Assembly: GCF_003334765.1 (NCBI RefSeq)
Contig: NZ_QOWT01000003.1
Source of the DNA: Escherichia coli
Lineage (GTDB): Bacteria; Pseudomonadota; Gammaproteobacteria; Enterobacterales; Enterobacteriaceae
DNA length: 64,000 nt
Reading direction: 5' to 3' (one strand)
How positions within the stretch are numbered: position 1 is the stretch's first letter; the number at the start of each line of letters is the position of its first letter. Below the pieces are notes generated by a model. That model did not search any database. It was given only the letters and a program-made list of their open reading frames with translations, and had not been told where the DNA came from. Shown here one piece after another: positions 1 through 64,000 of this stretch. The translations under genes and the position numbers were made by a program.

Positions 1-8762: not shown

Positions 8763-10181
8763 ATGGTTACTATCAATACGGAATCTGCTTTAACGCCACG
8801 TTCTTTGCGGGATACGCGGCGTATGAATATGTTTGTTTCGGTAGCTGCTGCGGTCGCAGGATTGTTATTTGGTCTTGATATCGGCGTAATCGCCGGAGCG
8901 TTGCCGTTCATTACCGATCACTTTGTGCTGACCAGTCGTTTGCAGGAATGGGTGGTTAGTAGCATGATGCTCGGTGCAGCAATTGGTGCGCTGTTTAATG
9001 GTTGGCTGTCGTTCCGCCTGGGGCGTAAATACAGCCTGATGGCGGGGGCCATCCTGTTTGTACTCGGTTCTATAGGGTCCGCTTTTGCGACCAGCGTAGA
9101 GATGTTAATCGCCGCTCGTGTGGTGCTGGGCATTGCTGTCGGGATCGCGTCTTACACCGCTCCTCTGTATCTTTCTGAAATGGCAAGTGAAAACGTTCGC
9201 GGTAAGATGATCAGTATGTACCAGTTGATGGTCACACTCGGCATCGTGCTGGCGTTTTTATCCGATACAGCGTTCAGTTATAGCGGTAACTGGCGCGCAA
9301 TGTTGGGGGTTCTTGCTTTACCAGCAGTTCTGCTGATTATTCTGGTAGTCTTCCTGCCAAATAGCCCGCGCTGGCTGGCGGAAAAGGGGCGTCATATTGA
9401 GGCGGAAGAAGTATTGCGTATGCTGCGCGATACGTCGGAAAAAGCGCGAGAAGAACTCAACGAAATTCGTGAAAGCCTGAAGTTAAAACAGGGCGGTTGG
9501 GCACTGTTTAAGATCAACCGTAACGTCCGTCGTGCTGTGTTTCTCGGTATGTTGTTGCAGGCGATGCAGCAGTTTACCGGTATGAACATCATCATGTACT
9601 ACGCGCCGCGTATCTTCAAAATGGCGGGCTTTACGACCACAGAACAACAGATGATTGCGACTCTGGTCGTAGGGCTGACCTTTATGTTCGCCACCTTTAT
9701 TGCGGTGTTTACGGTAGATAAAGCAGGGCGTAAACCGGCTCTGAAAATTGGTTTCAGCGTGATGGCGTTAGGCACTCTGGTGCTGGGCTATTGCCTGATG
9801 CAGTTTGATAACGGTACGGCTTCCAGTGGCTTGTCCTGGCTCTCTGTTGGCATGACGATGATGTGTATTGCCGGTTATGCGATGAGCGCCGCGCCAGTGG
9901 TGTGGATCCTGTGCTCTGAAATTCAGCCGCTGAAATGCCGCGATTTCGGTATTACCTGTTCGACCACCACGAACTGGGTGTCGAATATGATTATCGGCGC
10001 GACCTTTCTGACACTGCTTGATAGCATTGGCGCTGCCGGTACGTTCTGGCTCTACACTGCGCTGAACATTGCGTTTGTGGGCATTACTTTCTGGCTCATT
10101 CCGGAAACCAAAAATGTCACGCTGGAACATATCGAACGCAAACTGATGGCAGGCGAGAAGTTGAGAAATATCGGCGTCTGA
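8763..10181 (+). CDS. araE: arabinose:H+ symporter AraE (MFS)
   Basis: [49 protein letters not shown] sugar-porter N-terminus; 472 aa from ATG 8763; the track ORF starting at 8634 is an upstream extension. Confidence 0.92.
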
Positions 10182-10188
10182 TTTCACG

Positions 10189-10221
10189 GGCCGGATGTGC
10201 TGTACATCCGGCCCTTTTTTC
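10189..10221 (+). terminator. rho-independent terminator after araE
   Basis: gggccggatgt...acatccggccc hairpin followed by tttttt. Confidence 0.7.
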
Positions 10222-10309
10222 GTTAATAGAGATTGGGCACTTGGCCGTTGAGGCGTTTGTCTCGTTCCTTATTCAGCCTTGTTGCGGTAACACACATCAG
10301 GAGAGAGGA

Positions 10310-11002
10310 ATGAAAACAATTGGTTTGCTGGGAGGAATGAGCTGGGAATCCACCATTCCTTACTATCGTTTGATAAATGAAGGCATTAAACAGCGGCTTG
10401 GTGGGCTTCACTCTGCGCAAGTGCTGCTACATAGCGTCGATTTTCATGAAATAGAAGAGTGCCAGCGTCGCGGGGAATGGGATAAAACCGGGGACATTCT
10501 GGCTGAGGCGGCGCTTGGCTTACAGCGGACGGGCGCAGAAGGTATTGTGTTATGTACCAATACGATGCATAAAGTGGCGGATGCCATTGAGTCACGTTGC
10601 ACTCTGCCTTTCTTACACATTGCGGATGCCACCGGACGTGCAATTACCGGGGCCGGAATGACTCGTGTGGCGCTGCTGGGTACGCGTTACACCATGGAAC
10701 AGGATTTTTATCGCGGGCGGCTGACGGAACAATTTTCCATCAATTGTCTTATTCCTGAAGCGGATGAACGGGCGAAAATTAATCAGATTATTTTTGAAGA
10801 ACTGTGTCTGGGGCAATTTACCGAAGCGTCACGCGCTTATTATGCGCAAGTGATTGCTCGCCTTGCAGAACAGGGCGCACAGGGCGTCATTTTTGGCTGC
10901 ACAGAAATTGGTTTACTGGTGCCAGAAGAGCGCAGTGTTTTGCCTGTGTTTGATACCGCGGCGATCCATGCCGAGGATGCTGTCGCTTTTATGCTGTCGT
11001 AG
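10310..11002 (+). CDS. ygeA: Asp/Glu-racemase-family amino-acid racemase YgeA
   Basis: [16 protein letters not shown]-terminus; 230 aa from ATG 10310; track ORF extends upstream. Confidence 0.85.
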
Positions 11003-11924
11003 CTGACGACAAAATAGCGTCAAGAGAAGTGACCAGTTTCGGTAACCCCGCTTGTAAATGCCCACTAAACGCCTGAACCAGCGCTGATGACGGGCGGTGC
11101 AGGGGGCGGATCAGGCTGACGGTGAACGGAACCGCAATACTGAACCGCCGCACCACTAAACCGCTTGCCGCATAATCTAGTGCGGTGAGCGGGTTAACCA
11201 CCGAAACACCTACCCCCGCCCGTACCATTGCGCAGACTGACGCGGCGTTGTGGGTTTCTACGATCATGCGTCGTTTAACCTGATGTTCAGTAAATAGCTG
11301 ATCCAGCAACTGGCGATAGCTGTCAGTACGGGAAAGGCTGATGTAGTTCTCACCCTGAAAATCATCCGGCGTTAATACCTTTTTTACCGCCAGCGGATGA
11401 CCCGGAGGTAACACACACACTTCATCTAAAGAGAGTAATTCGGTACGTTCTGTTCCCGCAGGCGTATGGAGCGTTTCAGTGAGTCCTAAATCATGACGCT
11501 GGGCCGAGAGCCACTCTTCAAGTAGCGGTGATTCCTGGGGCACGATATTTAAGCTGACATCGGGATAACGTGCCAGAAAGGGTTGCAGGAGCTGCGGTAA
11601 AAAAGATTGCGAAAAGACCGGCAGGCAGGCAATAGACAGTTCTCCCTGGCGAAACTCGCGCAGACTTTCTGCGGCGCTGACAATGCGATCCAGTCCGTAC
11701 CAGGATCGTTGCACTTCTTCAAACAGACGCAGTCCTTGCACGGTAGGATGTAATCGCCCACGTACGCGCTCAAACAATTTCAGCCCGATCACCTTCTCAA
11801 AGCGCGCAAGTTCGCGGCTGACGGTTGGCTGTGAGGTGTGTAGCAGGTGTGCCGCCTCAGTCAGGCTTCCGGCGGTCATTACCGCATGAAAAATTTCAAT
11901 ATGACGTAAGTTAACGGCGGCCAT
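10989..11924 (-). CDS. lysR: LysR transcriptional activator of lysA
   Basis: 311 aa LTTR with N-terminal HTH ([23 protein letters not shown]); divergent from lysA. Confidence 0.93.
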
Positions 11925-12045
11925 TAGCGCTCTCTCGCAATCCGGTAATCCATATCATTTTTGCATAGACTCGACATAAATCGATATTTTTTATTCTTTT
12001 TATGATGTGGCGTAATCATAAAAAAGCACTTATCTGGAGTTTGTT

Positions 12046-13308
12046 ATGCCACATTCACTGTTCAGCACCGATACCGATCTCACCGCCGAAAATCTGCTGC
12101 GTTTGCCCGCTGAATTTGGCTGCCCGGTGTGGGTCTACGATGCGCAAATTATTCGTCGGCAGATTGCAGCGCTGAAACAGTTTGATGTGGTGCGCTTTGC
12201 ACAGAAAGCCTGTTCCAATATTCATATTTTGCGCTTAATGCGTGAGCAGGGCGTGAAAGTGGATTCCGTCTCGTTAGGCGAAATAGAGCGTGCGTTGGCG
12301 GCGGGTTACAATCCGCAAACGCACCCCGATGATATTGTTTTTACGGCAGATGTTATCGATCAGGCGACGCTTGAACGCGTCAGTGAATTGCAAATTCCGG
12401 TGAATGCGGGTTCTGTTGATATGCTCGACCAACTGGGCCAGGTTTCGCCAGGGCATCGGGTATGGCTGCGCGTTAATCCGGGGTTTGGTCACGGACATAG
12501 CCAAAAAACCAATACCGGTGGCGAAAACAGCAAGCACGGTATCTGGTACACCGATCTGCCCGCCGCACTGGACGTGATACAACGTCATCATCTGCAGCTG
12601 GTCGGCATTCACATGCACATTGGTTCTGGCGTTGATTATGCCCATCTGGAACAGGTGTGTGGTGCTATGGTGCGTCAGGTCATCGAATTCGGTCAGGATT
12701 TACAGGCTATTTCTGCGGGCGGTGGGCTTTCTGTTCCTTATCAACAGGGTGAAGAGGCGGTTGATACCGAACATTATTATGGTCTGTGGAATGCCGCGCG
12801 TGAGCAAATCGCCCGCCATTTGGGCCACCCTGTGAAACTGGAAATTGAACCGGGTCGCTTCCTGGTAGCGCAGTCTGGCGTATTAATTACTCAGGTGCGG
12901 AGCGTCAAACAAATGGGGAGCCACCACTTTGTGCTGGTTGATGCCGGGTTCAACGATCTGATGCGCCCGGCAATGTACGGTAGTTACCACCATATCAGTG
13001 CCCTGGCAGCTGATGGTCGTTCTCTGGAACACGCGCCAACGGTGGAAACCGTCGTCGCCGGACCGTTATGTGAATCGGGCGATGTCTTTACCCAGCAGGA
13101 AGGGGGAAATGTTGAAACCCGCGCCTTGCCGGAAGTGAAGGCAGGTGATTATCTGGTACTGCATGATACAGGGGCATATGGCGCATCAATGTCATCCAAC
13201 TACAATAGCCGTCCGCTGTTACCAGAAGTTCTGTTTGATAATGGTCAGGCGCGGTTGATTCGCCGTCGCCAGACCATCGAAGAATTACTGGCGCTGGAAT
13301 TGCTTTAA
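12046..13308 (+). CDS. lysA: diaminopimelate decarboxylase LysA
   Basis: 420 aa; PLP-dependent decarboxylase; classic lysR-lysA divergent arrangement. Confidence 0.95.
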   Translation: MPHSLFSTDTDLTAENLLRLPAEFGCPVWVYDAQIIRRQIAALKQFDVVRFAQKACSNIHILRLMREQGVKVDSVSLGEIERALAAGYNPQTHPDDIVFTADVIDQATLERVSELQIPVNAGSVDMLDQLGQVSPGHRVWLRVNPGFGHGHSQKTNTGGENSKHGIWYTDLPAALDVIQRHHLQLVGIHMHIGSGVDYAHLEQVCGAMVRQVIEFGQDLQAISAGGGLSVPYQQGEEAVDTEHYYGLWNAAREQIARHLGHPVKLEIEPGRFLVAQSGVLITQVRSVKQMGSHHFVLVDAGFNDLMRPAMYGSYHHISALAADGRSLEHAPTVETVVAGPLCESGDVFTQQEGGNVETRALPEVKAGDYLVLHDTGAYGASMSSNYNSRPLLPEVLFDNGQARLIRRRQTIEELLALELL

Positions 13309-13314
13309 CTGCGG

Positions 13315-14346
13315 TTAGTCGCTGGTTGCATGATGACTTGCCTCCAGCGACGGAGTTGACACTGAATGACGACGTACCAGCGTCGGACTAAAGACATTAG
13401 TGATTTCCGGGAGAGGGCGATTATCCGCCAGCGCCAAAGCCAGTTCGGCAGCCTGGGTCGCCATCGTCACGATTGGGTAACGCACGGTGGTCAGGCGCGG
13501 ACGCACATAGCGTGACACCAGCACATCATCAAAGCCAATTAACGAAATCTCACCCGGTACATCAATACCATTATCATTGAGAACGCCCATCGCACCCGCC
13601 GCCATTGAATCGTTATAACAGGCTACCGCAGTGAAATTTCTTCCTCGTCCCAAAAGCTCGGTCATTGCCTGTTCGCCGCCGCTTTCGTCTGGTTCGCCAA
13701 ATGTCACCAGCCGGTCATTGGCCGCAATACCACTTTCAGCAAGGGCATCGTAATACCCTTGCAGACGATCTTCGGCGTCAGAAATAGAGTGGTTAGAGCA
13801 CAGATAACCAATGCGGGTATGACCTTGCTGAATTAAATGACGCGTTGCCAGCCAGGCACCGTAACGATCGTCCAGAGCAATACAACGGTTTTCAAAGCCA
13901 GGCAGGATACGGTTGATCAGCACCATACCGGGCATTTGTTTCATTAATGAGGCTAAATCAGCATCCGGGATCATTTTGGCATGGACGACCAACGCAGCAC
14001 AGCGATGGCGGATCAGTTGCTCAATGGCCTGACGCTCTTTTTGTTCGTTGTGGTAACCGTTGCCAATCAATAAAAAATTACCGGTGTGATAAGCCACCTG
14101 TTCGACCGCTTTCACCATTGCACCGAAAAACGGATCGGAAACATCACCAACGACCAGACCGACCGTTTCAGTGGTCTGCTGCGCCAGCGCACGGGCGTTG
14201 GCGTTCGGGTGATAGCTAAGAGACTCCATTGCACTATGCACAGCCAGCCGGGAAGCTTCGCTGGCTTTGGGTGAATTATTAATGACGCGGGAAACGGTGG
14301 CGACTGAAACGCCTGCCAGTCGGGCTACATCCTTTATGGTCGCCAT
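13315..14346 (-). CDS. galR: galactose repressor GalR (LacI family)
   Basis: 343 aa; N-terminal LacI-type HTH MATIKDVARLAGVSVATVSRVIN. Confidence 0.93.
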   Translation of the reverse strand: MATIKDVARLAGVSVATVSRVINNSPKASEASRLAVHSAMESLSYHPNANARALAQQTTETVGLVVGDVSDPFFGAMVKAVEQVAYHTGNFLLIGNGYHNEQKERQAIEQLIRHRCAALVVHAKMIPDADLASLMKQMPGMVLINRILPGFENRCIALDDRYGAWLATRHLIQQGHTRIGYLCSNHSISDAEDRLQGYYDALAESGIAANDRLVTFGEPDESGGEQAMTELLGRGRNFTAVACYNDSMAAGAMGVLNDNGIDVPGEISLIGFDDVLVSRYVRPRLTTVRYPIVTMATQAAELALALADNRPLPEITNVFSPTLVRRHSVSTPSLEASHHATSD

Positions 14347-14559
14347 GAAAATACCTTAGTGGGTAAACGCTTACATTCTTTCAGTGTTACGGAAAACGCC
14401 CGTTGGTTCAAGGGGTGGCGTGTTTTCATCGTGGGAATGTGAGCCAAACGCAAATAAGTAAGACAAAAAAAGAGATTGCAAACCTTTGGTTACACTTTGC
14501 GAAACGCTGTTGCGATTGACCGCTGGTGGCGTTTGGCTTCAGGTTGCTAAAGTGGTGAT

Positions 14560-14641
14560 CCCAGAGGTATTGATAGGTGAAGTCAACTTCGGGTTGAGCA
14601 CATGAATTACACCAGCCTGCGCAGATGCGCAGGTTTTTTTT
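14560..14641 (+). ncRNA. omrB: Hfq-dependent sRNA OmrB
   Basis: Sequence CCCAGAGGTATTGATAGGTGAAGTCAAC...CTGCGCAGATGCGCAGG plus U-run matches OmrB as I remember it; lies in the galR-aas intergenic region. Confidence 0.85.
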
Positions 14642-14755
14642 GCCGGTCATCAATCTGTAACAGTAACCGACAATTTACACACCTCGTTGCATTTCCCTTC
14701 ATTCCTTTGCGTTTTCTCGCTGGCGAAGAGTCGTCGTGCAGACCACAATCAAGAT

Positions 14756-14843
14756 CCCAGAGGTATTGATTGGTGAGATTATTCGGTACGCTCTTCGTAC
14801 CCTGTCTCTTGCACCAACCTGCGCGGATGCGCAGGTTTTTTTT
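14756..14843 (+). ncRNA. omrA: Hfq-dependent sRNA OmrA
   Basis: CCCAGAGGTATTGATTGGTGAGATTATTCGG...CTGCGCGGATGCGCAGG plus U-run; tandem paralogue of OmrB with shared 5' and 3' ends. Confidence 0.85.
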
Positions 14844-14909
14844 CGCACCTAATTTACTGTCGCTCGCGTTCTTTATCTCGTGTAATCTCCCTCCATTCGC
14901 TTTTACTGA

Positions 14910-18276
<3,367 letters not shown>

Positions 18277-18281
18277 TATTT

Positions 18282-18303
18282 AACGCCGGTTTTAACCGGC
18301 GTT
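18282..18303. terminator. bidirectional hairpin between convergent lplT and tas
   Basis: aacgccggtt ttaa ccggcgtt palindrome. Confidence 0.5.
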
Positions 18304-18307
18304 AATC

Positions 18308-19348
18308 TTATGGTGCCGGATAAGTATAAACCTGATGCACCGCTTCAATTTCAGCTAATACGTCTTCGCTTAACTCCAGATGCAAACTTTCGATGTTAGT
18401 TTTCAGCTGATCCATCGTGGTTGCGCCCAGCAGAGTGCTGGCAACAAACGGTTGACGGCGTACAAACGCGAGCGCCATCTGAGCAGGGTCCAGGCCATGA
18501 CGTCTGGCGATATCAACATACGCCGCGACGGCTTTTTGCGTTTGCTCACCGCTATAGCGGGTGAACCGACTAAAGAGCGTATTACGTGCGCCAGCGGGTT
18601 TTGCACCATTGAGATATTTCCCGGTCAGCGTGCCGAAACCCAGGCACGAATAGGCCAGCAGTTCGACCCCTTCATACTGGCTGACTTCTGCCAGACCTAC
18701 TTCAAAACTGCGGTTTAACAGACTGTAAGGGTTCTGAATGGTGACAATACGCGGCAGATCGTGTTTGTCCGCCAGATGCAGGTAGCGCATTACGCCAAAT
18801 GCAGTTTCGTTCGACACGCCGATATAACGAATTTTTCCCGCGCGTTGGTACTCTGCCAGTGCGTCCAGCGTATCCAGCAGCGAAACCGCAGGCGCAGAAT
18901 CCGTCCAGCTATAACCGAGTTTGCCGAAGCAGTTGGTCGGGCGCTGCGGCCAGTGCACCTGATAAAGATCGAGGTAATCAGTCTGTAGGCGCTTGAGGCT
19001 GTCATGCAGCGCTTCGCGGATATTCTTCCGATCCAGCGCCTGATCCGGGCGGATGCCCTTGTCATTATTGCGCGACGGTCCGCTCACTTTGGAGGCGATA
19101 ATTAACTTTTCGCGGCTGCCATGTTTCGCCAGCCAGTTGCCGACGTAGGTTTCGGTTAACCCTTGCGTTTCGGGGCGCGGAGGTACTGGGTACATTTCGG
19201 CAACGTCGATAAGGTTAATGCCCTGAGCGACGGCATAGTCGAGTTGTGCGTGGGCGTCGGCTTCGCTGTTCTGTTCACCAAACGTCATCGTGCCAAGCCC
19301 CAGCGTGCTGACTTCCAGCGAACTGTGGGGTATACGGTGATATTGCAT
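18308..19348 (-). CDS. tas: aldo-keto reductase Tas
   Basis: 346 aa AKR-family protein; matches K-12 Tas length and position. Confidence 0.9.
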   Translation of the reverse strand: MQYHRIPHSSLEVSTLGLGTMTFGEQNSEADAHAQLDYAVAQGINLIDVAEMYPVPPRPETQGLTETYVGNWLAKHGSREKLIIASKVSGPSRNNDKGIRPDQALDRKNIREALHDSLKRLQTDYLDLYQVHWPQRPTNCFGKLGYSWTDSAPAVSLLDTLDALAEYQRAGKIRYIGVSNETAFGVMRYLHLADKHDLPRIVTIQNPYSLLNRSFEVGLAEVSQYEGVELLAYSCLGFGTLTGKYLNGAKPAGARNTLFSRFTRYSGEQTQKAVAAYVDIARRHGLDPAQMALAFVRRQPFVASTLLGATTMDQLKTNIESLHLELSEDVLAEIEAVHQVYTYPAP

Positions 19349-19455
19349 AGCCGTTTCCTTTTTATAATCACGACATAAGGAATATAAAAATGGCAGAGGG
19401 AAGGGAAAAGGGAAAGAGAAAAATCTTAAGGCCAGCCGGATGCTGACCTTATTTG

Positions 19456-19674
19456 TTAACGTTCAATAATTTGCGAAACATCATCACGGTTAATTTGCAT
19501 CGCGTTACCTTGCTGATCGTGATAACTCACCAGCCCGGTATCATCATCAATTTCAGGTTTTCCATCGGTCAAAATCATACGGCCATCTTTGGTCGCCATG
19601 ACGTAATCACTGGAACACCCGGAAACAGCAAACGCCAGTCCGACTGCAGAAATTATTACTGCCCATTTTTTCAT
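19456..19674 (-). CDS. ygdR: small lipoprotein YgdR (DUF903)
   Basis: 72 aa; lipobox AVSGC; paralogue of YgdI in this window. Confidence 0.88.
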
Positions 19675-19811
19675 CCGGTTATCCTCATTTGGCCTACCTA
19701 TGATAATAGTCTGTTTATAAACCGACGTTATATATCTTGAAAGCAGGAAAATCTTAAACTGTGAGGGTAAAAGGAGTGAGTACGCCCTCCCGCAGGAGAG
19801 CGTACGGAGTA

Positions 19812-20525
19812 TCAGAGCGGATTCTTTTTGTTGCGAATCAAGTTGAGGCTTTCAACCGCAATAGAGAAGAACATCGCGAAGTAGATGTAACCTTTCGGTA
19901 CGTGGATGTCGAAACTTTCCAGAATCAGGGTAAAGCCCACCAGAATCAGGAAAGAGAGCGCCAGCATTTTTACCGAAGGATGGCGTTCGACAAAATCACC
20001 AATCGAGCGCGCGGCGAACATCATCACGCCTACGGCAATCACCACGGCTGCCATCATAATAAACAGGTGATCTGACAGACCCACAGCCGTAATCACCGAG
20101 TCGAGGCTAAAGATAATATCCAGCAGCATAATCTGCACGATAGCGCCGAGGAATGATGAAACGCGTGTTTTCAGCCCTTCTTCTTCACCTTCAATGGATT
20201 CGTGGATTTCCTTGCTGGCTTTCCAGATAAGGAACAAGCCACCCAGAAGCAGAATCAAATCACGGGCAGAAATTTCCTGACTGAATATTGTAAAAAGCGG
20301 ATTTGTCAGGCGCGTAACCCAGGCGATTGATGCCAGCAGCGCCAGACGCATAACCATGGCTCCCGCCAACCCCAGACGGCGCGCATGAGCACGTTGTGCT
20401 GTGGGAAGCTTTGCCACCACCAGAGAAAGGAAAATAATATTGTCGATCCCAAGAACGATCTCCAGCAGCGTCAGCGTACCGAGCGCAAGCCAGGCGTTAG
20501 GATCGGTTATCCATGCAAATAACAT
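19812..20525 (-). CDS. ygdQ: TerC-family inner membrane protein YgdQ
   Basis: 237 aa polytopic membrane protein; K-12 synteny. Confidence 0.88.
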
Positions 20526-20593
20526 CTAAAAAGCCCTGCCAAAAAAATGAAGCGGTAATTATATGCCCGGAAAGCGGCAGGTCAAAGCGATGG

Positions 20594-21283
20594 CTACTGG
20601 ATCAGAAAATGACGGGCCAGTAGTGCACTGGTGAAATTCTTCTTCAAATAAAAGCCGCGTGGCAGCGTCAGAATCCGTTCGCCCCGGGCACCAATGGCTT
20701 CGGTAAGCGCTTTCGCATTCGCTGCTTTCGGTCGTATCTGTAAATACTCCCCGTGACGAGCGGTAATCCGCTCAACCTGACCGAGAACAATCATATCCAT
20801 TAATTCTTCCCAGTCTTCGCGTAGCTGCCGGTCTTCCTCTTCATTCGGGCTCCACAGCAACGGTGATCCAACGCGACGCTGCGCCAGCGGGATGCTGCGC
20901 TCGCCTTCAACCGGTATCCACAGTACGCGTTTGAGTTTGTGGCGCACGTGGCTGGTTTCCCAGGTCACCCCGCTATTGCCCGTTAACGGGGCAACACAAA
21001 CGAATGTTGTTTCCAGCGGACGACCAAGACTATCCACAGGGATAGTTTTAAGTTCCACGCCCAGAGCAGCAAAATCTTGCTCAGGTTTACTCCCTGCGCT
21101 GGCACCTAGCCAGATCTCCAGTAACACGCCAATCCAGCCTTTATCGCGTTTTAAATTCTCTGGCGTAACCAGCCCGACAAGTGCCGCCAGTTCTCCCAAT
21201 GTATAACCAGAAAGTTGCTGTGCTTGCGCTAACAACTGTTCTTCAGTTTCGGGAGGAGAGAGCAGTGGGCGAGGTTGGGACAT
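20594..21283 (-). CDS. mutH: DNA mismatch repair endonuclease MutH
   Basis: 229 aa; matches K-12 MutH length and position. Confidence 0.93.
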
Positions 21284-21439
21284 GTCATGATACCTTGATT
21301 AAAAAACAAACAGTAATTATGTGCCGAATATTCGCAGTGTAACTTTTTCCACATGCGTTGTTCAATTCTCTGATTTATATTGCTTTTTAGGTTGCCGGTA
21401 ATCGAGTTGCGCAACACTGCAACGGGTTTTCCAAATCTG

Positions 21440-21850
21440 GTCACTGAAAATAAACAGGATCTTACACCATGTTATCCACAGAAAGCTGGGATAACTGTGA
21501 AAAACCTCCACTACTGTTTCCATTTACAGCCTTGACGTGCGACGAAACTCCAGTTTTTAGTGGTTCAGTGCTTAACTTAGTGGCACATTCTGTGGATAAA
21601 TACGGCATTGGTTGATCTTTCGCCAACCCGTAAATGAGAGGTGTGACCTGGGTCACGAATTACTCTTTTTCATTACTAAAATTACATGTAATGCATTGAC
21701 TGATAATGAATATTTTAAAATGTCTATATCGGGCTTATTCAGAATGCTCCGGGTTTTCCCGTAGTAATTCCGTAGTTCTTCACAACTCTATCCACAGAAA
21801 AGGTGAATAAAAACGGCTATCCACCCCTTCCTCTGTTTATAACTCTGCAC
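21440..21850. promoter_or_regulatory. DARS2-like DnaA-reactivating sequence (cluster of DnaA boxes between mutH and rppH)
   Basis: DnaA-box matches at 21472-21480 (TTATCCACA), 21591-21599 (TGTGGATAA, reverse), 21788-21796 (CTATCCACA) and 21817-21825 (CTATCCACC) inside a 684-bp intergenic region; DARS2 is reported between mutH and ygdP(=rppH). Boundaries approximate. Confidence 0.5.
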
Positions 21851-21967
21851 ATAACTGTGAGTTATTCAATTGTTATTAGTGTGTAATGCCCTGCAGAGAG
21901 TGGTTTACCGTCTTCCTGGAGTATGAAACAATCATTCGTATATAAAGCTTTATTTTGAGGTAGTCCG

Positions 21968-22498
21968 GTGATTGATGACGATGGCTACCGCCCAAACGTA
22001 GGTATCGTGATTTGTAATCGCCAGGGGCAGGTAATGTGGGCCCGGCGATTTGGTCAGCACTCCTGGCAATTTCCGCAAGGCGGAATCAACCCCGGAGAAT
22101 CCGCAGAGCAGGCGATGTACCGTGAATTGTTTGAAGAAGTAGGATTAAGCCGCAAAGACGTTCGAATCCTTGCTTCAACGCGTAACTGGTTGCGCTACAA
22201 ATTACCGAAACGTTTGGTGCGTTGGGACACGAAGCCGGTTTGTATCGGCCAAAAACAAAAATGGTTTCTCTTGCAGCTGGTGAGCGGCGATGCAGAAATC
22301 AATATGCAAACCAGCAGTACACCAGAGTTTGACGGCTGGCGATGGGTAAGTTACTGGTATCCGGTCAGACAGGTGGTGTCATTTAAACGTGATGTCTACC
22401 GTAGGGTAATGAAAGAGTTCGCGAGTGTGGTGATGTCACTGCAGGAAAATACGCCAAAACCACAAAACGCATCTGCTTATCGACGTAAAAGAGGTTAA
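21968..22498 (+). CDS. rppH: RNA pyrophosphohydrolase RppH (NudH, Nudix)
   Basis: 176 aa; Nudix box [22 protein letters not shown]; GTG start. Confidence 0.93.
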
Positions 22499-22510
22499 GT
22501 CACGCCAATT

Positions 22511-24757
22511 ATGCTCACTCGCCTGCGCGAAATAGTCGAAAAGGTAGCCAGCGCACCACGCCTGAATGAGGCGTTAAATATTCTGGTTACCGACATCTGT
22601 CTTGCGATGGATACCGAGGTCTGTTCGGTCTACCTGGCCGATCATGATCGACGTTGTTACTACCTGATGGCGACCCGGGGGCTGAAAAAACCACGCGGTC
22701 GCACTGTAACGCTCGCGTTTGATGAAGGGATCGTCGGCCTGGTTGGCAGGCTGGCGGAACCGATAAACCTTGCAGATGCGCAAAAGCACCCCAGCTTCAA
22801 ATACATCCCCTCCGTAAAAGAAGAACGTTTCCGCGCGTTTTTAGGCGTACCAATTATTCAACGTCGCCAGTTGCTTGGTGTACTGGTGGTACAGCAACGA
22901 GAGTTGCGCCAGTATGACGAAAGTGAAGAATCCTTCCTGGTGACGCTTGCCACCCAGATGGCAGCTATTCTTTCTCAGTCGCAGTTGACTGCCTTGTTTG
23001 GGCAATATCGCCAGACGCGAATCCGCGCATTACCGGCAGCACCTGGTGTGGCGATTGCCGAAGGCTGGCAGGATGCCACGTTACCTTTAATGGAACAGGT
23101 GTATCAGGCATCAACGCTGGATCCGGCTCTGGAACGCGAACGACTGACCGGGGCGCTGGAAGAAGCGGCAAACGAGTTTCGCCGCTACAGCAAACGCTTT
23201 GCCGCCGGTGCACAAAAAGAAACGGCGGCTATTTTCGATCTTTACTCGCACCTGCTTTCGGACACCCGGCTGCGTCGCGAATTGTTTGCCGAGGTTGATA
23301 AAGGCTCGGTGGCAGAGTGGGCGGTAAAAACGGTCATTGAAAAATTTGCCGAACAGTTTGCCGCGCTAAGTGATAACTATCTCAAAGAGCGGGCTGGCGA
23401 TTTACGTGCGCTGGGTCAGCGATTGCTGTTTCATCTTGATGACGCTAATCAAGGGCCGAACGCCTGGCCGGAACGTTTCATTCTGGTGGCAGATGAACTG
23501 TCAGCGACAACGCTTGCTGAGCTGCCCCAGGATCGCTTAGTCGGTGTTGTCGTGCGAGATGGCGCAGCCAACTCCCATGCTGCGATCATGGTACGTGCGC
23601 TGGGGATCCCTACCGTGATGGGCGCGGATATTCAGCCTTCGGTGCTGCATCGTAGGACGCTGATCGTTGATGGCTATCGCGGTGAATTGCTGGTCGATCC
23701 GGAGCCGGTACTGCTGCAAGAATATCAGCGGCTAATTAGTGAAGAGATTGAGCTTAGCCGTCTGGCGGAAGATGACGTCAATTTACCCGCGCAGTTAAAA
23801 AGCGGTGAGCGTATAAAAGTCATGCTCAATGCTGGTTTAAGCCCGGAACATGAAGAAAAACTGGGCAGCCGTATTGATGGCATCGGTCTTTATCGCACTG
23901 AAATCCCATTCATGCTGCAAAGTGGTTTCCCGTCGGAAGAAGAACAGGTGGCGCAGTATCAGGGGATGCTGCAAATGTTCAATGATAAACCCGTCACCTT
24001 GCGTACGCTGGATGTCGGAGCAGATAAGCAGCTGCCTTACATGCCGATCAGCGAAGAGAATCCATGCCTGGGTTGGCGTGGGATTCGCATTACGCTCGAT
24101 CAGCCGGAGATCTTCTTGATCCAGGTGCGGGCGATGCTGCGTGCTAATGCCGCTACGGGCAACCTGAATATTCTGTTGCCGATGGTCACAAGCCTCGATG
24201 AAGTTGATGAAGCACGCCGCCTGATTGAACGTGCCGGACGTGAAGTCGAGGAGATGATCGGTTACGAAATTCCCAAACCACGTATCGGCATCATGCTGGA
24301 AGTGCCGTCAATGGTATTTATGCTGCCGCATCTGGCAAAGCGGGTCGATTTCATCTCTGTTGGCACCAACGATCTGACTCAATACATTCTGGCCGTTGAT
24401 CGCAACAATACCCGGGTGGCGAACATTTATGACAGTCTTCATCCTGCAATGTTACGAGCTCTGGCGATGATCGCCCGGGAAGCGGAAATACATGGAATCG
24501 ATCTCCGTTTGTGCGGTGAAATGGCGGGCGATCCCATGTGCGTGGCAATCCTCATTGGGCTTGGGTATCGCCATCTGTCTATGAACGGACGTTCTGTAGC
24601 GCGGGCAAAATACCTGCTGCGGCGCATTGATTATGCCGAAGCAGAAAATCTTGCGCAGCGTAGTCTGGAAGCGCAACTGGCGACCGAAGTTCGCCATCAG
24701 GTTGCAGCCTTTATGGAGCGTCGCGGCATGGGCGGGCTGATTCGCGGAGGGTTATAG
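22511..24757 (+). CDS. ptsP: PTS-Ntr enzyme I (PtsP, GAF domain + EI)
   Basis: 748 aa; PEP-utilising enzyme motifs (GGRTSHAAI-like ANSHAAIMVRALGIP). Confidence 0.93.
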   Translation: MLTRLREIVEKVASAPRLNEALNILVTDICLAMDTEVCSVYLADHDRRCYYLMATRGLKKPRGRTVTLAFDEGIVGLVGRLAEPINLADAQKHPSFKYIPSVKEERFRAFLGVPIIQRRQLLGVLVVQQRELRQYDESEESFLVTLATQMAAILSQSQLTALFGQYRQTRIRALPAAPGVAIAEGWQDATLPLMEQVYQASTLDPALERERLTGALEEAANEFRRYSKRFAAGAQKETAAIFDLYSHLLSDTRLRRELFAEVDKGSVAEWAVKTVIEKFAEQFAALSDNYLKERAGDLRALGQRLLFHLDDANQGPNAWPERFILVADELSATTLAELPQDRLVGVVVRDGAANSHAAIMVRALGIPTVMGADIQPSVLHRRTLIVDGYRGELLVDPEPVLLQEYQRLISEEIELSRLAEDDVNLPAQLKSGERIKVMLNAGLSPEHEEKLGSRIDGIGLYRTEIPFMLQSGFPSEEEQVAQYQGMLQMFNDKPVTLRTLDVGADKQLPYMPISEENPCLGWRGIRITLDQPEIFLIQVRAMLRANAATGNLNILLPMVTSLDEVDEARRLIERAGREVEEMIGYEIPKPRIGIMLEVPSMVFMLPHLAKRVDFISVGTNDLTQYILAVDRNNTRVANIYDSLHPAMLRALAMIAREAEIHGIDLRLCGEMAGDPMCVAILIGLGYRHLSMNGRSVARAKYLLRRIDYAEAENLAQRSLEAQLATEVRHQVAAFMERRGMGGLIRGGL

Positions 24758-24907
24758 CGCGGATCATATACATATCTTTTAACGGTATCCGGCAACCAGC
24801 CAGGTCCCCTTGTGCTATTATTCGCACCTTTGGAGCGCCTGAAACCTGCGGCGCGCATTTCAATCGCTGTTCTCTTTCAGCGAAATAACAAGAACTTGTG
24901 GTGACAG

Positions 24908-25783
24908 ATGACCAGTAGCTATCTGCATTTTCCGGAGTTTGATCCGGTCATTTTCTCAATAGGACCCGTGGCGCTTCACTGGTACGGCCTGATGTATCTG
25001 GTGGGTTTCATTTTTGCAATGTGGCTGGCAACACGACGGGCGAATCGTCCGGGCAGCGGCTGGACCAAAAATGAAGTTGAAAACTTACTCTATGCGGGCT
25101 TCCTCGGCGTCTTCCTCGGGGGACGTATTGGTTATGTTCTGTTCTACAATTTCCCGCAGTTTATGGCCGATCCGCTGTATCTGTTCCGTGTCTGGGACGG
25201 CGGCATGTCTTTCCACGGCGGCCTGATTGGCGTTATCGTGGTGATGATTATCTTCGCCCGCCGTACTAAACGTTCCTTCTTCCAGGTCTCTGATTTTATC
25301 GCACCACTCATTCCGTTTGGTCTTGGTGCCGGGCGTCTGGGCAACTTTATTAACGGTGAATTGTGGGGCCGCGTTGACCCGAACTTCCCGTTTGCCATGC
25401 TGTTCCCTGGCTCCCGTACAGAAGATATTTTGCTGCTGCAAACCAACCCGCAGTGGCAATCCATTTTCGACACTTACGGTGTGCTGCCGCGCCACCCATC
25501 ACAGCTTTACGAGCTGCTGCTGGAAGGTGTGGTGCTGTTTATTATCCTCAACCTGTATATTCGTAAACCACGCCCAATGGGAGCTGTCTCAGGTTTGTTC
25601 CTGATTGGTTACGGCGCGTTTCGCATCATTGTTGAGTTTTTCCGCCAGCCCGACGCGCAGTTTACCGGTGCCTGGGTGCAGTACATCAGCATGGGGCAAA
25701 TTCTTTCCATCCCGATGATTGTCGCGGGTGTGATCATGATGGTCTGGGCATATCGTCGCAGCCCACAGCAACACGTTTCCTGA
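24908..25783 (+). CDS. lgt: prolipoprotein diacylglyceryl transferase Lgt
   Basis: 291 aa membrane protein; immediately upstream of thyA as in K-12. Confidence 0.93.
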
Positions 25784-25789
25784 GGAACC

Positions 25790-26584
25790 ATGAAACAGTA
25801 TTTAGAACTGATGCAAAAAGTGCTCGACGAAGGCACACAGAAAAACGACCGTACCGGAACCGGAACGCTTTCCATTTTTGGTCATCAGATGCGTTTTAAC
25901 CTGCAAGATGGATTCCCGCTGGTGACAACTAAACGTTGCCACCTGCGTTCCATCATCCATGAACTGCTGTGGTTTCTGCAGGGCGACACTAACATTGCTT
26001 ATCTACACGAAAACAATGTCACCATCTGGGACGAATGGGCCGATGAAAACGGCGACCTCGGGCCAGTGTATGGTAAACAGTGGCGCGCCTGGCCAACGCC
26101 AGATGGTCGTCATATTGACCAGATCACTACGGTACTGAACCAGCTGAAAAACGACCCGGATTCGCGCCGCATTATTGTTTCAGCGTGGAACGTAGGCGAA
26201 CTGGATAAAATGGCGCTGGCACCGTGCCATGCATTCTTCCAGTTCTATGTGGCAGACGGCAAACTCTCTTGCCAGCTTTATCAGCGCTCCTGTGACGTCT
26301 TCCTCGGCCTGCCGTTCAACATTGCCAGCTACGCGTTATTGGTGCATATGATGGCGCAGCAGTGCGATCTGGAAGTGGGTGATTTTGTCTGGACCGGTGG
26401 CGACACGCATCTGTACAGCAACCATATGGATCAAACTCATCTGCAATTAAGCCGCGAACCGCGTCCGCTGCCGAAGTTGATTATCAAACGTAAACCCGAA
26501 TCCATCTTCGACTACCGTTTCGAAGACTTTGAGATTGAAGGCTACGATCCGCATCCGGGCATTAAAGCGCCGGTGGCTATCTAA
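25790..26584 (+). CDS. thyA: thymidylate synthase ThyA
   Basis: 264 aa; [26 protein letters not shown]... conserved thymidylate synthase sequence. Confidence 0.96.
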
Positions 26585-26767
26585 TTACGAAACATCCTGC
26601 CAGAGCCGACGCCAGTGTGCGTCGGTTTTTTTACCCTCCGTTAAATTCTTCGAGACGCCTTCCCGAAATTTTGCAACGTCCTGCAACGGCGTAAATAGTC
26701 CGGAAGATGCGCCGAAGAAATAGAAACTGGCCCTCGTCTTTTTTTCTCCTCGCTCCATACTGCCGGC

Positions 26768-27238
26768 ATGAAAACACAACGTGGTTATACGCTGATTGAA
26801 ACGCTGGTCGCGATGCTGATTTTGGTCACGCTAAGCGCAAGTGGACTCTATGGCTGGCAATACTGGCAGCAGTCGCAACGGCTATGGCAAACCGCCAGCC
26901 AGGCGCGGGACTATTTGCTCTATTTACGTGAAGATGCCAACTGGCATAACCGCGACCACAGTATCAGCGTTATCAGGGAGGGGACGTTATGGTGCCTTGT
27001 GAGTTCCGCTGCTGGGGCCAATACCTGTCATGGCAGTTCACCATTGGTCTTTGTGCCACGCTGGCCCGAAGTCGAAATGAGCGACCTGACACCTTCGCTT
27101 GCTTTCTTTGGCCTGCGCAATACCGCATGGGCCGGGCATATTCGCTTCAAAAACTCAACGGGCGAGTGGTGGCTGGTGGTTTCGCCGTGGGGAAGACTCC
27201 GGCTTTGTCAGCAAGGAGAAACAGAAGGATGCCTGTAA
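26768..27238 (+). CDS. ppdA: prepilin peptidase-dependent protein PpdA (type IV pilin-like)
   Basis: 156 aa; N-terminal prepilin motif [16 protein letters not shown]. Confidence 0.88.
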
Positions 27239-27792
27239 AAGAGCAAGGTTTTTCTCTGCTGGAAGTGTTGATTGCTATGGCGATCAGTAGCGTATTGTTG
27301 CTGGGGGCGGCACGCTTTCTGCCTGCGTTACAGCGTGAAAGTTTAACGAGCACCCGTAAGCTGGCGCTGGAAGATGAAATCTGGCTGCGGGTATTTACCG
27401 TCGCGAAGCATCTCCAGAGGGCGGGTTATTGTCATGGCATCTGTACCGGCGAAGGGCTGGAAATTGTCGGACAGGGTGACTGTGTCATTGTGCAGTGGGA
27501 TGCGAACAGTAACGGTATCTGGGATCGCGAACCGGTAAAAGAGTCCGACCAGATTGGATTTCGTCTGAAGGAGCATGTGCTGGAAACGCTACGCGGTGCG
27601 ACATCCTGTGAAGGTAAGGGCTGGGATAAAGTCACTAATCCGGATGCCATCATTATCGACACTTTTCAGGTCGTACGTCAGGATGTCAGCGGCTTCTCGC
27701 CGGTGTTGACGGTTAATATGCGTGCTGCCAGTAAGTCTGAACCGCAAACCGTGGTGAATGCCAGCTATAGCGTGACAGGATTCAACCTGTGA
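27229..27792 (+). CDS. ppdB: prepilin peptidase-dependent protein PpdB
   Basis: ATG 27229 gives 187 aa starting [19 protein letters not shown] (prepilin leader); the track ORF from 26989 is an extension overlapping ppdA. Confidence 0.85.
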
Positions 27793-28196
27793 ACCGCGAA
27801 AAGGGTGTTTCGTCACTGGCTCTGGTCCTGATGCTGCTGGTTTTGGGTAGTTTGCTATTACAAGGAATGAGCCAACAGGATCGCAGTTTTGCCTCTCGCG
27901 TGAGCATGGAAAGTCAGTCATTGCGCCGCCAGGCCATCGTTCAGTCGGCGCTGGCGTGGGGAAAAATGCACTCCTGGCAGACGCAGCCAGCAGTTCAGTG
28001 CTCGCAGTACGCTGAAACCGATGCCCAGGTTTGTTTGCGTTTACTGGCAGATAATGAAGCCTTATTGATTGCCGGTTATGAAGGCGTTTCGTTGTGGCGA
28101 ACAGGCGAAGTCATTGATGGAAACATTGTTTTTTCGCCACGCGGCTGGAGCGATTTTTGTCCGCTGAAAGAGAGGGCGTTATATCAGCTTCCCTGA
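27789..28196 (+). CDS. ygdB: pilus-assembly-like protein YgdB
   Basis: 135 aa; GTG start overlapping the ppdB stop; N-terminal hydrophobic segment. Confidence 0.82.
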
Positions 28197-28504
28197 AGAA
28201 TCAACAAGGCTTTAGCCTGCCGGAGGTAATGTTGGCGATGGTGTTGATGGTGATGATTGTCACTGCGTTATCGGGTTTCCAGCGAACATTAATGAACAGT
28301 CTTGCCAGCAGAAACCAGTACCAACAGCTCTGGCGGCATGGCTGGCAGCAAACGCAACTGCGCGCGATTTCGCCACCTGCCAACTGGCAGGTCAACCGAA
28401 TGCAGACATCGCAGGCGGGATGTGTCAGCATCAGCGTTACGCTAGTTTCACCCGGGGGCAGAGAAGGCGAGATGACCCGCCTGCATTGCCCGAATCGTCA
28501 GTAG
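28157..28504 (+). CDS. ppdC: prepilin peptidase-dependent protein PpdC
   Basis: Prepilin motif [17 protein letters not shown]; exact start uncertain (track ORF uses TTG at 28157; the true start is probably a few codons downstream). Confidence 0.75.
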
Positions 28505-28516
28505 TCAGGAGCCGCT

Positions 28517-31500
28517 ATGTTAAGGGTCTACCATTCCAATCGTCTGGACGTGCTGGAAGCGTTGATGGAGTTTATTGTCGAACGCGAACGGCTGGACGAT
28601 CCTTTCGAACCAGAGATGATTCTGGTGCAAAGTACCGGTATGGCACAGTGGCTGCAAATGACCCTGTCGCAAAAGTTTGGTATTGCGGCAAACATTGATT
28701 TTCCGCTGCCAGCGAGCTTTATCTGGGATATGTTCGTCCGGGTGTTACCGGAAATCCCCAAAGAGAGCGCCTTTAACAAACAGAGCATGAGCTGGAAACT
28801 GATGACTCTGCTGCCGCAATTGCTGGAGCGCGAAGACTTTACCCTGTTGCGGCATTATCTGACTGACGATAGCGACAAGCGAAAACTGTTCCAGCTTTCC
28901 TCAAAAGCGGCGGACCTGTTTGACCAGTATCTGGTCTATCGTCCGGACTGGCTGGCACAGTGGGAAACAGGACATTTGGTTGAAGGGCTGGGAGAAGCAC
29001 AGGCCTGGCAAGCCCCGTTGTGGAAGGCGCTGGTGGAATATACCCATCAACTCGGGCAACCGCGCTGGCACCGCGCCAATCTCTATCAGCGCTTTATCGA
29101 AACGCTGGAGTCCGCGACGACCTGCCCGCCGGGGTTACCTTCGCGCGTCTTTATATGCGGTATTTCCGCGTTACCGCCTGTTTATCTCCAGGCGCTACAG
29201 GCGCTGGGTAAACATATTGAAATCCATCTCCTGTTTACCAACCCCTGCCGTTATTACTGGGGCGATATTAAAGATCCTGCTTATCTGGCGAAACTGCTGA
29301 CCCGTCAGCGTCGACACAGTTTTGAAGATCGCGAATTGCCGCTATTTCGTGATAGCGAAAATGCCGGGCAGCTCTTTAACAGCGATGGTGAACAGGATGT
29401 CGGCAACCCGCTGCTGGCTTCATGGGGTAAGCTTGGGCGCGACTACATTTATCTCCTTTCTGACCTGGAGAGCAGCCAGGAGCTGGACGCCTTTGTCGAT
29501 GTCACGCCAGATAACCTGCTGCATAACATTCAGTCTGACATTCTGGAACTGGAAAACCGCGCCGTTGCTGGTGTGAACATCGAAGAGTTTTCCCGTAGCG
29601 ATAACAAACGCCCGCTTGATCCACTGGATAGCAGTATCACCTTCCACGTTTGCCATAGCCCGCAGCGTGAAGTTGAAGTTTTACACGATCGCCTGCTGGC
29701 GATGCTGGAGGAAGACCCGACACTTACTCCGCGCGACATCATCGTGATGGTGGCTGATATCGACAGCTACAGTCCGTTTATTCAGGCTGTGTTTGGTAGC
29801 GCACCTGCGGATCGTTACCTACCTTACGCCATTTCCGACCGTCGTGCGCGGCAGTCACATCCGGTACTGGAAGCGTTTATCAGCCTGTTATCACTGCCTG
29901 ACAGTCGTTTTGTGTCAGAGGATGTGCTGGCGTTGCTGGATGTGCCGGTGCTGGCGGCGCGGTTTGACATCACCGAAGAAGGGCTGCGTTATTTACGCCA
30001 GTGGGTCAACGAATCCGGCATTCGTTGGGGCATAGATGACGACAACGTTCGCGAGCTGGAACTCCCCGCCACCGGACAACACACCTGGCGATTTGGCCTG
30101 ACGCGTATGTTGTTGGGCTACGCGATGGAGAGCGCGCAGGGCGAGTGGCAATCGGTTCTACCTTATGATGAATCGAGCGGCTTAATTGCAGAACTGGTGG
30201 GGCATCTGGCTTCACTGCTAATGCAGCTAAACATCTGGCGTCGCGGGCTGGCACAGGAGCGTCCGCTGGAAGAGTGGTTGCCGGTTTGTCGCGATATGCT
30301 CAACGCCTTCTTCCTGCCGGATGCGGAAACCGAAGCGGCGATGACGCTGATCGAACAACAATGGCAGGCGATTATCGCCGAAGGTTTAGGTGCGCAGTAT
30401 GGCGACGCGGTGCCGCTGTCACTATTGCGTGATGAACTGGCACAGCGTCTGGATCAAGAACGTATCAGCCAGCGTTTTCTCGCCGGACCGGTTAACATTT
30501 GTACTCTGATGCCAATGCGTTCAATTCCGTTCAAAGTGGTTTGCCTGCTGGGAATGAACGACGGCGTTTATCCACGTCAGCTTGCGCCATTGGGCTTTGA
30601 CCTGATGAGCCAGAAACCGAAGCGTGGCGACCGTAGCCGTCGCGATGACGACCGCTATCTGTTCCTGGAAGCGTTAATTTCCGCGCAGCAAAAACTCTAT
30701 ATCAGCTATATCGGTCGTTCCATTCAGGATAACAGTGAGCGTTTCCCGTCGGTACTGGTGCAGGAACTGATCGACTACATCGGGCAAAGTCATTATCTAC
30801 CGGGCGATGAAGCGCTCAACTGTGATGAAAGCGAGGCAAGGGTAAAAGCGCATCTTACTTGCCTCCATACCCGGATGCCGTTTGATCCACAAAACTACCA
30901 GCCAGGCGAACGACAAAGCTATGCTCGTGAATGGCTACCTGCGGCCAGCCAGGCTGGTAAAGCACATTCTGAATTTGTTCAGCCGCTGCCGTTTACCTTA
31001 CCGGAAACCGTGCCGCTGGAAACGCTACAACGATTCTGGGCACATCCGGTGCGGGCATTTTTCCAGATGCGTTTGCAGGTGAACTTCCGTACTGAAGACA
31101 GCGAAATCCCCGACACCGAGCCATTTATTCTGGAAGGACTTAGCCGTTATCAAATCAATCAGCAGTTATTGAATGCACTGGTTGAGCAGGATGATGCCGA
31201 ACGCTTGTTCCGCCGCTTCCGAGCGGCAGGGGATTTACCGTATGGCGCTTTTGGTGAAATTTTCTGGGAAACACAGTGCCAGGAGATGCAGCAGCTTGCC
31301 GACAGAGTCATTGCCTGTCGCCAGCCGGGGCAGAGTATGGAAATTGATCTCGCCTGCAACGGTGTGCAGATAACTGGCTGGTTGCCGCAGGTGCAGCCGG
31401 ATGGCCTGTTGCGCTGGCGTCCCTCTTTATTAAGTGTGGCCCAGGGAATGCAACTTTGGCTGGAACACCTTGTCTACTGTGCCAGCGGTGGTAATGGTGA

Positions 31501-31885
31501 AAGTCGCCTTTTTCTACGCAAAGACGGCGAGTGGCGTTTTCCGCCGCTTGCAGCCGAACAGGCTTTGCATTACCTCTCACAACTGATTGAGGGGTATCGT
31601 GAAGGAATGTCCGCGCCATTGCTGGTGTTACCTGAAAGTGGCGGCGCGTGGCTAAAAACCTGTTATGACGCGCAAAACGATGCCATGCTGGATGACGATT
31701 CCACGTTGCAAAAAGCCCGTACGAAATTCCTTCAGGCTTACGAAGGCAACATGATGGTGCGTGGCGAAGGTGATGATATCTGGTATCAAAGGCTCTGGCG
31801 GCAATTAACACCAGAGACAATGGAGGCCATCGTTGAACAGTCGCAACGTTTCCTGTTACCGCTGTTTCGCTTTAATCAGTCATGA
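28517..31885 (+). CDS. recC: exodeoxyribonuclease V gamma subunit RecC
   Basis: 1122 aa; MLRVYHSNRLDVLEALMEFIV N-terminus; in recC-ptrA-recB-recD order. Confidence 0.96.
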   Translation: MLRVYHSNRLDVLEALMEFIVERERLDDPFEPEMILVQSTGMAQWLQMTLSQKFGIAANIDFPLPASFIWDMFVRVLPEIPKESAFNKQSMSWKLMTLLPQLLEREDFTLLRHYLTDDSDKRKLFQLSSKAADLFDQYLVYRPDWLAQWETGHLVEGLGEAQAWQAPLWKALVEYTHQLGQPRWHRANLYQRFIETLESATTCPPGLPSRVFICGISALPPVYLQALQALGKHIEIHLLFTNPCRYYWGDIKDPAYLAKLLTRQRRHSFEDRELPLFRDSENAGQLFNSDGEQDVGNPLLASWGKLGRDYIYLLSDLESSQELDAFVDVTPDNLLHNIQSDILELENRAVAGVNIEEFSRSDNKRPLDPLDSSITFHVCHSPQREVEVLHDRLLAMLEEDPTLTPRDIIVMVADIDSYSPFIQAVFGSAPADRYLPYAISDRRARQSHPVLEAFISLLSLPDSRFVSEDVLALLDVPVLAARFDITEEGLRYLRQWVNESGIRWGIDDDNVRELELPATGQHTWRFGLTRMLLGYAMESAQGEWQSVLPYDESSGLIAELVGHLASLLMQLNIWRRGLAQERPLEEWLPVCRDMLNAFFLPDAETEAAMTLIEQQWQAIIAEGLGAQYGDAVPLSLLRDELAQRLDQERISQRFLAGPVNICTLMPMRSIPFKVVCLLGMNDGVYPRQLAPLGFDLMSQKPKRGDRSRRDDDRYLFLEALISAQQKLYISYIGRSIQDNSERFPSVLVQELIDYIGQSHYLPGDEALNCDESEARVKAHLTCLHTRMPFDPQNYQPGERQSYAREWLPAASQAGKAHSEFVQPLPFTLPETVPLETLQRFWAHPVRAFFQMRLQVNFRTEDSEIPDTEPFILEGLSRYQINQQLLNALVEQDDAERLFRRFRAAGDLPYGAFGEIFWETQCQEMQQLADRVIACRQPGQSMEIDLACNGVQITGWLPQVQPDGLLRWRPSLLSVAQGMQLWLEHLVYCASGGNGESRLFLRKDGEWRFPPLAAEQALHYLSQLIEGYREGMSAPLLVLPESGGAWLKTCYDAQNDAMLDDDSTLQKARTKFLQAYEGNMMVRGEGDDIWYQRLWRQLTPETMEAIVEQSQRFLLPLFRFNQS

Positions 31886-32060
31886 GTGCTGTATAAAAAT
31901 TGCGCAATCTATCCGCTTACTTTATGATGCGCACCAGTCACGGACTGATGGTTATATAAACATAGGCTGACTCGTGCAGCACAAGATTAAATTCTGGCAG
32001 ATGATTTGCGTTAACGTGTTGAATCTGGACAGAAAATTAAGTTGATTATGAGGTCCGTGA

Positions 32061-34949
32061 ATGCCCCGCAGCACCTGGTTCAAAGCATTATTGTTGTTAG
32101 TTGCCCTTTGGGCACCCTTAAGTCAGGCAGAAACGGGATGGCAGCCGATTCAGGAAACCATCCGTAAAAGTGATAAAGATAACCGCCAGTATCAGGCTAT
32201 ACGTCTGGATAACGGTATGGTGGTCTTGCTGGTTTCTGATCCGCAGGCAGTTAAATCGCTCTCGGCGCTGGTGGTGCCCGTTGGGTCGCTGGAAGATCCC
32301 GAGGCGTACCAGGGGCTGGCACATTACCTTGAACATATGAGTCTGATGGGGTCGAAAAAGTACCCGCAGGCTGACAGTCTGGCCGAATATCTCAAAATGC
32401 ACGGCGGTAGTCACAATGCCAGCACTGCGCCGTATCGCACGGCTTTCTATCTGGAAGTTGAGAACGACGCCTTGCCTGGTGCGGTAGACCGCCTGGCCGA
32501 TGCTATTGCTGAACCTTTGCTCGACAAGAAATATGCCGAACGTGAGCGTAATGCGGTGAACGCTGAATTAACCATGGCGCGTACGCGTGACGGGATGCGC
32601 ATGGCACAGGTCAGCGCAGAAACCATTAACCCGGCACACCCCGGTTCAAAGTTTTCTGGTGGTAACCTCGAAACTTTAAGCGACAAACCTGGTAATCCGG
32701 TGCAGCAGGCGCTGAAAGATTTCCACGAGAAGTACTATTCCGCCAATTTGATGAAGGCGGTTATTTACAGTAATAAACCGCTGCCGGAGTTGGCAAAAAT
32801 GGCGGCGGACACCTTTGGTCGCGTGCCGAACAAAGAGAGCAAAAAACCGGAAATCACCGTGCCGGTAGTCACCGACGCGCAAAAGGGCATTATCATTCAT
32901 TACGTCCCTGCGCTGCCGCGTAAAGTGTTGCGCGTTGAGTTTCGCATCGATAACAACTCAGCGAAGTTCCGTAGTAAAACCGATGAATTGATTACCTATC
33001 TGATTGGCAATCGCAGCCCAGGTACACTTTCTGACTGGCTGCAAAAGCAGGGATTAGTTGAGGGCATTAGCGCCAACTCCGATCCTATCGTCAACGGCAA
33101 CAGCGGCGTATTAGCGATCTCTGCGTCTTTAACCGATAAAGGCTTGGCTAATCGCGATCAGGTTGTGGCGGCAATTTTTAGCTATCTCAATCTGTTACGT
33201 GAAAAAGGCATTGATAAACAATACTTCGATGAACTGGCGAATGTGCTGGATATCGACTTCCGTTATCCGTCGATCACCCGTGATATGGATTACGTCGAAT
33301 GGCTGGCAGATACCATGATTCGCGTTCCTGTTGAGCATACGCTGGATGCAGTCAATATTGCCGATCGGTACGATGCTAAAGCAGTAAAGGAACGTCTGGC
33401 GATGATGACGCCGCAGAATGCGCGTATCTGGTATATCAGCCCGAAAGAGCCGCACAACAAAACGGCTTACTTTGTCGATGCGCCGTATCAGGTCGATAAA
33501 ATCAGCGCACAAACTTTCGCCGACTGGCAGAAAAAAGCCGCCGACATTGCGCTCTCTTTGCCAGAGCTTAACCCTTATATTCCTGATGATTTCTCGCTGA
33601 TTAAGTCAGAGAAGAAATACGACCATCCAGAGCTGATTGTTGATGAGTCGAATCTGCGCGTGGTGTATGCGCCAAGCCGTTATTTTGCCAGCGAGCCCAA
33701 AGCTGATGTCAGCCTGATTTTGCGTAATCCGAAAGCCATGGACAGCGCCCGCAATCAGGTGATGTTTGCGCTCAATGATTATCTCGCAGGGCTGGCGCTT
33801 GATCAGTTAAGCAACCAGGCGTCGGTTGGTGGCATAAGTTTTTCCACCAACGCTAACAACGGCCTTATGGTTAATGCTAATGGTTACACCCAGCGTCTGC
33901 CGCAGCTGTTCCAGGCATTGCTCGAGGGGTACTTTAGCTATACCGCTACGGAAGATCAGCTTGAGCAGGCGAAGTCCTGGTATAACCAGATGATGGATTC
34001 CGCAGAAAAGGGTAAAGCGTTTGAGCAGGCGATTATGCCCGCGCAGATGCTCTCGCAAGTGCCGTACTTCTCGCGAGATGAACGGCGTAAAATTTTGCCC
34101 TCCATTACGTTGAAAGAGGTGCTGGCCTATCGCGACGCCTTAAAATCAGGGGCTCGACCAGAGTTTATGGTTATCGGCAACATGACCGAGGCCCAGGCAA
34201 CAACGCTGGCACGCGATGTGCAAAAACAGTTGGGCGCTGATGGTTCAGAGTGGTGTCGAAACAAAGATGTAGTGGTCGATAAAAAACAATCCGTCATCTT
34301 TGAAAAAGCCGGTAACAGCACCGACTCCGCACTGGCAGCGGTATTTGTACCGACTGGCTACGATGAATACACCAGCTCAGCCTATAGCTCTCTGTTGGGG
34401 CAGATCGTACAGCCGTGGTTCTACAATCAGTTGCGTACCGAAGAACAATTGGGCTATGCCGTGTTTGCGTTTCCAATGAGCGTGGGGCGTCAGTGGGGCA
34501 TGGGCTTCCTTTTGCAAAGCAATGATAAACAGCCTTCATTCTTGTGGGAGCGTTACAAGGCGTTTTTCCCAACCGCAGAGGCAAAATTGCGAGCGATGAA
34601 GCCAGATGAGTTTGCGCAAATCCAGCAGGCGGTAATTACCCAGATGCTGCAGGCACCGCAAACGCTCGGCGAAGAAGCATCGAAGTTAAGTAAAGATTTC
34701 GATCGCGGCAATATGCGCTTCGATTCGCGTGATAAAATCGTGGCCCAGATAAAACTGCTGACGCCGCAAAAACTTGCTGATTTCTTCCATCAGGCGGTGG
34801 TCGAGCCGCAAGGCATGGCTATTCTGTCGCAGATTTCCGGCAGCCAGAACGGGAAAGCCGAATATGTACACCCTGAAGGCTGGAAAGTGTGGGAGAACGT
34901 CAGCGCGTTGCAGCAAACAATGCCCCTGATGAGTGAAAAGAATGAGTGA
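32061..34949 (+). CDS. ptrA: protease III (pitrilysin) PtrA, M16 zinc metalloprotease
   Basis: 962 aa; signal peptide; inverted zinc motif HYLEHM. Confidence 0.95.
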   Translation: MPRSTWFKALLLLVALWAPLSQAETGWQPIQETIRKSDKDNRQYQAIRLDNGMVVLLVSDPQAVKSLSALVVPVGSLEDPEAYQGLAHYLEHMSLMGSKKYPQADSLAEYLKMHGGSHNASTAPYRTAFYLEVENDALPGAVDRLADAIAEPLLDKKYAERERNAVNAELTMARTRDGMRMAQVSAETINPAHPGSKFSGGNLETLSDKPGNPVQQALKDFHEKYYSANLMKAVIYSNKPLPELAKMAADTFGRVPNKESKKPEITVPVVTDAQKGIIIHYVPALPRKVLRVEFRIDNNSAKFRSKTDELITYLIGNRSPGTLSDWLQKQGLVEGISANSDPIVNGNSGVLAISASLTDKGLANRDQVVAAIFSYLNLLREKGIDKQYFDELANVLDIDFRYPSITRDMDYVEWLADTMIRVPVEHTLDAVNIADRYDAKAVKERLAMMTPQNARIWYISPKEPHNKTAYFVDAPYQVDKISAQTFADWQKKAADIALSLPELNPYIPDDFSLIKSEKKYDHPELIVDESNLRVVYAPSRYFASEPKADVSLILRNPKAMDSARNQVMFALNDYLAGLALDQLSNQASVGGISFSTNANNGLMVNANGYTQRLPQLFQALLEGYFSYTATEDQLEQAKSWYNQMMDSAEKGKAFEQAIMPAQMLSQVPYFSRDERRKILPSITLKEVLAYRDALKSGARPEFMVIGNMTEAQATTLARDVQKQLGADGSEWCRNKDVVVDKKQSVIFEKAGNSTDSALAAVFVPTGYDEYTSSAYSSLLGQIVQPWFYNQLRTEEQLGYAVFAFPMSVGRQWGMGFLLQSNDKQPSFLWERYKAFFPTAEAKLRAMKPDEFAQIQQAVITQMLQAPQTLGEEASKLSKDFDRGNMRFDSRDKIVAQIKLLTPQKLADFFHQAVVEPQGMAILSQISGSQNGKAEYVHPEGWKVWENVSALQQTMPLMSEKNE

Positions 34950-37900
34950 TGTCGCCGAGACACTAGATCCTTTGCGCTTGCCCTTACAGGGTGAGCGCCT
35001 GATTGAAGCCTCTGCCGGCACAGGCAAAACCTTTACGATTGCGGCGCTCTATTTGCGCCTGTTACTTGGACTAGGCGGTTCCGCCGCCTTTCCCCGCCCG
35101 CTGACCGTTGAAGAACTGCTGGTGGTCACCTTTACCGAGGCTGCCACGGCAGAATTGCGCGGTCGTATCCGTAGCAATATCCACGAGTTGCGCATCGCCT
35201 GTCTGCGTGAAACCACCGACAATCCACTGTACGAACGCCTGCTGGAAGAGATCGACGATAAAGCGCAAGCCGCGCAGTGGTTGTTGTTAGCCGAACGGCA
35301 GATGGATGAAGCGGCAGTCTTTACTATTCACGGCTTTTGCCAGCGCATGCTCAACCTGAATGCCTTTGAATCCGGCATGCTGTTTGAGCAGCAGCTGATT
35401 GAAGATGAGTCTCTGCTACGCTACCAGGCCTGCGCCGATTTCTGGCGTCGCCACTGCTACCCGCTGCCGCGTGAAATAGCCCAGGTCGTCTTTGAAACCT
35501 GGAAAGGGCCGCAGGCGTTGCTGCGCGATATTAATCGTTATCTGCAAGGCGAAGCGCCGGTTATCAAAGCACCGCCGCCCGATGATGAAACGCTGGCTTC
35601 CCGTCACGCGCAAATTGTGGCGCGTATTGATACGGTAAAACAGCAGTGGCGCGACGCAGTGGGTGAACTGGATGCGCTGATCGAATCTTCTGGTATTGAT
35701 CGACGCAAGTTTAACCGTAGCAATCAGGCTAAATGGATCGACAAGATCAGCGCCTGGGCAGAAGAAGAGACAAACAGTTATCAGTTGCCGGAGTCGCTGG
35801 AAAAATTCTCCCAGCGTTTCTTAGAAGATCGCACGAAGGCCGGGGGGGGAACCCCGCGACATCCACTGTTTGAGGCGATCGATCAACTGCTTGCAGAACC
35901 ATTGTCGATCCGCGATCTGGTGATCACCCGCGCATTGGCTGAGATCCGCGAAACAGTAGCGCGTGAAAAACGCCGCCGTGGCGAATTGGGTTTTGATGAC
36001 ATGTTAAGTCGGCTCGATTCCGCGCTGCGTAGCGAAAGCGGTGAGGTGTTGGCAGCGGCGATCCGTACGCGATTCCCGGTGGCAATGATCGATGAATTTC
36101 AGGATACCGACCCCCAGCAGTACCGAATTTTTCGCCGTATCTGGCACCATCAGCCGGAAACCGCATTGTTGCTAATTGGCGACCCGAAGCAGGCCATATA
36201 TGCATTCCGGGGTGCGGATATCTTCACTTATATGAAGGCGCGTAGCGAAGTTCACGCCCACTACACTTTAGACACCAACTGGCGTTCCGCACCAGGAATG
36301 GTGAACAGCGTGAATAAGCTTTTCAGCCAGACTGATGACGCGTTCATGTTTCGCGAAATACCGTTTATTCCAGTGAAATCAGCCGGGAAAAATCAGGCGT
36401 TACGTTTTGTATTTAAAGGTGAAACACAGCCTGCGATGAAAATGTGGCTGATGGAAGGCGAAAGCTGCGGCGTTGGCGATTATCAAAGTACCATGGCGCA
36501 GGTATGTGCTGCGCAAATCCGCGACTGGCTACAAGCCGGACAGCGGGGCGAAGCGTTGCTGATGAACGGCGACGACGCGCGTCCGGTGCGTGCTTCGGAC
36601 ATCAGTGTGCTGGTGCGCAGCCGCCAGGAGGCCGCCCAGGTGCGCGATGCCTTAACGTTGCTGGAAATCCCTTCCGTTTACCTTTCGAACCGCGACAGTG
36701 TTTTTGAAACTCTGGAAGCGCAGGAAATGCTTTGGTTGTTGCAGGCGGTGATGACGCCCGAACGTGAGAACACCCTGCGTAGTGCGCTGGCAACGTCAAT
36801 GATGGGGCTGAACGCGCTGGATATCGAAACGCTGAACAATGACGAACATGCGTGGGATGTGGTAGTCGAAGAGTTCGATGGTTATCGGCAAATCTGGCGC
36901 AAACGTGGCGTTATGCCGATGCTGCGGGCGCTGATGTCGGCGCGTAACATTGCTGAAAACTTGCTGGCAACGGCAGGCGGTGAGCGGCGTCTTACCGATA
37001 TCTTGCATATCAGCGAACTGCTACAAGAAGCCGGAACGCAGCTGGAAAGTGAACATGCGCTGGTACGCTGGTTATCGCAACATATCCTCGAGCCAGACAG
37101 TAATGCCTCCAGCCAACAAATGCGTCTCGAAAGTGATAAACATCTGGTGCAGATTGTCACGATCCACAAATCGAAAGGGCTGGAATATCCATTGGTCTGG
37201 CTGCCGTTTATCACCAATTTCCGCGTCCAGGAGCAGGCGTTTTATCACGATCGCCACTCGTTTGAGGCAGTTCTGGATCTTAATGCTGCGCCAGAAAGCG
37301 TCGACCTCGCGGAGGCCGAACGTCTGGCGGAAGATCTGCGTTTGCTTTACGTGGCGCTGACACGTTCGGTTTGGCATTGCAGTCTCGGCGTTGCACCGCT
37401 GGTGCGCCGTCGTGGCGATAAAAAAGGTGACACCGACGTCCACCAAAGTGCGCTCGGGCGTTTGCTGCAAAAAGGGGAACCGCAAGATGCGGCAGGGCTT
37501 CGCACCTGTATTGAAGCGTTATGCGATGATGATATTGCCTGGCAAACGGCACAAACTGGTGATAACCAACCCTGGCAGGTTAATGATGTTTCTACAGCAG
37601 AGCTGAATGCGAAGACGTTACAACGATTGCCCGGCGATAACTGGCGCGTCACCAGCTACTCTGGTTTGCAACAGCGTGGTCACGGTATCGCCCAGGATTT
37701 GATGCCTCGGCTGGATGTCGATGCTGCAGGCGTTGCCAGCGTCGTTGAAGAACCGACGTTAACACCACATCAGTTTCCGCGCGGTGCGTCACCGGGGACG
37801 TTCTTGCACAGTTTGTTTGAAGACCTGGATTTTACCCAGCCGGTTGACCCGAACTGGGTGCGGGAAAAACTGGAACTCGGCGGCTTTGAATCGCAGTGGG

Positions 37901-38484
37901 AACCGGTATTGACCGAGTGGATCACGGCTGTCCTCCAGGCACCTCTCAATGAAACCGGCGTAAGCCTGAGTCAACTTTCCGCCCGCAATAAACAGGTGGA
38001 GATGGAGTTTTATCTGCCGATTAGTGAACCGCTTATCGCCAGTCAGCTTGATACGTTAATCCGCCAGTTTGACCCGCTATCCGCAGGCTGCCCGCCGCTG
38101 GAGTTCATGCAGGTACGTGGCATGTTAAAAGGCTTTATCGACCTGGTGTTCCGCCACGAAGGGCGTTATTACCTGCTCGACTATAAATCCAACTGGTTGG
38201 GTGAAGACAGTTCGGCTTACACCCAACAGGCTATGGCAGCGGCAATGCAGGCACACCGCTATGATCTGCAATATCAGCTTTATACCCTGGCGCTGCATCG
38301 TTATCTGCGCCATCGCATTGCTGATTACGACTATGAGCACCACTTTGGCGGCGTTATTTATCTGTTCCTGCGTGGCGTTGATAAAGAACATCCGCAACAG
38401 GGGATTTACACAACCCGACCCAACGCCGGGTTGATTGCCCTGATGGATGAGATGTTTGCCGGTATGACCCTGGAGGAGGCGTAA
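34942..38484 (+). CDS. recB: exodeoxyribonuclease V beta subunit RecB (helicase-nuclease)
   Basis: [30 protein letters not shown] Walker A; 1180 aa from ATG 34942; overlaps the ptrA stop. Confidence 0.96.
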
Positions 38485-40310
38485 TGAAATTGCAAAAGCA
38501 ATTACTGGAAGCTGTGGAGCACAAACAGCTACGCCCGCTGGATGTGCAATTTGCCCTGACCGTGGCGGGAGATGAACATCCTGCCGTCACCCTCGCGGCG
38601 GCACTGTTAAGTCATGATGCCGGAGAGGGACACGTTTGTTTGCCGCTTTCACGACTGGAAAATAACGAGGCGTCGCATCCGCTGTTGGCGACCTGTGTCA
38701 GTGAAATCGGTGAGCTACAAAATTGGGAAGAATGCTTGCTGGCTTCTCAAGCGGTCAGCAGGGGAGATGAACCCACGCCGATGATCCTCTGTGGCGATCG
38801 TCTTTATTTGAATCGCATGTGGTGTAACGAGCGCACAGTGGCACGCTTTTTCAACGAAGTGAATCATGCCATTGAGGTTGATGAAGCTCTACTGGCGCAA
38901 ACCCTGGACAAACTTTTTCCAGTAAGCGATGAAATTAACTGGCAAAAAGTTGCGGCGGCAGTGGCGCTGACGCGGCGGATCTCGGTGATTTCCGGCGGCC
39001 CTGGCACCGGTAAAACGACCACCGTAGCGAAGTTGCTGGCAGCGTTAATTCAAATGGCCGACGGCGAACGCTGCCGTATCCGTCTGGCTGCACCAACGGG
39101 TAAAGCTGCCGCGCGCTTAACCGAATCTCTCGGCAAGGCTTTGCGACAGTTACCGCTGACCGATGAACAAAAGAAACGCATTCCGGAAGATGCCAGCACT
39201 TTGCACCGATTGCTGGGCGCGCAGCCGGGTAGCCAGCGTTTACGTCATCATGCCGGTAACCCGCTGCATCTTGATGTGCTGGTGGTAGATGAAGCGTCAA
39301 TGATCGATCTGCCTATGATGTCGAGACTGATCGACGCCTTGCCCGATCATGCGCGAGTGATCTTTCTCGGCGATCGTGATCAACTGGCCTCGGTTGAGGC
39401 TGGGGCTGTGCTGGGCGATATCTGCGCTTATGCCAACGCGGGCTTTACCGCCGAGCGTGCCAGGCAGCTAAGCCGCCTGACGGGGACTCACGTTCCGGCA
39501 GGAACCGGCACAGAAGCGGCATCTTTGCGCGACAGTCTCTGCCTGCTGCAAAAAAGCTATCGTTTCGGCAGCGATTCTGGCATTGGTCAGTTAGCTGCGG
39601 CGATCAACCGTGGTGATAAAACGGCAGTGAAAACCGTTTTTCAGCAGGATTTTACTGATATCGAAAAACGGCTTTTACAGAGCGGCGAAGATTATATTGC
39701 GATGCTTGAGGAAGCTCTTGCGGGTTACGGACGTTATCTGGATCTGCTGCAAGCGCGTGCCGAGCCGGATTTAATCATTCAGGCGTTCAATGAGTACCAG
39801 CTTTTGTGCGCCCTGCGGGAAGGGCCGTTTGGCGTGGCTGGACTGAATGAGCGAATTGAGCAGTTTATGCAACAGAAGCGCAAAATTCATCGTCATCCGC
39901 ACTCTCGTTGGTACGAAGGTCGACCGGTGATGATTGCCCGTAATGACAGCGCGCTTGGGTTGTTTAATGGCGATATCGGTATTGCGCTGGATCGCGGGCA
40001 GGGGACGCGCGTCTGGTTTGCGATGCCGGACGGCAATATTAAGTCTGTGCAACCGAGTCGCTTGCCAGAGCACGAAACTACGTGGGCGATGACGGTACAT
40101 AAATCGCAGGGATCGGAGTTCGACCATGCGGCGTTGATTTTGCCGAGCCAACGCACGCCGGTAGTAACGCGAGAGCTGGTTTATACCGCGGTGACCCGCG
40201 CGCGTCGCCGTCTGTCGCTGTATGCCGATGAGCGCATATTAAGTGCGGCAATCGCCACTCGTACTGAGCGGCGCAGTGGTCTGGCGGCGTTGTTTAGTTC
40301 ACGGGAATAA
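38484..40310 (+). CDS. recD: exodeoxyribonuclease V alpha subunit RecD
   Basis: 608 aa; Walker [11 protein letters not shown]; start overlaps the recB stop (TAATG). Confidence 0.96.
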
Positions 40311-40321
40311 ACGTAATTGCC

Positions 40322-40356
40322 GGATGCGACGTACGAGTGTTACGCATGTCGCATCC
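40322..40356. terminator. REP-like hairpin between convergent recD and argA
   Basis: ggatgcgac...gtcgcatcc perfect 9-bp inverted repeat. Confidence 0.5.
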
Positions 40357-40371
40357 GACGATTTTCATCGC

Positions 40372-41703
40372 TTACCCTAAATCCGCCATCAACACTTTGG
40401 ATTTACGCTGGTAGTTGTACAACTGCTTTTTGCTCTCGGGCAGTAAATCAATATCCACTGGGGTAAATCCACGTTCCTGGAACCAGTGAATACTGCGCGT
40501 GGTCAGCACAAACAATTTGCTTAAGCCGCTCTGCTTCGCCTGAGCGGCAATGCGTTCCAGCAGAACTTCACCCCTTGATGAACTGCGGTAATCCGGGTGA
40601 ACTGCCACACAGGCCATTTCCCCAATCTTCTCTTCCGGGAACGGATAGAGCGCGGCGCAGGCAATAGTCGTGTTATCGCGCTGAATAATGGTGAATTTGT
40701 CGATTTCCATCTCCAGCTGCTCGCGAGAACGGCGTACCAGAATACCTTGCTGCTCCAGTGGGCGAATCAACTCCAGAATACCGCCAATATCGTTGATTGT
40801 TGCGCGACGAATCTGCTCGGCGCTTTCCATCACAATCTGCGTACCGATACCGTCGCGTGAGAACAACTCTTGCAACAGCGCGCCATCTTCCTGATAACTG
40901 ATTAAATGACAGCGACGCACGCCGCTGCGGCAGGCTTTCACTGCGCCACGCAAAAAGCGCACCGTACCGGAGTTGTAATCGCCTTTCTCTTCCTGGGCTT
41001 CTACCCGCGCTTGCGCTTCGTTAGGGAAAAGTTCGGAGACAATATCACCGTCGTCATTAGTGACGCCCTGGGAAGAGCAAAAACCAATCATCTTTTCAGC
41101 TTTCAGTTTGATGGCCAGTTGAGTGGCAATCTCTTCCGAGGTCAGGTTAAAGCTCTCGCCAGTGACTGAAACAGCGACCGGCCCCATTAGCACTATTGCA
41201 CCGCTGTCCAGTTGACGATGGATCGCGTCTTCATCAATCCGCCGGATACGCCCGCTATGGCAGTAATCCACGCCGTCATCGACGCCCAGCGGCTGGGCAA
41301 TAATAAAATTGCCACTGACGACGTTGATATGCGCGCCCTGCAGCGGCGTGTTATTGAGACTCATCGACAGGCGAGCAGTAATATCCAGTTGCAATGTTCC
41401 CGCAGCCTGCTTCACCAGTTCCAGTGTTTTGGCGTCGGTCACACGTATATTCTTGTGATACAGCGGTTCGTGGTGATGCGCAGCCAGATTTGCGTCGATC
41501 TGCGGACGTGCGCCATAGACCACCACCAGACGGATGCCGAGGCTGTGCAACAACCCGATATCATTAACGATACTGGAGAAATTCTCATGCTCAATGGCTT
41601 CACCGCCGAGCATGATGACAAACGTTTTTCCCCGGTGGGTATTGATATAGGGAACCGAATGGCGGAATCCCTCGACCAACTCGGTTTTACGTTCCTTTAC
41701 CAC
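40372..41703 (-). CDS. argA: N-acetylglutamate synthase ArgA
   Basis: 443 aa from GTG at 41703 ([34 protein letters not shown]); track ORF extends to 41769. Confidence 0.93.
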
Positions 41704-41934
41704 GGCACACCTCTTTGCATGATTATTCGAAATTAGTGTATTTTTATTCTGTTTTTTCGCAGGGTGCAAGTGTAAATTTTATGCGAGAGCGACTTTTTTA
41801 TCAGTAATGCCGTGAATATAAAAAGAATGTTTACCGTTTATTAGATGACAGATTATGCGTCTTTCGCTAAAGTTTCCGGTCAAATTAGTCGTTTACTTGT
41901 TACACAGCTTAGATTTCTTTTGCTCGGGAGAGGC

Positions 41935-43188
41935 ATGTCAGGATCCAACACTGCAATCAGCCGTCGTCGTTTACTGCAAGGCGCGGGTGCCATGTGGCTA
42001 TTGAGCGTAAGTCAGGTCAGTCTGGCTGCGGTCAGCCAGGTCGTGGCGGTGCGCGTCTGGCCTGCGTCCAGCTACACCCGCGTGACGGTGGAATCAAATC
42101 GTCAGCTGAAATATAAGCAGTTCGCGTTGAGTAACCCTGAACGCGTGGTGGTGGATATCGAAGATGTAAACCTGAACTCGGTACTCAAGGGGATGGCGGC
42201 ACAAATTCGTGCAGACGACCCGTTCATCAAGTCGGCGCGCGTCGGGCAATTTGACCCGCAAACCGTACGGATGGTTTTTGAATTAAAGCAAAACGTAAAA
42301 CCGCAGCTGTTTGCCCTTGCGCCGGTCGCCGGGTTTAAAGAGCGTCTGGTGATGGACCTCTATCCGGCCAATGCACAGGATATGCAGGACCCGCTGCTGG
42401 CGCTGCTGGAGGATTACAACAAAGGCGACCTCGAAAAGCAGGTGCCGCCAGCGCAAAGTGGTCCACAACCGGGTAAAGCAGGGCGCGATCGTCCGATTGT
42501 CATTATGCTTGACCCTGGCCACGGTGGCGAAGACTCCGGTGCGGTGGGGAAATACAAAACGCGCGAAAAAGATGTGGTATTGCAAATAGCTCGCCGTTTG
42601 CGCTCTCTGATCGAGAAAGAGGGCAATATGAAGGTGTACATGACGCGCAATGAAGACATCTTCATTCCATTGCAAGTGCGCGTAGCAAAAGCCCAGAAAC
42701 AGCGTGCTGACCTGTTTGTCTCTATCCATGCCGACGCCTTTACCAGTCGTCAGCCGAGCGGTTCCTCTGTGTTTGCGCTCTCAACCAAAGGTGCAACCAG
42801 TACTGCGGCAAAATATCTGGCACAAACCCAGAACGCCTCGGACTTGATTGGTGGCGTGAGCAAAAGCGGTGACCGCTATGTCGACCACACCATGTTCGAT
42901 ATGGTACAGTCGCTGACCATTGCCGACAGCCTGAAGTTTGGTAAAGCGGTACTGAATAAGCTCGGTAAAATCAACAAGCTGCATAAAAATCAAGTTGAAC
43001 AGGCCGGGTTTGCCGTACTAAAGGCACCAGATATTCCCTCCATTCTGGTCGAAACGGCGTTTATCAGTAACGTTGAGGAAGAGCGTAAACTGAAAACGGC
43101 GACTTTCCAGCAGGAAGTTGCGGAGTCTATTCTTGCGGGGATTAAAGCGTATTTTGCCGATGGGGCGACGCTGGCGAGAAGGGGATGA
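41935..43188 (+). CDS. amiC: N-acetylmuramoyl-L-alanine amidase AmiC
   Basis: 417 aa from ATG 41935; Tat signal [10 protein letters not shown]; amidase_3 domain. Confidence 0.93.
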
Positions 43189-43261
43189 TAAAAAGGCGCT
43201 GAATGGCGCTTTTTTATGGGAGACCAGAAACAAAAAAACACCCGTTAGGGTGTTCAATAAT

Positions 43262-43338
<77 letters not shown>

Positions 43339-43351
43339 TCCGTGGATGCGC

Positions 43352-43379
43352 ACTATACTCCGCTCGCGTTTTCATGCAA
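43352..43379 (-). promoter_or_regulatory. near-consensus sigma-70 promoter for the tRNA-fMet gene
   Basis: On the minus strand TTGCAT-16 nt-TATAGT followed by a GC-rich discriminator just upstream of the tRNA 5' end. Confidence 0.55.
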
Positions 43380-43546
43380 CCTTTTTTTTACCCCGATCAC
43401 GGATTTGGCATGATTTTGAACAAAAACAAATCACTAAAGCCTATTTTTTGTGCAAAATTTGCGTCAGGGAGAGGCTGCTCATTTCATTAAACGCGGCGGT
43501 TTGTTATCTTCGTTGCGCCTTATTTTTTAACCTGAAGAAGAGAACA

Positions 43547-44644
43547 ATGAAAGGACGTTGGGTAAAGTACCTTCTTATGGGCACGGTTGTGGCAATGCTT
43601 GCCGCCTGCTCTTCCAAACCAACCGATCGCGGACAGCAATATAAAGACGGGAAATTTACCCAGCCTTTCTCTCTGGTGAACCAGCCAGATGCCGTTGGCG
43701 CGCCGATTAACGCCGGTGATTTTGCCGAGCAAATTAACCATATCCGTAATTCGTCACCGCGTCTGTATGGCAACCAGAGTAATGTTTATAACGCGGTGCA
43801 AGAGTGGCTGCGCGCAGGCGGTGATACCCGCAATATGCGCCAGTTCGGCATTGATGCCTGGCAGATGGAAGGTGCCGACAACTATGGTAACGTGCAGTTT
43901 ACCGGTTATTACACGCCGGTAATTCAGGCGCGCCATACCCGCCAGGGCGAGTTCCAGTATCCTATTTACCGTATGCCGCCAAAACGTGGTCGTCTGCCGT
44001 CTCGTGCGGAGATCTACGCGGGGGCATTGAGTGATAAATATATTCTCGCTTACAGTAACTCCCTGATGGATAACTTCATTATGGATGTGCAGGGTAGTGG
44101 GTATATCGACTTTGGTGATGGCAGTCCGCTTAACTTTTTCAGCTATGCAGGGAAAAACGGTCATGCCTATCGCAGCATTGGTAAGGTGCTGATCGACCGT
44201 GGCGAAGTGAAAAAAGAAGATATGTCGATGCAGGCGATTCGTCACTGGGGCGAAACACACAGTGAAGCCGAGGTTCGCGAGCTGCTGGAACAGAACCCGT
44301 CTTTCGTCTTCTTTAAACCGCAATCTTTTGCTCCGGTGAAAGGGGCAAGTGCGGTGCCGCTGGTTGGTCGCGCGTCAGTTGCCTCTGATCGTTCCATTAT
44401 TCCGCCAGGTACTACCTTGCTGGCAGAAGTGCCGTTGCTGGATAATAACGGCAAATTTAATGGTCAGTACGAACTGCGTCTGATGGTGGCGCTGGATGTC
44501 GGTGGTGCAATCAAAGGCCAACACTTCGATATCTATCAAGGGATCGGGCCGGAAGCCGGACACCGCGCAGGTTGGTACAACCACTATGGACGTGTCTGGG
44601 TGCTGAAAACCGCCCCGGGCGCAGGTAACGTCTTTAGCGGCTGA
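43547..44644 (+). CDS. mltA: membrane-bound lytic murein transglycosylase A (MltA)
   Basis: 365 aa from ATG 43547; lipoprotein signal LLMGTVVAMLAACSS; the 508-aa track ORF reads through the tRNA and is an artefact. Confidence 0.93.
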   Translation: MKGRWVKYLLMGTVVAMLAACSSKPTDRGQQYKDGKFTQPFSLVNQPDAVGAPINAGDFAEQINHIRNSSPRLYGNQSNVYNAVQEWLRAGGDTRNMRQFGIDAWQMEGADNYGNVQFTGYYTPVIQARHTRQGEFQYPIYRMPPKRGRLPSRAEIYAGALSDKYILAYSNSLMDNFIMDVQGSGYIDFGDGSPLNFFSYAGKNGHAYRSIGKVLIDRGEVKKEDMSMQAIRHWGETHSEAEVRELLEQNPSFVFFKPQSFAPVKGASAVPLVGRASVASDRSIIPPGTTLLAEVPLLDNNGKFNGQYELRLMVALDVGGAIKGQHFDIYQGIGPEAGHRAGWYNHYGRVWVLKTAPGAGNVFSG

Positions 44645-44680
44645 TGTGATATTCTGTATGCCGTTTTTACGGATATGACA

Positions 44681-44862
44681 GGGTGAGGGGTAACCTCACA
44701 TCCTGATTATTGACTAAGTGCGCGTTGTTCATGCCGGATGCGGCGTGAACGCCTTATCCGGCCTACAAATCATGCAAATCCAAAATATTGCAGGAGTTAT
44801 GTAGGCCTGATAAGCGTAGCGCATCAGGCATTTATGCGTTTAGGGTGAGGGATAACCTCGCC
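44681..44862. repeat. REP/BIME cluster between mltA and tcdA
   Basis: Two REP palindromes (gccggatgcggcgtgaacgccttatccggcctac at about 44733-44766; gtaggcctgataagcgtagcgcatcaggca at 44801-44830) flanked by direct repeats GGGTGAGGG(G/A)TAACCTC at about 44681 and 44843. Confidence 0.7.
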
Positions 44863-44882
44863 CTTTTTAATTCTGAGGTGCT

Positions 44883-45689
44883 ATGTCTGTGGTAATTAGT
44901 GATGCATGGCGTCAGCGTTTTGGTGGCACAGCGCGTCTGTATGGTGAAAAAGCGTTGCAACTGTTTGCTGACGCGCATATTTGTGTGGTTGGTATCGGTG
45001 GTGTCGGTTCCTGGGCGGCGGAAGCGCTGGCGCGCACGGGGATTGGCGCAATCACGCTTATCGATATGGATGATGTGTGCGTCACCAATACCAATCGGCA
45101 AATTCATGCCCTGCGCGATAACGTTGGGCTGGCAAAAGCGGAAGTTATGGCGGAGCGTATTCGCCAGATTAACCCGGAGTGCCGTGTAACGGTGGTGGAT
45201 GATTTCGTGACGCCGGATAACGTAGCGCAGTATATGAGCGTGGGTTATTCGTACGTGATTGATGCCATTGATAGTGTACGGCCCAAAGCGGCGCTGATTG
45301 CTTATTGTCGGCGCAATAAAATCCCACTGGTCACAACCGGTGGCGCGGGTGGGCAGATTGATCCGACGCAGATTCAGGTTACCGATCTGGCGAAAACGAT
45401 TCAGGACCCGCTGGCGGCGAAGTTGCGCGAGCGCCTGAAAAGCGATTTTGGCGTAGTGAAAAACAGTAAAGGTAAGCTCGGCGTGGATTGCGTGTTTTCT
45501 ACTGAAGCGCTGGTGTACCCGCAGTCAGACGGTACGGTGTGTGCGATGAAAGCCACGGCAGAAGGGCCGAAGCGGATGGATTGTGCATCTGGATTTGGCG
45601 CGGCAACGATGGTGACCGCCACCTTTGGGTTTGTTGCGGTTTCTCATGCGCTGAAGAAGATGATGGCGAAAGCGGCGCGTCAGGGTTAA
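44883..45689 (+). CDS. tcdA: tRNA threonylcarbamoyladenosine dehydratase TcdA (CsdL, E1-like)
   Basis: 268 aa; ThiF/MoeB-type nucleotide-binding motif VVGIGGVGSWAAEALARTG. Confidence 0.92.
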   Translation: MSVVISDAWRQRFGGTARLYGEKALQLFADAHICVVGIGGVGSWAAEALARTGIGAITLIDMDDVCVTNTNRQIHALRDNVGLAKAEVMAERIRQINPECRVTVVDDFVTPDNVAQYMSVGYSYVIDAIDSVRPKAALIAYCRRNKIPLVTTGGAGGQIDPTQIQVTDLAKTIQDPLAAKLRERLKSDFGVVKNSKGKLGVDCVFSTEALVYPQSDGTVCAMKATAEGPKRMDCASGFGAATMVTATFGFVAVSHALKKMMAKAARQG

Positions 45690-45739
45690 ACAATCAGGTC
45701 GGATGAGACGCGAACGTCTTATCCGACCCGGTTCTGTGC

Positions 45740-46183
45740 TTAAACCTGCTTCGTCGCAGCGATAATCGCCTCGCTTAACGCATTTAACCCCTGGCTGCGT
45801 GAGGCGCTAAGCTGCGCACGTAATCCCAGCTCATCAAACAATGCCAGTGGTGACTGTGCCTGCAACTCGGCGGCGGTTTTCCCCTCAACGGCAGTCAACA
45901 ACACCGCCAGCAGGCCGCGCACAATGCGCCCTTCGCTGTCGCCAAAGAAATGCATTTTGCCGTTTTCAGCCACTGTATATCCCAGCCAGACGCGGTTTTC
46001 GCATCCGGCAATCTCTTTAGCCTGCGCTTTTAACTCGTCTGGCAATGCCGGAAGCTGTTTCCCCAGCATGATCAACTGGCGATATTTATCTTCCCATTGC
46101 GTCAACGGTGCGAAGGTATTGCGTAACGTTTCTGCGGTTACGGTTGTGCCGAACGGATGTCCGGCGAATTGCGGGTTTGTCAT
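45740..46183 (-). CDS. csdE: sulfur acceptor protein CsdE (SufE-like)
   Basis: 147 aa; immediately downstream of csdA with a 1-nt overlap. Confidence 0.92.
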
Positions 46184-47388
46184 TAATCCACCAATAATTC
46201 CAGCGCGCGGTCAACGGCATTCACCAGCGCATCCACATCACTCTTTGTATTATATGGCGCAAAAGAGGCGCGCAGTGTGCCGGTTACGCCTAATTCTGCC
46301 AGTAGCGGCTGAGCGCAATGCTGCCCGGCCCGCAGGGCAATACCGTACTCCGCCAGCAGCGTCACCATATCGCTATGATGAACGCCAGCAAAATCAAAGG
46401 CCAGCAGGCTGGAATCCTGGCAGCGGAATGAACGAAAGCCGGGACGTTTCGCCAGCGCATCTTCCGCCAGCGTTGCTAAGCTACGGCTCCAGCTTTCGGC
46501 CTGGTTGATATCGTAATCTGCCAGCCATTCCAGCGCCGCGCTTAATCCTATGACACCAGCGACATTTGGCGTTCCAGCTTCCAGTTTCCACGGCGCAGAT
46601 TGAGTCGTGAAGCCGTCAAAACTCACTTCGTGAACCATTTTGCCGCCGCCCAGCCAGGGCGACATCGCCTCCAGCAGTTCTGATTTACCATACAGCACGC
46701 CGATACCTGTCGGGCCATACAGTTTGTGACCTGAAAAAGCATAGAAATCAATATCCAGTTGCTGAACATCCGCGGGGAAATGCACTGCCCCCTGAGCACC
46801 ATCAACCATCACCACCATCCCGGCTGAATGAGCAAAGGTAATCGCTCGCGCCAGATCCGGGCAACCGCCAGTAACGTTCGACATCTGACCCAACGCCAGA
46901 ATCCGACTACGGGGAGTAATCAGTTCTGGCAACAAATCGACATCCGGCAGTCGCTGCGCATTAAGCGGCAATTTCACCACTTTGGCTCCAGTTTGTTGGG
47001 CGACCATCAGCCAGGGGACGAGGTTGGCGTGGTGTTCTGCCACGCTGACAATAATCTCATCGCCCGGTTGCAGACGCGGACGCGCATAGCATTGTGCCAC
47101 CATGTTGATGGATTCAGTGGTGCCGCGCGTCCAGACGATAGTTTTATCATCCGGTGCATTCAGTAATTGCGCCACTTTCTCTCGTGCAGCTTCATAACGC
47201 GCGGTCAGGCGTTGGGCTTCGGCAAACTGGCTGCGATGGACGTTTCCGGCGCTCAGACTGTAAAACTGTTGGGTGGCTTCAACCACGGCTTCAGGTTTAA
47301 GCGCGGTCGCGGCGCTGTCGAGATAGACGCCCGCATCCTGTAGTGCGGGAAACTGGGCGCGAAACTGCGCGGGATTAAAAACGTTCAT
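46183..47388 (-). CDS. csdA: cysteine sulfinate desulfinase / cysteine desulfurase CsdA
   Basis: 401 aa from ATG 47388 ([17 protein letters not shown]) preceded by GGAG; class V aminotransferase fold. Confidence 0.93.
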
Positions 47389-47579
47389 GGTACTCCTCGG
47401 CTTGATGCACCGATCGTGACGCAAAATTCACTTTGATACAAGGAGAGTGCTAACCATCAGAATTATCTGGATATCCTGGCGAAGCCGCGTAAGTAACATA
47501 TGCTGAATAGTGTTAGGCGTTAATTTTAGCCTGTTAATCAATACTATTAAGATTTATTAATCACTTTAAGGAGAAGATG

Positions 47580-47807
47580 ATGAAAAAGACTGCCGCAATT
47601 ATTTCTGCCTGTATGCTGACTTTTGCCCTGAGCGCCTGTTCCGGTTCGAACTATGTGATGCACACCAATGACGGACGTACCATCGTCTCTGACGGCAAAC
47701 CACAGACTGATAACGATACCGGTATGATTTCGTATAAAGACGCTAATGGCAACAAACAGCAGATCAACCGTACTGACGTGAAAGAGATGGTCGAACTGGA
47801 TCAGTAA
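47580..47807 (+). CDS. ygdI: small lipoprotein YgdI (DUF903)
   Basis: 75 aa; lipobox LSAC; paralogue of YgdR. Confidence 0.88.
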
Positions 47808-47823
47808 TTCGCGATCGCAAGGT

Positions 47824-48029
47824 AAAAAAAAGCACCGCAATTAGGCGGTGCTACATTAATCACTATGGACAGACAGGGTAAATGTACAGGAAGTGAAAAA
47901 AGGTAGCTTTGCTACCATGGTCTGAATCGCAGACCAATTGCAAACACAACAACACAACATCACAACCGTAAGCCAAAAGTTCACCAGAACACGCATTCCG
48001 ATAAAACTTTTCGTTCCGGCTCAGGAAGT
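47824..48029 (-). ncRNA. gcvB: sRNA GcvB
   Basis: Reverse complement matches GcvB (ACTTCCTGAGCCGGAACGAAAAGTTTTATCGG...GTTGTGATGTTGTGTTGTTGTGTTTGCAATTGG...GCACCGCCTAATTGCGGTGCTTTTTTT); divergent from gcvA. Confidence 0.9.
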
Positions 48030-48157
48030 GCCGCCACTATAGGTATTTGCTGGTAGAAGCTCAACGGACAATTTATAATGGCTAAGATTAAAAAAACTAA
48101 TAGGTTACATAGTGTGATCTAATTGTTAAATTCATTTAACATCAAAGTTTAATAGCC

Positions 48158-49075
48158 ATGTCTAAACGATTACCACCGCTAAATGCCTTACGAGTTTTTG
48201 ATGCCGCAGCACGCCATTTAAGTTTCACTCGCGCAGCAGAAGAGCTTTTTGTGACCCAAGCCGCAGTAAGTCATCAAATCAAGTCTCTTGAGGATTTTTT
48301 GGGGCTAAAACTGTTCCGCCGCCGTAATCGTTCACTCCTGCTGACCGAGGAAGGGCAAAGCTATTTCCTCGATATCAAAGAGATATTTTCGCAATTAACC
48401 GAAGCGACGCGTAAACTCCAGGCCCGTAGCGCCAAGGGGGCGTTGACGGTCAGTTTACTCCCCAGTTTCGCCATTCATTGGTTGGTTCCGCGACTTTCCA
48501 GCTTTAATTCAGCTTATCCGGGAATTGACGTTCGAATCCAGGCGGTTGATCGTCAGGAAGATAAGCTGGCGGATGATGTTGATGTGGCGATATTTTATGG
48601 TCGGGGCAACTGGCCGGGGCTACGGGTGGAAAAACTGTACGCCGAATATTTATTGCCGGTGTGTTCGCCGCTACTGCTGACTGGCGAAAAACCCTTGAAG
48701 ACACCGGAAGATCTGGCTAAACATACGTTATTACATGATGCTTCGCGCCGTGACTGGCAGACATATACCCGACAGTTGGGGTTAAATCATATCAACGTTC
48801 AGCAAGGGCCAATTTTTAGCCATAGCGCCATGGTGCTGCAAGCGGCTATCCACGGGCAGGGAGTGGCGCTGGCAAATAACGTGATGGCGCAATCTGAAAT
48901 CGAGGCCGGACGTCTTGTTTGCCCGTTTAATGATGTTCTGGTCAGTAAAAATGCTTTTTATCTGGTTTGTCATGACAGTCAGGCAGAACTGGGTAAAATA
49001 GCCGCCTTTCGCCAATGGATCCTGGCGAAAGCCGCTGCTGAACAAGAAAAATTCCGCTTTCGTTATGAACAATAA
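48158..49075 (+). CDS. gcvA: glycine cleavage system transcriptional regulator GcvA (LysR family)
   Basis: 305 aa; N-terminal LTTR HTH (FTRAAEELFVTQAAVSHQIK). Confidence 0.95.
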   Translation: MSKRLPPLNALRVFDAAARHLSFTRAAEELFVTQAAVSHQIKSLEDFLGLKLFRRRNRSLLLTEEGQSYFLDIKEIFSQLTEATRKLQARSAKGALTVSLLPSFAIHWLVPRLSSFNSAYPGIDVRIQAVDRQEDKLADDVDVAIFYGRGNWPGLRVEKLYAEYLLPVCSPLLLTGEKPLKTPEDLAKHTLLHDASRRDWQTYTRQLGLNHINVQQGPIFSHSAMVLQAAIHGQGVALANNVMAQSEIEAGRLVCPFNDVLVSKNAFYLVCHDSQAELGKIAAFRQWILAKAAAEQEKFRFRYEQ

Positions 49076-49093
49076 TTTACGTAGGGTACGACC

Positions 49094-49489
49094 ATGACCA
49101 GCCGTTTTATGCTGATTTTCGCCGCCATTAGCGGCTTCATTTTTGTGGCTCTGGGCGCTTTTGGCGCGCATGTGTTAAGTAAAACCATGGGGGCCGTTGA
49201 GATGGGCTGGATCCAGACCGGCCTCGAATACCAGGCGTTTCATACGCTGGCGATCTTAGGTCTGGCGGTGGCAATGCAGCGTCGCATCAGTATCTGGTTT
49301 TACTGGAGTAGCGTTTTCCTCGCGTTAGGCACGGTGTTGTTCAGCGGCAGCCTTTATTGCCTGGCGCTGTCCCATCTGCGTTTGTGGGCGTTTGTCACTC
49401 CGGTTGGCGGCGTGAGCTTCCTCGCGGGCTGGGCGTTAATGTTAGTTGGTGCTATCCGTTTAAAGCGCAAGGGCGTAAGTCATGAATAA
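49094..49489 (+). CDS. ygdD: DUF423 inner membrane protein YgdD
   Basis: 131 aa, four predicted TM helices; overlaps the rlmM start. Confidence 0.9.
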
Positions 49490-50582
49490 GGTTGTATTGC
49501 TGTGCCGTCCGGGCTTTGAAAAAGAGTGCGCCGCAGAAATTACCGATAAAGCCGGCCAGCGGGAAATTTTCGGTTTTGCCCGCGTGAAAGAGAATGCGGG
49601 TTATGTCATTTATGAATGTTATCAACCTGATGATGGCGATAAGTTAATCCGTGAGCTGCCGTTCAGTTCATTAATTTTTGCCCGCCAGTGGTTTGTGGTG
49701 GGGGAACTCCTGCAGCATTTGCCGCCAGAAGATCGTATTACCCCCATTGTCGGCATGTTACAGGGCGTAGTAGAGAAGGGCGGTGAACTGCGTGTTGAAG
49801 TTGCCGATACCAACGAAAGCAAAGAGTTACTGAAATTCTGCCGTAAATTTACTGTTCCGCTACGCGCTGCCTTGCGCGATGCCGGGGTGCTGGCGAACTA
49901 TGAAACGCCGAAGCGTCCGGTTGTGCATGTATTCTTTATTGCACCAGGCTGCTGCTATACCGGTTACTCATACAGCAACAATAATTCGCCGTTCTATATG
50001 GGCATTCCGCGCCTGAAATTTCCGGCAGATGCGCCGAGTCGTTCCACGCTCAAACTGGAAGAGGCATTTCATGTGTTTATTCCTGCGGATGAGTGGGATG
50101 AACGCCTGGCGAACGGGATGTGGGCGGTGGATTTAGGCGCTTGCCCTGGCGGCTGGACCTACCAACTGGTGAAGCGCAACATGTGGGTTTATTCCGTCGA
50201 CAACGGCCCGATGGCGCAAAGTCTGATGGATACCGGACAGGTGACGTGGCTGCGGGAAGACGGTTTCAAATTCCGTCCGACGCGCAGCAATATCTCCTGG
50301 ATGGTATGCGATATGGTTGAAAAACCGGCGAAAGTTGCGGCATTGATGGCGCAGTGGCTGGTTAATGGCTGGTGCCGTGAAACCATTTTCAACCTCAAAC
50401 TGCCGATGAAAAAACGCTACGAAGAAGTGTCACACAATCTGGCGTATATTCAGGCACAGCTTGATGAACATGGCATAAATGCTCAGATTCAGGCGCGGCA
50501 GTTGTATCACGATCGCGAAGAAGTGACGGTGCACGTCCGCCGCATCTGGGCTGCGGTGGGTGGTCGTCGCGACGAGCGATAA
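49482..50582 (+). CDS. rlmM: 23S rRNA (C2498 2'-O)-methyltransferase RlmM (YgdE)
   Basis: 366 aa; matches K-12 RlmM length and position. Confidence 0.92.
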
Positions 50583-50625
50583 CAGGCAAGGCCGGGGCGT
50601 CGTCTCCGGCCTGCTACCCTTTCCG

Positions 50626-51357
50626 TCAGGCTGTTACCAAAGAAGTTGCAACCTGGCGCTCATCAGAAATAATGTGCGTTACCTCATCCAGATGCCCGAT
50701 GCGGGCTTCCCCTGAACGATTAAATTTACTTTTATCAATCAATAACAACGATTGCGCGGCACGTTTTAATAGCATCGATTTGTAATCAGCGTTGATCGCA
50801 TTGGAGTCCCACAGTGCGCCGCTGCTATCGATCCCTTCACAAGAAAAAATAAACAGATCGATTTCCAGCGATTTAAGTTGGGAAATCAGCGAGGGATTGA
50901 CGTAACAGCCATATTTGCGCTCAAGTGTGCCGCCGGAACTGATCAGTTGAATGCGTTCGCGTTTACCGAGTTCATGGCAAATCGGATGGCTATTGGTGAA
51001 GACCTGAATGTTGATGTCAGGCAACTGGCGTGCCAGATACCAGCAAGTTGAACTGGCGTCTAAGGCTATCACCATCCCTTCTTCAATCCACGCGAGCGCC
51101 TCGCGCGCGATATCTGCTTTATGCGCATAATGGCTTTTCAGCCTGATGTGAAAGGGATCGCCACTGTCTTGATTTTGACGGTGGATATATTTAGCGCGTC
51201 CATGATTGCGCAGAATTTTACCCTGCGTCTGTAATTCATTGAGATCGCGACGAATGGTTTCTTTACTGACCTTTAGCTGTTCAGAGAGAGCTTCCGTGGT
51301 CAGGCTGGTATGGTTCAGCAGCAGGTCGACTATCGCTTGCTGGCGTGCCGCTTTCAT
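50626..51357 (-). CDS. fucR: L-fucose operon activator FucR (DeoR family)
   Basis: 243 aa from ATG 51357; DeoR-type HTH near the N-terminus. Confidence 0.93.
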   Translation of the reverse strand: MKAARQQAIVDLLLNHTSLTTEALSEQLKVSKETIRRDLNELQTQGKILRNHGRAKYIHRQNQDSGDPFHIRLKSHYAHKADIAREALAWIEEGMVIALDASSTCWYLARQLPDINIQVFTNSHPICHELGKRERIQLISSGGTLERKYGCYVNPSLISQLKSLEIDLFIFSCEGIDSSGALWDSNAINADYKSMLLKRAAQSLLLIDKSKFNRSGEARIGHLDEVTHIISDERQVATSLVTA

Positions 51358-51414
51358 ATTTTTCACCCCATCATTCGATAACCGCCCGCGTCATGCGGGC
51401 GTACCGGTATGAGA

Positions 51415-51837
51415 TTACGGTGTTACCCCTTTTTTTAAAAGAATATTCCCGTACTTCGCTCGTTCGCCTGTGATAACGATCGCAAAGGCTTTTTGCGCCC
51501 GTTCATAAAACGCAAAACGATTGATGCGGATGATGTCAGGACACGGGGCTTGTAGTGAAAGCGCATTACGGTAACGTCGTTCTACTTCAGGATCGAGAGT
51601 GTCACCTTCTACCGCCGCCATCATCACCAGCGGCGGTGCATAACTGTCCAGTTCAAATAACGGGATAATCGCCTGGAGCAAGTCGCTCACCAACAGGCCA
51701 TCAGCGCGGATCACCTGCGGTCCCATCGAATGGGCGGGAAAGTGAGCATCGGAAAAAATAATTTCATCTCCATGTCCCATCTCTGCCAGCACTTTCAATA
51801 GTTCGGGAGAAATTAACGGCGAAATTGTTTTCAGCAT
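51415..51837 (-). CDS. fucU: L-fucose mutarotase FucU
   Basis: 140 aa; RbsD/FucU family; position in the fuc operon. Confidence 0.93.
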
Positions 51838-51838
51838 T

Positions 51839-53257
51839 TCACACTTCCTCTATAAATTCAGGTTCAGTTTGCGGGTAGAAATAACGGTACTGATAATGAA
51901 TCTGTGCGCGGGCTTCTTCCGGGCTGTTAAATTCCCCTACGCCATACCAACCGAACAGCGCAGCTCCTGCGACGGTCGTTTCGGCGTCGTCGAGAACTTT
52001 TACCGGAATATCAAGCATATTGGCTTTAATCTGATTCCACAATGTGTTGCGACTTCCTCCACCGACTAACAATAATTCAGAGGCCTTAAAGTGCCCGATT
52101 TTTTCCAGCATCTGTAGATTGCGCTGTAATTGCGCAGTTAACCCTTCCAGCGCCGCGCGATAGAAATGCCCCCGCGTGGTATTAAGCGTCACTCCTTGCC
52201 AGCCAGCGTTCTGACACGACAATAAATCACACTGCATTTTTACGCCATCCGCGCCAGGCGCGATCAGACGAGCTTCTTCAATCAACATTTGCCAGGGTGT
52301 TTCAGCCGTCCAGAACAGTTTTCTCACCCATTCCAGCACGCCGGATGCCAGCCATTGCATACCTGGGTTATACAACCCTGCCTGGCTATCCAGTTCGCAG
52401 GTGGAACCGGCGTACTGACTTAACAGCGAAGTATCAACCTGGGCGCTGCGAACCATTAAAATTTCCCATGTACCGGAAGAGAGCACGGGTTCATTTTGTT
52501 CAGCACCAGCGCCAAAAAGGGCGAACTGGGTATCGTGACCTGCGGAAATCACCGGTATGCCAACGGGTAAGCCGAGCATTGCTGCGGCGCTGTTCTGTAG
52601 CGTACCAATCTGTTCACCCGCTTCCACCAGACGAGGGAAGAGTCGGCGTGGAATACCGGTGGCTTGTAAAATTTGCGGACTGAAATCGCGTTGCTGGATA
52701 TCCAGCATCTGGCTGGTTCCGGCCATCGTGATATCAGTAGTGAATTCGCCGGTTAAACGGTGGTTAATCAGCGACGAAATAAAGAGCCAGGCGTGCGCGC
52801 GTTCCAGCAGTTGTGGATGATTTTCTTTCAACCACACCAACTTATATAACGTATTGAAACTAAAGGCTCCGACGCCAGAAATAGCCTGCAACCGCTGTGC
52901 GGAGATTAACCGTTCAATATTGTCCATAACCGCTGCTGTTCGCGGACATTTCCAGCTAATAATCGGATAGAGCAGATTGCCTTGCTTATCTACCAGAGCG
53001 CCATCCACACCAAAGGTGGTGACGGCGATACCGCGGATGTGGCATTCAGTCAGTTCACTATTGATTTGCCGACAGCAATCAGCAAAGCGTTGCAAAATGG
53101 CGTCTAAAGACCACTGGTGCCAGGTGTTGTTTTCCATCGCGATATCGCTGGCATTAGGCGTTGAGGCGCGGGCAACAATTTTGCCCTGCCGATTAACCGC
53201 GATGGCCCTGACATTGGTCGCGCCACAGTCGAGTACCAGGATAACTTCTTGTTTCAT
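51839..53257 (-). CDS. fucK: L-fuculokinase FucK
   Basis: FGGY kinase; ATG 53257 preceded by AGGAG gives 472 aa ([21 protein letters not shown]). Confidence 0.93.
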
Positions 53258-53365
53258 AATCGCTCCTGCAATATAGCCGGATAACATTGCTTATCCGGCT
53301 AACCACTCTTGCTTGTTCAGGCCCGGTAGCCGGAGCGACCGGGCATCACATCAGGGAGTAATGTA

Positions 53366-55141
53366 TTAACGCTTGTACAACGGACCGTAGTTCTGGCAAG
53401 CGCGGTAATCCTGGCCTTCAATATCCATGCCGTGCGCAGCCCAGGCAGAAGGACGATACACTTTGGTCTCTTCAACGTTGTGCATACATACCGGGATACG
53501 CAGCATGGAGGCGAGAGTGATAAAGTCTGCGCCAACGTGGCCGATGGTCAGAACCCCATGGTTAGCGCCCCAGTTCGCCATTACCGAGTACACATCCGTA
53601 AACGGCCCTTTACCGGTGAGGCGCGGTGCAAACCAGGTGGTTGGCCAGGTTGAGTTGGTGCGTTTGTTGAGGATGTCATGCACATCCTTCGGCAATTCCA
53701 CGCTCCAGCCTTCCGCGATTTGCAGTACCGGTCCCAGGCCTTTGATGATGTTGACACGAGTCATGGTGAACGGGACGCCGCCTTCGGTAAGGAAGCGGGA
53801 AGAGTAACCGCCGCCACGGAAGTATTCGTGGATCGCCGGGCACCATTCGGTAGCGGCGAGGCAAGCGTCAGCCTCTTGCTGAGAGATTTCCCAGTGTGGC
53901 TTCATCGTCGGGTTACCTTCGCTGTCGCGTTGTTTACAGGAACCGTCCAGCGCAGCAGAACCGGAGTTGATCAAATGGATGATGCCGTGTTCTGCCAGTC
54001 CATCCAGTTTATGCCCCGTTACACGCTCAATTGCTTCTGGTGACCAGTAGGTACGCACATCGGCAAATACCTGAGCGGTGCCGGTGAGCTGGTGACCCAT
54101 TAGCATTGCCACGCCGTTAAGACTGTCGTTTTCGGTCGCCACGACAAAGGGTTCGCGCACGCCATTCCAGTCAAATGAACTGTTGAGGATCGCTTCGGCG
54201 GTGTCACCATTGGGATATTGATCGGTCCAGTGACGTTGCCCCTGGAAGCCCGCAGCGATGGCGTTGTAGCCAAGTGATTCTTCCACGCGACCAATATCGG
54301 CCAGTTTGCTGTTGCCTTGCATCATGTCGCGGATACACATCGCCATCAGTAAACTTTCGCGCAGAACTGCGCGGCTTTGCTCGGCATTACGTTGATACTG
54401 TTTGTTATTTTCATCTTCGCCATAGCGGAAGTTTTTATCAGCCCAGGCCAGTGCCATTTCCAATTCGGCTTCGTCGTAAATCTTCTGATCGATACGGCGA
54501 CGCAGTTCGGTCATATCCACCGCCTGGACTTTCATTCCCAGCCAGGATTCAAAGAAGTTGTGATCAACAATGGAACCGGCGATACCCATCGAAACGCCGC
54601 CCAGCGACAGATAGCTTTTACCTTTCATGCTGGCGACGGCCAAACCGGCGCGGGCAAAGCGCAGCAGTTTTTCTTCAACATCGGCAGGAATCGATGTGTC
54701 ATCGGCATCCTGAACGTCATGACCGTAAATGGAGAATGCTGGGATGCCTTTCTGGCTGTGAGCTGCCAGAGCCGCTGCCAGGTAAACAGCGCCGGGGCGT
54801 TCAGTGCCGTTAAAGCCCCAAATGGCCTTCGGGCGGGTTGGATCCATGTCGATGGTTTCACTGCCATAGCACCAGCAAGGCGTTACCGTAATGGTGAGGC
54901 CTACATTCTGACTGCTGAATTTTTCTTCGCAAGCAGCGGCTTCAGCCATACCCGCGATACAGGTATCGGAAATGACACACTCGACGGCAGCTCCGCAGGC
55001 ATGGCGCAGTTTCTCGGTCAGCAGTGCGGCCGTAGCTTTCGCCATATTCATTGTTTGTTCTTCAAGCGACTCACGAACACCCATGCGACGACCGTCAATA
55101 ACCGGGCGGATACCAATTTTCGGTAAGCTGATTTTTTTCAT
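53366..55141 (-). CDS. fucI: L-fucose isomerase FucI
   Basis: 591 aa; [31 protein letters not shown]-terminus. Confidence 0.95.
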
Positions 55142-55173
55142 TACAGATTCCTCACTTTATTCGGAAAATATGT

Positions 55174-56490
55174 TCAGTTAGTTGCCGTTTGAGAACGGAA
55201 ACGGGCAAAGATAAAGATGACCGCGAAGCAGAGTGCGGGGATCAGTTCAGCAGTGGGGATGTTGCCCGCCGCGTCACTGACAAAACCCATGACCGGAGTG
55301 ACAATACCGCCGCCAATAATGGTCATAACGATGAAGGACGAACCATATTTGGTGTCCTGGCCGAGATTCTTAATGCCCAGCGAGAAGATTGTTGGGTACT
55401 GAATCGACATAAAGGCGCTGCATAAAGTCAGGGCTATTAAGCCCACATGACCGCCAGCGAAGGCTGAGATCAGGCACAGTGCCATAGCGATTAATGCGTA
55501 GGCGGCCAGGACTTTGTGTGGTGCGAAGCGACTGATGAGCCAGGTACCGGTGAAACGACCAATAAAGAAGCACACCATGGTTCCGGTTAAATAGTTAGCG
55601 GCAAAGCCTGCAGTCATACCTGGAATTTCTTCTACAGCGTAGCGAATCAAATAGCTCCAGCAGGCCGTTTGTGCGCCGACATAGCAGAATTGCGCTAATA
55701 CCGCCCAGCGCCAGTGGCGAATACGCGCCAGGCGAGAAAGCGATGCGGAGAACGATCCTTGTTTGGCGTCACTGTGATTATCACTCTGCAATGCCGGGAA
55801 TTTCGTCAGCATGATCAGCAGGGCGACCAGTAACACGATAGCCACGATGATCATATAAGGTGTCTGTACCGATAATACCAGGCTGTGTTTATACGCACTC
55901 AATTGCTCTGGAGACATTTTATCGAGAACGTCTTGCGATTGATGTGGCACGTTAGACAAAATAAGACTTTGCCCAAAGACAACCGCGATAATTGCGCCAA
56001 ACGAGTTAAATGTTTGCGCAAGATTTAAGCGGAAGTGACCACTACTTTCCGGCCCTAATACCGTAACAAAAGGGTTTGCGGCAGTTTCCAGACAACCTAA
56101 TCCGGCTGCAATAATAAATAGGCCAACTAAAAATAAGGTGTAGTTCATTATTTCTGCGGCGGGCCAGAATAATGCAGCACCCAAGGCATATAAAAATAAC
56201 CCGGTAATAATCCCTGCTTTATAACTGAGTTTTTTCATCAATATCCCAGCAGGGATTGGGATAATGAAATAACCAAAGTAAAAGGCCGATTGGATCAGGC
56301 CAGCCTGGAAATTTGTCAGCGTAAAAGCCTGCTGGAATTGAGGTAATAAAATGTCGTTAAGGTTATTGGCTACCGCCCAAAGAAAAAACAGTGAGCACAG
56401 CAGCGCGAATGGAATAATGTAACTTCTGCTTTGCCCTGCATCTTTATCTACCGCACGGTAACTCTGCGTTTGTATTGATGTGTTTCCCAT
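55174..56490 (-). CDS. fucP: L-fucose:H+ symporter FucP (MFS)
   Basis: 438 aa polytopic membrane protein. Confidence 0.94.
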   Translation of the reverse strand: MGNTSIQTQSYRAVDKDAGQSRSYIIPFALLCSLFFLWAVANNLNDILLPQFQQAFTLTNFQAGLIQSAFYFGYFIIPIPAGILMKKLSYKAGIITGLFLYALGAALFWPAAEIMNYTLFLVGLFIIAAGLGCLETAANPFVTVLGPESSGHFRLNLAQTFNSFGAIIAVVFGQSLILSNVPHQSQDVLDKMSPEQLSAYKHSLVLSVQTPYMIIVAIVLLVALLIMLTKFPALQSDNHSDAKQGSFSASLSRLARIRHWRWAVLAQFCYVGAQTACWSYLIRYAVEEIPGMTAGFAANYLTGTMVCFFIGRFTGTWLISRFAPHKVLAAYALIAMALCLISAFAGGHVGLIALTLCSAFMSIQYPTIFSLGIKNLGQDTKYGSSFIVMTIIGGGIVTPVMGFVSDAAGNIPTAELIPALCFAVIFIFARFRSQTATN

Positions 56491-56678
56491 AGCATCCTCT
56501 TAGGTTCAGAAGCTTAAGCACGTAATCGGTTATGTTTTCAAAAGTGCAAAACCAGCGAGTTCGGGCTTCATATCAGTGAATATTTGCCTGTCTGAAATGA
56601 ACTCATGGATTCATTTTCAAATAAAAAACGCTCTGTAATATGACGGCGGTCACACTTATTAGCTAGAAGGTGACTTTA

Positions 56679-56846
56679 TGTGACTACCATCACTTTAATA
56701 ATCGAAATTTCATGCCCGTTTCAGAAAATAAATCATAAAAAACACAAATCAGATGACCGTATTAATTGTTTGTGCCGAAAACGGTCATTCCGGGCTTGGA
56801 GGAATAGAAAAATGACCGTTTTGATAAATATTTTTAAGAGCGGTCA
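56679..56846. promoter_or_regulatory. fucPIKUR / fucAO divergent control region: CRP-like site plus four TGACCG(T) half-sites
   Basis: TGTGA-N6-TCACT at 56679-56694; TGACCGT at 56754-56760 and 56813-56819, each paired with an inverted ACGGTCA / GCGGTCA 20 bp downstream (56781-56787, 56840-56846). Confidence 0.45.
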
Positions 56847-57036
56847 TTTTTAATGGGGTTATAAAAAGAGAACTTGCAGTTATTTACTGTGATTAGTTGA
56901 ACCAGGTCACAAAATATAAGCTTGTGAATTTCTTTCTTGTTAATCAGGAAGAAGATGGTGGGTAATTAAACGGCTAATTCAATAGTGTGAAAGGAACAAC
57001 ATTATTGCCCTGTTTTGAATCAGAGAGAGGTAGCTA

Positions 57037-64000: not shown

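Follow-up and report, generated by a model that had tools for sequence, protein, structure and literature searches.

Two short and similar segments lie in tandem in the galR-aas intergenic region of the 64-kb stretch of Escherichia coli DNA analyzed here (hereafter, the window), with a Chi octamer just upstream of the first, and the locus raises the question of what the segments are, how they came to resemble each other, and whether the Chi octamer has any bearing on them. From the letters alone, the earlier note had named them as the sRNAs OmrB and OmrA, had described them as a tandem duplication with divergence, and had drawn attention to the Chi octamer. OmrA and OmrB have been characterized since 2001-2006 and are textbook sibling sRNAs that tie EnvZ-OmpR to outer-membrane proteins, iron uptake, motility, and biofilm formation.

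When the whole window was compared with Rfam 15, two matches to the covariance model RF00079 (OmrA-B) were obtained on the + strand, one at 14560-14641 (86.1 bits, E = 2.3e-15) and the other at 14756-14843 (96.6 bits, E = 6.4e-18), both spanning model positions 1-87 of 87 and both scored against a gathering threshold of 40 bits. The upstream segment was identical base for base to omrB of MG1655 (b4445, 82 nt) and the downstream segment to omrA of MG1655 (b4444, 88 nt). The galR-aas intergenic region of 584 bp, bordered by galR on the - strand (at 14346) and by aas on the + strand (from 14931), showed no difference from K-12, and the RefSeq annotation of identical loci agreed with these borders. 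A search of 5426 complete E. coli genomes recovered the 586-bp intergenic region in 5424, with an identity of at least 99% in 5304 of them. The window as a whole was the reverse complement of MG1655 from approximately 2.927 to 2.991 Mb, from which it differed by about 20 SNPs over 64 kb and one 220-bp deletion, all outside the omr locus; its source is therefore distinct from MG1655, though very closely related to K-12. No evidence against the OmrB/OmrA identification was found in this analysis, and the names, the order (OmrB upstream), the strand, and the ends proposed in the earlier note all agreed with the Rfam scores, the identity to K-12, the galR-aas synteny, and the literature. Compared with OmrA/OmrB of K-12 (RygA/RygB, SraE; RF00079), the RNA sequences, the galR/aas flanks, the promoters, and the terminators are all identical here, and the transcript ends and the regulation described below rest on the K-12 annotation and on the cited papers. 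We are nearly certain that OmrB and OmrA, which are paralogous Hfq-binding sRNAs, are encoded here by two independent genes, each with its own promoter and Rho-independent terminator, that the two originated as tandem duplicates, and that the Chi octamer beside them is an ordinary one. As a discovery this carries little weight, since the pair present here is already known, long characterized, and annotated in K-12, and its mechanism has been published.

OmrB (82 nt, 14560-14641, + strand) is made up of a 5' pairing region (14560-14580), a variable central hairpin, a terminator hairpin (14614-14635), and a U tail, and the corresponding parts of OmrA (88 nt, 14756-14843, + strand) are a 5' pairing region (14756-14776), a central hairpin (14785-14801), a terminator hairpin (14816-14837), and a U tail; for both RNAs the assignment draws on the Rfam match, the exact match to MG1655, the terminator, and the fold. 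A terminator scan found a 9-pair GC-rich hairpin followed by T8 at each 3' end, with the T runs located at 14634-14641 and 14836-14843; in the OmrA-B family, such a terminator hairpin and its U tail form the 3' module that binds Hfq. Compared with shuffled sequences, the folds of OmrB and OmrA gave z scores of -2.9 and -2.7, respectively, and in both the 5' end was predicted to be unpaired; this single-stranded 5' end, CCCAGAGGUAUUGAU, was present exactly in OmrB and OmrA. The possibility of small ORFs hidden between galR and aas was also considered and was rejected, as those listed were mechanical ORFs of 20-78 aa with neither an ATG nor other support, and as the RNA middles showed indels that were not multiples of three in orthologue alignments.

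The 15-mer CCCAGAGGTATTGAT occurred at 14560-14574 and again at 14756-14770, which places the two starts 196 bp apart, and a gap of 114 bp separated OmrB from OmrA on the same strand. At the 5' end, 20 of the first 21 nt were identical between the copies (the best match elsewhere in the 64-kb window was 15/21), and at the 3' end 30 of the last 32 nt were identical; approximately 55-60 nt after each 15-mer, the sequence read CCTGCGC(A/G)GATGCGCAGG and then eight T. The central parts (29 and 35 nt) yielded 17 aligned identities. Upstream of the RNAs, a comparison of the promoters from -80 to -17 at an offset of 197 gave 31 identities in 64 positions, a value that just 2 of the 63,808 other window positions attained. 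The weak in-register likeness of the omrB and omrA promoters reached about -72, and the clearest segment common to both copies was TTGCGnTT...CGCTGG, at about -51 to -34. An ungapped comparison of the promoters at an offset of 196 stayed at chance level (23/80) because the register shifts by one base upstream of about -16, where the correct offset is 197. Thus, in-register similarity was beyond chance and extended outside the RNA modules, as is expected of a tandem duplication, and since the promoters resemble each other in register, the duplicated unit would have contained the promoter, which has since diverged. We infer that a unit of ~196 bp, promoter included, was duplicated in tandem to give the pair. 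This agrees with the description of OmrA and OmrB (88 and 82 nt) as the product of an ancestral duplication with divergence past nt 21 (PMC12692685), and, together with the near-identical 5' and 3' modules, the diverged middle, and the in-register promoters, it upholds the tandem duplication with divergence claimed in the earlier note, whose 196-bp spacing, shared 5' seed, shared 3' terminator, and differing middle were all recovered from the sequence and from the alignment of the two copies. After the duplication, divergence of the promoters and of the central RNA parts may have left the copies answering different signals. Sibling sRNAs such as GlmY/GlmZ and Qrr1-5 of Vibrio are likewise duplicated RNAs in which a functional module has been conserved while the promoters diverged, a design that lets one common regulon take several inputs. 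OmrA and OmrB share both their 5' and 3' modules and are adjacent (~196 bp), whereas most other sibling sRNAs are dispersed in the genome. GlmY/GlmZ are listed among the references of PMC2588501.

Orthologous loci were collected with the exact 15-mer as the search key and one genome per species; approximately 550 chance matches would be expected from 298 Gb by our own estimate, and most of the matches were indeed chance matches in unrelated phyla. The sample thus obtained, which is arbitrary with respect to species and not exhaustive, comprised at least 22 Enterobacterales loci among the matches listed, one of which (L023) was cut by the locus end. When Rfam was applied to 21 listed loci, two copies were found in 13 and one copy in 8. 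The sequence CCCAGAGGUAUUGAU was present in 36 of 36 Rfam matches, of which the window contributed 2 and the 21 listed loci the remaining 34, an invariance of nt 1-15 that is partly a matter of ascertainment because the loci had been collected with this 15-mer. The closing helix GGUG...CACC was invariant in 35 of 35 aligned copies, and three terminator pairs showed compensatory double changes in the same alignment (for example, G-C to A-U in 5 copies and C-G to U-A in 4); the centre could not be aligned between A-type and B-type copies. Spacing within the pair was kept at 191-201 bp in 12 other Enterobacteriaceae loci among the matches listed.

Other arrangements were seen at individual loci. 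In Serratia grimesii (locus L043), two copies lay 275 bp apart on the + strand, at 10379-10468 and 10654-10746, with central parts that were identical to each other at 30 of 40 positions and to E. coli OmrA or OmrB at ~23 of 40; S. bockelmannii (locus L057, 12514-12606, + strand) had the downstream Serratia copy only. The Serratia pair points to an independent duplication, or to gene conversion, particular to this lineage. In Pantoea stewartii (locus L026), the OmrA-B genes were located at 2747-2822 and 4789-4879 on the + strand, 2042 bp apart and not ~200 bp, and the upstream gene was short (76 nt), like the single copies of Erwinia and Tatumella.

To describe the promoters, upstream regions among the matches listed were aligned separately for the two types. 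In 19 omrB-type promoters, a conserved upstream block, AACCTTTGGTTACACTTTGCG, was found at 14481-14501 on the + strand (about -79 to -59; strong conservation over AACCTTTGGTTACACTTTGC, 14481-14500), and this block corresponds to 'box B2', which carries an OmpR/RstA-type site. It includes a T at -75 (14485) and an A at -68 (14492), the bases that were mutated in PMC13425233, and the match of these positions independently confirms that +1 is 14560. The second block, GCTGTTGCGATTG, at 14506-14518 (+ strand, -54 to -42), was nearly invariant in the 19 promoters and is probably the 'box B1' of PMC13425233, a highly conserved box that was required there for RstA-dependent activation. From -41 to -16 the omrB-type promoters were poorly conserved, and this stretch was followed by an extended -10, TGCTAAAGT, at 14545-14553 (+ strand, -15 to -7), conserved as TGnTAnAGT. 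The -12 position of PomrB is a T (14548), and PMC12692685 describes PomrB with its -12T as sigma-70 dependent.

The 13 omrA-type promoters showed a different set of conserved blocks, all on the + strand between 14655 and 14723: CTGTAACAG at 14655-14663, GTTGCATTT (aligned form GTTGCAyTT) near 14686-14694, TCATTCCTTTGCGTTTTC (aligned form TCATTCCyTTGCGTTTTC) at 14699-14716, and CGCTGG at 14718-14723. Downstream of these lies the omrA -10, CACAAT, at 14744-14749 (+ strand, -12 to -7), where CCACAATCAAGAT was conserved in omrA-type promoters. Its -12 position is a C (14744), and it is this -12C that makes omrA sigma-S dependent (PMC12692685). The difference in conserved blocks between omrB and omrA reproduces the pattern reported by Mathis de Fromont et al. 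(PMC13425233), who counted two conserved boxes for PomrB against four conserved regions for PomrA and who noted that certain species have chimaeras. A scan of 14300-15000 for the sigma-70 consensus detected no promoter, a result to be expected of activator-dependent promoters with a weak -35 and one that does not count as evidence against them. In one complete genome, that of E. coli 300709 (locus L127, 2898-4111), an IS3-family element lay downstream of the omrB terminator and upstream of omrA, at approximately window position 14693, and it cuts omrA off from the majority of the conserved blocks of its upstream promoter region.

With regard to regulation, OmpR-P activated the omrA and omrB promoters in vitro, each promoter separately, in K-12, with which the sequence here is identical (PMC5175337), and omrB was additionally activated by multicopy RstA (PMC13425233). 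According to PMC2588501, the conserved 5' end base-pairs close to the ribosome-binding sites of ompT, cirA, and ompR, target repression requires Hfq and RNase E, and a feedback loop results from the repression of ompR-envZ. In the mechanism established by published experiments on an identical sequence, phosphorylated OmpR activates both promoters, with omrA also depending on sigma-S by way of its -12C; the single-stranded nt 1 to ~21 pairs near the ribosome-binding sites of ompT, cirA, fecA, fepA, ompR, csgD, flhDC, and other mRNAs; OmrA and OmrB, together with Hfq and RNase E, repress these target mRNAs; and repression of ompR-envZ establishes a negative feedback loop. For nt 1-24 of each RNA, we predicted duplexes with the K-12 ompR leader and with cirA and compared them with those of shuffled seeds. 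The predicted duplex with ompR, CCCAGAGGU on ACCUUUGGG, lies beside the ompR Shine-Dalgarno sequence and had energies of -19.4 and -19.0 kcal/mol for the two RNAs, which were equalled by 0.7-0.8% of shuffled seeds. The predicted duplex with cirA (-15.9 kcal/mol) was not significant in this comparison, as 9-11% of shuffled seeds were as good; the cirA pairing has been verified genetically (PMC2588501). The omrB box at 14481-14489 (+ strand) contains the 9-mer AACCTTTGG, which is also the OmrA/B pairing site in the ompR leader (GAACCTTTGGGAG); this recurrence is probably a coincidence, given that the copy in the promoter lies upstream of the transcription start.

The Chi octamer GCTGGTGG was an exact match at 14522-14529 on the + strand, where it occupies positions -38 to -31 in PomrB, overlapping the -35 region, and ends 31 bp before the OmrB start; its placement ~30 bp upstream of OmrB in the earlier note can be read directly from the sequence. 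The + strand of the window carried eight Chi octamers and the - strand carried none, compared with 2.1 ± 1.4 in shuffled sequences. The + strand is the G-rich strand (GC skew = +0.045) and corresponds to the leading strand of the left replichore (MG1655 2.93-2.99 Mb, reverse), on which Chi is known to be enriched. With approximately 1 Chi per 8 kb, the density in the window is, if anything, lower than the K-12 average of approximately 1 per 4.6 kb. The copy at 14522-14529 is thus like the Chi sites of E. coli in having the exact octamer, the strand of the seven other copies, and the G-rich strand, and it is distinguished from other genomic Chi sites solely by its overlap with the -35 of PomrB. 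The other seven copies, all on the + strand, are located at 17403, 17745, 27172, 29029, 32267, 35118, and 39278; recC, recB, and recD, which encode the Chi-reading enzyme, contain one copy each, and the others lie in lplT (two), ppdA, and ptrA.

Within E. coli, at least 5211 of 5426 genomes (~96%) carried an unaltered 32-mer around Chi, a retention that matches the near-identity of the whole intergenic region. Among the matches listed, 3 of 19 omrB-type promoters carried the full octamer, which falls short of site-specific conservation; at the corresponding position, E. albertii had GCTAGTGG, Citrobacter GCTGGTGA, and Enterobacter GATAGCGA. The motif CGCTGG (about -39 to -34) recurred in most omrB-type and omrA-type promoters, and bases 1-5 or 6 of Chi fall in this semi-conserved motif, the last three (TGG) varying freely. 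In our reading, Chi arose where the conserved CGCTGG happens to precede TGG in E. coli. In the literature searched, no paper linked Chi and omrB. We rejected the idea that Chi is tied to the sRNAs, on the grounds that the octamer is not conserved across species, that eight co-oriented copies are present, and that no paper in the literature searched supports it. The earlier note had assigned no function to Chi, the analysis supports none, and we judge the octamer at 14522-14529 to be incidental, an ordinary co-oriented genomic Chi with no specific connection to the sRNAs. From raw sequence, the earlier note had correctly recognized the locus together with its ends as well as the Chi octamer, and Chi requires no special explanation.

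Among the other explanations considered, the one that survives best is that GCTGGTGG matters as a -35 or activator-contact element of PomrB and has been selected for transcription rather than as Chi, which we regard as possible but doubtful. Its position over -38 to -31, the recurrence of CGCTGG in promoters of both types, and the inclusion of the -35 among the conserved elements in PMC13425233 all point in this direction. However, just the first 5-6 bases of the octamer are semi-conserved, and the remaining TGG is free to vary. PomrB furthermore carries an extended -10 (TGnTAAAGT), and an extended -10 usually lowers the need for a -35. This explanation is compatible with the preferred reading of two independent genes beside an ordinary Chi and does not oppose it.

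A second explanation, that Chi acts as a RecBCD hotspot driving unequal exchange between the copies and so accounts for duplication, loss of omrB, and chimaeras, is in our estimation highly improbable. What speaks for it is the location of Chi within the segment common to both promoters (TTGCGnTT...CGCTGG), the junction of a single-copy chimaera from Pseudescherichia vulneris in the same promoter segment, the chimaeras reported in PMC13425233, and the persistence of the octamer in E. coli (at least 96% of the genomes). This persistence, however, is in keeping with the identity of at least 99% seen over the whole intergenic region, and the octamer was missing from 16 of the 19 listed orthologous promoters, including the chimaeric one and that of E. 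albertii. With eight co-oriented Chi at approximately 1 per 8 kb, moreover, a Chi near any given feature is unremarkable. In RecBCD recombination, Chi acts over kilobases and not on the adjacent 200 bp, and no paper in the searched literature ties Chi to omrB. The chimaera itself is the single Omr gene of P. vulneris (locus L055, 421-505, - strand), which combines omrB-type upstream boxes with an omrA-type -10 and an OmrA-type transcript, and its junction falls in the TTGCGnTT...CTGG segment common to both promoters; judged from the sequence, this would fit a deletion through exchange between the copies. An extension of this idea, in which the shared segment from -51 to -34 would be a preferred crossover that repeatedly deletes omrB or makes omrB-promoter/OmrA chimaeras and in which Chi would tune the frequency in E. 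coli, is to be regarded as very improbable as well.

That OmrB and OmrA are processed from one precursor transcribed from the omrB promoter, as their common strand and the gap of 114 bp might allow, can for practical purposes be dismissed in view of the strong terminator after OmrB (9-pair hairpin and T8), the conserved blocks and conserved -10 that omrA has of its own, the separate in vitro transcription from each promoter (PMC5175337), the statement in PMC13425233 that the two are individual transcription units, and the difference in sigma-S dependence between OmrA and OmrB (PMC12692685).

Elsewhere in the window, a single initiator tRNA-Met gene was present at 43262-43338 on the - strand, where MG1655 has three in tandem (metZ, metW, and metV), and the 220-bp deletion relative to MG1655 is located at this site. 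An Rfam match to ES036 (CssrF) was obtained at 44766-44808 on the + strand (46.5 bits), and K-12 coordinates place it in the intergenic stretch that would lie downstream of mltA. A match to GcvB (199 bits) was found at 47824-48029 on the - strand, adjoining gcvA.

What the first reader, a model, noticed from the sequence alone, without database searches (positions are those of the whole stretch)
14522..39285. Chi octamers seem confined to one strand
By eye I find GCTGGTGG on the + strand at 14522, 17403, 17745, 27172, 35118 (inside recB) and 39278 (inside recD), and no convincing reverse-complement copy (CCACCAGC). That fits Chi enrichment on the leading strand if this + strand is the leading strand for this replichore.
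Basis: seen in the sequence. Interest (0 to 1): 0.25.

Follow-up and report, generated by a model that had tools for sequence, protein, structure and literature searches.

The report
Chi sites polarised on leading strand
All eight copies of the E. coli recombination signal Chi in this window sit on the strand copied continuously during replication, which is the well-known genome-wide arrangement that lets the RecBCD repair enzyme rescue broken replication forks, so the finding is real but ordinary.

Summary
An exhaustive count finds 8 GCTGGTGG on the + strand and 0 on the - strand. The window is E. coli, about 99.97% identical to K-12 MG1655 at roughly 2.927-2.991 Mb, reverse-complemented. Positive GC skew and 5:0 KOPS motifs show that + is the leading strand. 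Seven sites lie in the sense strand of +-oriented genes, all in the frame nnG-CTG-GTG-Gnn (Leu-Val); the eighth lies over the omrB promoter. A synonymous-codon shuffle predicts 3.0 on + and 1.6 on -, so the excess on + is significant, but zero on - is not (P about 0.16-0.19). In 600 kb sampled from both K-12 replichores, Chi is 82.5% on the leading strand, the sign flips between replichores, and Chi has the largest strand asymmetry of all octamers. Leading-strand copies are enriched about 3-fold whichever way the host gene points. Same-composition octamers reach only 60%, and CTGGTG-sharing neighbours at most 65%. This is the textbook polarity of Chi, already known, and the window is a typical example.

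The parts
14522..14529 (+). Chi octamer. The only intergenic copy, in the galR/aas spacer, 31-38 nt upstream of the OmrB 5' end.
   Evidence: Conserved in all 6 comparison strains.
17403..17410 (+). Chi octamer in lplT, sense strand, frame ACG-CTG-GTG-GGT (T-L-V-G).
   Evidence: Changed to GTTGGTGG (synonymous Leu) in strains K-15KW01 and BLSE177, which carry another + strand Chi at about 17543.
17745..17752 (+). Chi octamer in lplT, sense strand, frame TCG-CTG-GTG-GGC (S-L-V-G).
   Evidence: Conserved in all 6 comparison strains.
27172..27179 (+). Chi octamer in ppdA, sense strand, frame TGG-CTG-GTG-GTT (W-L-V-V).
   Evidence: Changed to GCTAGTGG in BLSE177 only.
29029..29036 (+). Chi octamer in recC, sense strand, frame GCG-CTG-GTG-GAA (A-L-V-E).
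   Evidence: Changed to GTTGGTGG in 3 of 6 comparison strains.
32267..32274 (+). Chi octamer in ptrA, sense strand, frame GCG-CTG-GTG-GTG (A-L-V-V).
   Evidence: Conserved in all 6 comparison strains.
35118..35125 (+). Chi octamer in recB, sense strand, frame CTG-CTG-GTG-GTC (L-L-V-V).
   Evidence: Conserved. The 3' flank at nt 4-7 is CCTT, the disfavoured pyrimidine class of PMC5041463.
39278..39285 (+). Chi octamer in recD, sense strand, frame GTG-CTG-GTG-GTA (V-L-V-V). It is the first correctly oriented Chi met by RecBCD travelling leftward from anywhere in the 30.9-kb Chi-free tract to its right.
   Evidence: Conserved. The 3' flank at nt 4-7 is ATGA, the most purine-rich of the eight.
28517..31885 (+). 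recC, 1122 aa, intact. This is the RecBCD subunit that recognises Chi.
   Evidence: Annotation; the ORF translates cleanly. The role in Chi recognition comes from PMC8022716 and PMC5041463.
34942..38484 (+). recB, 1180 aa, intact. Helicase-nuclease subunit of RecBCD.
38484..40310 (+). recD, 608 aa, intact. Fast helicase subunit of RecBCD.
5531..5538 (+). KOPS-type octamer GGGNAGGG, one of five. The others start at 19398, 39817, 39996 and 48854. All five are on +, so they mark the oriC-to-dif direction independently of Chi.
   Evidence: 5 on +, 0 on -.

Best explanation
These are ordinary chromosomal Chi sites of E. coli, showing the species' normal replication-linked polarity. The window lies on the replichore where forks travel left to right, so the + strand is the G-rich leading strand. 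RecBCD loads at a double-strand end and reads Chi only on the strand that ends 3' at its entry point, approaching 5'-GCTGGTGG-3' from the 3' side. All eight sites are therefore active only for an enzyme travelling right to left, towards oriC. That is the direction RecBCD takes from the one-ended break left by a collapsed replication fork. At Chi the enzyme stops degrading, nicks the DNA and loads RecA, so the broken arm can re-invade its sister and the fork can restart. Most copies are written as the common Leu-Val codon pair CTG-GTG in genes co-oriented with replication, which is the cheapest way to encode the signal. The strand preference itself follows replication direction, not transcription. 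Shown here: the counts, the strand, the reading frames, the replichore assignment, the sign flip between replichores, the excess over codon and composition nulls, and its independence from gene orientation. Taken from the literature or inferred: RecBCD's direction of reading, the link to fork collapse, and that selection maintains the pattern.
For: (1) Counts are 8:0 in the window. (2) + is the leading strand by GC skew, by map position against K-12 and by KOPS at 5:0. (3) RecBCD is encoded intact in the same window. (4) In 600 kb of K-12 there are 120 Chi, 1 per 5.0 kb. The split is 6:50 on the window's replichore and 49:15 on the other, 82.5% leading overall, and the GC-skew sign matches in all 12 segments. 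(5) Chi has the largest leading-minus-lagging difference of all octamers: 78, against 41 for the next, which overlaps Chi. (6) Against a synonymous-codon shuffle, leading-strand Chi is enriched 3.15-fold in the sense strand of co-oriented genes (83 vs 26.3, z = 13.4). It is enriched 2.96-fold in the antisense strand of head-on genes (16 vs 5.4, z = 4.6). Lagging-strand Chi is at the null (20 vs 14.6) or below it (1 vs 5.3). The null predicts 61.5% leading against 82.5% observed. (7) The 167 other octamers of the same base composition are 59.8% leading (Fisher P = 1.9e-7 against Chi). Octamers sharing the CTGGTG core show little or no skew, for example GCTGGTGA at 42:41. (8) In the window, the 24 one-mismatch variants are 72:61. 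(9) In five other E. coli strains the sites turn over by synonymous changes, but every Chi in this 25 kb, including a gained one, is on +. (10) The literature states the same polarity and rationale (PMC8022716, PMC10025158, PMC5041463).
Against: Within the window alone, zero copies on the - strand is not significant: 1.6-1.9 are expected, and P(0) is 0.16-0.19. Seven of eight sites share one codon frame in co-oriented genes, so this window cannot separate replication from transcription by itself; that separation rests on the K-12 sample. My gene orientations in that sample come from a greedy ORF caller with 94% strand agreement with the window's annotation, not from the annotation itself. No experiment here shows that any of the eight sites is active. 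None has the most favourable 3' flank described in PMC5041463. Whether selection for fork repair is the ultimate cause remains debated (Uno 2000 and Uno 2006, cited in PMC2684129; PMC10025158 proposes a role in completing replication).
Confidence: 0.93

Rival explanations
1. The polarity is a pure by-product of gene orientation plus codon usage. Chi is just the frequent Leu-Val di-codon CTG-GTG flanked by G, so it appears on + because most genes here are on +. No replication-linked or RecBCD-linked cause is needed.
For: All 7 genic sites are in the sense strand of + genes, in the single frame nnG-CTG-GTG-Gnn. Within 14522-39285, 88% of coding bases are on +. The codon-shuffle null already gives a 65:35 split in the window and 61.5% leading in K-12. 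Uno et al. 2006 attributed Chi over-representation to a di-codon increase (reference seen).
Against: With protein sequence and each gene's codon counts held fixed, sense Chi in + genes is 7 against 2.31 expected (P = 0.0065). In K-12 it is 83 against 26.3 (z = 13.4). Head-on genes, with the same genetic code and similar usage, carry 3.4-fold fewer sense Chi per kb (P = 7e-8). Instead they carry a 3-fold excess of antisense Chi, which again lies on the leading strand. Octamers with the same CTGGTG core but a different first or last base are not comparably skewed.
Confidence: 0.04
2. [quoted passage not shown]
For: GC skew is positive across the window. Octamers of the same composition as Chi are 60% on + in the window (225:149) and 59.8% leading in K-12. 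Uno et al. 2000 argued exactly this (reference seen).
Against: Chi is 82.5% leading against 59.8% for its 167 permutations (Fisher P = 1.9e-7). It is about 5 times more abundant than their mean (120 vs 22.4). It ranks first of all octamers for absolute strand asymmetry. One-mismatch variants in the window are 72:61.
Confidence: 0.02
3. It is a chance fluctuation in a small sample: eight sites happen to fall on one strand.
For: There are only 8 events. The - strand expectation is below 2. The region boundaries were chosen after looking at the data.
Against: 8:0 under 50:50 gives P = 0.008. Under the codon null, P(at least 7 on + and 0 on -) = 0.007. The same polarity appears in 11 of 12 independent K-12 segments, the twelfth being tied 4:4, with the sign set by the replichore. 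It also holds in five other strains at this locus.
Confidence: 0.01

Closest known systems
Chi (crossover hotspot instigator, 5'-GCTGGTGG-3') sites of E. coli and their leading-strand polarity, read by RecBCD
   Same: The octamer is exact, the host is E. coli, and intact recB, recC and recD lie in the window. Density in the species sample (1 per 5 kb) matches the published figure of about 1 per 5 kb and about 1000 sites (PMC8022716, PMC5041463). The polarity on the leading strand matches the published statements (PMC8022716, PMC10025158).
   Different: Nothing of substance differs. Local density is somewhat low (8 in 64 kb, against about 13 expected), because the sites cluster in 25 kb flanked by two long Chi-free tracts.
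KOPS / FtsK-orienting polar sequences (GGGNAGGG)
   Same: This is another G-rich octamer polarised on the leading strand from oriC to dif. In this window it is 5:0 on the same strand as Chi.
   Different: It is read by FtsK on double-stranded DNA for chromosome segregation and dimer resolution, not by RecBCD. The sequence is different, and it serves here only as an independent marker of direction.
Generic skewed G-rich oligomers (Salzberg 1998; Uno 2000)
   Same: Chi is G-rich and shares the background leading-strand preference of about 60% shown by same-composition octamers.
   Different: Chi exceeds that background in both abundance (5-fold) and skew (82.5% against 59.8%), and it tops the ranking of all octamers.
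Chi-like motifs proposed for other Enterobacteriaceae (GCTGGCGG, GCTGCTGG, GGTGGTGG, GCTGGAGG; PMC8022716)
   Same: Each differs from Chi by one mismatch, and all occur in the window.
   Different: They are not polarised here: 7:12, 9:8, 3:2 and 2:5. GCTGGCGG is 95:67 in the K-12 sample, which is background level.

Membership tests
E. coli Chi sites (RecBCD-regulating octamers) | Exact sequence 5'-GCTGGTGG-3' on one strand | tested here: met
   Eight exact matches on +, none on -.
E. coli Chi sites (RecBCD-regulating octamers) | The host encodes a RecBCD enzyme whose RecC subunit reads this octamer | tested here: met
   The window is E. coli, about 99.97% identical to K-12. recC, recB and recD are intact ORFs of 1122, 1180 and 608 aa.
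E. coli Chi sites (RecBCD-regulating octamers) | Statistical over-representation relative to composition and coding constraints | tested here: met
   Window: 8 against 2.1 in dinucleotide shuffles, and 7 against 2.97 in the codon shuffle. K-12 sample: 3-fold over the codon null on the leading strand, and 5-fold over same-composition octamers.
E. coli Chi sites (RecBCD-regulating octamers) | Polarity: the octamer lies on the leading strand, with the sign switching between replichores | tested here: met
   The window is 8:0 on the G-rich, KOPS-bearing strand. K-12 is 6:50 on one replichore and 49:15 on the other.
E. coli Chi sites (RecBCD-regulating octamers) | Enrichment in core DNA relative to recently acquired DNA | tested here: inconclusive
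   There is no Chi in the low-GC ETT2-remnant genes at 1-5 kb (GC 0.35), nor in the 26.6-kb gap that includes them. The sample is too small to test.
E. coli Chi sites (RecBCD-regulating octamers) | Orientation-dependent recombination hotspot activity, with attenuation of RecBCD nuclease | not testable with these tools
   This needs genetic crosses, RecA ChIP-seq or in-vitro RecBCD cutting. The 3' flanks at nt 4-7 are tabulated and none belongs to the most active class in PMC5041463.
KOPS (FtsK-orienting polar sequences) | GGGNAGGG polarised towards dif on the leading strand | tested here: met
   5 on +, 0 on -. Used only as a marker of direction; Chi itself does not match this consensus.
Generic GC-skew-driven oligomer bias | A skew no greater than that of composition-matched oligomers | tested here: not met
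   Chi is 82.5% leading against 59.8% for the controls, Fisher P = 1.9e-7.

The most novel reading that the evidence does not exclude
The Chi cluster at 14.5-39.3 kb is bracketed by two of the longest Chi-free tracts in my sample. They measure 26.6 kb on the oriC side and 30.9 kb on the terminus side, and only 3 of 110 gaps exceed 15 kb. The most novel reading not excluded is that such Chi deserts are functional or selected, rather than the tail of a random spacing distribution plus a horizontally acquired island. One example would be regions where broken forks are resected for tens of kb before the first correctly oriented Chi, here inside recD, rescues them. A weaker variant is that the Chi over the omrB -35 region couples recombination or repair to sRNA promoter function.
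Probability: 0.03. Interest if true: 0.3.

Novelty: already known. Interest (0 to 1): 0.07.

Why it matters
It matters little as a discovery. Chi's over-representation and its leading-strand polarity in E. coli have been known since the K-12 genome sequence and are stated in current papers (PMC8022716, PMC10025158). The result is useful as a positive control for the scan: a reader without tools located six of eight sites exactly and inferred the replichore correctly. The follow-up also gives a compact, reproducible demonstration that the polarity tracks replication direction rather than gene orientation, codon usage or G-richness alone.

Tried and rejected
(1) Gene orientation plus codon usage as the full explanation. 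Rejected by the synonymous-codon shuffles and by the split between co-oriented and head-on genes. (2) General G-rich oligomer skew. Rejected by the 168 same-composition octamers and the NCTGGTGN family. (3) Chance. Rejected. (4) Chi inside recB, recC and recD as something special. Three copies in 8.7 kb of co-oriented coding sequence against 2.46 expected is not unusual. (5) Degenerate or Chi-like variants sharing the polarity. They do not in this window, at 72:61. (6) 3'-flank context from PMC5041463. Tabulated, but none of the eight falls in the top-activity class and no conclusion can be drawn. (7) Cross-genus conservation of the sites, for example in Salmonella. I chose not to spend the single genome-contig scan (about 50 CPU-hours) on a phenomenon that is already known. 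Comparison within E. coli has low power because divergence is at most 2.2%. (8) A whole-genome count in the source strain was not possible, since retrieval is limited to 50 kb per call. I sampled 600 kb of K-12 instead.
Full report
OBSERVATION. An exhaustive search of the 64,000-base window finds GCTGGTGG eight times, all on the + strand: 14522, 17403, 17745, 27172, 29029, 32267, 35118 and 39278. Its reverse complement CCACCAGC does not occur (repeated). It missed 29029 and 32267. Dinucleotide-preserving shuffles give 2.1 +/- 1.4 copies on both strands together, and none of 100 reaches 8.

WHAT THE WINDOW IS. Megablast places the region in every one of 5,426 complete E. coli genomes. The window is about 99.97% identical to K-12 MG1655, with 21 mismatches in 64 kb. 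It aligns to the reverse complement of roughly 2.927-2.991 Mb.

From left to right the genes are:
- yqeK to yqeG (ETT2 remnant, GC 0.35), yqeF, kduID, araE, ygeA, lysR, lysA, galR, omrB/omrA, aas, lplT;
- tas, ygdR, ygdQ, mutH, rppH, ptsP, lgt, thyA, ppdAB-ygdB-ppdC, recC, ptrA, recB, recD;
- argA, amiC, tRNA-fMet, mltA, tcdA, csdEA, ygdI, gcvB, gcvA, ygdD, rlmM, the fuc operon, xni, sdaBC and ppnN.

The statements 'inside recB' and 'inside recD' are correct.

WHICH STRAND IS THE LEADING STRAND. Three lines of evidence agree that it is +.
- GC skew is positive in almost every 4-kb window, and cumulative skew rises monotonically to 1.42. The leading strand of E. coli is the G-rich one (PMC2684129).
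- The K-12 position lies on the replichore between the terminus and oriC, where forks move towards lower K-12 coordinates. That is left to right in the window.
- KOPS (GGGNAGGG), a different polar motif, is 5:0 on +.

My own K-12 sample brackets the two switch points. All six segments from 1.90 to 3.55 Mb have negative skew on the K-12 + strand. All six from 4.10 Mb through 0 to 1.35 Mb have positive skew.

ANATOMY OF THE SITES. Seven of the eight sites lie in the sense strand of +-oriented genes: lplT (twice), ppdA, recC, ptrA, recB and recD. All seven are in the same reading frame, nnG-CTG-GTG-Gnn, which encodes Leu-Val with the commonest codons. The eighth, at 14522, is intergenic. It lies 31-38 nt upstream of the OmrB 5' end, over the expected -35 region.

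Coding-strand usage differs along the window:

| Segment | Coding bases on + |
|---|---|
| 1-14521 (Chi-free) | 55% |
| 14522-39285 (all eight Chi) | 88% |
| 39286-64000 (Chi-free) | 40% |

IS IT MORE THAN CODONS AND GENE ORIENTATION? I shuffled synonymous codons within each gene 2,000 times, keeping protein sequences and each gene's codon counts fixed. Results for coding sequence in the window:

| Class | Observed | Null mean | P |
|---|---|---|---|
| + strand Chi | 7 | 2.97 | 0.023 |
| - strand Chi | 0 | 1.58 | P(0) = 0.19 |
| Sense Chi in + genes | 7 | 2.31 | 0.0065 |
| At least 7 on + together with 0 on - | - | - | 0.007 |

So the excess on + is significant, and the absence on - is not significant by itself. 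The window alone cannot separate replication from transcription, because nearly all the sites are in co-oriented genes.

SPECIES-LEVEL TEST. I fetched twelve 50-kb segments of K-12 MG1655, six per replichore. They hold 120 Chi, 1 per 5.0 kb. The split is 6:50 (K-12 +:-) on the window's replichore and 49:15 on the other. Overall 99 are leading and 21 lagging, or 82.5%. Three of the twelve segments have no lagging-strand Chi at all, so a window with 8:0 is unremarkable: P(8 of 8 leading at 0.825) = 0.215.

I split the counts by gene orientation, using a greedy ORF caller with 94% strand agreement with the window's annotation:

| Class | Strand it falls on | Density per kb | Comparison |
|---|---|---|---|
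| Sense Chi, co-oriented genes | leading | 0.281 | P = 7e-8 against the row below |
| Sense Chi, head-on genes | lagging | 0.082 | |
| Antisense Chi, head-on genes | leading | 0.061 | P = 1.3e-4 against the row below |
| Antisense Chi, co-oriented genes | lagging | 0.003 | |

Against a codon shuffle of the same genes:

| Class | Strand | Observed | Null | Ratio |
|---|---|---|---|---|
| Sense, co-oriented | leading | 83 | 26.3 | 3.15 (z = 13.4) |
| Antisense, head-on | leading | 16 | 5.4 | 2.96 (z = 4.6) |
| Sense, head-on | lagging | 20 | 14.6 | 1.37 (not significant) |
| Antisense, co-oriented | lagging | 1 | 5.3 | 0.19 (8 of 300 shuffles as low) |

The polarity therefore follows replication direction whichever way the host gene points.

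IS IT JUST G-RICHNESS? No.
- Of the 168 octamers with Chi's base composition, Chi is the most abundant (120 against a mean of 22.4).
- Chi is 82.5% leading against 59.8% for the other 167 pooled (Fisher P = 1.9e-7).
- Among all octamers in the 600 kb, Chi has the largest leading-minus-lagging difference: 78, against 41 for the next, which overlaps Chi.
- Octamers that share the CTGGTG core but differ at either end show little or no skew: GCTGGTGA 42:41, GCTGGTGC 49:26, TCTGGTGG 34:26, ACTGGTGG 18:13 and CCTGGTGG 25:15.
- In the window, same-composition octamers are 225:149, or 60%, and the 24 one-mismatch variants are 72:61.

CONSERVATION. All eight sites are present in K-12 and in two of five more divergent E. 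coli strains, whose identity in this region ranges from 97.8% to 99.1%. Five sites are invariant in all six comparison strains. The losses are single synonymous Leu changes:
- 29029 becomes GTTGGTGG in three strains.
- 17403 becomes GTTGGTGG in two strains.
- 27172 becomes GCTAGTGG in one strain.

The two strains that lost 17403 carry another + strand Chi at about 17543. No strain has a - strand Chi in these 25 kb. Power is low at this divergence.

MECHANISM. These statements come from established knowledge and the cited papers and were not tested here. RecBCD enters at a double-strand end, and RecC scans the strand that ends 3' at the entry point. Chi is recognised only when approached from its 3' side. 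The enzyme then nicks a few nucleotides 3' of Chi, attenuates its nuclease and loads RecA (PMC5041463, PMC10025158, PMC8022716). With all eight sites on +, only an enzyme moving right to left, towards oriC, will see them. That is the direction taken from the one-ended break produced when a left-to-right fork collapses, and it is the rationale given for the leading-strand bias in PMC10025158. An enzyme moving towards the terminus would cross the whole window without meeting a Chi. In K-12 the nearest - strand copies are at about 89.6 and 97.4 kb in window coordinates.

The sites are probably not equally active. Their 3' flanks at nt 4-7 are TTGG, TTGG, CCAG, CGCC, ATAC, CCGT, CCTT and ATGA. None belongs to the purine-rich class that PMC5041463 found most active.

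LOCAL DENSITY. Using the K-12 rates and the window's coding-strand content, I expect 11.3 leading and 1.9 lagging Chi. The observed counts are 8 and 0, and both are within the normal range. recC, recB and recD together are expected to hold 2.46 sense Chi and hold 3, so Chi inside the genes for its own reader is a coincidence of gene length and orientation.

The cluster is flanked by Chi-free tracts of 26.6 kb on the left, which spans the low-GC ETT2 remnant, and 30.9 kb on the right, from recD to gudP. These are two of only three gaps above 15 kb among the 110 in my sample. This is a post-hoc observation. An exponential spacing model predicts several gaps of this size per genome.

COMPARISON WITH WHAT IS KNOWN, AND VERDICT. 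Every defining feature of E. coli Chi that can be tested by computation is met: the exact octamer, the cognate RecBCD, over-representation, and replichore-dependent polarity. Hotspot activity cannot be tested with these tools. The phenomenon is textbook knowledge: about 1000 sites, about 1 per 5 kb, polarised on the leading strand (PMC8022716, PMC5041463, PMC10025158). The earlier objections that it reflects G-rich oligomer bias or a di-codon effect (Uno 2000, Uno 2006; references seen) account for a baseline of roughly 60%, but not for the full effect in my data. Interest is low.

Noticed in passing
window 14522-14529, with OmrB at 14560-14641 (+) and OmrA at 14756-14843 (+): The only intergenic Chi lies at -38 to -31 from the OmrB 5' end. 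That is over the expected -35 region and just downstream of GTTACA-like (OmpR-box-like) repeats. The paralogous position upstream of OmrA reads GCTGGCGA, two mismatches from Chi. The site is conserved in all six comparison strains.
   Followed up: partly
window 43262-43338 (-): The window has a single initiator tRNA-Met between amiC and mltA. K-12 (metZ, metW, metV) and FORC 064 have three 110-bp tandem units there, a 220-bp difference. Only 226 of 5,426 complete E. coli genomes align across this junction in one place. The reduced copy number is therefore a minority state, or a collapsed tandem repeat in the assembly.
   Followed up: partly
window 39286-64000, continuing to about 69.9 kb in K-12; and K-12 sequence from about -12.0 kb to window 14521: The Chi cluster is flanked by tracts with no Chi on either strand: 30.9 kb on the right (recD to gudP) and 26.6 kb on the left. 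These are two of only three gaps above 15 kb among the 110 gaps in the 600-kb K-12 sample. About 4.3 Chi would be expected in the window's 24.7-kb share of the right tract (P(0) about 0.013, post hoc).
   Followed up: partly
window 1-5100: This is a low-GC block (0.35 over the first 4 kb) holding yqeK, yqeJ, yqeI, yqeH, yqeG and a frameshifted ygeF. It is the ETT2 type III secretion island remnant. It has no Chi and only weak GC skew, as expected of acquired DNA.
   Followed up: no
window 5531, 19398, 39817, 39996, 48854 (+): KOPS-type octamers GGGNAGGG are 5:0 on the + strand. This is a second polar motif agreeing with the replichore assignment.
   Followed up: yes
window 18000-22000, 52000-56000 and 60000-64000: GC skew dips to zero or slightly negative exactly over the blocks of - strand (head-on) genes: tas-ygdR-ygdQ-mutH, the fucPIKUR operon, and sdaCB-ppnN. 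This shows the transcription-linked component of skew superimposed on the replication-linked one.
   Followed up: no
window 28181-28183 (ppdC start): Both RefSeq annotations (K-12 b2823 and FORC 064) start ppdC at an ATA codon. An in-frame TTG lies 24 nt upstream at 28157. The prepilin-like motif [11 protein letters not shown] follows shortly after.
   Followed up: no
window-wide; K-12 sample L004-L015: GCTGGCGG was proposed as a second Chi-like motif of Enterobacteriaceae in PMC8022716. It is not polarised here: 7 on + and 12 on - in the window, and 95:67 (59% leading) in the K-12 sample, which is background level. GCTGCTGG is 9:8 in the window.
   Followed up: partly
L016 and L020 (strains K-15KW01 and BLSE177), about window-equivalent 17543: The strains that lost the lplT Chi at 17403 through a synonymous CTG to TTG change carry a different + strand Chi about 140 bp downstream. 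This looks like site turnover with the polarity kept, but with only two related strains it may be a single event.
   Followed up: no
window 44766-44808 (+) and 47824-48029 (-): Rfam matches to the ES036 (CssrF) sRNA, between mltA and tcdA, and to GcvB, divergent from gcvA. Both are above their gathering scores.
   Followed up: no

Follow-up and report, generated by a model that had tools for sequence, protein, structure and literature searches.

The DNA analysed here, a 64 kb stretch referred to as the window, is Escherichia coli chromosome and holds the genes ygdR and ygdI. The best explanation for the results as a whole, which we hold with considerable confidence, is that these two genes are true paralogs derived from an ancient duplication within Enterobacterales, and that they encode mature outer-membrane lipoproteins wired to separate stress circuits. 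The pair itself is already known, being textbook annotation that is present in the annotation of every E. coli genome, and its recognition is correct but ordinary and nothing new as a finding.

Identification of the two genes

The first-pass annotation had reported lipoproteins of 72 and 75 aa encoded about 28 kb apart, and both the lengths and the positions of the open reading frames proved exact (Table 1). The two genes are divergent, with a gap of 27,905 bp between the coding sequences. For ygdI, the mechanical open reading frame from 47577 would encode 76 aa, and RefSeq places the start at the second ATG, a choice supported by alignment with three other genera. RefSeq annotates 'lipoprotein YgdR' on DNA that is 100% identical to the ygdR region and labels the ygdI product 'YgdI/YgdR family lipoprotein'. 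Both proteins match Pfam PF06004 over model positions 1-49 of 49 (E 2e-24 for YgdR and 8e-24 for YgdI) as well as NF033216 (105.9 and 113.2 bits, respectively, with a cut-off of 42), the NCBIfam entry 'YgdI/YgdR family lipoprotein' whose name was taken from this very pair. Together with the lipoboxes, these results bear out the gene names, the DUF903 membership and the lipoprotein nature assigned earlier. The window proteins are the two founding members of the YgdI/YgdR family (DUF903 PF06004; NF033216; SCOP family b.38.1.6), and they agree with it in sequence, HMM scores, lipobox, size and fold, with no difference. By six-frame tblastn, ygdR and ygdI are the only family copies in the window (reciprocal E 3e-26, with the next best match at about 0.7).

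Table 1. Coordinates of the features at the ygdR and ygdI loci of the window.
Feature	Position	Strand	Description and basis
Terminator-like hairpin and T-run	19427..19451	-	A few bases past the ygdR stop; 10-pair stem with 5 G-C pairs (pattern scan)
ygdR CDS	19456..19674	-	72 aa plus stop, DUF903 lipoprotein (ORF list)
ygdR lipobox	19615..19626	-	V17-S18-G19-C20, then Ser at +2; Cys20 is the lipidated first mature residue (translation)
Conserved box TTTAAGATTTTCCTGCTT	19741..19758	-	Putative regulator site 5' of ygdR, similar to an RcsB box
ygdI CDS	47580..47807	+	75 aa plus stop, DUF903 lipoprotein (ORF list)
ygdI lipobox	47628..47639	+	L17-S18-A19-C20, then Ser at +2 (translation, family alignment)

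Similarity, age and origin of the pair

The claim that YgdR and YgdI align along their whole length, which chance-level identity would have contradicted, was upheld by BLASTP, in which 43 of 72 residues were identical (60%) with one 1-residue gap (E 1e-31), and the consensus string given earlier corresponds to this alignment except at trivial positions. Shared hydrophobic N-termini alone could produce a likeness between two lipoproteins. When the signal peptides were removed, however, the mature domains still shared 29 of 50 residues (58%, E 9e-23), and their Smith-Waterman score was 166, against 25 +/- 5 (maximum 57) in 5000 shuffles (z = 26.7). A recent duplication or gene conversion is likewise contradicted, since synonymous sites are saturated (pS 0.81), the nucleotide identity is 59%, and in other genera the orthologs of ygdR and of ygdI occupy separate, corresponding syntenic slots. 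An origin of the likeness by chance, signal peptides, recent duplication or gene conversion was therefore given practically no credence, and the mature-domain, synonymous-site and synteny results refute it. A recent segmental duplication was also rejected, because the flanking DNA is not duplicated: blastn recovered just a 59-nt stretch of 69% identity, and the genes flanking ygdR are unrelated to those flanking ygdI. The duplication is ancient rather than recent.

The ygdR and ygdI regions are present in essentially all of 5,426 complete E. coli genomes. The slots mutH-ygdQ-ygdR-tas and csdA-ygdI-gcvA are conserved, and Citrobacter, Silvania and Trabulsiella share the spacing of about 27-28 kb and the divergent orientation; the earlier description of two copies kept in one neighbourhood thus extends to pair, spacing and orientation in at least four Enterobacteriaceae genera. 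The ygdI slot was surveyed by exact-protein look-ups within other genomes. A scan of a genome collection with a 7-sequence alignment kept 80 loci, all of them YgdR orthologs because the ranking uses the first sequence, and the neighbour-joining tree of the family was built on 53 columns without support values. Across genera YgdR is 89-100% identical where YgdI is 79-91% identical, and between genera YgdR varies less than the neighbouring MutH. The closeness of ygdR and ygdI might be a relic of a local duplication, in which case a single inversion that moved one gene of a tandem pair would have left the two divergent, at either end of a 28 kb block of core genes.

Anatomy and fold

The mature lengths of YgdR and YgdI are 53 and 56 residues (family median 54), and each protein consists of a single domain, in which a tether of 3-4 residues leads from the lipid anchor to the first strand of a barrel of about 50 residues. 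Cys20 is the sole invariant column in a 54-sequence family alignment, and Asp at +2 occurs in none of 58 family members. Because Ser occupies the +2 position, YgdR and YgdI are predicted to be sorted to the outer membrane by the Lol-avoidance rule, and YgdI has been reported as outer-membrane lipoprotein cargo of vesicles (PMC8284480). Real domain fusions were not found in the family, the longer database entries being mis-called starts, frameshifts or low-complexity tails; a 1125-aa match, P0260, was discarded as a spurious fusion, being an ankyrin-repeat protein, and some members carry the JGI names 'BamE' and 'YcfL', which were treated as automatic mis-annotations.

Structures of the family have been deposited as 2JN0, 3FIF, 5CAI, 2RA2, 2RD1, 3BDU and 2RB6, among which 2JN0 and 3FIF are YgdR itself (identical to residues 21-72). 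The barrel is mostly acidic and is a small beta-barrel of the Sm-like or SH3-like kind, a fold shared with Hfq, Sm and LSm proteins; the Hfq matches have sequence identities of 6-17%. Sm and Hfq proteins have an N-terminal alpha-helix and a bent sheet of five strands, whereas in the structure model the only helix is the signal peptide (residues 3-16), and the mature part is modelled as six strands with no helix. Furthermore, Sm and Hfq proteins form cytoplasmic RNA-binding rings that are hexameric or heptameric, whereas the DUF903 protein is predicted to be exported and lipid-anchored in the periplasm, and for this reason RNA binding by DUF903 appears implausible.

Regulation and stress responses

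In transcriptome and proteome tables, as distinct from promoter dissection, ygdI is sigma-S/Cpx dependent and ygdR is listed as Rcs induced. Both genes rise strongly when Lol transport is blocked by a LolCDE inhibitor, and both are induced by acid and by cathelicidin; ygdR is also listed as induced by peptidoglycan damage. The same induction table contains OsmB, YbaY and MliC, which resemble the DUF903 pair: they too are small stress-induced outer-membrane lipoproteins, with a lipid anchor and induction through sigma-S/Rcs and upon Lol inhibition (PMC5105897). The table gives a function, lysozyme inhibition, for MliC and none for the DUF903 proteins.

The box TTTAAGATTTTCCTGCTT upstream of ygdR is conserved in 11 Enterobacteriaceae genera in an alignment of the ygdR upstream region, and it has one exact match within the window, where shuffled sequences gave an expectation of 0. 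It is a candidate RcsB-type regulator site, as judged from its sequence; compared with the RcsAB-box consensus, it matches well in one half only. SroC derives from the gltIJKL transcript, and a statement in one preprint that it comes from ygdR mRNA was disregarded on that account.

Proposed role and alternatives

The earlier description of DUF903 lipoproteins as being of unknown function still fits the literature that was searched, and a search with the PDB codes of the family yielded a single protein-design paper besides irrelevant matches. Since the short-tethered barrel would lie flush on the inner leaflet of the outer membrane, we tentatively put first the role of a small, non-enzymatic, membrane-proximal binding module. 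The barrel would dock onto the periplasmic side of an outer-membrane protein or lipoprotein, or else associate with itself there, and in this way help to protect the envelope under stress. Divergence in how they are regulated, and perhaps in what they bind, may explain why both copies have persisted.

Alternatively, YgdR and YgdI could be redundant, sharing one partner and one role, and be kept only for differing expression conditions or dosage. The identity of the mature domains, the presence of all family-conserved positions in both proteins, and the induction of both by the same LolCDE inhibitor, acid and cathelicidin are consistent with redundancy, whereas approximately 40% of the mature residues differ, the net charges of the two mature proteins are -6 and -3, the rates of evolution are unequal, and both copies are kept in conserved slots across genera. 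We regard redundancy as a serious possibility, although we lean against it. In addition, the barrel could be a peptidoglycan-binding module of the SH3b type that ties the outer membrane to the cell wall. UniProt-derived names containing 'SH3-like' and the listing of ygdR among genes responding to peptidoglycan damage point in this direction, and we consider it very unlikely nonetheless.

Plasmid-borne and mobile relatives

Widespread Col-type plasmids of 2.5-4.4 kb carry little cargo other than related DUF903 genes, which occur on them either singly or as two diverged genes in tandem. The tandem pair, whose members are referred to as A and B and are 41% identical, is found on ColRNAI plasmids of 4.1-4.4 kb, downstream of mbeD and on the opposite strand, while many plasmids of 2.5 kb carry the B type alone. 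Accessory DUF903 copies also occur in mobile or prophage-like regions of Sodalis and Pantoea. A phrase search found no literature linking the YgdI/YgdR family name with plasmids.

By analogy with the hetero-rings of eukaryotic Sm/LSm paralogs, diverged DUF903 pairs such as YgdR/YgdI and plasmid A/B might come together at the outer membrane as mixed Sm-like oligomers. The Sm-like fold would allow this, and the tandem A and B genes are, independently of ygdR and ygdI, another case in which two diverged members of the family occur together. The PDB entries of the family contain, as calculated, 2-8 chains each, a number that is no evidence of a biological ring. In contrast, the occurrence of the B type on its own, the lack of the canonical Sm N-terminal helix in the structure model, and the different regulators reported for ygdI and ygdR argue against mixed assembly, which appears distinctly improbable.

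Another analogy is offered by exclusion systems. ColE1 Exc2, like the plasmid DUF903 proteins, is a tiny outer-membrane lipoprotein encoded on a mobile element, and the tandem DUF903 pair occupies the position of exc2/exc1 in ColE1. The phage lipoproteins T5 Llp and phi80/N15 Cor, which mask the receptor FhuA, are likewise tiny outer-membrane lipoproteins of mobile elements, as are the plasmid DUF903 proteins, whereas the chromosomal DUF903 genes are core genes. It could therefore be imagined that a DUF903 lipoprotein binds an outer-membrane receptor from the periplasm and blocks the entry of phage, colicin or plasmid, and that the chromosomal copies are domesticated forms. The near-exclusive presence of relatives as cargo of very widespread tiny plasmids, the exc2/exc1 position, the accessory copies in Sodalis and Pantoea, and the correlation in Serratia between a DUF903 cluster and a type VI secretion locus (PMC12165300) are in keeping with this idea. 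However, homology of the plasmid pair to Exc1 and Exc2 was rejected by a search with the family HMM with filters off, in which only the signal peptide of Exc2 was aligned (5.6 bits). In a PHROGs search YgdR had no matches, and the four obtained for YgdI were weak (best E 9e-5), led to families of unknown function and each started at the signal peptide. Matches in a phage collection were either bacterial contigs filed there in error or very small fragments that lacked annotation. Furthermore, ygdR and ygdI are core, syntenic and stress-regulated, unlike typical exclusion genes. An exclusion or masking function is accordingly unlikely. Combining both analogies, DUF903 lipoproteins might constitute a self-sufficient protective or exclusion module, often working as a diverged pair and possibly as a mixed Sm-like assembly positioned on the inner leaflet of the outer membrane, so that ygdR/ygdI and plasmid A/B would be two versions of one two-component device; we offer this as speculation with a low probability of being correct.

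Implications

The results describe a highly conserved, stress-induced family of outer-membrane lipoproteins whose structure has been solved. Four features make the question of function experimentally approachable: the tether is very short, the Sm-like barrel is acidic, the two chromosomal copies are regulated separately, and relatives are the near-sole cargo of tiny plasmids.

Paralogy and family assignment of YgdR and YgdI

The first-pass annotation had described two DUF903 lipoproteins, YgdR and YgdI, that align along their whole length, and both ORFs were located where it had placed them. The mechanically called ygdI ORF starts at 47577 and encodes 76 aa; the RefSeq start, at the second ATG, is also conserved in other genera. 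The full proteins share 60% identity (43/72) with a single 1-residue gap (E 1e-31), and their mature domains, with signal peptides removed, share 58% (29/50, E 9e-23). A local alignment score of 166, against 25 +/- 5 in 5000 shuffles (maximum 57), rules out chance-level identity and confirms that the similarity is far above chance. No third DUF903 copy was found in a six-frame search of the entire window. Around both genes the DNA matches E. coli chromosomes at 99.8-100% identity, and these carry the annotations 'lipoprotein YgdR' and 'YgdI/YgdR family lipoprotein'. The pair is standard annotation, the family carrying both gene names.

Assignment to the family was borne out as well: both proteins cover all 49 positions of the Pfam DUF903 model, score more than twice the cut-off of the NCBIfam model NF033216 ('lipo_YgdI_YgdR') and carry the lipobox Cys. 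The family is small (only 168 representatives reach E <= 1e-3 in a set of 1.84 billion clusters at 50% identity) and single-domain, its longer entries being due to wrongly called starts, frameshifts or tails of low complexity. The chains of PDB 2JN0 and 3FIF are identical to YgdR residues 21-72, and structures of YgdI-like proteins have been solved (5CAI, 2RA2).

Positions of features in the window and of the tandem DUF903 genes on two plasmids
Feature	Record	Position	Strand	Remark
OmrA/OmrB-family sRNA match	window	14560-14641	plus	86 bits
OmrA/OmrB-family sRNA match	window	14756-14843	plus	97 bits
ygdR	window	19456-19674	minus	72 aa ORF
Box TTTAAGATTTTCCTGCTT	window	19741-19758	minus	upstream of ygdR
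lgt	window	24908-25783	plus	between ygdR and ygdI
tRNA-Met	window	43262-43338	minus	single copy in window
ES036 (CssrF) sRNA family	window	44766-44808	plus	Rfam 46.5 bits, gathering score 37.6
ygdI	window	47580-47807	plus	75 aa from second ATG (RefSeq start)
GcvB sRNA gene	window	47824-48029	minus	Rfam 199 bits, convergent with ygdI
GcvB terminator hairpin	window	47831-47852	minus	immediately behind ygdI
46-aa ORF	window	47856-47996	minus	within gcvB
Tandem DUF903 pair	NZ_CP030009.1 (L096)	2079-2312 and 2334-2561
Tandem DUF903 pair	NZ_CP038598.1 (L097)	2094-2321 and 2343-2576

Age and history of the duplication

The duplication is old, because synonymous sites are saturated (pS 0.81; dN 0.38) and nucleotide identity is low, at 59% in the codon alignment with a single 59-nt blastn match at 69%. 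A neighbour-joining tree (53 columns, without support values) separated YgdR, YgdI and a third clade, made up of 77-aa proteins encoded at other loci in Enterobacter, Proteus and Pseudocitrobacter, with Aeromonas and betaproteobacterial members outside all three. YgdI evolves faster than YgdR, since its orthologs are 79-91% identical and those of YgdR 90-100% across genera in which the identity of the neighbours Tas, YgdQ and MutH is 80-95%.

Among the 80 best genome loci, from many Enterobacteriaceae genera, 78 have ygdR between mutH and tas (66 of them with ygdQ as well), and this slot recurs in Rouxiella (Yersiniaceae, without ygdQ) and Musicola (Pectobacteriaceae); the csdA-gcvA slot of ygdI was found in Citrobacter, Trabulsiella, Silvania and one genome labelled Erwiniaceae. 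That the two copies are kept in one neighbourhood, as had been noted, agrees with their spacing, which is 27.9 kb in the window and, on single contigs, 28.2 kb in Citrobacter sp. FP75, 27.1 kb in Silvania confinis and 27.2 kb in Trabulsiella odontotermitis. Each region was recovered from at least 5,425 of the 5,426 complete E. coli genomes. For two genes placed at random in a genome of ~5 Mb, the chance of such close spacing is about 1%, and therefore the proximity is probably a trace of local duplication. The genes are divergently oriented wherever both are placed on one contig, and a putative single inversion carrying one member of a tandem pair with its adjoining block would produce exactly this arrangement. 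The earlier interpretation of the pair is correct.

Some variation was seen at these loci. In Rouxiella aceris (L087: 8250-11379) ygdQ is missing between mutH and ygdR, and three extra genes lie between ygdR and tas: one for an MFS transporter, one for a class-V aminotransferase that shares its Pfam family with CsdA, and one of unknown product. In E. coli strain 582 the match to the ygdR region (NZ_CP120568.1 1011003-1012479) is split in two around an annotated IS1 transposase, so that an IS1 element interrupts the tas-ygdR-ygdQ region of this strain. The block bounded by the paralogs also holds amiC, mltA and lgt, whose product catalyses the first lipoprotein lipidation step, and the position of lgt between two lipoprotein genes is probably a coincidence. 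Between amiC and mltA the window has one tRNA-Met gene and strain 120899 a tandem run of three, which is copy-number variation of a tRNA array.

Regulation and flanking signals

Eleven Enterobacteriaceae genera keep box TTTAAGATTTTCCTGCTT, which occurs once in the window, and some 25 nt downstream of it comes another conserved block with the consensus GTTATTACTAGACTAT. Compared with the RcsAB-box consensus, the right half of box TTTAAGATTTTCCTGCTT fits and its left half is one base off, for which reason it is graded only as a candidate RcsB/RcsAB site; the two blocks together may correspond to an RcsB site and a -10 region. The ygdR gene has a terminator-like hairpin of its own, and tandem OmrA/OmrB-family matches lie ~5 kb away. 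At ygdI, the convergent GcvB gene lies 17 nt past the stop codon, and therefore its terminator hairpin lies immediately behind ygdI, a layout kept in Citrobacter, Trabulsiella and one genome labelled Erwiniaceae. The ORF within gcvB is probably not a gene.

According to the literature, stress induces the two genes via different regulators: ygdI is listed as induced by RpoS and rose 25-53 fold under a LolCDE inhibitor, and ygdR, for which Rcs induction upon peptidoglycan damage is listed, rose 8-12 fold in the same experiment (PMC5105897). Salmonella YgdI is a sigma-S-dependent small protein (PMC5437024), ygdI was decreased in a Citrobacter rodentium cpxRA mutant (PMC6153362), and acid shift and cathelicidin treatment modestly raised both genes. 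[quoted passage not shown] Plain redundancy of YgdR and YgdI is a rival explanation.

Proposed working

Several features are shown or directly readable: an export signal and a lipidation site, a residue that sorts to the outer membrane, a very short tether and one acidic Sm-like barrel, together with strong purifying selection and the ancient origin of the duplication. Among 58 full-length members the lipobox Cys is present in all, its column being invariant in a 54-sequence alignment, and the +2 residue is Ser in 35, Ala in 13, Gly in 7, Thr in 2, Gln in 1 and Asp in none. Because +2 is never Asp, the family is predicted to consist of outer-membrane lipoproteins by the Lol-avoidance rule, the established sorting rule for such proteins. 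Experimental work on vesicles has employed YgdI as their outer-membrane lipoprotein cargo (PMC8284480). The tether from the lipidated Cys to the first strand is just 3-4 residues in 56/58 members, and the median pI is 5.1 (net charge -6 for YgdR and -3 for YgdI).

Peptidoglycan binding by the barrel is a rival reading; a barrel within a few residues of its lipid anchor would be unable to reach peptidoglycan, and would most plausibly act on the inner side of the outer membrane as a small binding module. Its partner might be an outer-membrane protein or lipoprotein, or it might self-associate; our confidence in this proposed binding role is fairly low. A hetero-oligomeric YgdR/YgdI pair is a further rival. 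An accessory DUF903 copy adjoins a gene of the YfaZ family (PF07437), an outer-membrane protein family, in Pantoea (L089: 8001-8237, 8301-8843), and another lies 1.5 kb from one in Proteus mirabilis (L093: 8001-8234, 9740-10282); these two cases could be a clue to the partner.

DUF903 genes on plasmids and mobile regions

In a tblastn search of PLSDB with YgdI, 381 plasmid records proved to carry a family member, and 278 of these records are typed as mobilizable. The B type, a 75-aa plasmid protein 54% identical to YgdI, occurs at >=90% identity in about 259 records, among the matches listed mostly plasmids of 2494-2511 bp, with hosts that include Enterobacter, Klebsiella, Salmonella, Serratia, Citrobacter and E. 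coli. One 2.5 kb plasmid has as annotated genes a DUF903 lipoprotein, rop and one hypothetical gene, and nothing else. ColRNAI/MOBP plasmids of 4.1-4.4 kb carry the B type in tandem with an A type, at 41% mutual identity, the A type being 65% identical to the third paralog of the Enterobacter chromosome. This suggests that DUF903 lipoproteins, either singly or paired with a diverged relative, make up a self-sufficient plasmid cargo. Plasmid NZ_CP085745.1 (L095) also has such a gene, and very widespread Col-type plasmids of 2.5 kb carry almost nothing else as cargo. A YgdI-like copy in Sodalis sp. C49 (L094: 8001-8207) lies in a prophage-remnant region amid phage-tail, holin, HigB-toxin and Inhibitor_I78 genes.

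Another rival is that DUF903 lipoproteins serve in exclusion or masking. On the Salmonella plasmid (L097) the tandem pair lies on the strand opposite to mbeD and downstream of it; in ColE1 this position is taken by exc2 and exc1. The plasmid pair is not homologous to ColE1 Exc1 or Exc2. The plasmid-borne DUF903 genes are the most promising route to the function of this highly conserved envelope family.

Follow-up and report, generated by a model that had tools for sequence, protein, structure and literature searches.

In the 64-kb stretch of E. coli DNA analysed here (the window), the gap between the divergent genes mutH and rppH holds a cluster of DnaA boxes, which raises the question of what this cluster is. 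An initial annotation, confined to positions 21440-21850, had called it 'DARS2-like'. We are nearly certain that it is DARS2 of E. coli, the non-coding element that turns inactive ADP-DnaA into initiation-competent ATP-DnaA. The window establishes the identity, position and anatomy of the element, the non-random clustering of its boxes and their conservation across species. DARS2 itself is not new: work since 2009 has resolved it to the level of single boxes and residues and has traced its timing in the cell cycle. For annotation, it is relevant that this replication-timing element appears in the RefSeq E. coli records we examined only as a doubtful ORF of 48 codons, and the base-level map given here can be transferred to any E. 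coli genome.

Locus and element map

The initial annotation had given 684 bp for the gap, with end points that agree with ours, and had placed DARS2 between mutH and ygdP (rppH); these flanks were confirmed. The window is E. coli DNA in the orientation opposite to K-12 MG1655, with ygdQ and ygdR beyond mutH, and the gene order at mutH and rppH is the same in MG1655. By alignment, the gap corresponds to positions 2968978-2969661 of NC_000913.3 and differs in one of 684 bases. This sole mismatch, at window position 21314, is proximal to mutH and outside DARS2, and the DARS2 fragment is identical to that of MG1655 at 455 of 455 bases. Alignment to the published element, which the initial annotation had set as a test, thus yielded full identity with exact primer matches, and 'DARS2-like' was an understatement. 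In 5425 of the 5426 complete E. coli genomes, both the gap and the 455-bp fragment occur at an identity of at least 95%. ETEC H10407 and other strains match the whole gap at 100%; the source strain is not K-12. In one E. coli genome, an IS4-like element lies inside IBS1-2. A search of 21000-22300 against Rfam returned no RNA family at E <= 1. The 64-kb window carries no origin or terminus marker; judged from synteny with MG1655 (~2.97 Mb), DARS2 is likely to lie about halfway from oriC to terC, with DARS1 and datA on the other replichore.

The element map is based on 27 published oligonucleotides, designed for DARS2, its deletions and its substitutions, all of which match the window exactly (Kasho et al. 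2014, PMC4245941, Table S1; Frimodt-Moller et al. 2015, PMC4585315). Features are listed in Table 1. The published orientation, with the core at left, is the minus strand of the window. The deletion arms of Frimodt-Moller et al. delimit the same core stretch as the deltaCore deletion, and boxes I and II face each other head-to-head across a 5-bp spacer, GAAAA. Box IV is dispensable, and its identity across species is low (0.48). Box V adjoins FBS2-5. Box VI, taken with CTTACACCA at 21461-21469, constitutes the published 'double DnaA box' (PMC11317965, Table 1). The minimal DARS2 is enough to stimulate initiation from a plasmid (PMC4245941).

Table 1. Features of the mutH-rppH gap and its flanks, in window coordinates
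Feature	Position	Strand	Basis or remark
mutH	20594-21283	-	flank of DARS2 gap
mutH-rppH divergent gap	21284-21967		684 bp
Full DARS2, 455 bp (pOA61 insert)	21379-21833	-	end primers MutH-2 (21379-21397) and MutH-4 (21815-21833)
FBS6, non-essential Fis site	21401-21431	.	oligo FIS-4U; outside the range of the initial annotation
ygdT (b4610), annotated ORF, 48 aa	21469-21615	+	RefSeq; spans box VI to FBS2-3
DnaA box VI	21472-21480	+	exact TTATCCACA; gap between Ksh-34 and Ksh-35
FBS4-5	21575-21614		oligo F45L
DnaA box V	21591-21599	-	exact TTATCCACA; gap between Ksh-32 and Ksh-33
EMSA oligo F23	21595-21632		
Essential Fis 21-mer, FBS2-3	21601-21621	.	TACGGCATTGGTTGATCTTTC; MutH-11, MutH-17, MutH-24, MutH-25 exact matches
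Minimal DARS2 (pOA67 insert, deltaRight)	21601-21833	-	MutH-11 (21601-21621) and MutH-4 (21815-21833)
subFBS2-3 substitution	21607-21624		Ksh-20 and Ksh-21
FBS1, non-essential Fis site	21643-21673	.	oligo FIS-1U
IHF sites IBS1-2	21689-21717	.	published translocated IBS block
subIBS1-2 substitution	21696-21710		
DnaA box IV	21735-21743	+	TTATTCAGA; within substituted 21734-21743, between Ksh-30 and Ksh-31
DARS2 core	21776-21810	-	published deltaCore, between MutH-15 (21753-21775) and MutH-14 (21811-21831)
DnaA box III	21776-21784	+	TTCTTCACA, 1 mismatch; in core
DnaA box II	21788-21796	+	CTATCCACA, 1 mismatch; in core
DnaA box I	21802-21810	-	TTATTCACC, 1 mismatch; in core
rppH (formerly ygdP/nudH)	21968-22498	+	flank of DARS2 gap; then ptsP

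IBS1-2 is placed between the core and the Fis sites and consists of two 13-mers, 21689-21701 (plus strand) and 21705-21717 (minus strand), which are 3 bp apart and each one mismatch away from TAAnnnnTTGATW. A PciI site at 21684 matches the published position beside the IBS (PMC11724364). At FBS2-3, Ksh-20, Ksh-21 and F23L are also exact matches, and the Fis 21-mer holds a conserved GATC at 21614-21617. Within DARS2, the Fis motif scan gave an exact match at FBS1 only (21651-21665); the strict consensus GnnYAnnnnnTRnnC had no mismatch-free match in FBS2-3, the best one there, at 21603-21617, carrying one mismatch. Because the Fis motif is weak at this place, the assignment of FBS2-3 rests on identity to the footprinted sequence. 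The IHF and Fis scan that the initial annotation had suggested therefore recovers IBS1-2 and FBS1 but cannot find FBS2-3 by motif alone. A promoter scan of the gap gave a single promoter-like site, 21343-21316 on the mutH side, and a terminator scan gave a single terminator-like hairpin, which is the FBS1 palindrome; neither count was above that in shuffled sequence.

We scanned for DnaA boxes with the consensus TTATNCACA. At least three good boxes and a weaker one had been reported by the initial annotation. Of the good ones listed, 21472-21480 (plus strand) and 21591-21599 (minus strand) are exact, whereas 21788-21796 (plus strand) carries one mismatch; the weaker one, CTATCCACC at 21817-21825 (plus strand), has two, as its grading implied. 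The identity proposed for the cluster was correct, but only 21788-21796, box II, is part of the core, the other three being box VI, box V and an unnumbered site, and boxes I, III and IV had been missed. Further boxes with one mismatch are found at 21735-21743, 21776-21784, 21802-21810 (minus strand), 21496-21504 (minus strand) and 21834-21842 (minus strand), and another at 21345-21353, outside the range covered by that annotation. Box density relative to shuffled DNA, also named there as a test, was measured against 1000 dinucleotide-preserving shuffles of the same 684 bp. The gap has nine boxes with at most one mismatch versus 1.08 +/- 1.04 in shuffles, none of which reached nine, and two exact boxes versus 0.06 expected, a count reached by 1 of the 1000. 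DARS2 is also the densest 455-bp stretch of the 64-kb window, with 8 boxes, where the mean is 0.40 and the 99th percentile 3.6. Over the 64 kb as a whole, exact boxes show no enrichment (3 versus 2.25 expected). The DnaA-box signal is thus one of local clustering and not an effect of composition. A conserved DnaA-box-like sequence, TGTTTATAAC, is present at 21833-21842, just beyond the 455-bp fragment.

Core geometry and conservation across species

A DARS is defined by three DnaA boxes, with box I facing the other way from boxes II and III, 5 bp separating I from II, and a spacing that is the same in DARS1 and DARS2 (PMC5742627, PMC6868365). Read on the minus strand from 21810 down to 21776, the window core is TTATTCACC-TTTTC-TGTGGATAG-AGT-TGTGAAGAA. 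The DARS1 core of MG1655 (813107-813141; positions 1608-1642 of the segment used) is TTATCCACT-ATTCC-TGTGGATAA-CCA-TGTGTATTA, and hence has the same arrangement, with box I separated by 5 bp from an inverted box II, which is followed after 3 bp by box III, likewise inverted. A 35-bp pattern made of the positions shared by DARS1 and DARS2 matches the window only at 21776-21810, even when two mismatches are allowed. DARS1 also carries out the same reaction, the release of ADP from ADP-DnaA. It differs, however, in its location in the bioD-uvrB gap and in its high-affinity core boxes, with box II matching the consensus perfectly; over its 101 bp it has neither IHF nor Fis sites, and it needs no accessory proteins for activity, whereas the DARS2 of the window combines low-affinity core boxes with a regulatory arm of ~200 bp or more. 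DARS1 was rejected as the identity of the window element on account of the mutH and rppH flanks and of the mismatch found in each of the three core boxes. In contrast, the DARS2 of E. coli K-12 (Fujimitsu et al. 2009; PMC4245941) has the same 455 bp, flanks, boxes I-VI, IBS1-2 and FBS1-6, with no difference inside the element.

Like DARS2, datA is a non-coding cluster of DnaA boxes in which an IHF site, occupied in a cell-cycle-specific manner, is essential. It promotes the opposite reaction, hydrolysis of DnaA-bound ATP via head-to-tail ATP-DnaA oligomers, and its IHF is bound after initiation. Since datA is found next to yjeV and has head-to-tail boxes 2, 3 and 7 together with one IBS, it was rejected on both locus and arrangement. 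DARS2 resembles oriC in that its DnaA boxes differ in affinity, in having sites for IHF and Fis, and in the cooperative assembly of ATP-DnaA oligomers on low-affinity boxes beside a high-affinity anchor (box V with Va-c). Unlike for oriC, an AT-rich 13-mer unwinding element is mentioned in no DARS2 description that we found, and there is no GATC cluster in the gap, whose 2 GATC in 684 bp do not exceed the 3.7 per kb averaged over the window. Also rejected on locus and arrangement was oriC, which is marked by the mnmG-mioC locus, 13-mer unwinding elements and boxes R1-R4; nothing suggests that replication starts at the mutH-rppH gap.

The 35-bp core pattern, which has 20 fixed bases, was scanned against one genome per species and matched at least 120 loci; by an arithmetic estimate, ~0.5 matches would be expected by chance in 298 Gb on two strands. 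When the loci were sorted by tblastn with the proteins of the window, those among the matches listed comprised 26 mutH-rppH loci, 22 bioD-uvrB loci (DARS1 type) and 72 loci elsewhere. The loci flanked by mutH and rppH come from Enterobacterales (Citrobacter, Enterobacter, E. albertii, Yersinia, Serratia, Erwinia, Photorhabdus, Providencia, Arsenophonus and others) and from Vibrionaceae (Vibrio, Aliivibrio, Grimontia, Salinivibrio, Enterovibrio). In this class, the gap is 604-723 bp long and the core is 154-172 bp from the start of rppH.

Identity to the window was taken from an alignment of 19 gaps, those of the window and of 18 other species. It is 0.54 for the gap overall and 0.3-0.5 in the spacers. 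In the 18 other species, box VI has an identity of 1.00 throughout and box V one of 0.99; boxes III, II and I of the core reach 0.95, 0.90 and 0.94, respectively, and the 5-bp spacer between I and II reaches 0.98. The Fis 21-mer is at 0.67 and the stretch substituted in subFBS2-3 at 0.77, with TGGTTGATCTTT inside the 21-mer kept from E. coli to Vibrio. The fourth box of the initial annotation, 21817-21825, is at 0.28. Selection on the numbered elements is supported independently by these islands of identity, and the 0.28 shows that 21817-21825 is not under it. The latter was rejected as a functional box, as it also has two mismatches and lies outside the core deletion.

Spacing is conserved as well. 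Box V is 182-186 bp from the core in Enterobacterales and 191-193 bp in Vibrionaceae, and box VI is 301-304 bp and 310-313 bp away, respectively. Together with a LexA-type box described below, both keep their distance to the core within ~3 bp across Enterobacterales, with a constant shift of ~7 bp in Vibrionaceae. Boxes V and VI, 'non-essential' in plasmid assays, are therefore as strongly conserved as the core, spacing included.

Function of DARS2 and competing explanations

The function of the element has been established on the K-12 sequence. DARS2 releases ADP in vitro, where IBS1-2 and FBS2-3 are both required, as they are in vivo, and where helical phasing matters; borne on a plasmid, it stimulates initiation and ATP-DnaA production, and boxes V and VI are dispensable for this stimulation of initiation (PMC4245941). 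The head-to-head mechanism of the core boxes has been described (PMC6868365), as has the nucleation at box V of an ATP-DnaA oligomer that evicts Fis, a negative feedback (PMC8682772). IHF is stabilised by negative supercoiling and the contact between Fis and DnaA is direct (PMC11724364). Strains with the core deleted have a lower origin concentration, are asynchronous and pay a fitness cost (PMC4585315). As the source strain carries a sequence identical to that of K-12, we infer from this published work that its DARS2 is active.

DnaA ChIP, which the initial annotation had asked for, is available from published work, since ChIP-seq in MG1655 shows three peaks at DARS2, at 2969124, 2969306 and 2969501 with 78x, 199x and 213x coverage, respectively, listed as 'upstream of mutH' (PMC11317965). 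In NC_000913.3 numbering, these peaks correspond to window positions ~21821 (core), ~21639 (box V side) and ~21444 (box VI side). We accepted this numbering because the DARS1 coordinate of the same paper, 813331, fits the DARS1 core at 813107-813141.

Taken over to the window, the published mechanism would run as follows. ADP-DnaA would assemble on boxes I-III of the core, the site of ADP release, where the protomer at box III would stabilise the oligomer or support oligomerisation (PMC6868365); ADP would leave, and apo-DnaA would depart and then bind ATP. The core would be nearly inactive alone, since its boxes are of low affinity only. IHF at IBS1-2 would bend the DNA sharply, so that Fis at FBS2-3, ~160-175 bp off, could contact and stabilise core-bound DnaA. 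Fis would be abundant only in growing cells, and IHF would bind only before initiation and require negative supercoiling. ATP-DnaA, once accumulated, would form an oligomer extending from box V across the low-affinity boxes overlapping FBS2-3, thereby displacing Fis and turning DARS2 off. In one study, strains without all four extrinsic DnaA regulators are reported to be almost normal (PMC11331064). The physiological weight of DARS2 is therefore debated, while its identity is not, and nothing in the sequence counts against that identity.

Could the conservation and the boxes have another cause? An accidental cluster in AT-rich intergenic DNA might be imagined, given a G+C content of 39% and no enrichment of exact boxes across the window; with no shuffle in 1000 reaching the observed box count and the 35-bp core pattern present at the same locus in at least 26 other species, we give this explanation no weight. 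The annotated ygdT frame raises a different issue. DARS2 is absent as a feature from the RefSeq record of MG1655 and from all other listed E. coli records, which show only the ygdT CDS in its place, as the initial annotation had anticipated in stating that annotation leaves the element out. If ygdT coded for a protein, coding constraint could account for the conservation and the boxes would be incidental. ygdT is annotated in essentially all E. coli genomes, and tblastn found YgdT-like translations with 50-71% similarity in Citrobacter, Enterobacter, Erwinia and Mangrovibacter. However, the ORF is broken in most other genera: Yersinia, Serratia, Erwinia, Mangrovibacter and all Vibrionaceae lack its start codon, and in Enterobacter and Citrobacter werkmanii a stop is reached after 11-39 codons. 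Differences per codon position (0.163, 0.208 and 0.149) show no excess at the third position, conservation under ygdT is concentrated in the 9-bp boxes, and a literature search at the level of titles and abstracts found no report of YgdT as a protein. A coding origin of the conservation is hardly credible on these grounds, and ygdT is probably an annotation artefact laid over regulatory DNA rather than a real gene.

Two further proposals concern what DnaA does at these boxes. They could be mainly transcriptional operators, for the divergent mutH and rppH-ptsP or for an internal promoter, with nucleotide exchange secondary. DnaA is known to act as a transcription factor, and 'upstream of mutH' is how the locus is listed in the ChIP-seq study (PMC11317965). 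In addition, a conserved TTATAAACA at 21834-21842 lies ~60 bp upstream of a conserved -35-like TTTACC and extended -10 of rppH, mutH has the promoter-like site at 21343-21316, and in one study deletion of DARS2 shifted the proteome beyond expectation (PMC12371093). Yet the core boxes are at least 157 bp from the start of rppH and ~490 bp from that of mutH, the I/II/III geometry is that of DARS1 and not that of an operator, and plasmid-borne DARS2 without mutH or rppH stimulates initiation and ATP-DnaA production (PMC4245941). We consider a mainly transcriptional purpose unlikely; an operator role may exist in addition to DARS2 but not as its replacement. More improbable still is that the perfect boxes V and VI serve mainly as a sink titrating DnaA, as was once proposed for datA, and not as part of reactivation. 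The two highest ChIP-seq peaks (199x and 213x) are on the V/VI side compared to 78x at the core (PMC11317965), and both boxes are dispensable on plasmids yet conserved at 0.99-1.00. Two boxes titrate few molecules, though, and box V has a specific, proven role in Fis eviction (PMC8682772). Moreover, the distance of V and VI to the core is fixed within ~3 bp across Enterobacterales, which a simple sink would not need. A small sink role would add to the function of DARS2 and not replace it. The reading of the cluster as DARS2, a site of DnaA reactivation, is thus retained.

A LexA-type box and triple boxes at other loci

The conservation and spacing of boxes V and VI, a LexA-type box and the occurrence of the core geometry elsewhere are apparently unreported in the DARS2 literature that we found. 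The LexA-type box, TACTGTTTCCATTTACAGCC, occupies 21512-21531, with box VI on one side and box V on the other. Its CTGT-N8-ACAG core is perfect, and it agrees with the LexA consensus at 14 of 20 positions. The box is separated from the DARS2 core by 259-262 bp in Enterobacterales and by 267-270 bp in Vibrionaceae, where the left half-site is mostly ATGT or ATGG and fits LexA less well. In Salmonella, mutH has one SOS box 228 bp from its ATG, with a heterology index of 12.99 and a 3.6-fold induction by nalidixic acid (PMC8072944). In E. coli, the corresponding distance to the mutH ATG is 229 bp, and we therefore take the box to be the same site. DARS2 is not mentioned in PMC8072944. For E. coli, our literature search found no paper connecting LexA with DARS2. 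It may be that LexA binds within DARS2 and so couples DnaA reactivation, or mutH expression, to DNA damage. DARS1 is located in the uvrB regulatory region, which is controlled by LexA and DnaA, and LexA binding in DARS2, if real, would parallel this setting.

Among the matches listed, the geometry of the DARS core is also found beyond the enteric and vibrio lineages, especially upstream of priA: at least 25 of the 72 other loci have a DARS-type triple box there, at a median distance of 117 bp. The priA-linked boxes are always on the same side and always divergent from priA, and they occur in Xanthomonas, Stenotrophomonas, Pseudoxanthomonas, Oxalobacteraceae, Chitinibacter, Thiothrix and many MAGs. 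The priA-linked triple box may be the functional DARS of these Xanthomonadales, beta-proteobacterial and other lineages. The combined proposal, in which box V, the LexA-type box and box VI form a conserved regulatory module of rigid spacing, LexA is coupled to DARS2 and the priA triple box is a DARS, seems doubtful to us as a whole. Smaller groups of triple boxes, again among the matches listed, are found near gltA, an ABC-F ATPase gene, hemW and xseA.

Spacing and integrity of DARS2

Among the matches listed, the DARS2 core lies 301–304 bp from DnaA box VI and 182–186 bp from box V in Enterobacterales, and the corresponding distances in Vibrionaceae are 310–313 bp and 191–193 bp. Because boxes V and VI are conserved and their distances to the core are nearly invariant, our data suggest that the entire 455-bp DARS2 operates as a single phased structure. 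Both boxes are highly conserved although they have been described as dispensable for stimulating initiation.

One E. coli genome, a laboratory transconjugant (locus L124, NZ_CP084026.1, 3325–4900), carries an IS4-like element, ISVsa5, within DARS2. The insertion point follows the base matching window position 21703, inside the IHF block IBS1-2, and the Fis sites are therefore split from the core. This strain carries a natural disruption of DARS2.

The annotated gene ygdT overlaps the part of DARS2 that extends from box VI as far as the Fis 21-mer. In most other genera its ORF is truncated or without a start, and substitutions within it showed no codon-position bias. We consider that ygdT is probably an annotation artefact on top of regulatory DNA.

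Features in and around DARS2 (window coordinates)
Feature	Sequence	Position	Strand	Remarks
ygdT		21469–21615	+	annotated gene, 48 aa
DnaA box VI		21472–21480		conservation 1.00 in aligned loci
LexA-type box	TACTGTTTCCATTTACAGCC	21512–21531		perfect CTGT-N8-ACAG; 14/20 vs consensus
Conserved hexamer	TTGACG	21532–21537		directly after LexA-type box
DnaA box V		21591–21599		conservation 0.99 in aligned loci
Fis 21-mer GATC	GATC	21614–21617
CRP-like site	TGTGACCTGGGTCACG	21642–21657		9/10 positions match half-sites TGTGA-N6-TCACA
DnaA-box-like site	TGTTTATAAC	21833–21842	−	reads TTATAAACA, 1 mismatch
Putative rppH promoter		21904–21932		−35 TTTACC (21904–21909), 17-bp spacer, extended −10 TGaAACAAT (21924–21932)

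LexA-type, GATC and CRP-like motifs within DARS2

In the window sequence, boxes VI and V flank the LexA-type box, whose distance to the core is constant in 24 of the 26 related loci among the matches listed. The Vibrionaceae version usually carries ATGT or ATGG as its left half-site. The same site in Salmonella, which lies 228 bp from the mutH ATG, has been scored as an SOS box with a heterology index of 12.99, and mutH was induced 3.6-fold with nalidixic acid (PMC8072944). A literature search found no connection of this box to DARS2.

Of the 18 other species, 17 keep the GATC within the essential Fis 21-mer, the exception being Acerihabitans. Most of these 17, including Citrobacter, Enterobacter, Yersinia and Vibrio, have a second GATC 12–22 bp away, and E. 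coli and E. albertii are without this second site. When hemimethylated, GATC pairs at this spacing could be bound by SeqA. The CRP-like site overlaps FBS1, a non-essential Fis site, and was also called as a hairpin by a terminator scan. E. albertii, Citrobacter, Enterobacter and Mangrovibacter retain GTGA-N6-TCAC with variable spacers.

The rppH side of DARS2

The DnaA-box-like site lies immediately beyond the published 455-bp fragment, with the core on one side and the rppH promoter region on the other; each of the 19 aligned species keeps it, and two Vibrio species have a perfect TTATACACA there. The putative rppH promoter is likewise present in every aligned species and scores under the threshold of the consensus scan; its conservation is what makes it the probable promoter of rppH.

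Triple DnaA boxes at priA and other loci

At least 25 loci matching the DARS core pattern have a triple DnaA box of the DARS type upstream of priA, a gene for replication restart; the median distance is 117 bp, and the box is divergent from priA in all of them (L003, L005, L009, L011, L018, L021, L022, L025, L026, L044, L050, L061, L066–L068, L074, L077, L078, L080, L100, L102, L103, L109, L110 and L117). The layout is box I, 5 bp, inverted box II, 3 bp and inverted box III, with mostly perfect consensus boxes. Among the matches listed, the carriers include Xanthomonadales, several beta-proteobacteria, Thiothrix and many MAGs. Triple boxes in smaller groups lie near gltA (at least seven loci), an ABC-F ATPase gene (at least seven), hemW (at least six) and xseA (at least four). 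These and the priA-linked boxes may be DARS counterparts beyond enterics and vibrios.

Follow-up and report, generated by a model that had tools for sequence, protein, structure and literature searches.

The spacer between mltA and tcdA contains a BIME-1 element (also called RIP or RIB), which lies between two copies of a stem-loop that reads as the intrinsic terminator of mltA. The explanation that accounts best for this arrangement, and that is held with high probability, is a single non-autonomous BIME-1 whose insertion duplicated the terminator hairpin, followed by later precise losses. BIME-1 is a known class of element in a well-studied genome. REPs and BIMEs have been catalogued in Escherichia coli K-12 for decades, and both the element itself and its presence or absence among isolates are already known. 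Overall, this is an ordinary locus with one modestly interesting mechanistic lead.

The BIME-1 element and its flanking hairpins

The window, that is, the whole stretch of 64,000 nucleotides of E. coli DNA that was analysed, contains the spacer at exactly positions 44645 to 44882, from the stop codon of mltA (TGA, 44642-44644) to the ATG of tcdA, and all spacer features fall in the mltA 3' untranslated region (Table 1). The names mltA, tcdA and those of the neighboring genes, assigned from the sequence alone, agree with the RefSeq annotation of E. coli records, the best matches being 100% identical. No transposase gene is present in or near the spacer.

Table 1. Features of the mltA-tcdA spacer, the adjoining genes and three single palindromes in the window.
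Feature	Position	Strand	Basis and remarks
mltA coding sequence	43547..44644	+	ORF list; RefSeq annotation of 100%-identical records
Direct-repeat copy 1, AGGGTGAGGGGTAACCTCACAT	44680..44701	+	Repeat search; upstream copy of the predicted mltA terminator stem-loop
Left outer motif of BIME-1, CCTGATTATTGACTAAGTGCGCGTTGTTCAT	44702..44732	+	26/31 positions of consensus TCAGATTGTTGACAAAGTGCGCTTTGTTCAT
Y-type REP, GCCGGATGCGGCGTGAACGCCTTATCCGGCCTAC, ends CTAC	44733..44766	+	REP head and tail consensus, 0 mismatches
L linker	44767..44800	+	Rfam RF02751 ES036 (CssrF) match over 44766-44808
Z1-type REP, inverted; + strand reads GTAGGCCTGATAAGCGTAGCGCATCAGGCA	44801..44830	-	REP tail consensus, 0 mismatches
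Right outer motif, truncated (with A44830: ATTTATGCGTTT)	44831..44841	+	10/12 first positions of consensus AGTTTTGCGTTTGTCATCAGTCTCA
Direct-repeat copy 2, AGGGTGAGGGATAACCTCGCCC, and T-run	44842..44868	+	Terminator scan match 44842-44864, then TTTTTAATTCT
tcdA coding sequence	44883..45689	+	ATG at 44883; ribosome-binding GAGG at 44875-44878
recD/argA palindrome	40319..40359		REP head GCCGGATGCGACG paired with inverted REP head, no tail
tcdA/csdE palindrome	45697..45730		Single degenerate Y-like REP (GTCGGATGAGACG..CGTCTTATCCGAC), no CTAC tail
fucO/xni palindrome	58879..58908		REP head fused to ATCCGGC; head matches both strands

The spacer had been read, from its letters alone, as a REP/BIME cluster with two REP palindromes in opposite orientation, and this reading is right. 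REPs were scored as imperfect palindromes of 30 to 40 nt with a Y or Z consensus head (GCCKGATGCGRCG) and tail (CTTATCMGGCCTAC), scanned separately; both palindromes present the head and tail consensus with no mismatch and are the sole complete head-plus-tail pairs in the 64-kb window. A query that contains the REPs finds a median of at least 39 places per E. coli genome, and a query made of the flanks alone finds one. The order of the parts, over about 150 bp, is outer motif, Y REP, L linker, inverted Z1 REP and outer motif, with the tetranucleotides of the REP hairpin feet at 44763-44766 (CTAC) and 44801-44804 (GTAG). The hairpin of the Y REP folds with −21.3 kcal/mol (z −4.8), and its alignment to the Y half of the Rfam naRNA4 model scores 38.2 bits, below the naRNA4 threshold of 59.5. 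The second REP forms an inverted repeat with the tail of the Y REP and a hairpin of −12.9 kcal/mol; compared with the Z2 half of the naRNA4 model, it is short by 6 nt, and its score against this model is only 17.9 bits. This short Z REP is assigned to Z1 because of the L linker and the published definition of BIME-1, which comprises y, z1 and a long L linker, in single copy, the linker often containing an IHF site (PMC3333891).

The L linker matches the RF02751 model over its full length (model positions 1-43) with 46.5 bits, above the gathering score of 37.6, and a small TGCAA/TTGCA hairpin lies inside it. Positions 44778-44790 (ATCCAAAATATTG) form a degenerate IHF-like site that agrees with the IHF consensus WATCAANNNNTTR at 11 of 13 positions, and about 0.43 such sites are expected there by chance. 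The composite fold of the element reaches −95.9 kcal/mol (z −6.7). Further Rfam matches (mir-76, mir-944, Ysr224, HDV and Twister-sister) are weak, far below their thresholds, and were disregarded.

About 30 nt to the left of the REPs and 12 nt to the right appear, from their conservation, to be part of the element as outer motifs, the consensus of which was built from 11 BIME-1 sites. These motifs are presumably the published A and B motifs of BIME-1. The right motif of the mltA-tcdA copy lacks the final ~13 nt of the consensus, and the left flank is single-copy in E. coli at the megablast level. The element resembles BIME-1 in having one Y REP and one short Z REP arranged tail to tail around an L linker, in being a single unit and not an array, with a constant core of 97 to 98 nt and about 140 to 150 bp with the outer motifs, and in its extragenic position at a 3' end, where it is present or absent among isolates. 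BIME-1 elements have been given a size of ~140 bp and are likewise present or absent among isolates (PMC1187871). Unlike the typical member, this copy has its right outer motif cut to 12 nt and a weaker IHF-like site (11/13, against 12/13 for the family consensus). Imperfect hairpins that carry a GTAG guide are recognized by the REP-associated Y1 transposase TnpA-REP, which cleaves close to their feet (PMC3333891); the required GTAG and the stem mismatch of that description are both found in the Y REP.

A direct repeat bracketing the REPs, also noticed from the sequence, is real: 44680-44697 and 44842-44859 agree at 17 of 18 positions, and the likeness extends to 18 of 20 and then to about 18 of 22 (44680-44701 against 44842-44863). 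The repeat appears to be the intrinsic-terminator hairpin of mltA, present twice, and it is counted as a duplication on the basis of comparative data, namely, long against short alleles and the arrangement in other genera. Copy 2, with a 9-bp stem and a 5-nt loop followed by the T-run (−17.2 kcal/mol, z −4.6), is located 14 nt upstream of the tcdA ATG and is the predicted working terminator of mltA, whereas copy 1 fails the terminator test; its hairpin has −11.3 kcal/mol and is followed by ATCCTGATT, without a T-run. In Escherichia albertii, the pairing of copy 1 is kept via two compensatory changes. Copy 2 is the same in position and sequence as the single terminator of short E. coli alleles, Citrobacter and Enterobacter, and the single-copy hairpin of the short alleles and other genera is followed by TTTTT. 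Copy 2 starts at +12 after the Z1 REP; among the nine duplicated sites described below, seven have this start at +24 to +27. That copy 1 could be an inverted copy of an imperfect palindrome was considered and rejected, the direct identity being 18/22 and the inverted identity 14/22 in a hand alignment.

A promoter scan of 44300-45100 on both strands revealed no promoter-like site. The TTGACT at 44710-44715, which had been considered as a tcdA promoter made or split by the insertion, was therefore rejected, also because TTGAC is part of the conserved outer motif of BIME-1.

Alleles of the locus and duplication at other BIME-1 sites

The sequence-only reading had raised the comparison of strains for presence and absence of the cluster. 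Such a polymorphism exists, and its bounds are exactly those of the direct repeat. The left junction of the long allele is found in 2,830 of 5,426 complete E. coli genomes (~52%). The other alleles seen are each exactly 162 bp shorter (one is 1 bp shorter still) and contain one hairpin. An even sample of 30 genomes comprises 16 long, 13 short and 1 partial allele and, apart from the 1-bp variant, presents only two sizes, 162 bp apart; the share of short alleles derives from this sample together with the long-junction count in the 5,426 genomes. Citrobacter, Enterobacter and short E. coli alleles have a spacer of ~76 nt with one hairpin and then the T-run. The long allele corresponds to this ~76-nt spacer plus a 162-bp unit formed by the element and a second hairpin copy, with the T-run at the downstream copy only. 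The immediate upstream context of tcdA (terminator, T-run and ribosome-binding site) does not differ between long and short alleles.

The same geometry is observed elsewhere. Of 15 distinct BIME-1 sites sampled, 9 have a hairpin peculiar to the site that occurs twice in direct orientation, with the copies immediately beyond the outer motifs, and the other six show no hairpin duplication; the 15 sites come from an exact-pattern scan and the best BLAST matches and are a sample, not a census. About 1 Mb of metagenome contigs was also scanned for further BIME-1 copies and gave no new site. The left copy has its end 29 to 31 nt ahead of the Y REP in seven of the nine duplicated sites (at mog/satP the distance is 23 nt), and the right copy, likewise in seven of nine, starts 24 to 27 nt after the Z1 REP. 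The duplication scores observed are 16 to 28, whereas cross-site controls score at most 13, and five sites score above all 110 of these controls. Element-free alleles with a single hairpin were verified at four loci: mltA/tcdA, ysgA/metE, fbaA and yccJ/agp.

The duplicated segment varies in length from 19 to 37 nt and at times includes part of the T-run. The two hairpin copies are never identical; two to four differences exist even in the case of yccJ/agp, whose element is found in only 88 genomes. This implies that these are not fresh duplications or that only diverged pairs survive. The outer motifs are cut at different points, on the right at mltA/tcdA and fbaA and on the left at mog/satP and in E. 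albertii. As for orientation, the T-run is on the Z1-side copy at five of the nine sites, which are those with a clear T-run after a copy on the displayed strand; at fbaA it is on the other strand, and the three remaining sites are equivocal.

A two-hairpin scaffold older than the BIME was considered for Kosakonia (Kosakonia sp. S29, L020) and rejected, because the shared sequence that follows copy 1 belongs to a related element as its left outer motif. In L020 the right outer motif is also present, beside copy 2, and its sequence reads as a parallel or orthologous insertion, not as an empty scaffold. In the literature searched, outside of which lie the key BIME papers of the 1990s, no description of a duplicated terminator hairpin around BIME-1 was found. 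The element class itself, as BIME-1, RIP or RIB, was reportedly described by Gilson in 1991, by Boccard and Prentki and by Oppenheim in 1993, and by Bachellier in 1994; summaries are given in PMC3333891 and PMC1187871.

Proposed insertion and loss, and alternative explanations

In the mechanism proposed, a BIME-1 would have inserted at the foot of the mltA terminator hairpin before the split of E. coli and E. albertii, and the insertion would have duplicated the hairpin, giving a long target duplication defined by structure. The two copies could then act as direct repeats for the precise loss of one 162-bp unit, by which the original terminator would be restored, and this loss may have happened several times independently in E. 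coli. The most likely candidate for the insertion enzyme, at the level of a guess, is the REP-associated Y1 transposase, which would nick both strands at the hairpin foot.

The long form in E. albertii, together with flanking haplotypes common to short and particular long alleles, points to repeated precise loss of the element as the origin of the short E. coli alleles. That these are instead ancestral and never held the element, the long allele having spread by homologous recombination, is unlikely. The short form is indeed the same as the arrangement in other genera, E. coli recombines frequently, and presence or absence of BIME-1 among isolates is on record (PMC1187871). However, E. albertii and Escherichia sp. 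E1V33 share the long arrangement with the same truncated right motif, and the flanks of strains 94EC (short) and Z1322 (long) are identical up to the repeat (0/0 mismatches over ~480 nt), both strains carrying a private haplotype (GGATACGCC) at a distance of 7 nt from the hairpin, so that a gain would need crossovers inside ~27 nt. Two other pairs of short and long alleles show 1/7 (FFFEB2 and JNE25) and 3/6 (ST131 and 11A20) flank mismatches. Furthermore, the short allele of ST131 has the derived loop G of copy 1, in place of the A found in other genera and in copy 2, and every hairpin variant seen in short alleles could have arisen by crossing over between the two copies of a long allele. 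It is scarcely credible that the direct repeat is a chance match or an unrelated local duplication that happens to bracket the BIME. This reading draws on the abundance of G+C-rich hairpins in spacers and on nothing further, against a chance expectation, roughly estimated, of ~2e-5 for a 17/18 match within 238 nt, an allele indel of exactly one repeat period and the recurrence of the geometry, with scores above those of the controls, at eight other BIME-1 sites with unrelated hairpins. Four of these other sites come from complete RefSeq genomes, which speaks against artefacts of metagenome assembly. That the region encodes a separate small regulatory RNA, of the ES036/CssrF type, is very improbable. 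The RF02751 match above the gathering score and the detection of CssrF by northern blot in Shigella, at dacB/yhbZ (PMC3071730), are in favor of this reading, but the 43-nt model covers nothing more than the BIME-1 linker and the GTAG foot of a REP, and the same linker is found at many unrelated 3' ends. In addition, about half of the E. coli strains are without the sequence, and the scan of 44300-45100 on either strand found no promoter that such a transcription unit could call its own.

With regard to the mode of insertion, the way in which REP/BIME elements enter new sites is still described as unestablished in a 2026 preprint. BIME-1 elements may be hairpin-targeting mobile elements that insert at the foot of a terminator stem-loop, apparently with one orientation toward the T-run preferred, duplicate the whole stem-loop (19 to 37 nt) and are later excised without a scar; this generalization is tentative and is held at well below even chances. 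A possible alternative, also short of probable, is that the hairpin was duplicated by template switching during replication and not by a transposase, which leaves the identity of the element and its polymorphism unchanged. In this case, the fork would stall at the hairpin, and the nascent strand would copy a BIME-1 elsewhere, return upstream and recopy the hairpin. The variable length of the duplicated segment, the truncation of the outer motifs at differing points among sites, and a possible microhomology at the fbaA junction, where TTTTGC(T/G)TTTG is common to the right motif and the duplicated segment, agree with template switching, as does the fact that Y1 transposases normally leave no larger duplication (PMC2817692). 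In contrast, at six to seven sites the duplicated segment abuts complete outer motifs with the same offsets (-29 to -31 and +24 to +27), as would be expected of defined element ends, and the lean of the T-run toward one orientation suggests a strand-specific, enzyme-like process, though selection could also give rise to it. Given the variable duplication and the motif truncations, an imprecise, replication-type insertion fits as well as a transposase acting on fixed ends.

The recurrent hairpin duplication, with single-hairpin alleles free of the element at four loci, constitutes a footprint that models of insertion must reproduce. The duplication would also provide a built-in excision device that regenerates the terminator, and this would explain the frequent polymorphism of the BIME-1 class. 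If the footprint is undescribed and hairpin targeting holds true, this would be the first direct evidence of how REP/BIME elements integrate, and hairpin targeting would suggest that both strands are nicked at the foot of the hairpin, perhaps by an enzyme such as the REP-associated Y1 transposase.

Among known systems, the REPINs of Pseudomonas fluorescens, associated with RAYT transposases, are similar in that two inverted REPs and a spacer form the unit, which is non-autonomous and for which excisions have been observed (PMC3116915, PMC3337134). In one REPIN excision, two palindromes were each cut at their 3' end (Bertels and Rainey 2011; PMC3116915, PMC3337134), a geometry analogous to the loss of BIME-1 and one hairpin at mltA/tcdA. 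REPINs differ in their REP sequences and host, and the repeats of the excised unit at mltA/tcdA are host terminator hairpins and not REPs; the REPIN paper examined makes no mention of a target duplication. Bacterial MITEs such as Correia, ERIC/IRU and Nezha (PMC3184786) are, like BIME-1, small and non-coding with a long stem-loop fold, and, as with BIME-1, direct repeats flank them and some alleles carry them while others do not. The BIME-1 family also has imperfect terminal inverted repeats of ~15 nt, formed by the outer motifs AGATTGTTGACAAAG and the reverse complement AGACTGATGACAAAC. However, MITE target duplications are short and of a fixed length (2 to 10 bp) set by a DDE transposase (PMC3184786), whereas what is duplicated around BIME-1 is in every case a complete hairpin, with a length that varies from 19 to 37 nt. 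The mltA-tcdA element fails as a MITE, with the right outer inverted repeat missing in this copy and a flanking duplication that is not of fixed length. The IS200/IS605 family includes relatives of the REP-associated enzyme, and a hairpin-defined target would suit such an enzyme. Unlike the BIME-1 footprint, these elements insert 3' of a short target, and their Y1 transposases are not known for larger target duplications (PMC2817692).

At the RNA level, REPs elsewhere suggest that the element is transcribed within the mltA 3' untranslated region, which would be lengthened from ~60 to ~220 nt. In about half of the E. coli strains, this region is extended by ~160 nt and three additional hairpins, immediately before tcdA. 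These hairpins could block 3' exonucleases and damp read-through into tcdA, and termination of mltA would still occur at copy 2. The effects of REPs depend on context (2026 preprint, bioRxiv 10.64898/2026.03.23.713779). The BIME-2 array REP325, or naRNA4 (same preprint), is likewise located between tandem genes in the 3' untranslated region of the upstream gene, and the dual effect to be expected of the mltA-tcdA element, protection of the upstream mRNA and less read-through, is alike. REP325 is an array of 12 Y/Z2 hairpins without an L linker, whereas the mltA-tcdA element has one Y/Z1 pair followed by a canonical intrinsic terminator.

Single palindromes at other gene junctions

Three further palindromes, at recD/argA, tcdA/csdE and fucO/xni, had been listed as similar to those of the mltA-tcdA spacer. 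They are present as stated and fold well, but they are derived from REPs and are not canonical REPs: the head consensus is matched with zero to two mismatches, and the tail consensus and GTAG/CTAC are absent in all three. With its flanks, each occurs at one place per genome. The sequences indicate decayed REP or BIME remnants at the 3' ends of convergent genes, which most likely act as bidirectional 3'-end hairpins.

Two of the three vary in length between strains. The recD/argA palindrome (−22.5 kcal/mol, z −4.1) has a 20-nt-longer form in strain FP4, with a Z-type REP (GCCTGATGCGACGCATGTGGGTCTTATCATGCCTA) and an inverted partial REP, and thus appears to be the remnant of a two-REP arrangement. 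The fucO/xni palindrome (−20.4 kcal/mol, z −4.4) reads as the 50-nt-shorter form of an arrangement with a REP, an L-like linker and a partial REP, the corresponding site of strain GIMC1410 being GCCGGATGCGACGCTAGCCGCGTCTTATCCGGC followed by ATATAAGTGCATTAAATTCAATGTGTTGATAA... and GCATCCGGC. The tcdA/csdE palindrome, with two mismatches in its head and a weak naRNA4 match (26.9 bits, E 0.41), has a perfect stem of 14 bp (−25.0 kcal/mol, z −6.2) and is found in all 5,426 genomes with small indels only.

Layout and class of the mltA-tcdA element

The window has best matches of 100% identity to E. coli and runs opposite to the MG1655 convention, with the gene order recD(+), argA(-), amiC(+), tRNA-fMet(-), mltA(+), tcdA(+), csdE(-), csdA(-). 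The 238-nt mltA-tcdA spacer coincides exactly with the interval in which a sequence-only reading had placed two opposite REP palindromes bracketed by a direct repeat, and both parts of that claim held. The two REPs match the head and tail consensus with 0 mismatches each and are the only complete head-plus-tail matches in the 64 kb, and the hairpin upstream of them (copy 1) recurs downstream (copy 2). The whole spacer folds at -95.9 kcal/mol (z -6.7), far better than shuffles, and a scan of both its strands retrieved no promoter-like sites.

Features of the mltA-tcdA spacer and of neighboring loci in the window
Feature	Coordinates	Detail
mltA-tcdA spacer	44645-44882	238 nt
Hairpin copy 1	44680-44701	AGGGTGAGGGGTAACCTCAC(AT)
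Non-REP stretch	44702-44732	31 nt
First REP	44733-44766	CTAC at its end
Linker	between the two REPs	34 nt
Second REP, inverted	44801-44830	GTAG at its start
Short stretch	44831-44841	11 nt
Hairpin copy 2	44842-44863	AGGGTGAGGGATAACCTCGCCC
3' of copy 2		TTTTT, then tcdA ribosome-binding site and ATG
recD/argA palindrome	40319-40359	
tcdA/csdE palindrome	45697-45730	
fucO/xni palindrome	58879-58908	
tRNA-fMet	43262-43338	minus strand; within 43189-43546
GcvB small RNA gene	47824-48029	minus strand

The linker aligns end to end with Rfam RF02751 (ES036/CssrF) at 46.5 bits, above the gathering score of 37.6; this 43-nt model consists of the conserved linker together with the GTAG foot. The first REP aligns with the Y half of the naRNA4 model, and the second is 6 nt shorter than the Z2 half and scores poorly against it. 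This architecture fits the published definition of BIME-1, in which y and z1 REPs are joined in single copy by a long L linker that often carries an IHF site (PMC3333891). By that definition the element is a BIME-1 on all sequence criteria that could be applied, its only departures being the weakness of its IHF site and the truncation of its right motif. The IHF consensus agrees at 11/13 positions in the spacer linker, which is not above chance, and at 12/13 in the BIME-1 family consensus. Queries containing the REPs match at least 39 to 40 places per E. coli genome, and the unique left flank matches one. Presence/absence of BIME-1 among isolates has already been published (Bachellier 1997, as cited in PMC1187871), and the finding as first worded is already known and ordinary.

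The duplicated mltA terminator and the long and short alleles

The spacer of about half of E. coli genomes is exactly 162 bp shorter and holds one hairpin followed by a T-run (e.g., ...GACAGGGTGAGGGGTAACCTCACCCTTTTTAATTCTGAGG...). Citrobacter amalonaticus, C. sedlakii, and several Enterobacter species likewise have one-terminator spacers, of 75 to 77 nt. Because the short E. coli spacers and those of Citrobacter and Enterobacter hold one terminator, the long allele is the short one with the element and another copy of the stem-loop added. The direct repeat is the terminator stem-loop of mltA, present twice in the long allele. A terminator scan picks copy 2 with its T-run, which is absent after copy 1, and the canonical terminator is retained at its original distance from tcdA, 14 nt from the start. 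Single hairpins of short alleles fold at -17.3 to -17.7 kcal/mol, compared with -17.2 kcal/mol for copy 2 and -11.3 kcal/mol for copy 1 in the window. Copy 1 of Escherichia albertii (locus L007, 1310-1345; AGAGTGAGAAATAATCTCGCTCT) carries two compensatory changes relative to its copy 2, each turning a G-C pair into A-T, and still folds at -12.3 kcal/mol. These changes and the preserved fold hint at maintenance of the upstream hairpin by selection or intrastrand correction.

Strain comparison bore out the expected presence/absence polymorphism, with the long left junction in 2,830 of 5,426 complete genomes, a count that varies with megablast thresholds (2,755 versus 2,830). An even sample of 30 genomes contained 16 long, 13 short, and 1 partial allele, of two spacer sizes only, save a 1-bp variant among the short alleles. 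The long form, with the right flank truncated in the same way, also occurs in E. albertii and Escherichia sp. E1V33, and the insertion is therefore older than E. coli. Short alleles comprise several haplotypes, each near a particular long allele. Both flanks of short 94EC match those of long Z1322 exactly, and the two alleles share a private variant located 7 nt from the hairpin; FFFEB2 (short) and JNE25 (long) differ at 1 left-flank and 7 right-flank positions, and ST131 (short) and 11A20 (long) at 3 and 6. The hairpin variants of short alleles are the expected products of crossovers between copies 1 and 2 in long alleles. We conclude that the 162-bp unit has been lost precisely and repeatedly via the direct repeat. 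A less likely reading, in which recombination carried the long allele into originally element-free sites, would need crossovers no more than a few tens of bases away from the insertion. In loss via the repeat, slippage or recombination between the two hairpin copies would remove exactly one unit and restore the terminator.

The spacer is also occupied in other genera. Kosakonia sp. S29 (L020, about 1270-1500) carries a related element flanked on each side by a copy of the same mltA terminator. This element and that of Phytobacter diazotrophicus (L014) share the outer motifs of the E. coli element (GCAGATTTTTGACAAAG ... GTTGTCAGCAATATCA) but have different, species-type REPs; they would reflect either parallel insertion at one target or a single ancient insertion held in common. 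Unrelated REP/BIME-like insertions lie in the same spacer of Salmonella enterica subsp. arizonae (L015) and Citrobacter spp. (L023, L027, L029, and L032). In Pseudocitrobacter (L064 and L074), the spacer holds a CCCTCTCCC...GGGAGAGGGTTAGGGTGAGGG repeat that resembles the boxC of E. coli. The spacer is a hot spot for small repeats.

By analogy with other REPs, the element would make the mltA 3' untranslated region about 160 nt longer and add three stable hairpins, which could protect upstream mRNA and lower read-through into tcdA.

Hairpin brackets at other BIME-1 sites

A metagenome scan with the linker pattern gave 107 usable instances at about 14 genomic sites, and five further sites were added from complete E. 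coli genomes. The 15 distinct sites compared derive from the exact-pattern scan and the best BLAST matches and are not a census; some come from metagenome contigs, and the chimeric-looking L163 was left out. The core from Y to Z1 has a constant length of 97 to 98 nt. On either side of it lie conserved outer motifs (left, TCAGATTGTTGACAAAGTGCGCTTTGTTCAT; right, AGTTTTGCGTTTGTCATCAGTCTCA), whose outer ~15 nt are imperfect inverted repeats of one another. They probably correspond to the "external" motifs described for BIMEs (Gilson 1991). In the window, the left motif is matched at 26/31 positions by the 31 nt that precede the Y REP, and the 12 nt after the Z1 REP agree with the start of the right motif at 10/12, its last ~13 nt being absent. 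In E. albertii, the first 13 nt of the left motif are absent.

Just outside the outer motifs, a G+C-rich, site-specific hairpin is directly duplicated at nine of the 15 sites (mltA/tcdA, fbaA, ysgA/metE, katE/chbG, yccJ/agp, gloC/aspC, sbp/pfkA, mog/satP, and one unnamed). At seven of the nine, 29 to 31 nt separate the end of the left copy from the Y REP (23 nt at mog/satP), and the right copy starts 24 to 27 nt after the Z1 REP; truncation of the right motif brings this start closer in the window (+12) and at fbaA (+4). True left/right pairs gave local-alignment scores of 10 to 28, versus a mean of 8.8 and a maximum of 13 for 110 cross-site control pairs. Five sites lie above all controls, and support for the four lower-scoring ones comes mainly from position and hairpin nature. 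A clear T-run follows the Z1-side copy at 5/9 sites and lies on the other strand at fbaA; three are equivocal. Element-free alleles with one hairpin were verified at four loci: mltA/tcdA; ysgA/metE, where the element is absent in E. coli and present in a related metagenome contig; fbaA (167-bp indel, 37-nt repeat, element in 3,724/5,426 genomes); and yccJ/agp (182-bp indel, element in only 88/5,426).

These observations suggest that the element inserts at the foot of a terminator hairpin and that the stem-loop is duplicated in the same event. Nicking of both strands on the same side of the palindrome, followed by gap filling, would duplicate a segment equal in length to the hairpin. The obvious candidate enzyme would be the REP-associated Y1 transposase, since it recognizes hairpins and cuts close to their feet (PMC3333891); its IS200/IS605 relatives are not known to make larger target duplications (PMC2817692). 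Template switching at a stalled fork, instead of a transposase, is a serious alternative, favored by the variable repeat length and the truncated motifs. The mechanism of REP/BIME insertion is called unestablished in a 2026 preprint, and one review describes REPs as being without MITE signatures (PMC3184786). The literature searched, the most relevant 1990s papers aside, contained no mention that BIME-1 is regularly bracketed by two copies of a terminator hairpin, and we consider it doubtful that the bracket is both undescribed and general.

At yccJ/agp (L226 versus L227/L228), the 88 carriers are at least 99% identical to the query. The two hairpin copies differ at 4 of about 29 positions, the downstream copy being identical to the hairpin of element-free alleles. 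The element may have been acquired from a diverged lineage, the second hairpin may have been copied with errors, or only diverged repeats may persist. At ysgA/metE (L101) and katE/chbG (L104), differences between copies fall at paired stem positions (e.g., GGCGTTGCC versus GGTGTTACC), so that both copies keep pairing, and such differences were seen again at further sites. Downstream of katE in E. coli isolate 602 (L216, about 540-891), the match to the katE/chbG element runs through the Y REP and breaks off within the L linker; an annotated IS621 (IS110-family) transposase gene lies about 115 bp past the end of the match.

Single palindromes and neighboring loci

The single palindromes that the sequence-only reading placed at three convergent junctions were upheld: REP-derived hairpins are present at all three. 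That at tcdA/csdE lacks the CTAC tail, and the other two are shorter forms. All are single-copy loci by megablast and occur in essentially all E. coli genomes. The tcdA/csdE palindrome is one Y-like REP in which altered base pairs preserve the stem. The fucO/xni (L086) and recD/argA (L085) palindromes are length polymorphic among strains, by 50 nt and 20 nt, respectively, and their longer forms have fuller REP/BIME structure. The window form of fucO/xni joins a REP head to ATCCGGC, whereas in other strains an L-like linker follows a canonical REP and leads to a second, partial one. At recD/argA two REP heads are paired in the window, versus a Z-type REP and an inverted partial REP in the longer form of other strains, with 755 genomes in the 80 to 90% identity band. 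The three palindromes are REP-derived hairpins between convergent genes, a class that has been linked to bidirectional 3'-end function (bioRxiv 10.64898/2026.03.23.713779).

Between amiC and mltA, the window has one initiator tRNA-Met gene, versus three tandem copies (metZ, metW, and metV) in MG1655. The spacer falls short of that in MG1655 by 220 nt, the length of two 110-nt repeat units, so that a second copy-number difference mediated by repeats lies near the BIME-1. The GcvB gene (Rfam RF00022, 199 bits) is a known gene, located beside gcvA as expected.

What the first reader, a model, noticed from the sequence alone, without database searches (positions are those of the whole stretch)
56491..57036. 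Repeated TGACCG(T) half-sites and a CRP-like site in the fuc divergent control region
The 546-bp region between fucP and fucA contains TGTGA-N6-TCACT (56679-56694), a near-consensus CRP site. It also has four copies of a 7-bp motif arranged as two inverted pairs with identical 20-bp spacers (TGACCGT 56754 / ACGGTCA 56781; TGACCGT 56813 / GCGGTCA 56840), the pairs ~59 bp apart. This regular architecture is what I would expect for FucR (DeoR family) operator sites.
Basis: partly seen in the sequence, partly recalled or inferred. Interest (0 to 1): 0.45.

Follow-up and report, generated by a model that had tools for sequence, protein, structure and literature searches.

The report
FucR and CRP sites, fuc control region
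The repeated TGACCG/CGGTCA motifs and the TGTGA-N6-TCACT site between fucP and fucA of E. coli are real, strongly conserved binding sites for the fucose activator FucR and for CRP; they are already largely described in the literature, so the finding is correct but ordinary.

Summary
The window is the E. coli fucPIKUR/fucAO divergent control region.

**Already published.** Two of the four motif copies are the FucR sites OFucR2 (56775-89) and OFucR3 (56834-48). Zhang et al. 2024 showed by mutagenesis that both are needed for fucose induction of PfucAO. The CRP-like site fits the known OCrp1 of the fucPIK promoter.

**What I add from 46 orthologous fucP-fucA regions of Enterobacterales.**
- TGMCCG-N22-CGGKCA occurs 78 times, in 45 of 47 regions (window included). 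N23 occurs 11 times. Every other spacer from 10 to 35 gives 0-2, and shuffles give 0.045.
- The half-site extends to AAATGMCCGTTTT.
- The untested left arms are as conserved as the validated right arms.
- A fifth conserved half-site (TGCCCGTTTC, 56713-22) lies 41-42 bp left of pair 1 and 18 bp from the CRP site.
- The CRP arms are kept in 46 of 46 orthologues while the 6-bp spacer varies.

**Caveat.** Published 5' truncations show the left arms are dispensable for PfucAO. They therefore probably serve the divergent fucPIK promoter; this is inferred, not shown.

**Verdict.** It is essentially already known. The fixed 28-bp arm spacing and the fifth site are modest refinements.

The parts
50626..51357 (-). 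fucR, the DeoR-family L-fucose operon activator (243 aa from MKAARQ...)
   Evidence: ORF. It matches NCBIfam NF007720 (equivalog, 'L-fucose operon activator') at 508 bits against a cut-off of 259.
55174..56490 (-). fucP, first gene of fucPIKUR, transcribed leftwards
   Evidence: ORF; RefSeq annotation.
56636..56657 (.). OCrp0, CRP site taaTaTGAcggcggTCACActt (centre 56646.5). It holds a fifth exact CGGTCA at 56647-52 that is not a FucR element.
   Evidence: The sequence is given in PMC11894529. The arms are conserved, but the central CGGCGG is not (conservation 0.0-0.5). It has 1 mismatch to the CRP core.
56663..56666 (.). CTAG target of the IS5 insertions that activate fucAO and silence fucPIK. 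It separates OCrp0 from everything to its right.
   Evidence: PMC11894529 gives -374 to -371 from the fucA start. These coordinates match the window sequence.
56679..56694 (.). It is very probably the published OCrp1 of the fucPIK promoter.
   Evidence: It matches 9 of 10 core positions. TGTGA-N6-TCAC(T/C) is kept in 46 of 46 orthologous regions with a variable spacer. It is 40 bp from the centre of OCrp0. It lies between the IS5 target and the -339 truncation point.
56713..56722 (+). It is in the same orientation as the two left arms.
   Evidence: Column conservation is 0.9 or more at 9 of 10 positions. It lies 41 bp (28 regions) or 42 bp (9 regions) left of pair 1, and a constant 18 bp from TCACT of the CRP site.
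56738..56746 (+). Conserved non-canonical element AAAAACACA (AAAA-CCACA in most genera), 28 bp from the fifth half-site, where a right arm would be expected
   Evidence: moderate conservation. In Photorhabdus a canonical CGGTCA occupies this position. Its function is unknown.
56754..56760 (+). Left arm of pair 1, TGACCGT
   Evidence: conservation 9,9,6,9,9,9 in tenths. It has not been tested experimentally. It is absent from truncation V5 (starts at 56767), which keeps full PfucAO activity.
56775..56789 (+). Right arm of pair 1 = published OFucR2, CCGAAAACGGTCATT (core ACGGTCA 56781-87)
   Evidence: PMC11011485: the site was proposed from the in-vitro FucR binding assay, and mutating it causes about 30% loss of induced PfucAO activity. 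It is conserved.
56813..56819 (+). Left arm of pair 2, TGACCGT
   Evidence: It is absent from truncation V6 (starts at 56831), which keeps about 70% activity, the same as the OFucR2 point mutant.
56834..56848 (+). Right arm of pair 2 = published OFucR3, TTAAGAGCGGTCATT (core GCGGTCA 56840-46)
   Evidence: PMC11011485: mutating it lowers fucose-induced PfucAO activity more than 50-fold. It is conserved. It lies 56-57 bp from the TGA of OCrp2 in 37 of 42 regions.
56893..56914 (.). OCrp2, CRP site ttagtTGAaccaggTCACAaaa (centre 56903.5), at -70.5 from the reported fucA start site
   Evidence: PMC11011485: mutating it abolishes PfucAO activity. The arms are conserved.
56974..56974 (+). Transcription start site of PfucAO (a C, 63 nt upstream of the fucA ATG)
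   Evidence: 5'RACE in PMC11011485. The base at this position in the window is C.
56983..57004 (.). OCrp3, weak CRP site tagTGTGAaaggaacaACAtta in the fucA leader
   Evidence: PMC11011485: mutating it causes a 30% effect. It is poorly conserved.
57037..57684 (+). fucA, first gene of fucAO, transcribed rightwards

Best explanation
The four 7-mers are the cores of roughly 13-bp recognition elements (AAATGMCCGTTTT) for FucR, the fuculose-1-phosphate-dependent activator of the DeoR family. Each element is probably read by one winged-helix domain.

The elements form 34-bp convergent units, TGMCCG-N22-CGGKCA, with arm centres 28 bp apart and A+T-rich spacers of variable sequence. There are two full units at 56754-87 and 56813-46. 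A third unit at 56713-46 has a canonical left arm and a conserved but divergent right arm.

The array lies upstream of both divergent promoters, between their CRP sites. On the fucA side it is OCrp2.

Shown by others:
- The two arms that point towards fucA (OFucR2 and especially OFucR3) are needed for fucose induction of PfucAO, together with CRP at OCrp2.
- The arms that point towards fucP are not needed for PfucAO.

Inferred here:
- The leftward-pointing arms and the fifth half-site are equally conserved. They present the same sequence, AAAACGG(T/G)CAT, towards fucP, so they are the FucR elements of PfucPIKUR, working with CRP at the two fucP-side sites.
- The nearly invariant arm spacing means the two arms of a unit are held by one FucR oligomer. 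One protein array would then serve both promoters.
For: 1. Identity. OFucR2 and OFucR3 coincide with the two right arms, and their mutation gives fucose-specific loss of PfucAO activity. All four arms match the quoted in-vitro FucR motif. fucR is present and is the NCBIfam equivalog.

2. Conservation independent of the motif search. A MAFFT profile of 43 non-Escherichia orthologues shows identity of 0.9 or more at the core positions of all four arms and of the fifth half-site. The exception is the known variable third base. The sequence between units scores 0.0-0.3.

3. Architecture.
- TGMCCG-N22-CGGKCA with up to 1 mismatch: 78 sites in 45 of 47 regions.
- N23: 11 sites. Every other spacer from 10 to 35: 0-2 sites. 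Shuffles: mean 0.045.
- Density is 87 per 25.4 kb inside the intergenic regions against 11 per 278 kb outside.
- The central part of the spacers is only 46-51% identical between species, yet its length is fixed.
- The distance between units varies more (52-59 bp, 40, 66-81).

4. Flanks that were not selected by the search are conserved, AAA on one side of the core and TTTT on the other.

5. The fifth half-site keeps fixed distances to pair 1 (41-42 bp) and to the CRP site (18 bp).

6. The CRP arms are kept in 46 of 46 regions with a free spacer.

7. An IS5 insertion between OCrp0 and the rest of the region silences fucPIK, as expected if the upstream CRP and FucR elements are required.
Against: - Truncation V5 (from 56767, no left arm of pair 1) keeps full induced PfucAO activity.
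- Truncation V6 (from 56831, only the right arm of pair 2 left) keeps about 70%. One arm alone can therefore work, so a pair is not an obligate operator for that promoter.
- No binding or mutational data on the left arms or the fifth site were available to me. The 2025 paper only names 'putative' operators OR0 and OR1 for PfucPIKR, without sequence.
- The distances from the array to the CRP sites are also nearly fixed. The region as a whole is rigid, so a fixed spacing within a pair is not unique evidence for one oligomer per pair.
- The species sampled are related, so the counts are not independent events.
- FucR stoichiometry on DNA is unknown, and no solved homologue was found by sequence.
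Confidence: 0.75

Rival explanations
1. Each half-site is an independent FucR site. The alternating orientation only reflects that some sites serve fucA and others fucP. The fixed 28-bp distance is a by-product of a generally rigid control region, not of one protein complex spanning both arms.
For: A single arm (OFucR3) supports about 70% of PfucAO induction. The in-vitro motif, as quoted, is a single 15-mer. Other distances in the region are also nearly fixed: 18 bp, 41-42 bp and 56-57 bp.
Against: The within-pair spacing is the most constrained distance (78 at N22, 11 at N23, essentially none otherwise). The distance between pairs ranges from 40 to 81 bp. In distant genera (Yersinia, Photorhabdus, Edwardsiella) the units move relative to each other and to fucA but keep N22.
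Confidence: 0.2
2. Each inverted pair is an obligate palindromic operator for a symmetric FucR dimer, and both arms are required for any function.
For: Inverted symmetry extends to 12 nt in pair 2 (AAAAATGACCGT / GCGGTCATTTTT). The spacing is invariant and both arms are equally conserved.
Against: Published truncations that delete the left arms do not abolish PfucAO induction: V5 is 100% and V6 about 70%. V6 is no worse than the OFucR2 point mutant.
Confidence: 0.1
3. The inverted repeats act as a nucleic-acid structure (a cruciform or an RNA hairpin), or are sites for a different regulator, not for FucR.
For: As single-stranded DNA, pair 2 folds at -10 kcal/mol with z = -6.5.
Against: - The loops would be about 20 nt.
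- Pair 1 folds weakly (z = -1.9) and unit 0 not at all.
- The variable third bases of the two arms do not covary: 43 complementary against 28 non-complementary, Fisher p = 0.15.
- The region lies upstream of both reported start sites.
- There is no Rfam match and no terminator-like site.
- The in-vitro FucR motif and the fucose-specific mutant phenotypes point to FucR.
Confidence: 0.02

Closest known systems
Published FucR sites OFucR2/OFucR3 (OR2/OR3) and CRP sites OCrp0-3 of the E. coli fucPIK/fucAO intergenic region (Zhang et al. 2024, PMC11011485; Zhang et al. 2025, PMC11894529)
   Same: This is the same locus and the same sequences. OFucR2 is the right arm of pair 1 and OFucR3 is the right arm of pair 2. 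The FucR-plus-CRP co-activation model is theirs.
   Different: - Those papers treat the sites as single 15-mers. They do not mention inverted repeats, dimers or tetramers (0 occurrences).
- They give no sequence for the 'putative' OR0 and OR1.
- The left arms, the fixed 28-bp arm spacing, the fifth half-site at 56713-22 and the cross-genus conservation are not described in the text available to me.
Operator arrays of other DeoR-family regulators (E. coli DeoR, GlpR, AgaR, UlaR); comparison from my own knowledge, not tested here
   Same: The regulator has an N-terminal winged helix and a C-terminal sugar-phosphate-binding oligomerisation domain (family relation). It reads several repeated short elements spread over about 100 bp or more, often in divergent control regions that also hold CRP sites.
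   Different: - Those regulators are repressors released by their sugar phosphate. FucR is an activator that needs its sugar phosphate.
- Their operators overlap promoters, whereas the FucR array lies about 110 to 240 bp upstream of the start sites.
- I know of no described parallel for convergent arms with 28-bp centre-to-centre spacing.
Divergent malEp-malKp control region (MalT boxes plus CRP sites); comparison from my own knowledge, as a functional analogue only
   Same: One intergenic array of asymmetric activator boxes in both orientations is interleaved with several CRP sites and activates two divergent, intrinsically weak promoters. No sigma-70 consensus match was found here either.
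   Different: The activator family is unrelated (MalT is a STAND/LuxR-type protein) and the motif and spacing are different. A shared higher-order complex has not been shown for fuc.

Membership tests
FucR (DeoR-family) binding site | The cognate regulator gene is present in the same regulon | tested here: met
   fucR lies at 50626-51357 (-), downstream of fucPIKU. It matches NCBIfam NF007720 (equivalog) at 508 bits.
FucR (DeoR-family) binding site | The sequence fits the in-vitro FucR binding motif ...AAA(A/T)CGG(T/G)CAT(T) | tested here: met
   The motif is quoted in PMC11011485. Read towards CGGTCA, the four arms are TAATACGGTCATC, GAAAACGGTCATT, CAAAACGGTCATT and AAGAGCGGTCATT. The cross-species consensus is AAAACGGKCATTT. 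I could not read the original DAP-seq paper.
FucR (DeoR-family) binding site | Mutating the site removes FucR- and fucose-dependent activation | tested here: inconclusive
   From the literature this is met for the two right arms: about 30% loss for OFucR2 and more than 50-fold for OFucR3. The left arms and the fifth half-site have not been mutated. Truncations show the left arms are not needed for PfucAO. PfucPIK has not been tested.
FucR (DeoR-family) binding site | Direct occupancy by purified FucR at these coordinates (footprint or EMSA) | not testable with these tools
   I have only second-hand mention of a high-throughput in-vitro assay that proposed OFucR2.
   Units with N22 or N23 spacers occur in all 47 regions analysed. 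Density is about 86 times higher inside the intergenic regions than in flanking DNA.
CRP (cAMP receptor protein) site | Match to TGTGA-N6-TCACA | tested here: met
   9 of 10 core positions match at 56679-94. It ties with OCrp0 as the best match in the intergenic region.
CRP (cAMP receptor protein) site | Both arms conserved and the 6-bp spacer free to vary in orthologues | tested here: met
   46 of 46 regions keep TGTGA-N6-TCAC(T/C). The spacer columns score 0.0-0.7.
CRP (cAMP receptor protein) site | Position compatible with activation, and experimental proof of function | tested here: inconclusive
   It is 40 bp upstream of OCrp0. If OCrp0 is at about -41 from the fucP start, this site is at about -81; that is my inference. 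The literature says OCrp1 lies right of the IS5 target and is required for fucPIK. The papers that print its sequence (Podolny 1999, Zhang 2010) are not held.
Palindromic operator bound as one unit by a symmetric oligomer | Fixed spacing between the arms | tested here: met
   N22 is found 78 times, N23 11 times and all other spacers 0-2 times.
Palindromic operator bound as one unit by a symmetric oligomer | Both arms required for function | tested here: not met
   For PfucAO, the published truncations V5 and V6 lack the left arms and keep 100% and about 70% activity. This has not been tested for PfucPIK.

The most novel reading that the evidence does not exclude
FucR does not act through isolated 15-bp sites. 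It assembles on three 34-bp units (56713-46, 56754-87, 56813-46) whose arms are held 28 bp apart, forming one nucleoprotein array shared by two divergent CRP-dependent promoters. Each promoter would use only the arms that point towards it. The fifth half-site next to the CRP site at 56679-94 would be the critical FucR element of PfucPIKUR, mirroring OFucR3 for PfucAO. The conserved non-canonical arm (AAAA-CCACA) would be a deliberately weak or differently read position.
Probability: 0.45. Interest if true: 0.4.

Novelty: already known. Interest (0 to 1): 0.25.

Why it matters
The fuc regulon is a classic model for activator-plus-CRP control and for activation of a silent operon by IS5. Knowing the full set of FucR elements matters for interpreting those experiments.

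The published work characterised only the fucAO side. It left the fucPIKUR-side FucR operators 'putative'. The conservation analysis here points to three specific untested elements (56713-22, 56754-60, 56813-19) as those operators. It also points to a fixed 28-bp arm geometry that any structural model of FucR, a rare activator in the DeoR family, must explain.

This is a useful refinement for specialists. It is not a new kind of system.

Tried and rejected
- **Fifth exact CGGTCA (56647-52) as a FucR site: rejected.** It lies in the spacer and right arm of CRP site OCrp0. Its CGG is not conserved in other genera, while the CRP arms are.
- **Chance: rejected** by the window shuffles and the cross-species spacing test. 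The single hexamer is over-represented in the whole window, so it is not informative alone. The degenerate paired pattern is also not significant within this one window (2 found, 0.56 expected, 16 of 100 shuffles reach 2). Its support comes from the orthologues.
- **Hairpin, cruciform or RNA element: rejected**.
- **The conserved AAAA-CCACA element as half of a CRP site: rejected.** There is no TGTGA-like partner 6 bp upstream (read).
- **Dead ends.**
  - The papers that would give the OCrp1 sequence and the original FucR motif are not held (Podolny 1999, Zhang 2010, Baumgart 2021).
  - A literal search for the CRP site sequence found nothing.
  - A sequence search of the PDB with FucR gave no hit at E = 0.001 or below, so no structural template was available for the arm spacing.
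  - The consensus promoter scan found nothing in the region.
- **Not attempted.** I did not predict the FucR structure, because a monomer model would not settle the arm-spacing question. I did not check for fucR in the other genomes, because the flanks fetched were too short.

Full report
**Observation.** The window region 56491-57036 is the 546-bp spacer between fucP (55174-56490, minus strand) and fucA (57037-57684, plus strand) of Escherichia coli. The 901-bp query is found in 5042 of 5426 complete E. coli genomes and is annotated there as fucP and fucA.
- TGTGACTACCATCACT at 56679-94
- TGACCGT at 56754-60
- ACGGTCA at 56781-87
- TGACCGT at 56813-19
- GCGGTCA at 56840-46

Both spacers are 20 bp between the 7-mers, and the pair starts are 59 bp apart. 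The lone hexamer TGACCG is frequent throughout the window (57 found against 30 expected), so it means little alone. The paired pattern TGACCG-N22-CGGTCA occurs only at these two places in 64 kb (0.15 expected, 0 of 100 shuffles reach 2). TGTGA-N6-TCAC occurs three times against 0.38 expected.

**What the literature already says.** Zhang et al. 2024 (PMC11011485) worked on exactly this region.
- Starting from the FucR motif of a high-throughput in-vitro binding assay (Baumgart et al. 2021), they named OFucR2 (CCGAAAACGGTCATT, window 56775-89) and OFucR3 (TTAAGAGCGGTCATT, window 56834-48).
- Mutating OFucR2 lowered fucose-induced PfucAO activity by about 30%. Mutating OFucR3 lowered it more than 50-fold. 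Neither mutation had an effect without fucose.
- They mapped the fucA start site 63 nt upstream of the ATG (window 56974).
- They validated CRP sites OCrp2 (56893-914, essential) and OCrp3 (56983-57004, minor).

Zhang et al. 2025 (PMC11894529) give OCrp0 as taaTaTGAcggcggTCACActt (56636-57). They place the IS5 target CTAG (56663-66) between OCrp0 and OCrp1. [quoted passage not shown] Neither paper mentions inverted repeats, dimers or tetramers. The papers that would show OCrp1 letter by letter are not held.

**Phylogenetic footprint.** A FucA query retrieved 80 loci from one genome per species. Of these, 46 have the divergent fucP-fucA arrangement. They span Escherichia, Salmonella, Citrobacter, Klebsiella, Raoultella, Enterobacter, Kluyvera, Kosakonia, Hafnia, Yersinia, Photorhabdus, Rahnella and others.
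- Allowing the variable third base, TGMCCG-N22-CGGKCA with at most one mismatch occurs 78 times in 45 of the 47 regions (window included).
- N23 occurs 11 times. Every other spacer length from 10 to 35 gives 0-2. Shuffled regions give a mean of 0.045.
- All 47 regions have at least one unit, and most have two.
- Density is 87 per 25.4 kb inside the intergenic regions against 11 per 278 kb in the flanking DNA. Those 11 are coding-sequence coincidences with G+C-rich spacers.
- Most of the 34 FucA-homologue loci without a divergent fucP lack the units. Edwardsiella keeps the whole architecture, and one Serratia locus has a single unit directly upstream of the aldolase gene. The few other matches lie elsewhere in the loci and carry a mismatch.

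**A motif-independent check.** A MAFFT alignment scored against the E. coli sequence over 43 non-Escherichia regions gives a clean footprint.
- Identity is 0.9 or more at the core positions of all four arms, apart from the known variable third base.
- Identity is 0.0-0.3 in the stretch between the two units.
- The untested left arms are as conserved as the validated right arms.
- Flanks that were not part of the search pattern are also conserved, giving a half-site of about 13 bp, AAATGMCCGTTTT. This is the reverse complement of the quoted in-vitro motif. The core columns are circular by construction. The flanks and the profile are not.

1. A fifth half-site, TGCCCGTTTC at 56713-22, is as conserved as the others. 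It lies 41 bp (28 regions) or 42 bp (9 regions) to the left of pair 1, and a constant 18 bp from the TCACT of the CRP site.
2. At the position where its partner arm should be, 28 bp away, there is a conserved but different element: AAAA-CCACA in most genera and AAAAACACA in E. coli (56738-46). In Photorhabdus a canonical CGGTCA is found there. The region therefore looks like three 34-bp units, the leftmost with a non-canonical arm.
3. The exact CGGTCA at 56647-52 belongs to OCrp0. Its CGG is not conserved.
4. The distance between units is the most variable one. It is 52-59 bp with a mode of 56, which gives a regular 28-bp lattice of alternating arms in many genera. E. coli has 59, Photorhabdus 40 and Yersinia 66-81. 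The spacing within a unit hardly changes.

**How it probably works.**

Shown by others:
- FucR with its inducer and CRP co-activate PfucAO.
- The promoter-proximal right arm (OFucR3) and OCrp2 are essential.

From the reported start site I calculate that OCrp2 is centred at -70.5. The four arms are at about -130, -158, -189 and -217. The array is therefore far upstream and cannot touch RNA polymerase directly without CRP or DNA bending.

- V5 starts at 56767, lacks the left arm of pair 1 and is fully active.
- V6 starts at 56831, retains only the right arm of pair 2 and keeps about 70%. This is the same as the OFucR2 point mutant.

PfucAO therefore uses only the arms that point towards fucA. 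An inverted pair is not an obligate operator for it.

Inferred here:
- The left arms and the fifth half-site are under equally strong constraint. Read on the minus strand, they present the same AAAACGG(T/G)CAT towards fucP. They are therefore the best candidates for the FucR operators of PfucPIKUR, acting with CRP at 56679-94 and at OCrp0.
- This fits the silencing of fucPIK by IS5 inserted between OCrp0 and everything to its right.
- The nearly invariant arm spacing, despite 46-51% spacer identity, suggests that the two arms of a unit are held by one FucR oligomer. One array would then serve both promoters.
- This last point is weakened because other distances in the region are also nearly fixed (18, 41-42 and 56-57 bp).

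**Rivals.**
- A nucleic-acid structure is unlikely. Only pair 2 folds well as single-stranded DNA, and it would have a 20-nt loop. The variable bases of the two arms do not covary (43 against 28, p = 0.15). The region is upstream of both reported start sites. There is no Rfam or terminator hit.
- Another regulator is unlikely, given the FucR in-vitro motif and the fucose-specific phenotypes.
- Independent single sites without physical coupling remain possible (about 0.2).

**Comparison and verdict.** fucR is in the window and is the NCBIfam equivalog of the L-fucose operon activator. It shows clear family relations to GlpR, AgaR, SrlR, UlaR and DeoR. Three things appear not to be in the accessible literature: the 34-bp convergent unit with fixed arm spacing, its conservation across Enterobacterales, and the fifth half-site with its odd partner. 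These are modest refinements that make the fucPIKUR side of the regulon directly testable. Interest is low to moderate.

**Limits.**
- The species are related, so the counts overstate the number of independent events.
- I had no access to figures or to three key papers.
- Positions relative to the fucP start site are inferred, not read from data.

Noticed in passing
window 56492-56500: Several natural E. coli isolates (strains 2-331, E272, EC25, c1-17) carry an IS1 element inserted immediately upstream of the fucP start codon. The 9-bp target duplication is GCATCCTCT. The insertion separates fucP from its promoter and leader. Its effect on fucose use or on fucAO expression is unknown.
   Followed up: partly
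window 56738-56746; same position in loci L004-L030: A conserved non-canonical element (AAAA-CCACA in most genera, AAAAACACA in E. coli) lies exactly where the partner arm of the fifth FucR half-site would be. Photorhabdus has a canonical CGGTCA there. Nothing explains why this one arm is kept in a different form.
   Followed up: partly
loci L031-L067 (34 of the 80 FucA-homologue loci): Many Citrobacter, Buttiauxella, Atlantibacter, Enterobacter and other genomes hold a FucA homologue (82-88% identical) with no divergent fucP. Most of these loci lack the FucR units. This looks like a second aldolase copy in another gene context. Edwardsiella (L042, L047, L052) keeps the full FucR and CRP architecture next to a permease that is only 45-48% identical to FucP.
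   Followed up: partly
window 56922-56946: Zhang et al. 2024 quote the PfucAO -35 element as TTGtgA at -96 to -91 from the fucA start. In the window those positions (56941-46) read TAATCA. TTGTGA is at 56922-27 (-115 to -110), which is too far from the quoted -10 (56964-69). The -35 assignment in that paper should be used with care.
   Followed up: no
window 5265-5279 and 21642-21656: There are two further exact TGTGA-N6-TCAC matches elsewhere in the window: TGTGATAAAAATCAC and TGTGACCTGGGTCAC. They are possible CRP sites. I did not examine their context.
   Followed up: no
whole window: The hexamer TGACCG/CGGTCA is about twice as frequent as expected from dinucleotide-preserving shuffles (57 against 30). 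Most copies lie in coding sequence, so this is probably a codon-usage effect.
   Followed up: no
window 56611-56628: The block TCATTTTCAAATAAAAAA is conserved (about 0.7-0.9). It lies about 20-35 bp from the centre of OCrp0 on the fucP side, where the -10 region of PfucPIK should be if OCrp0 is a class II site. No sigma-70 consensus match was found by the scan.
   Followed up: no
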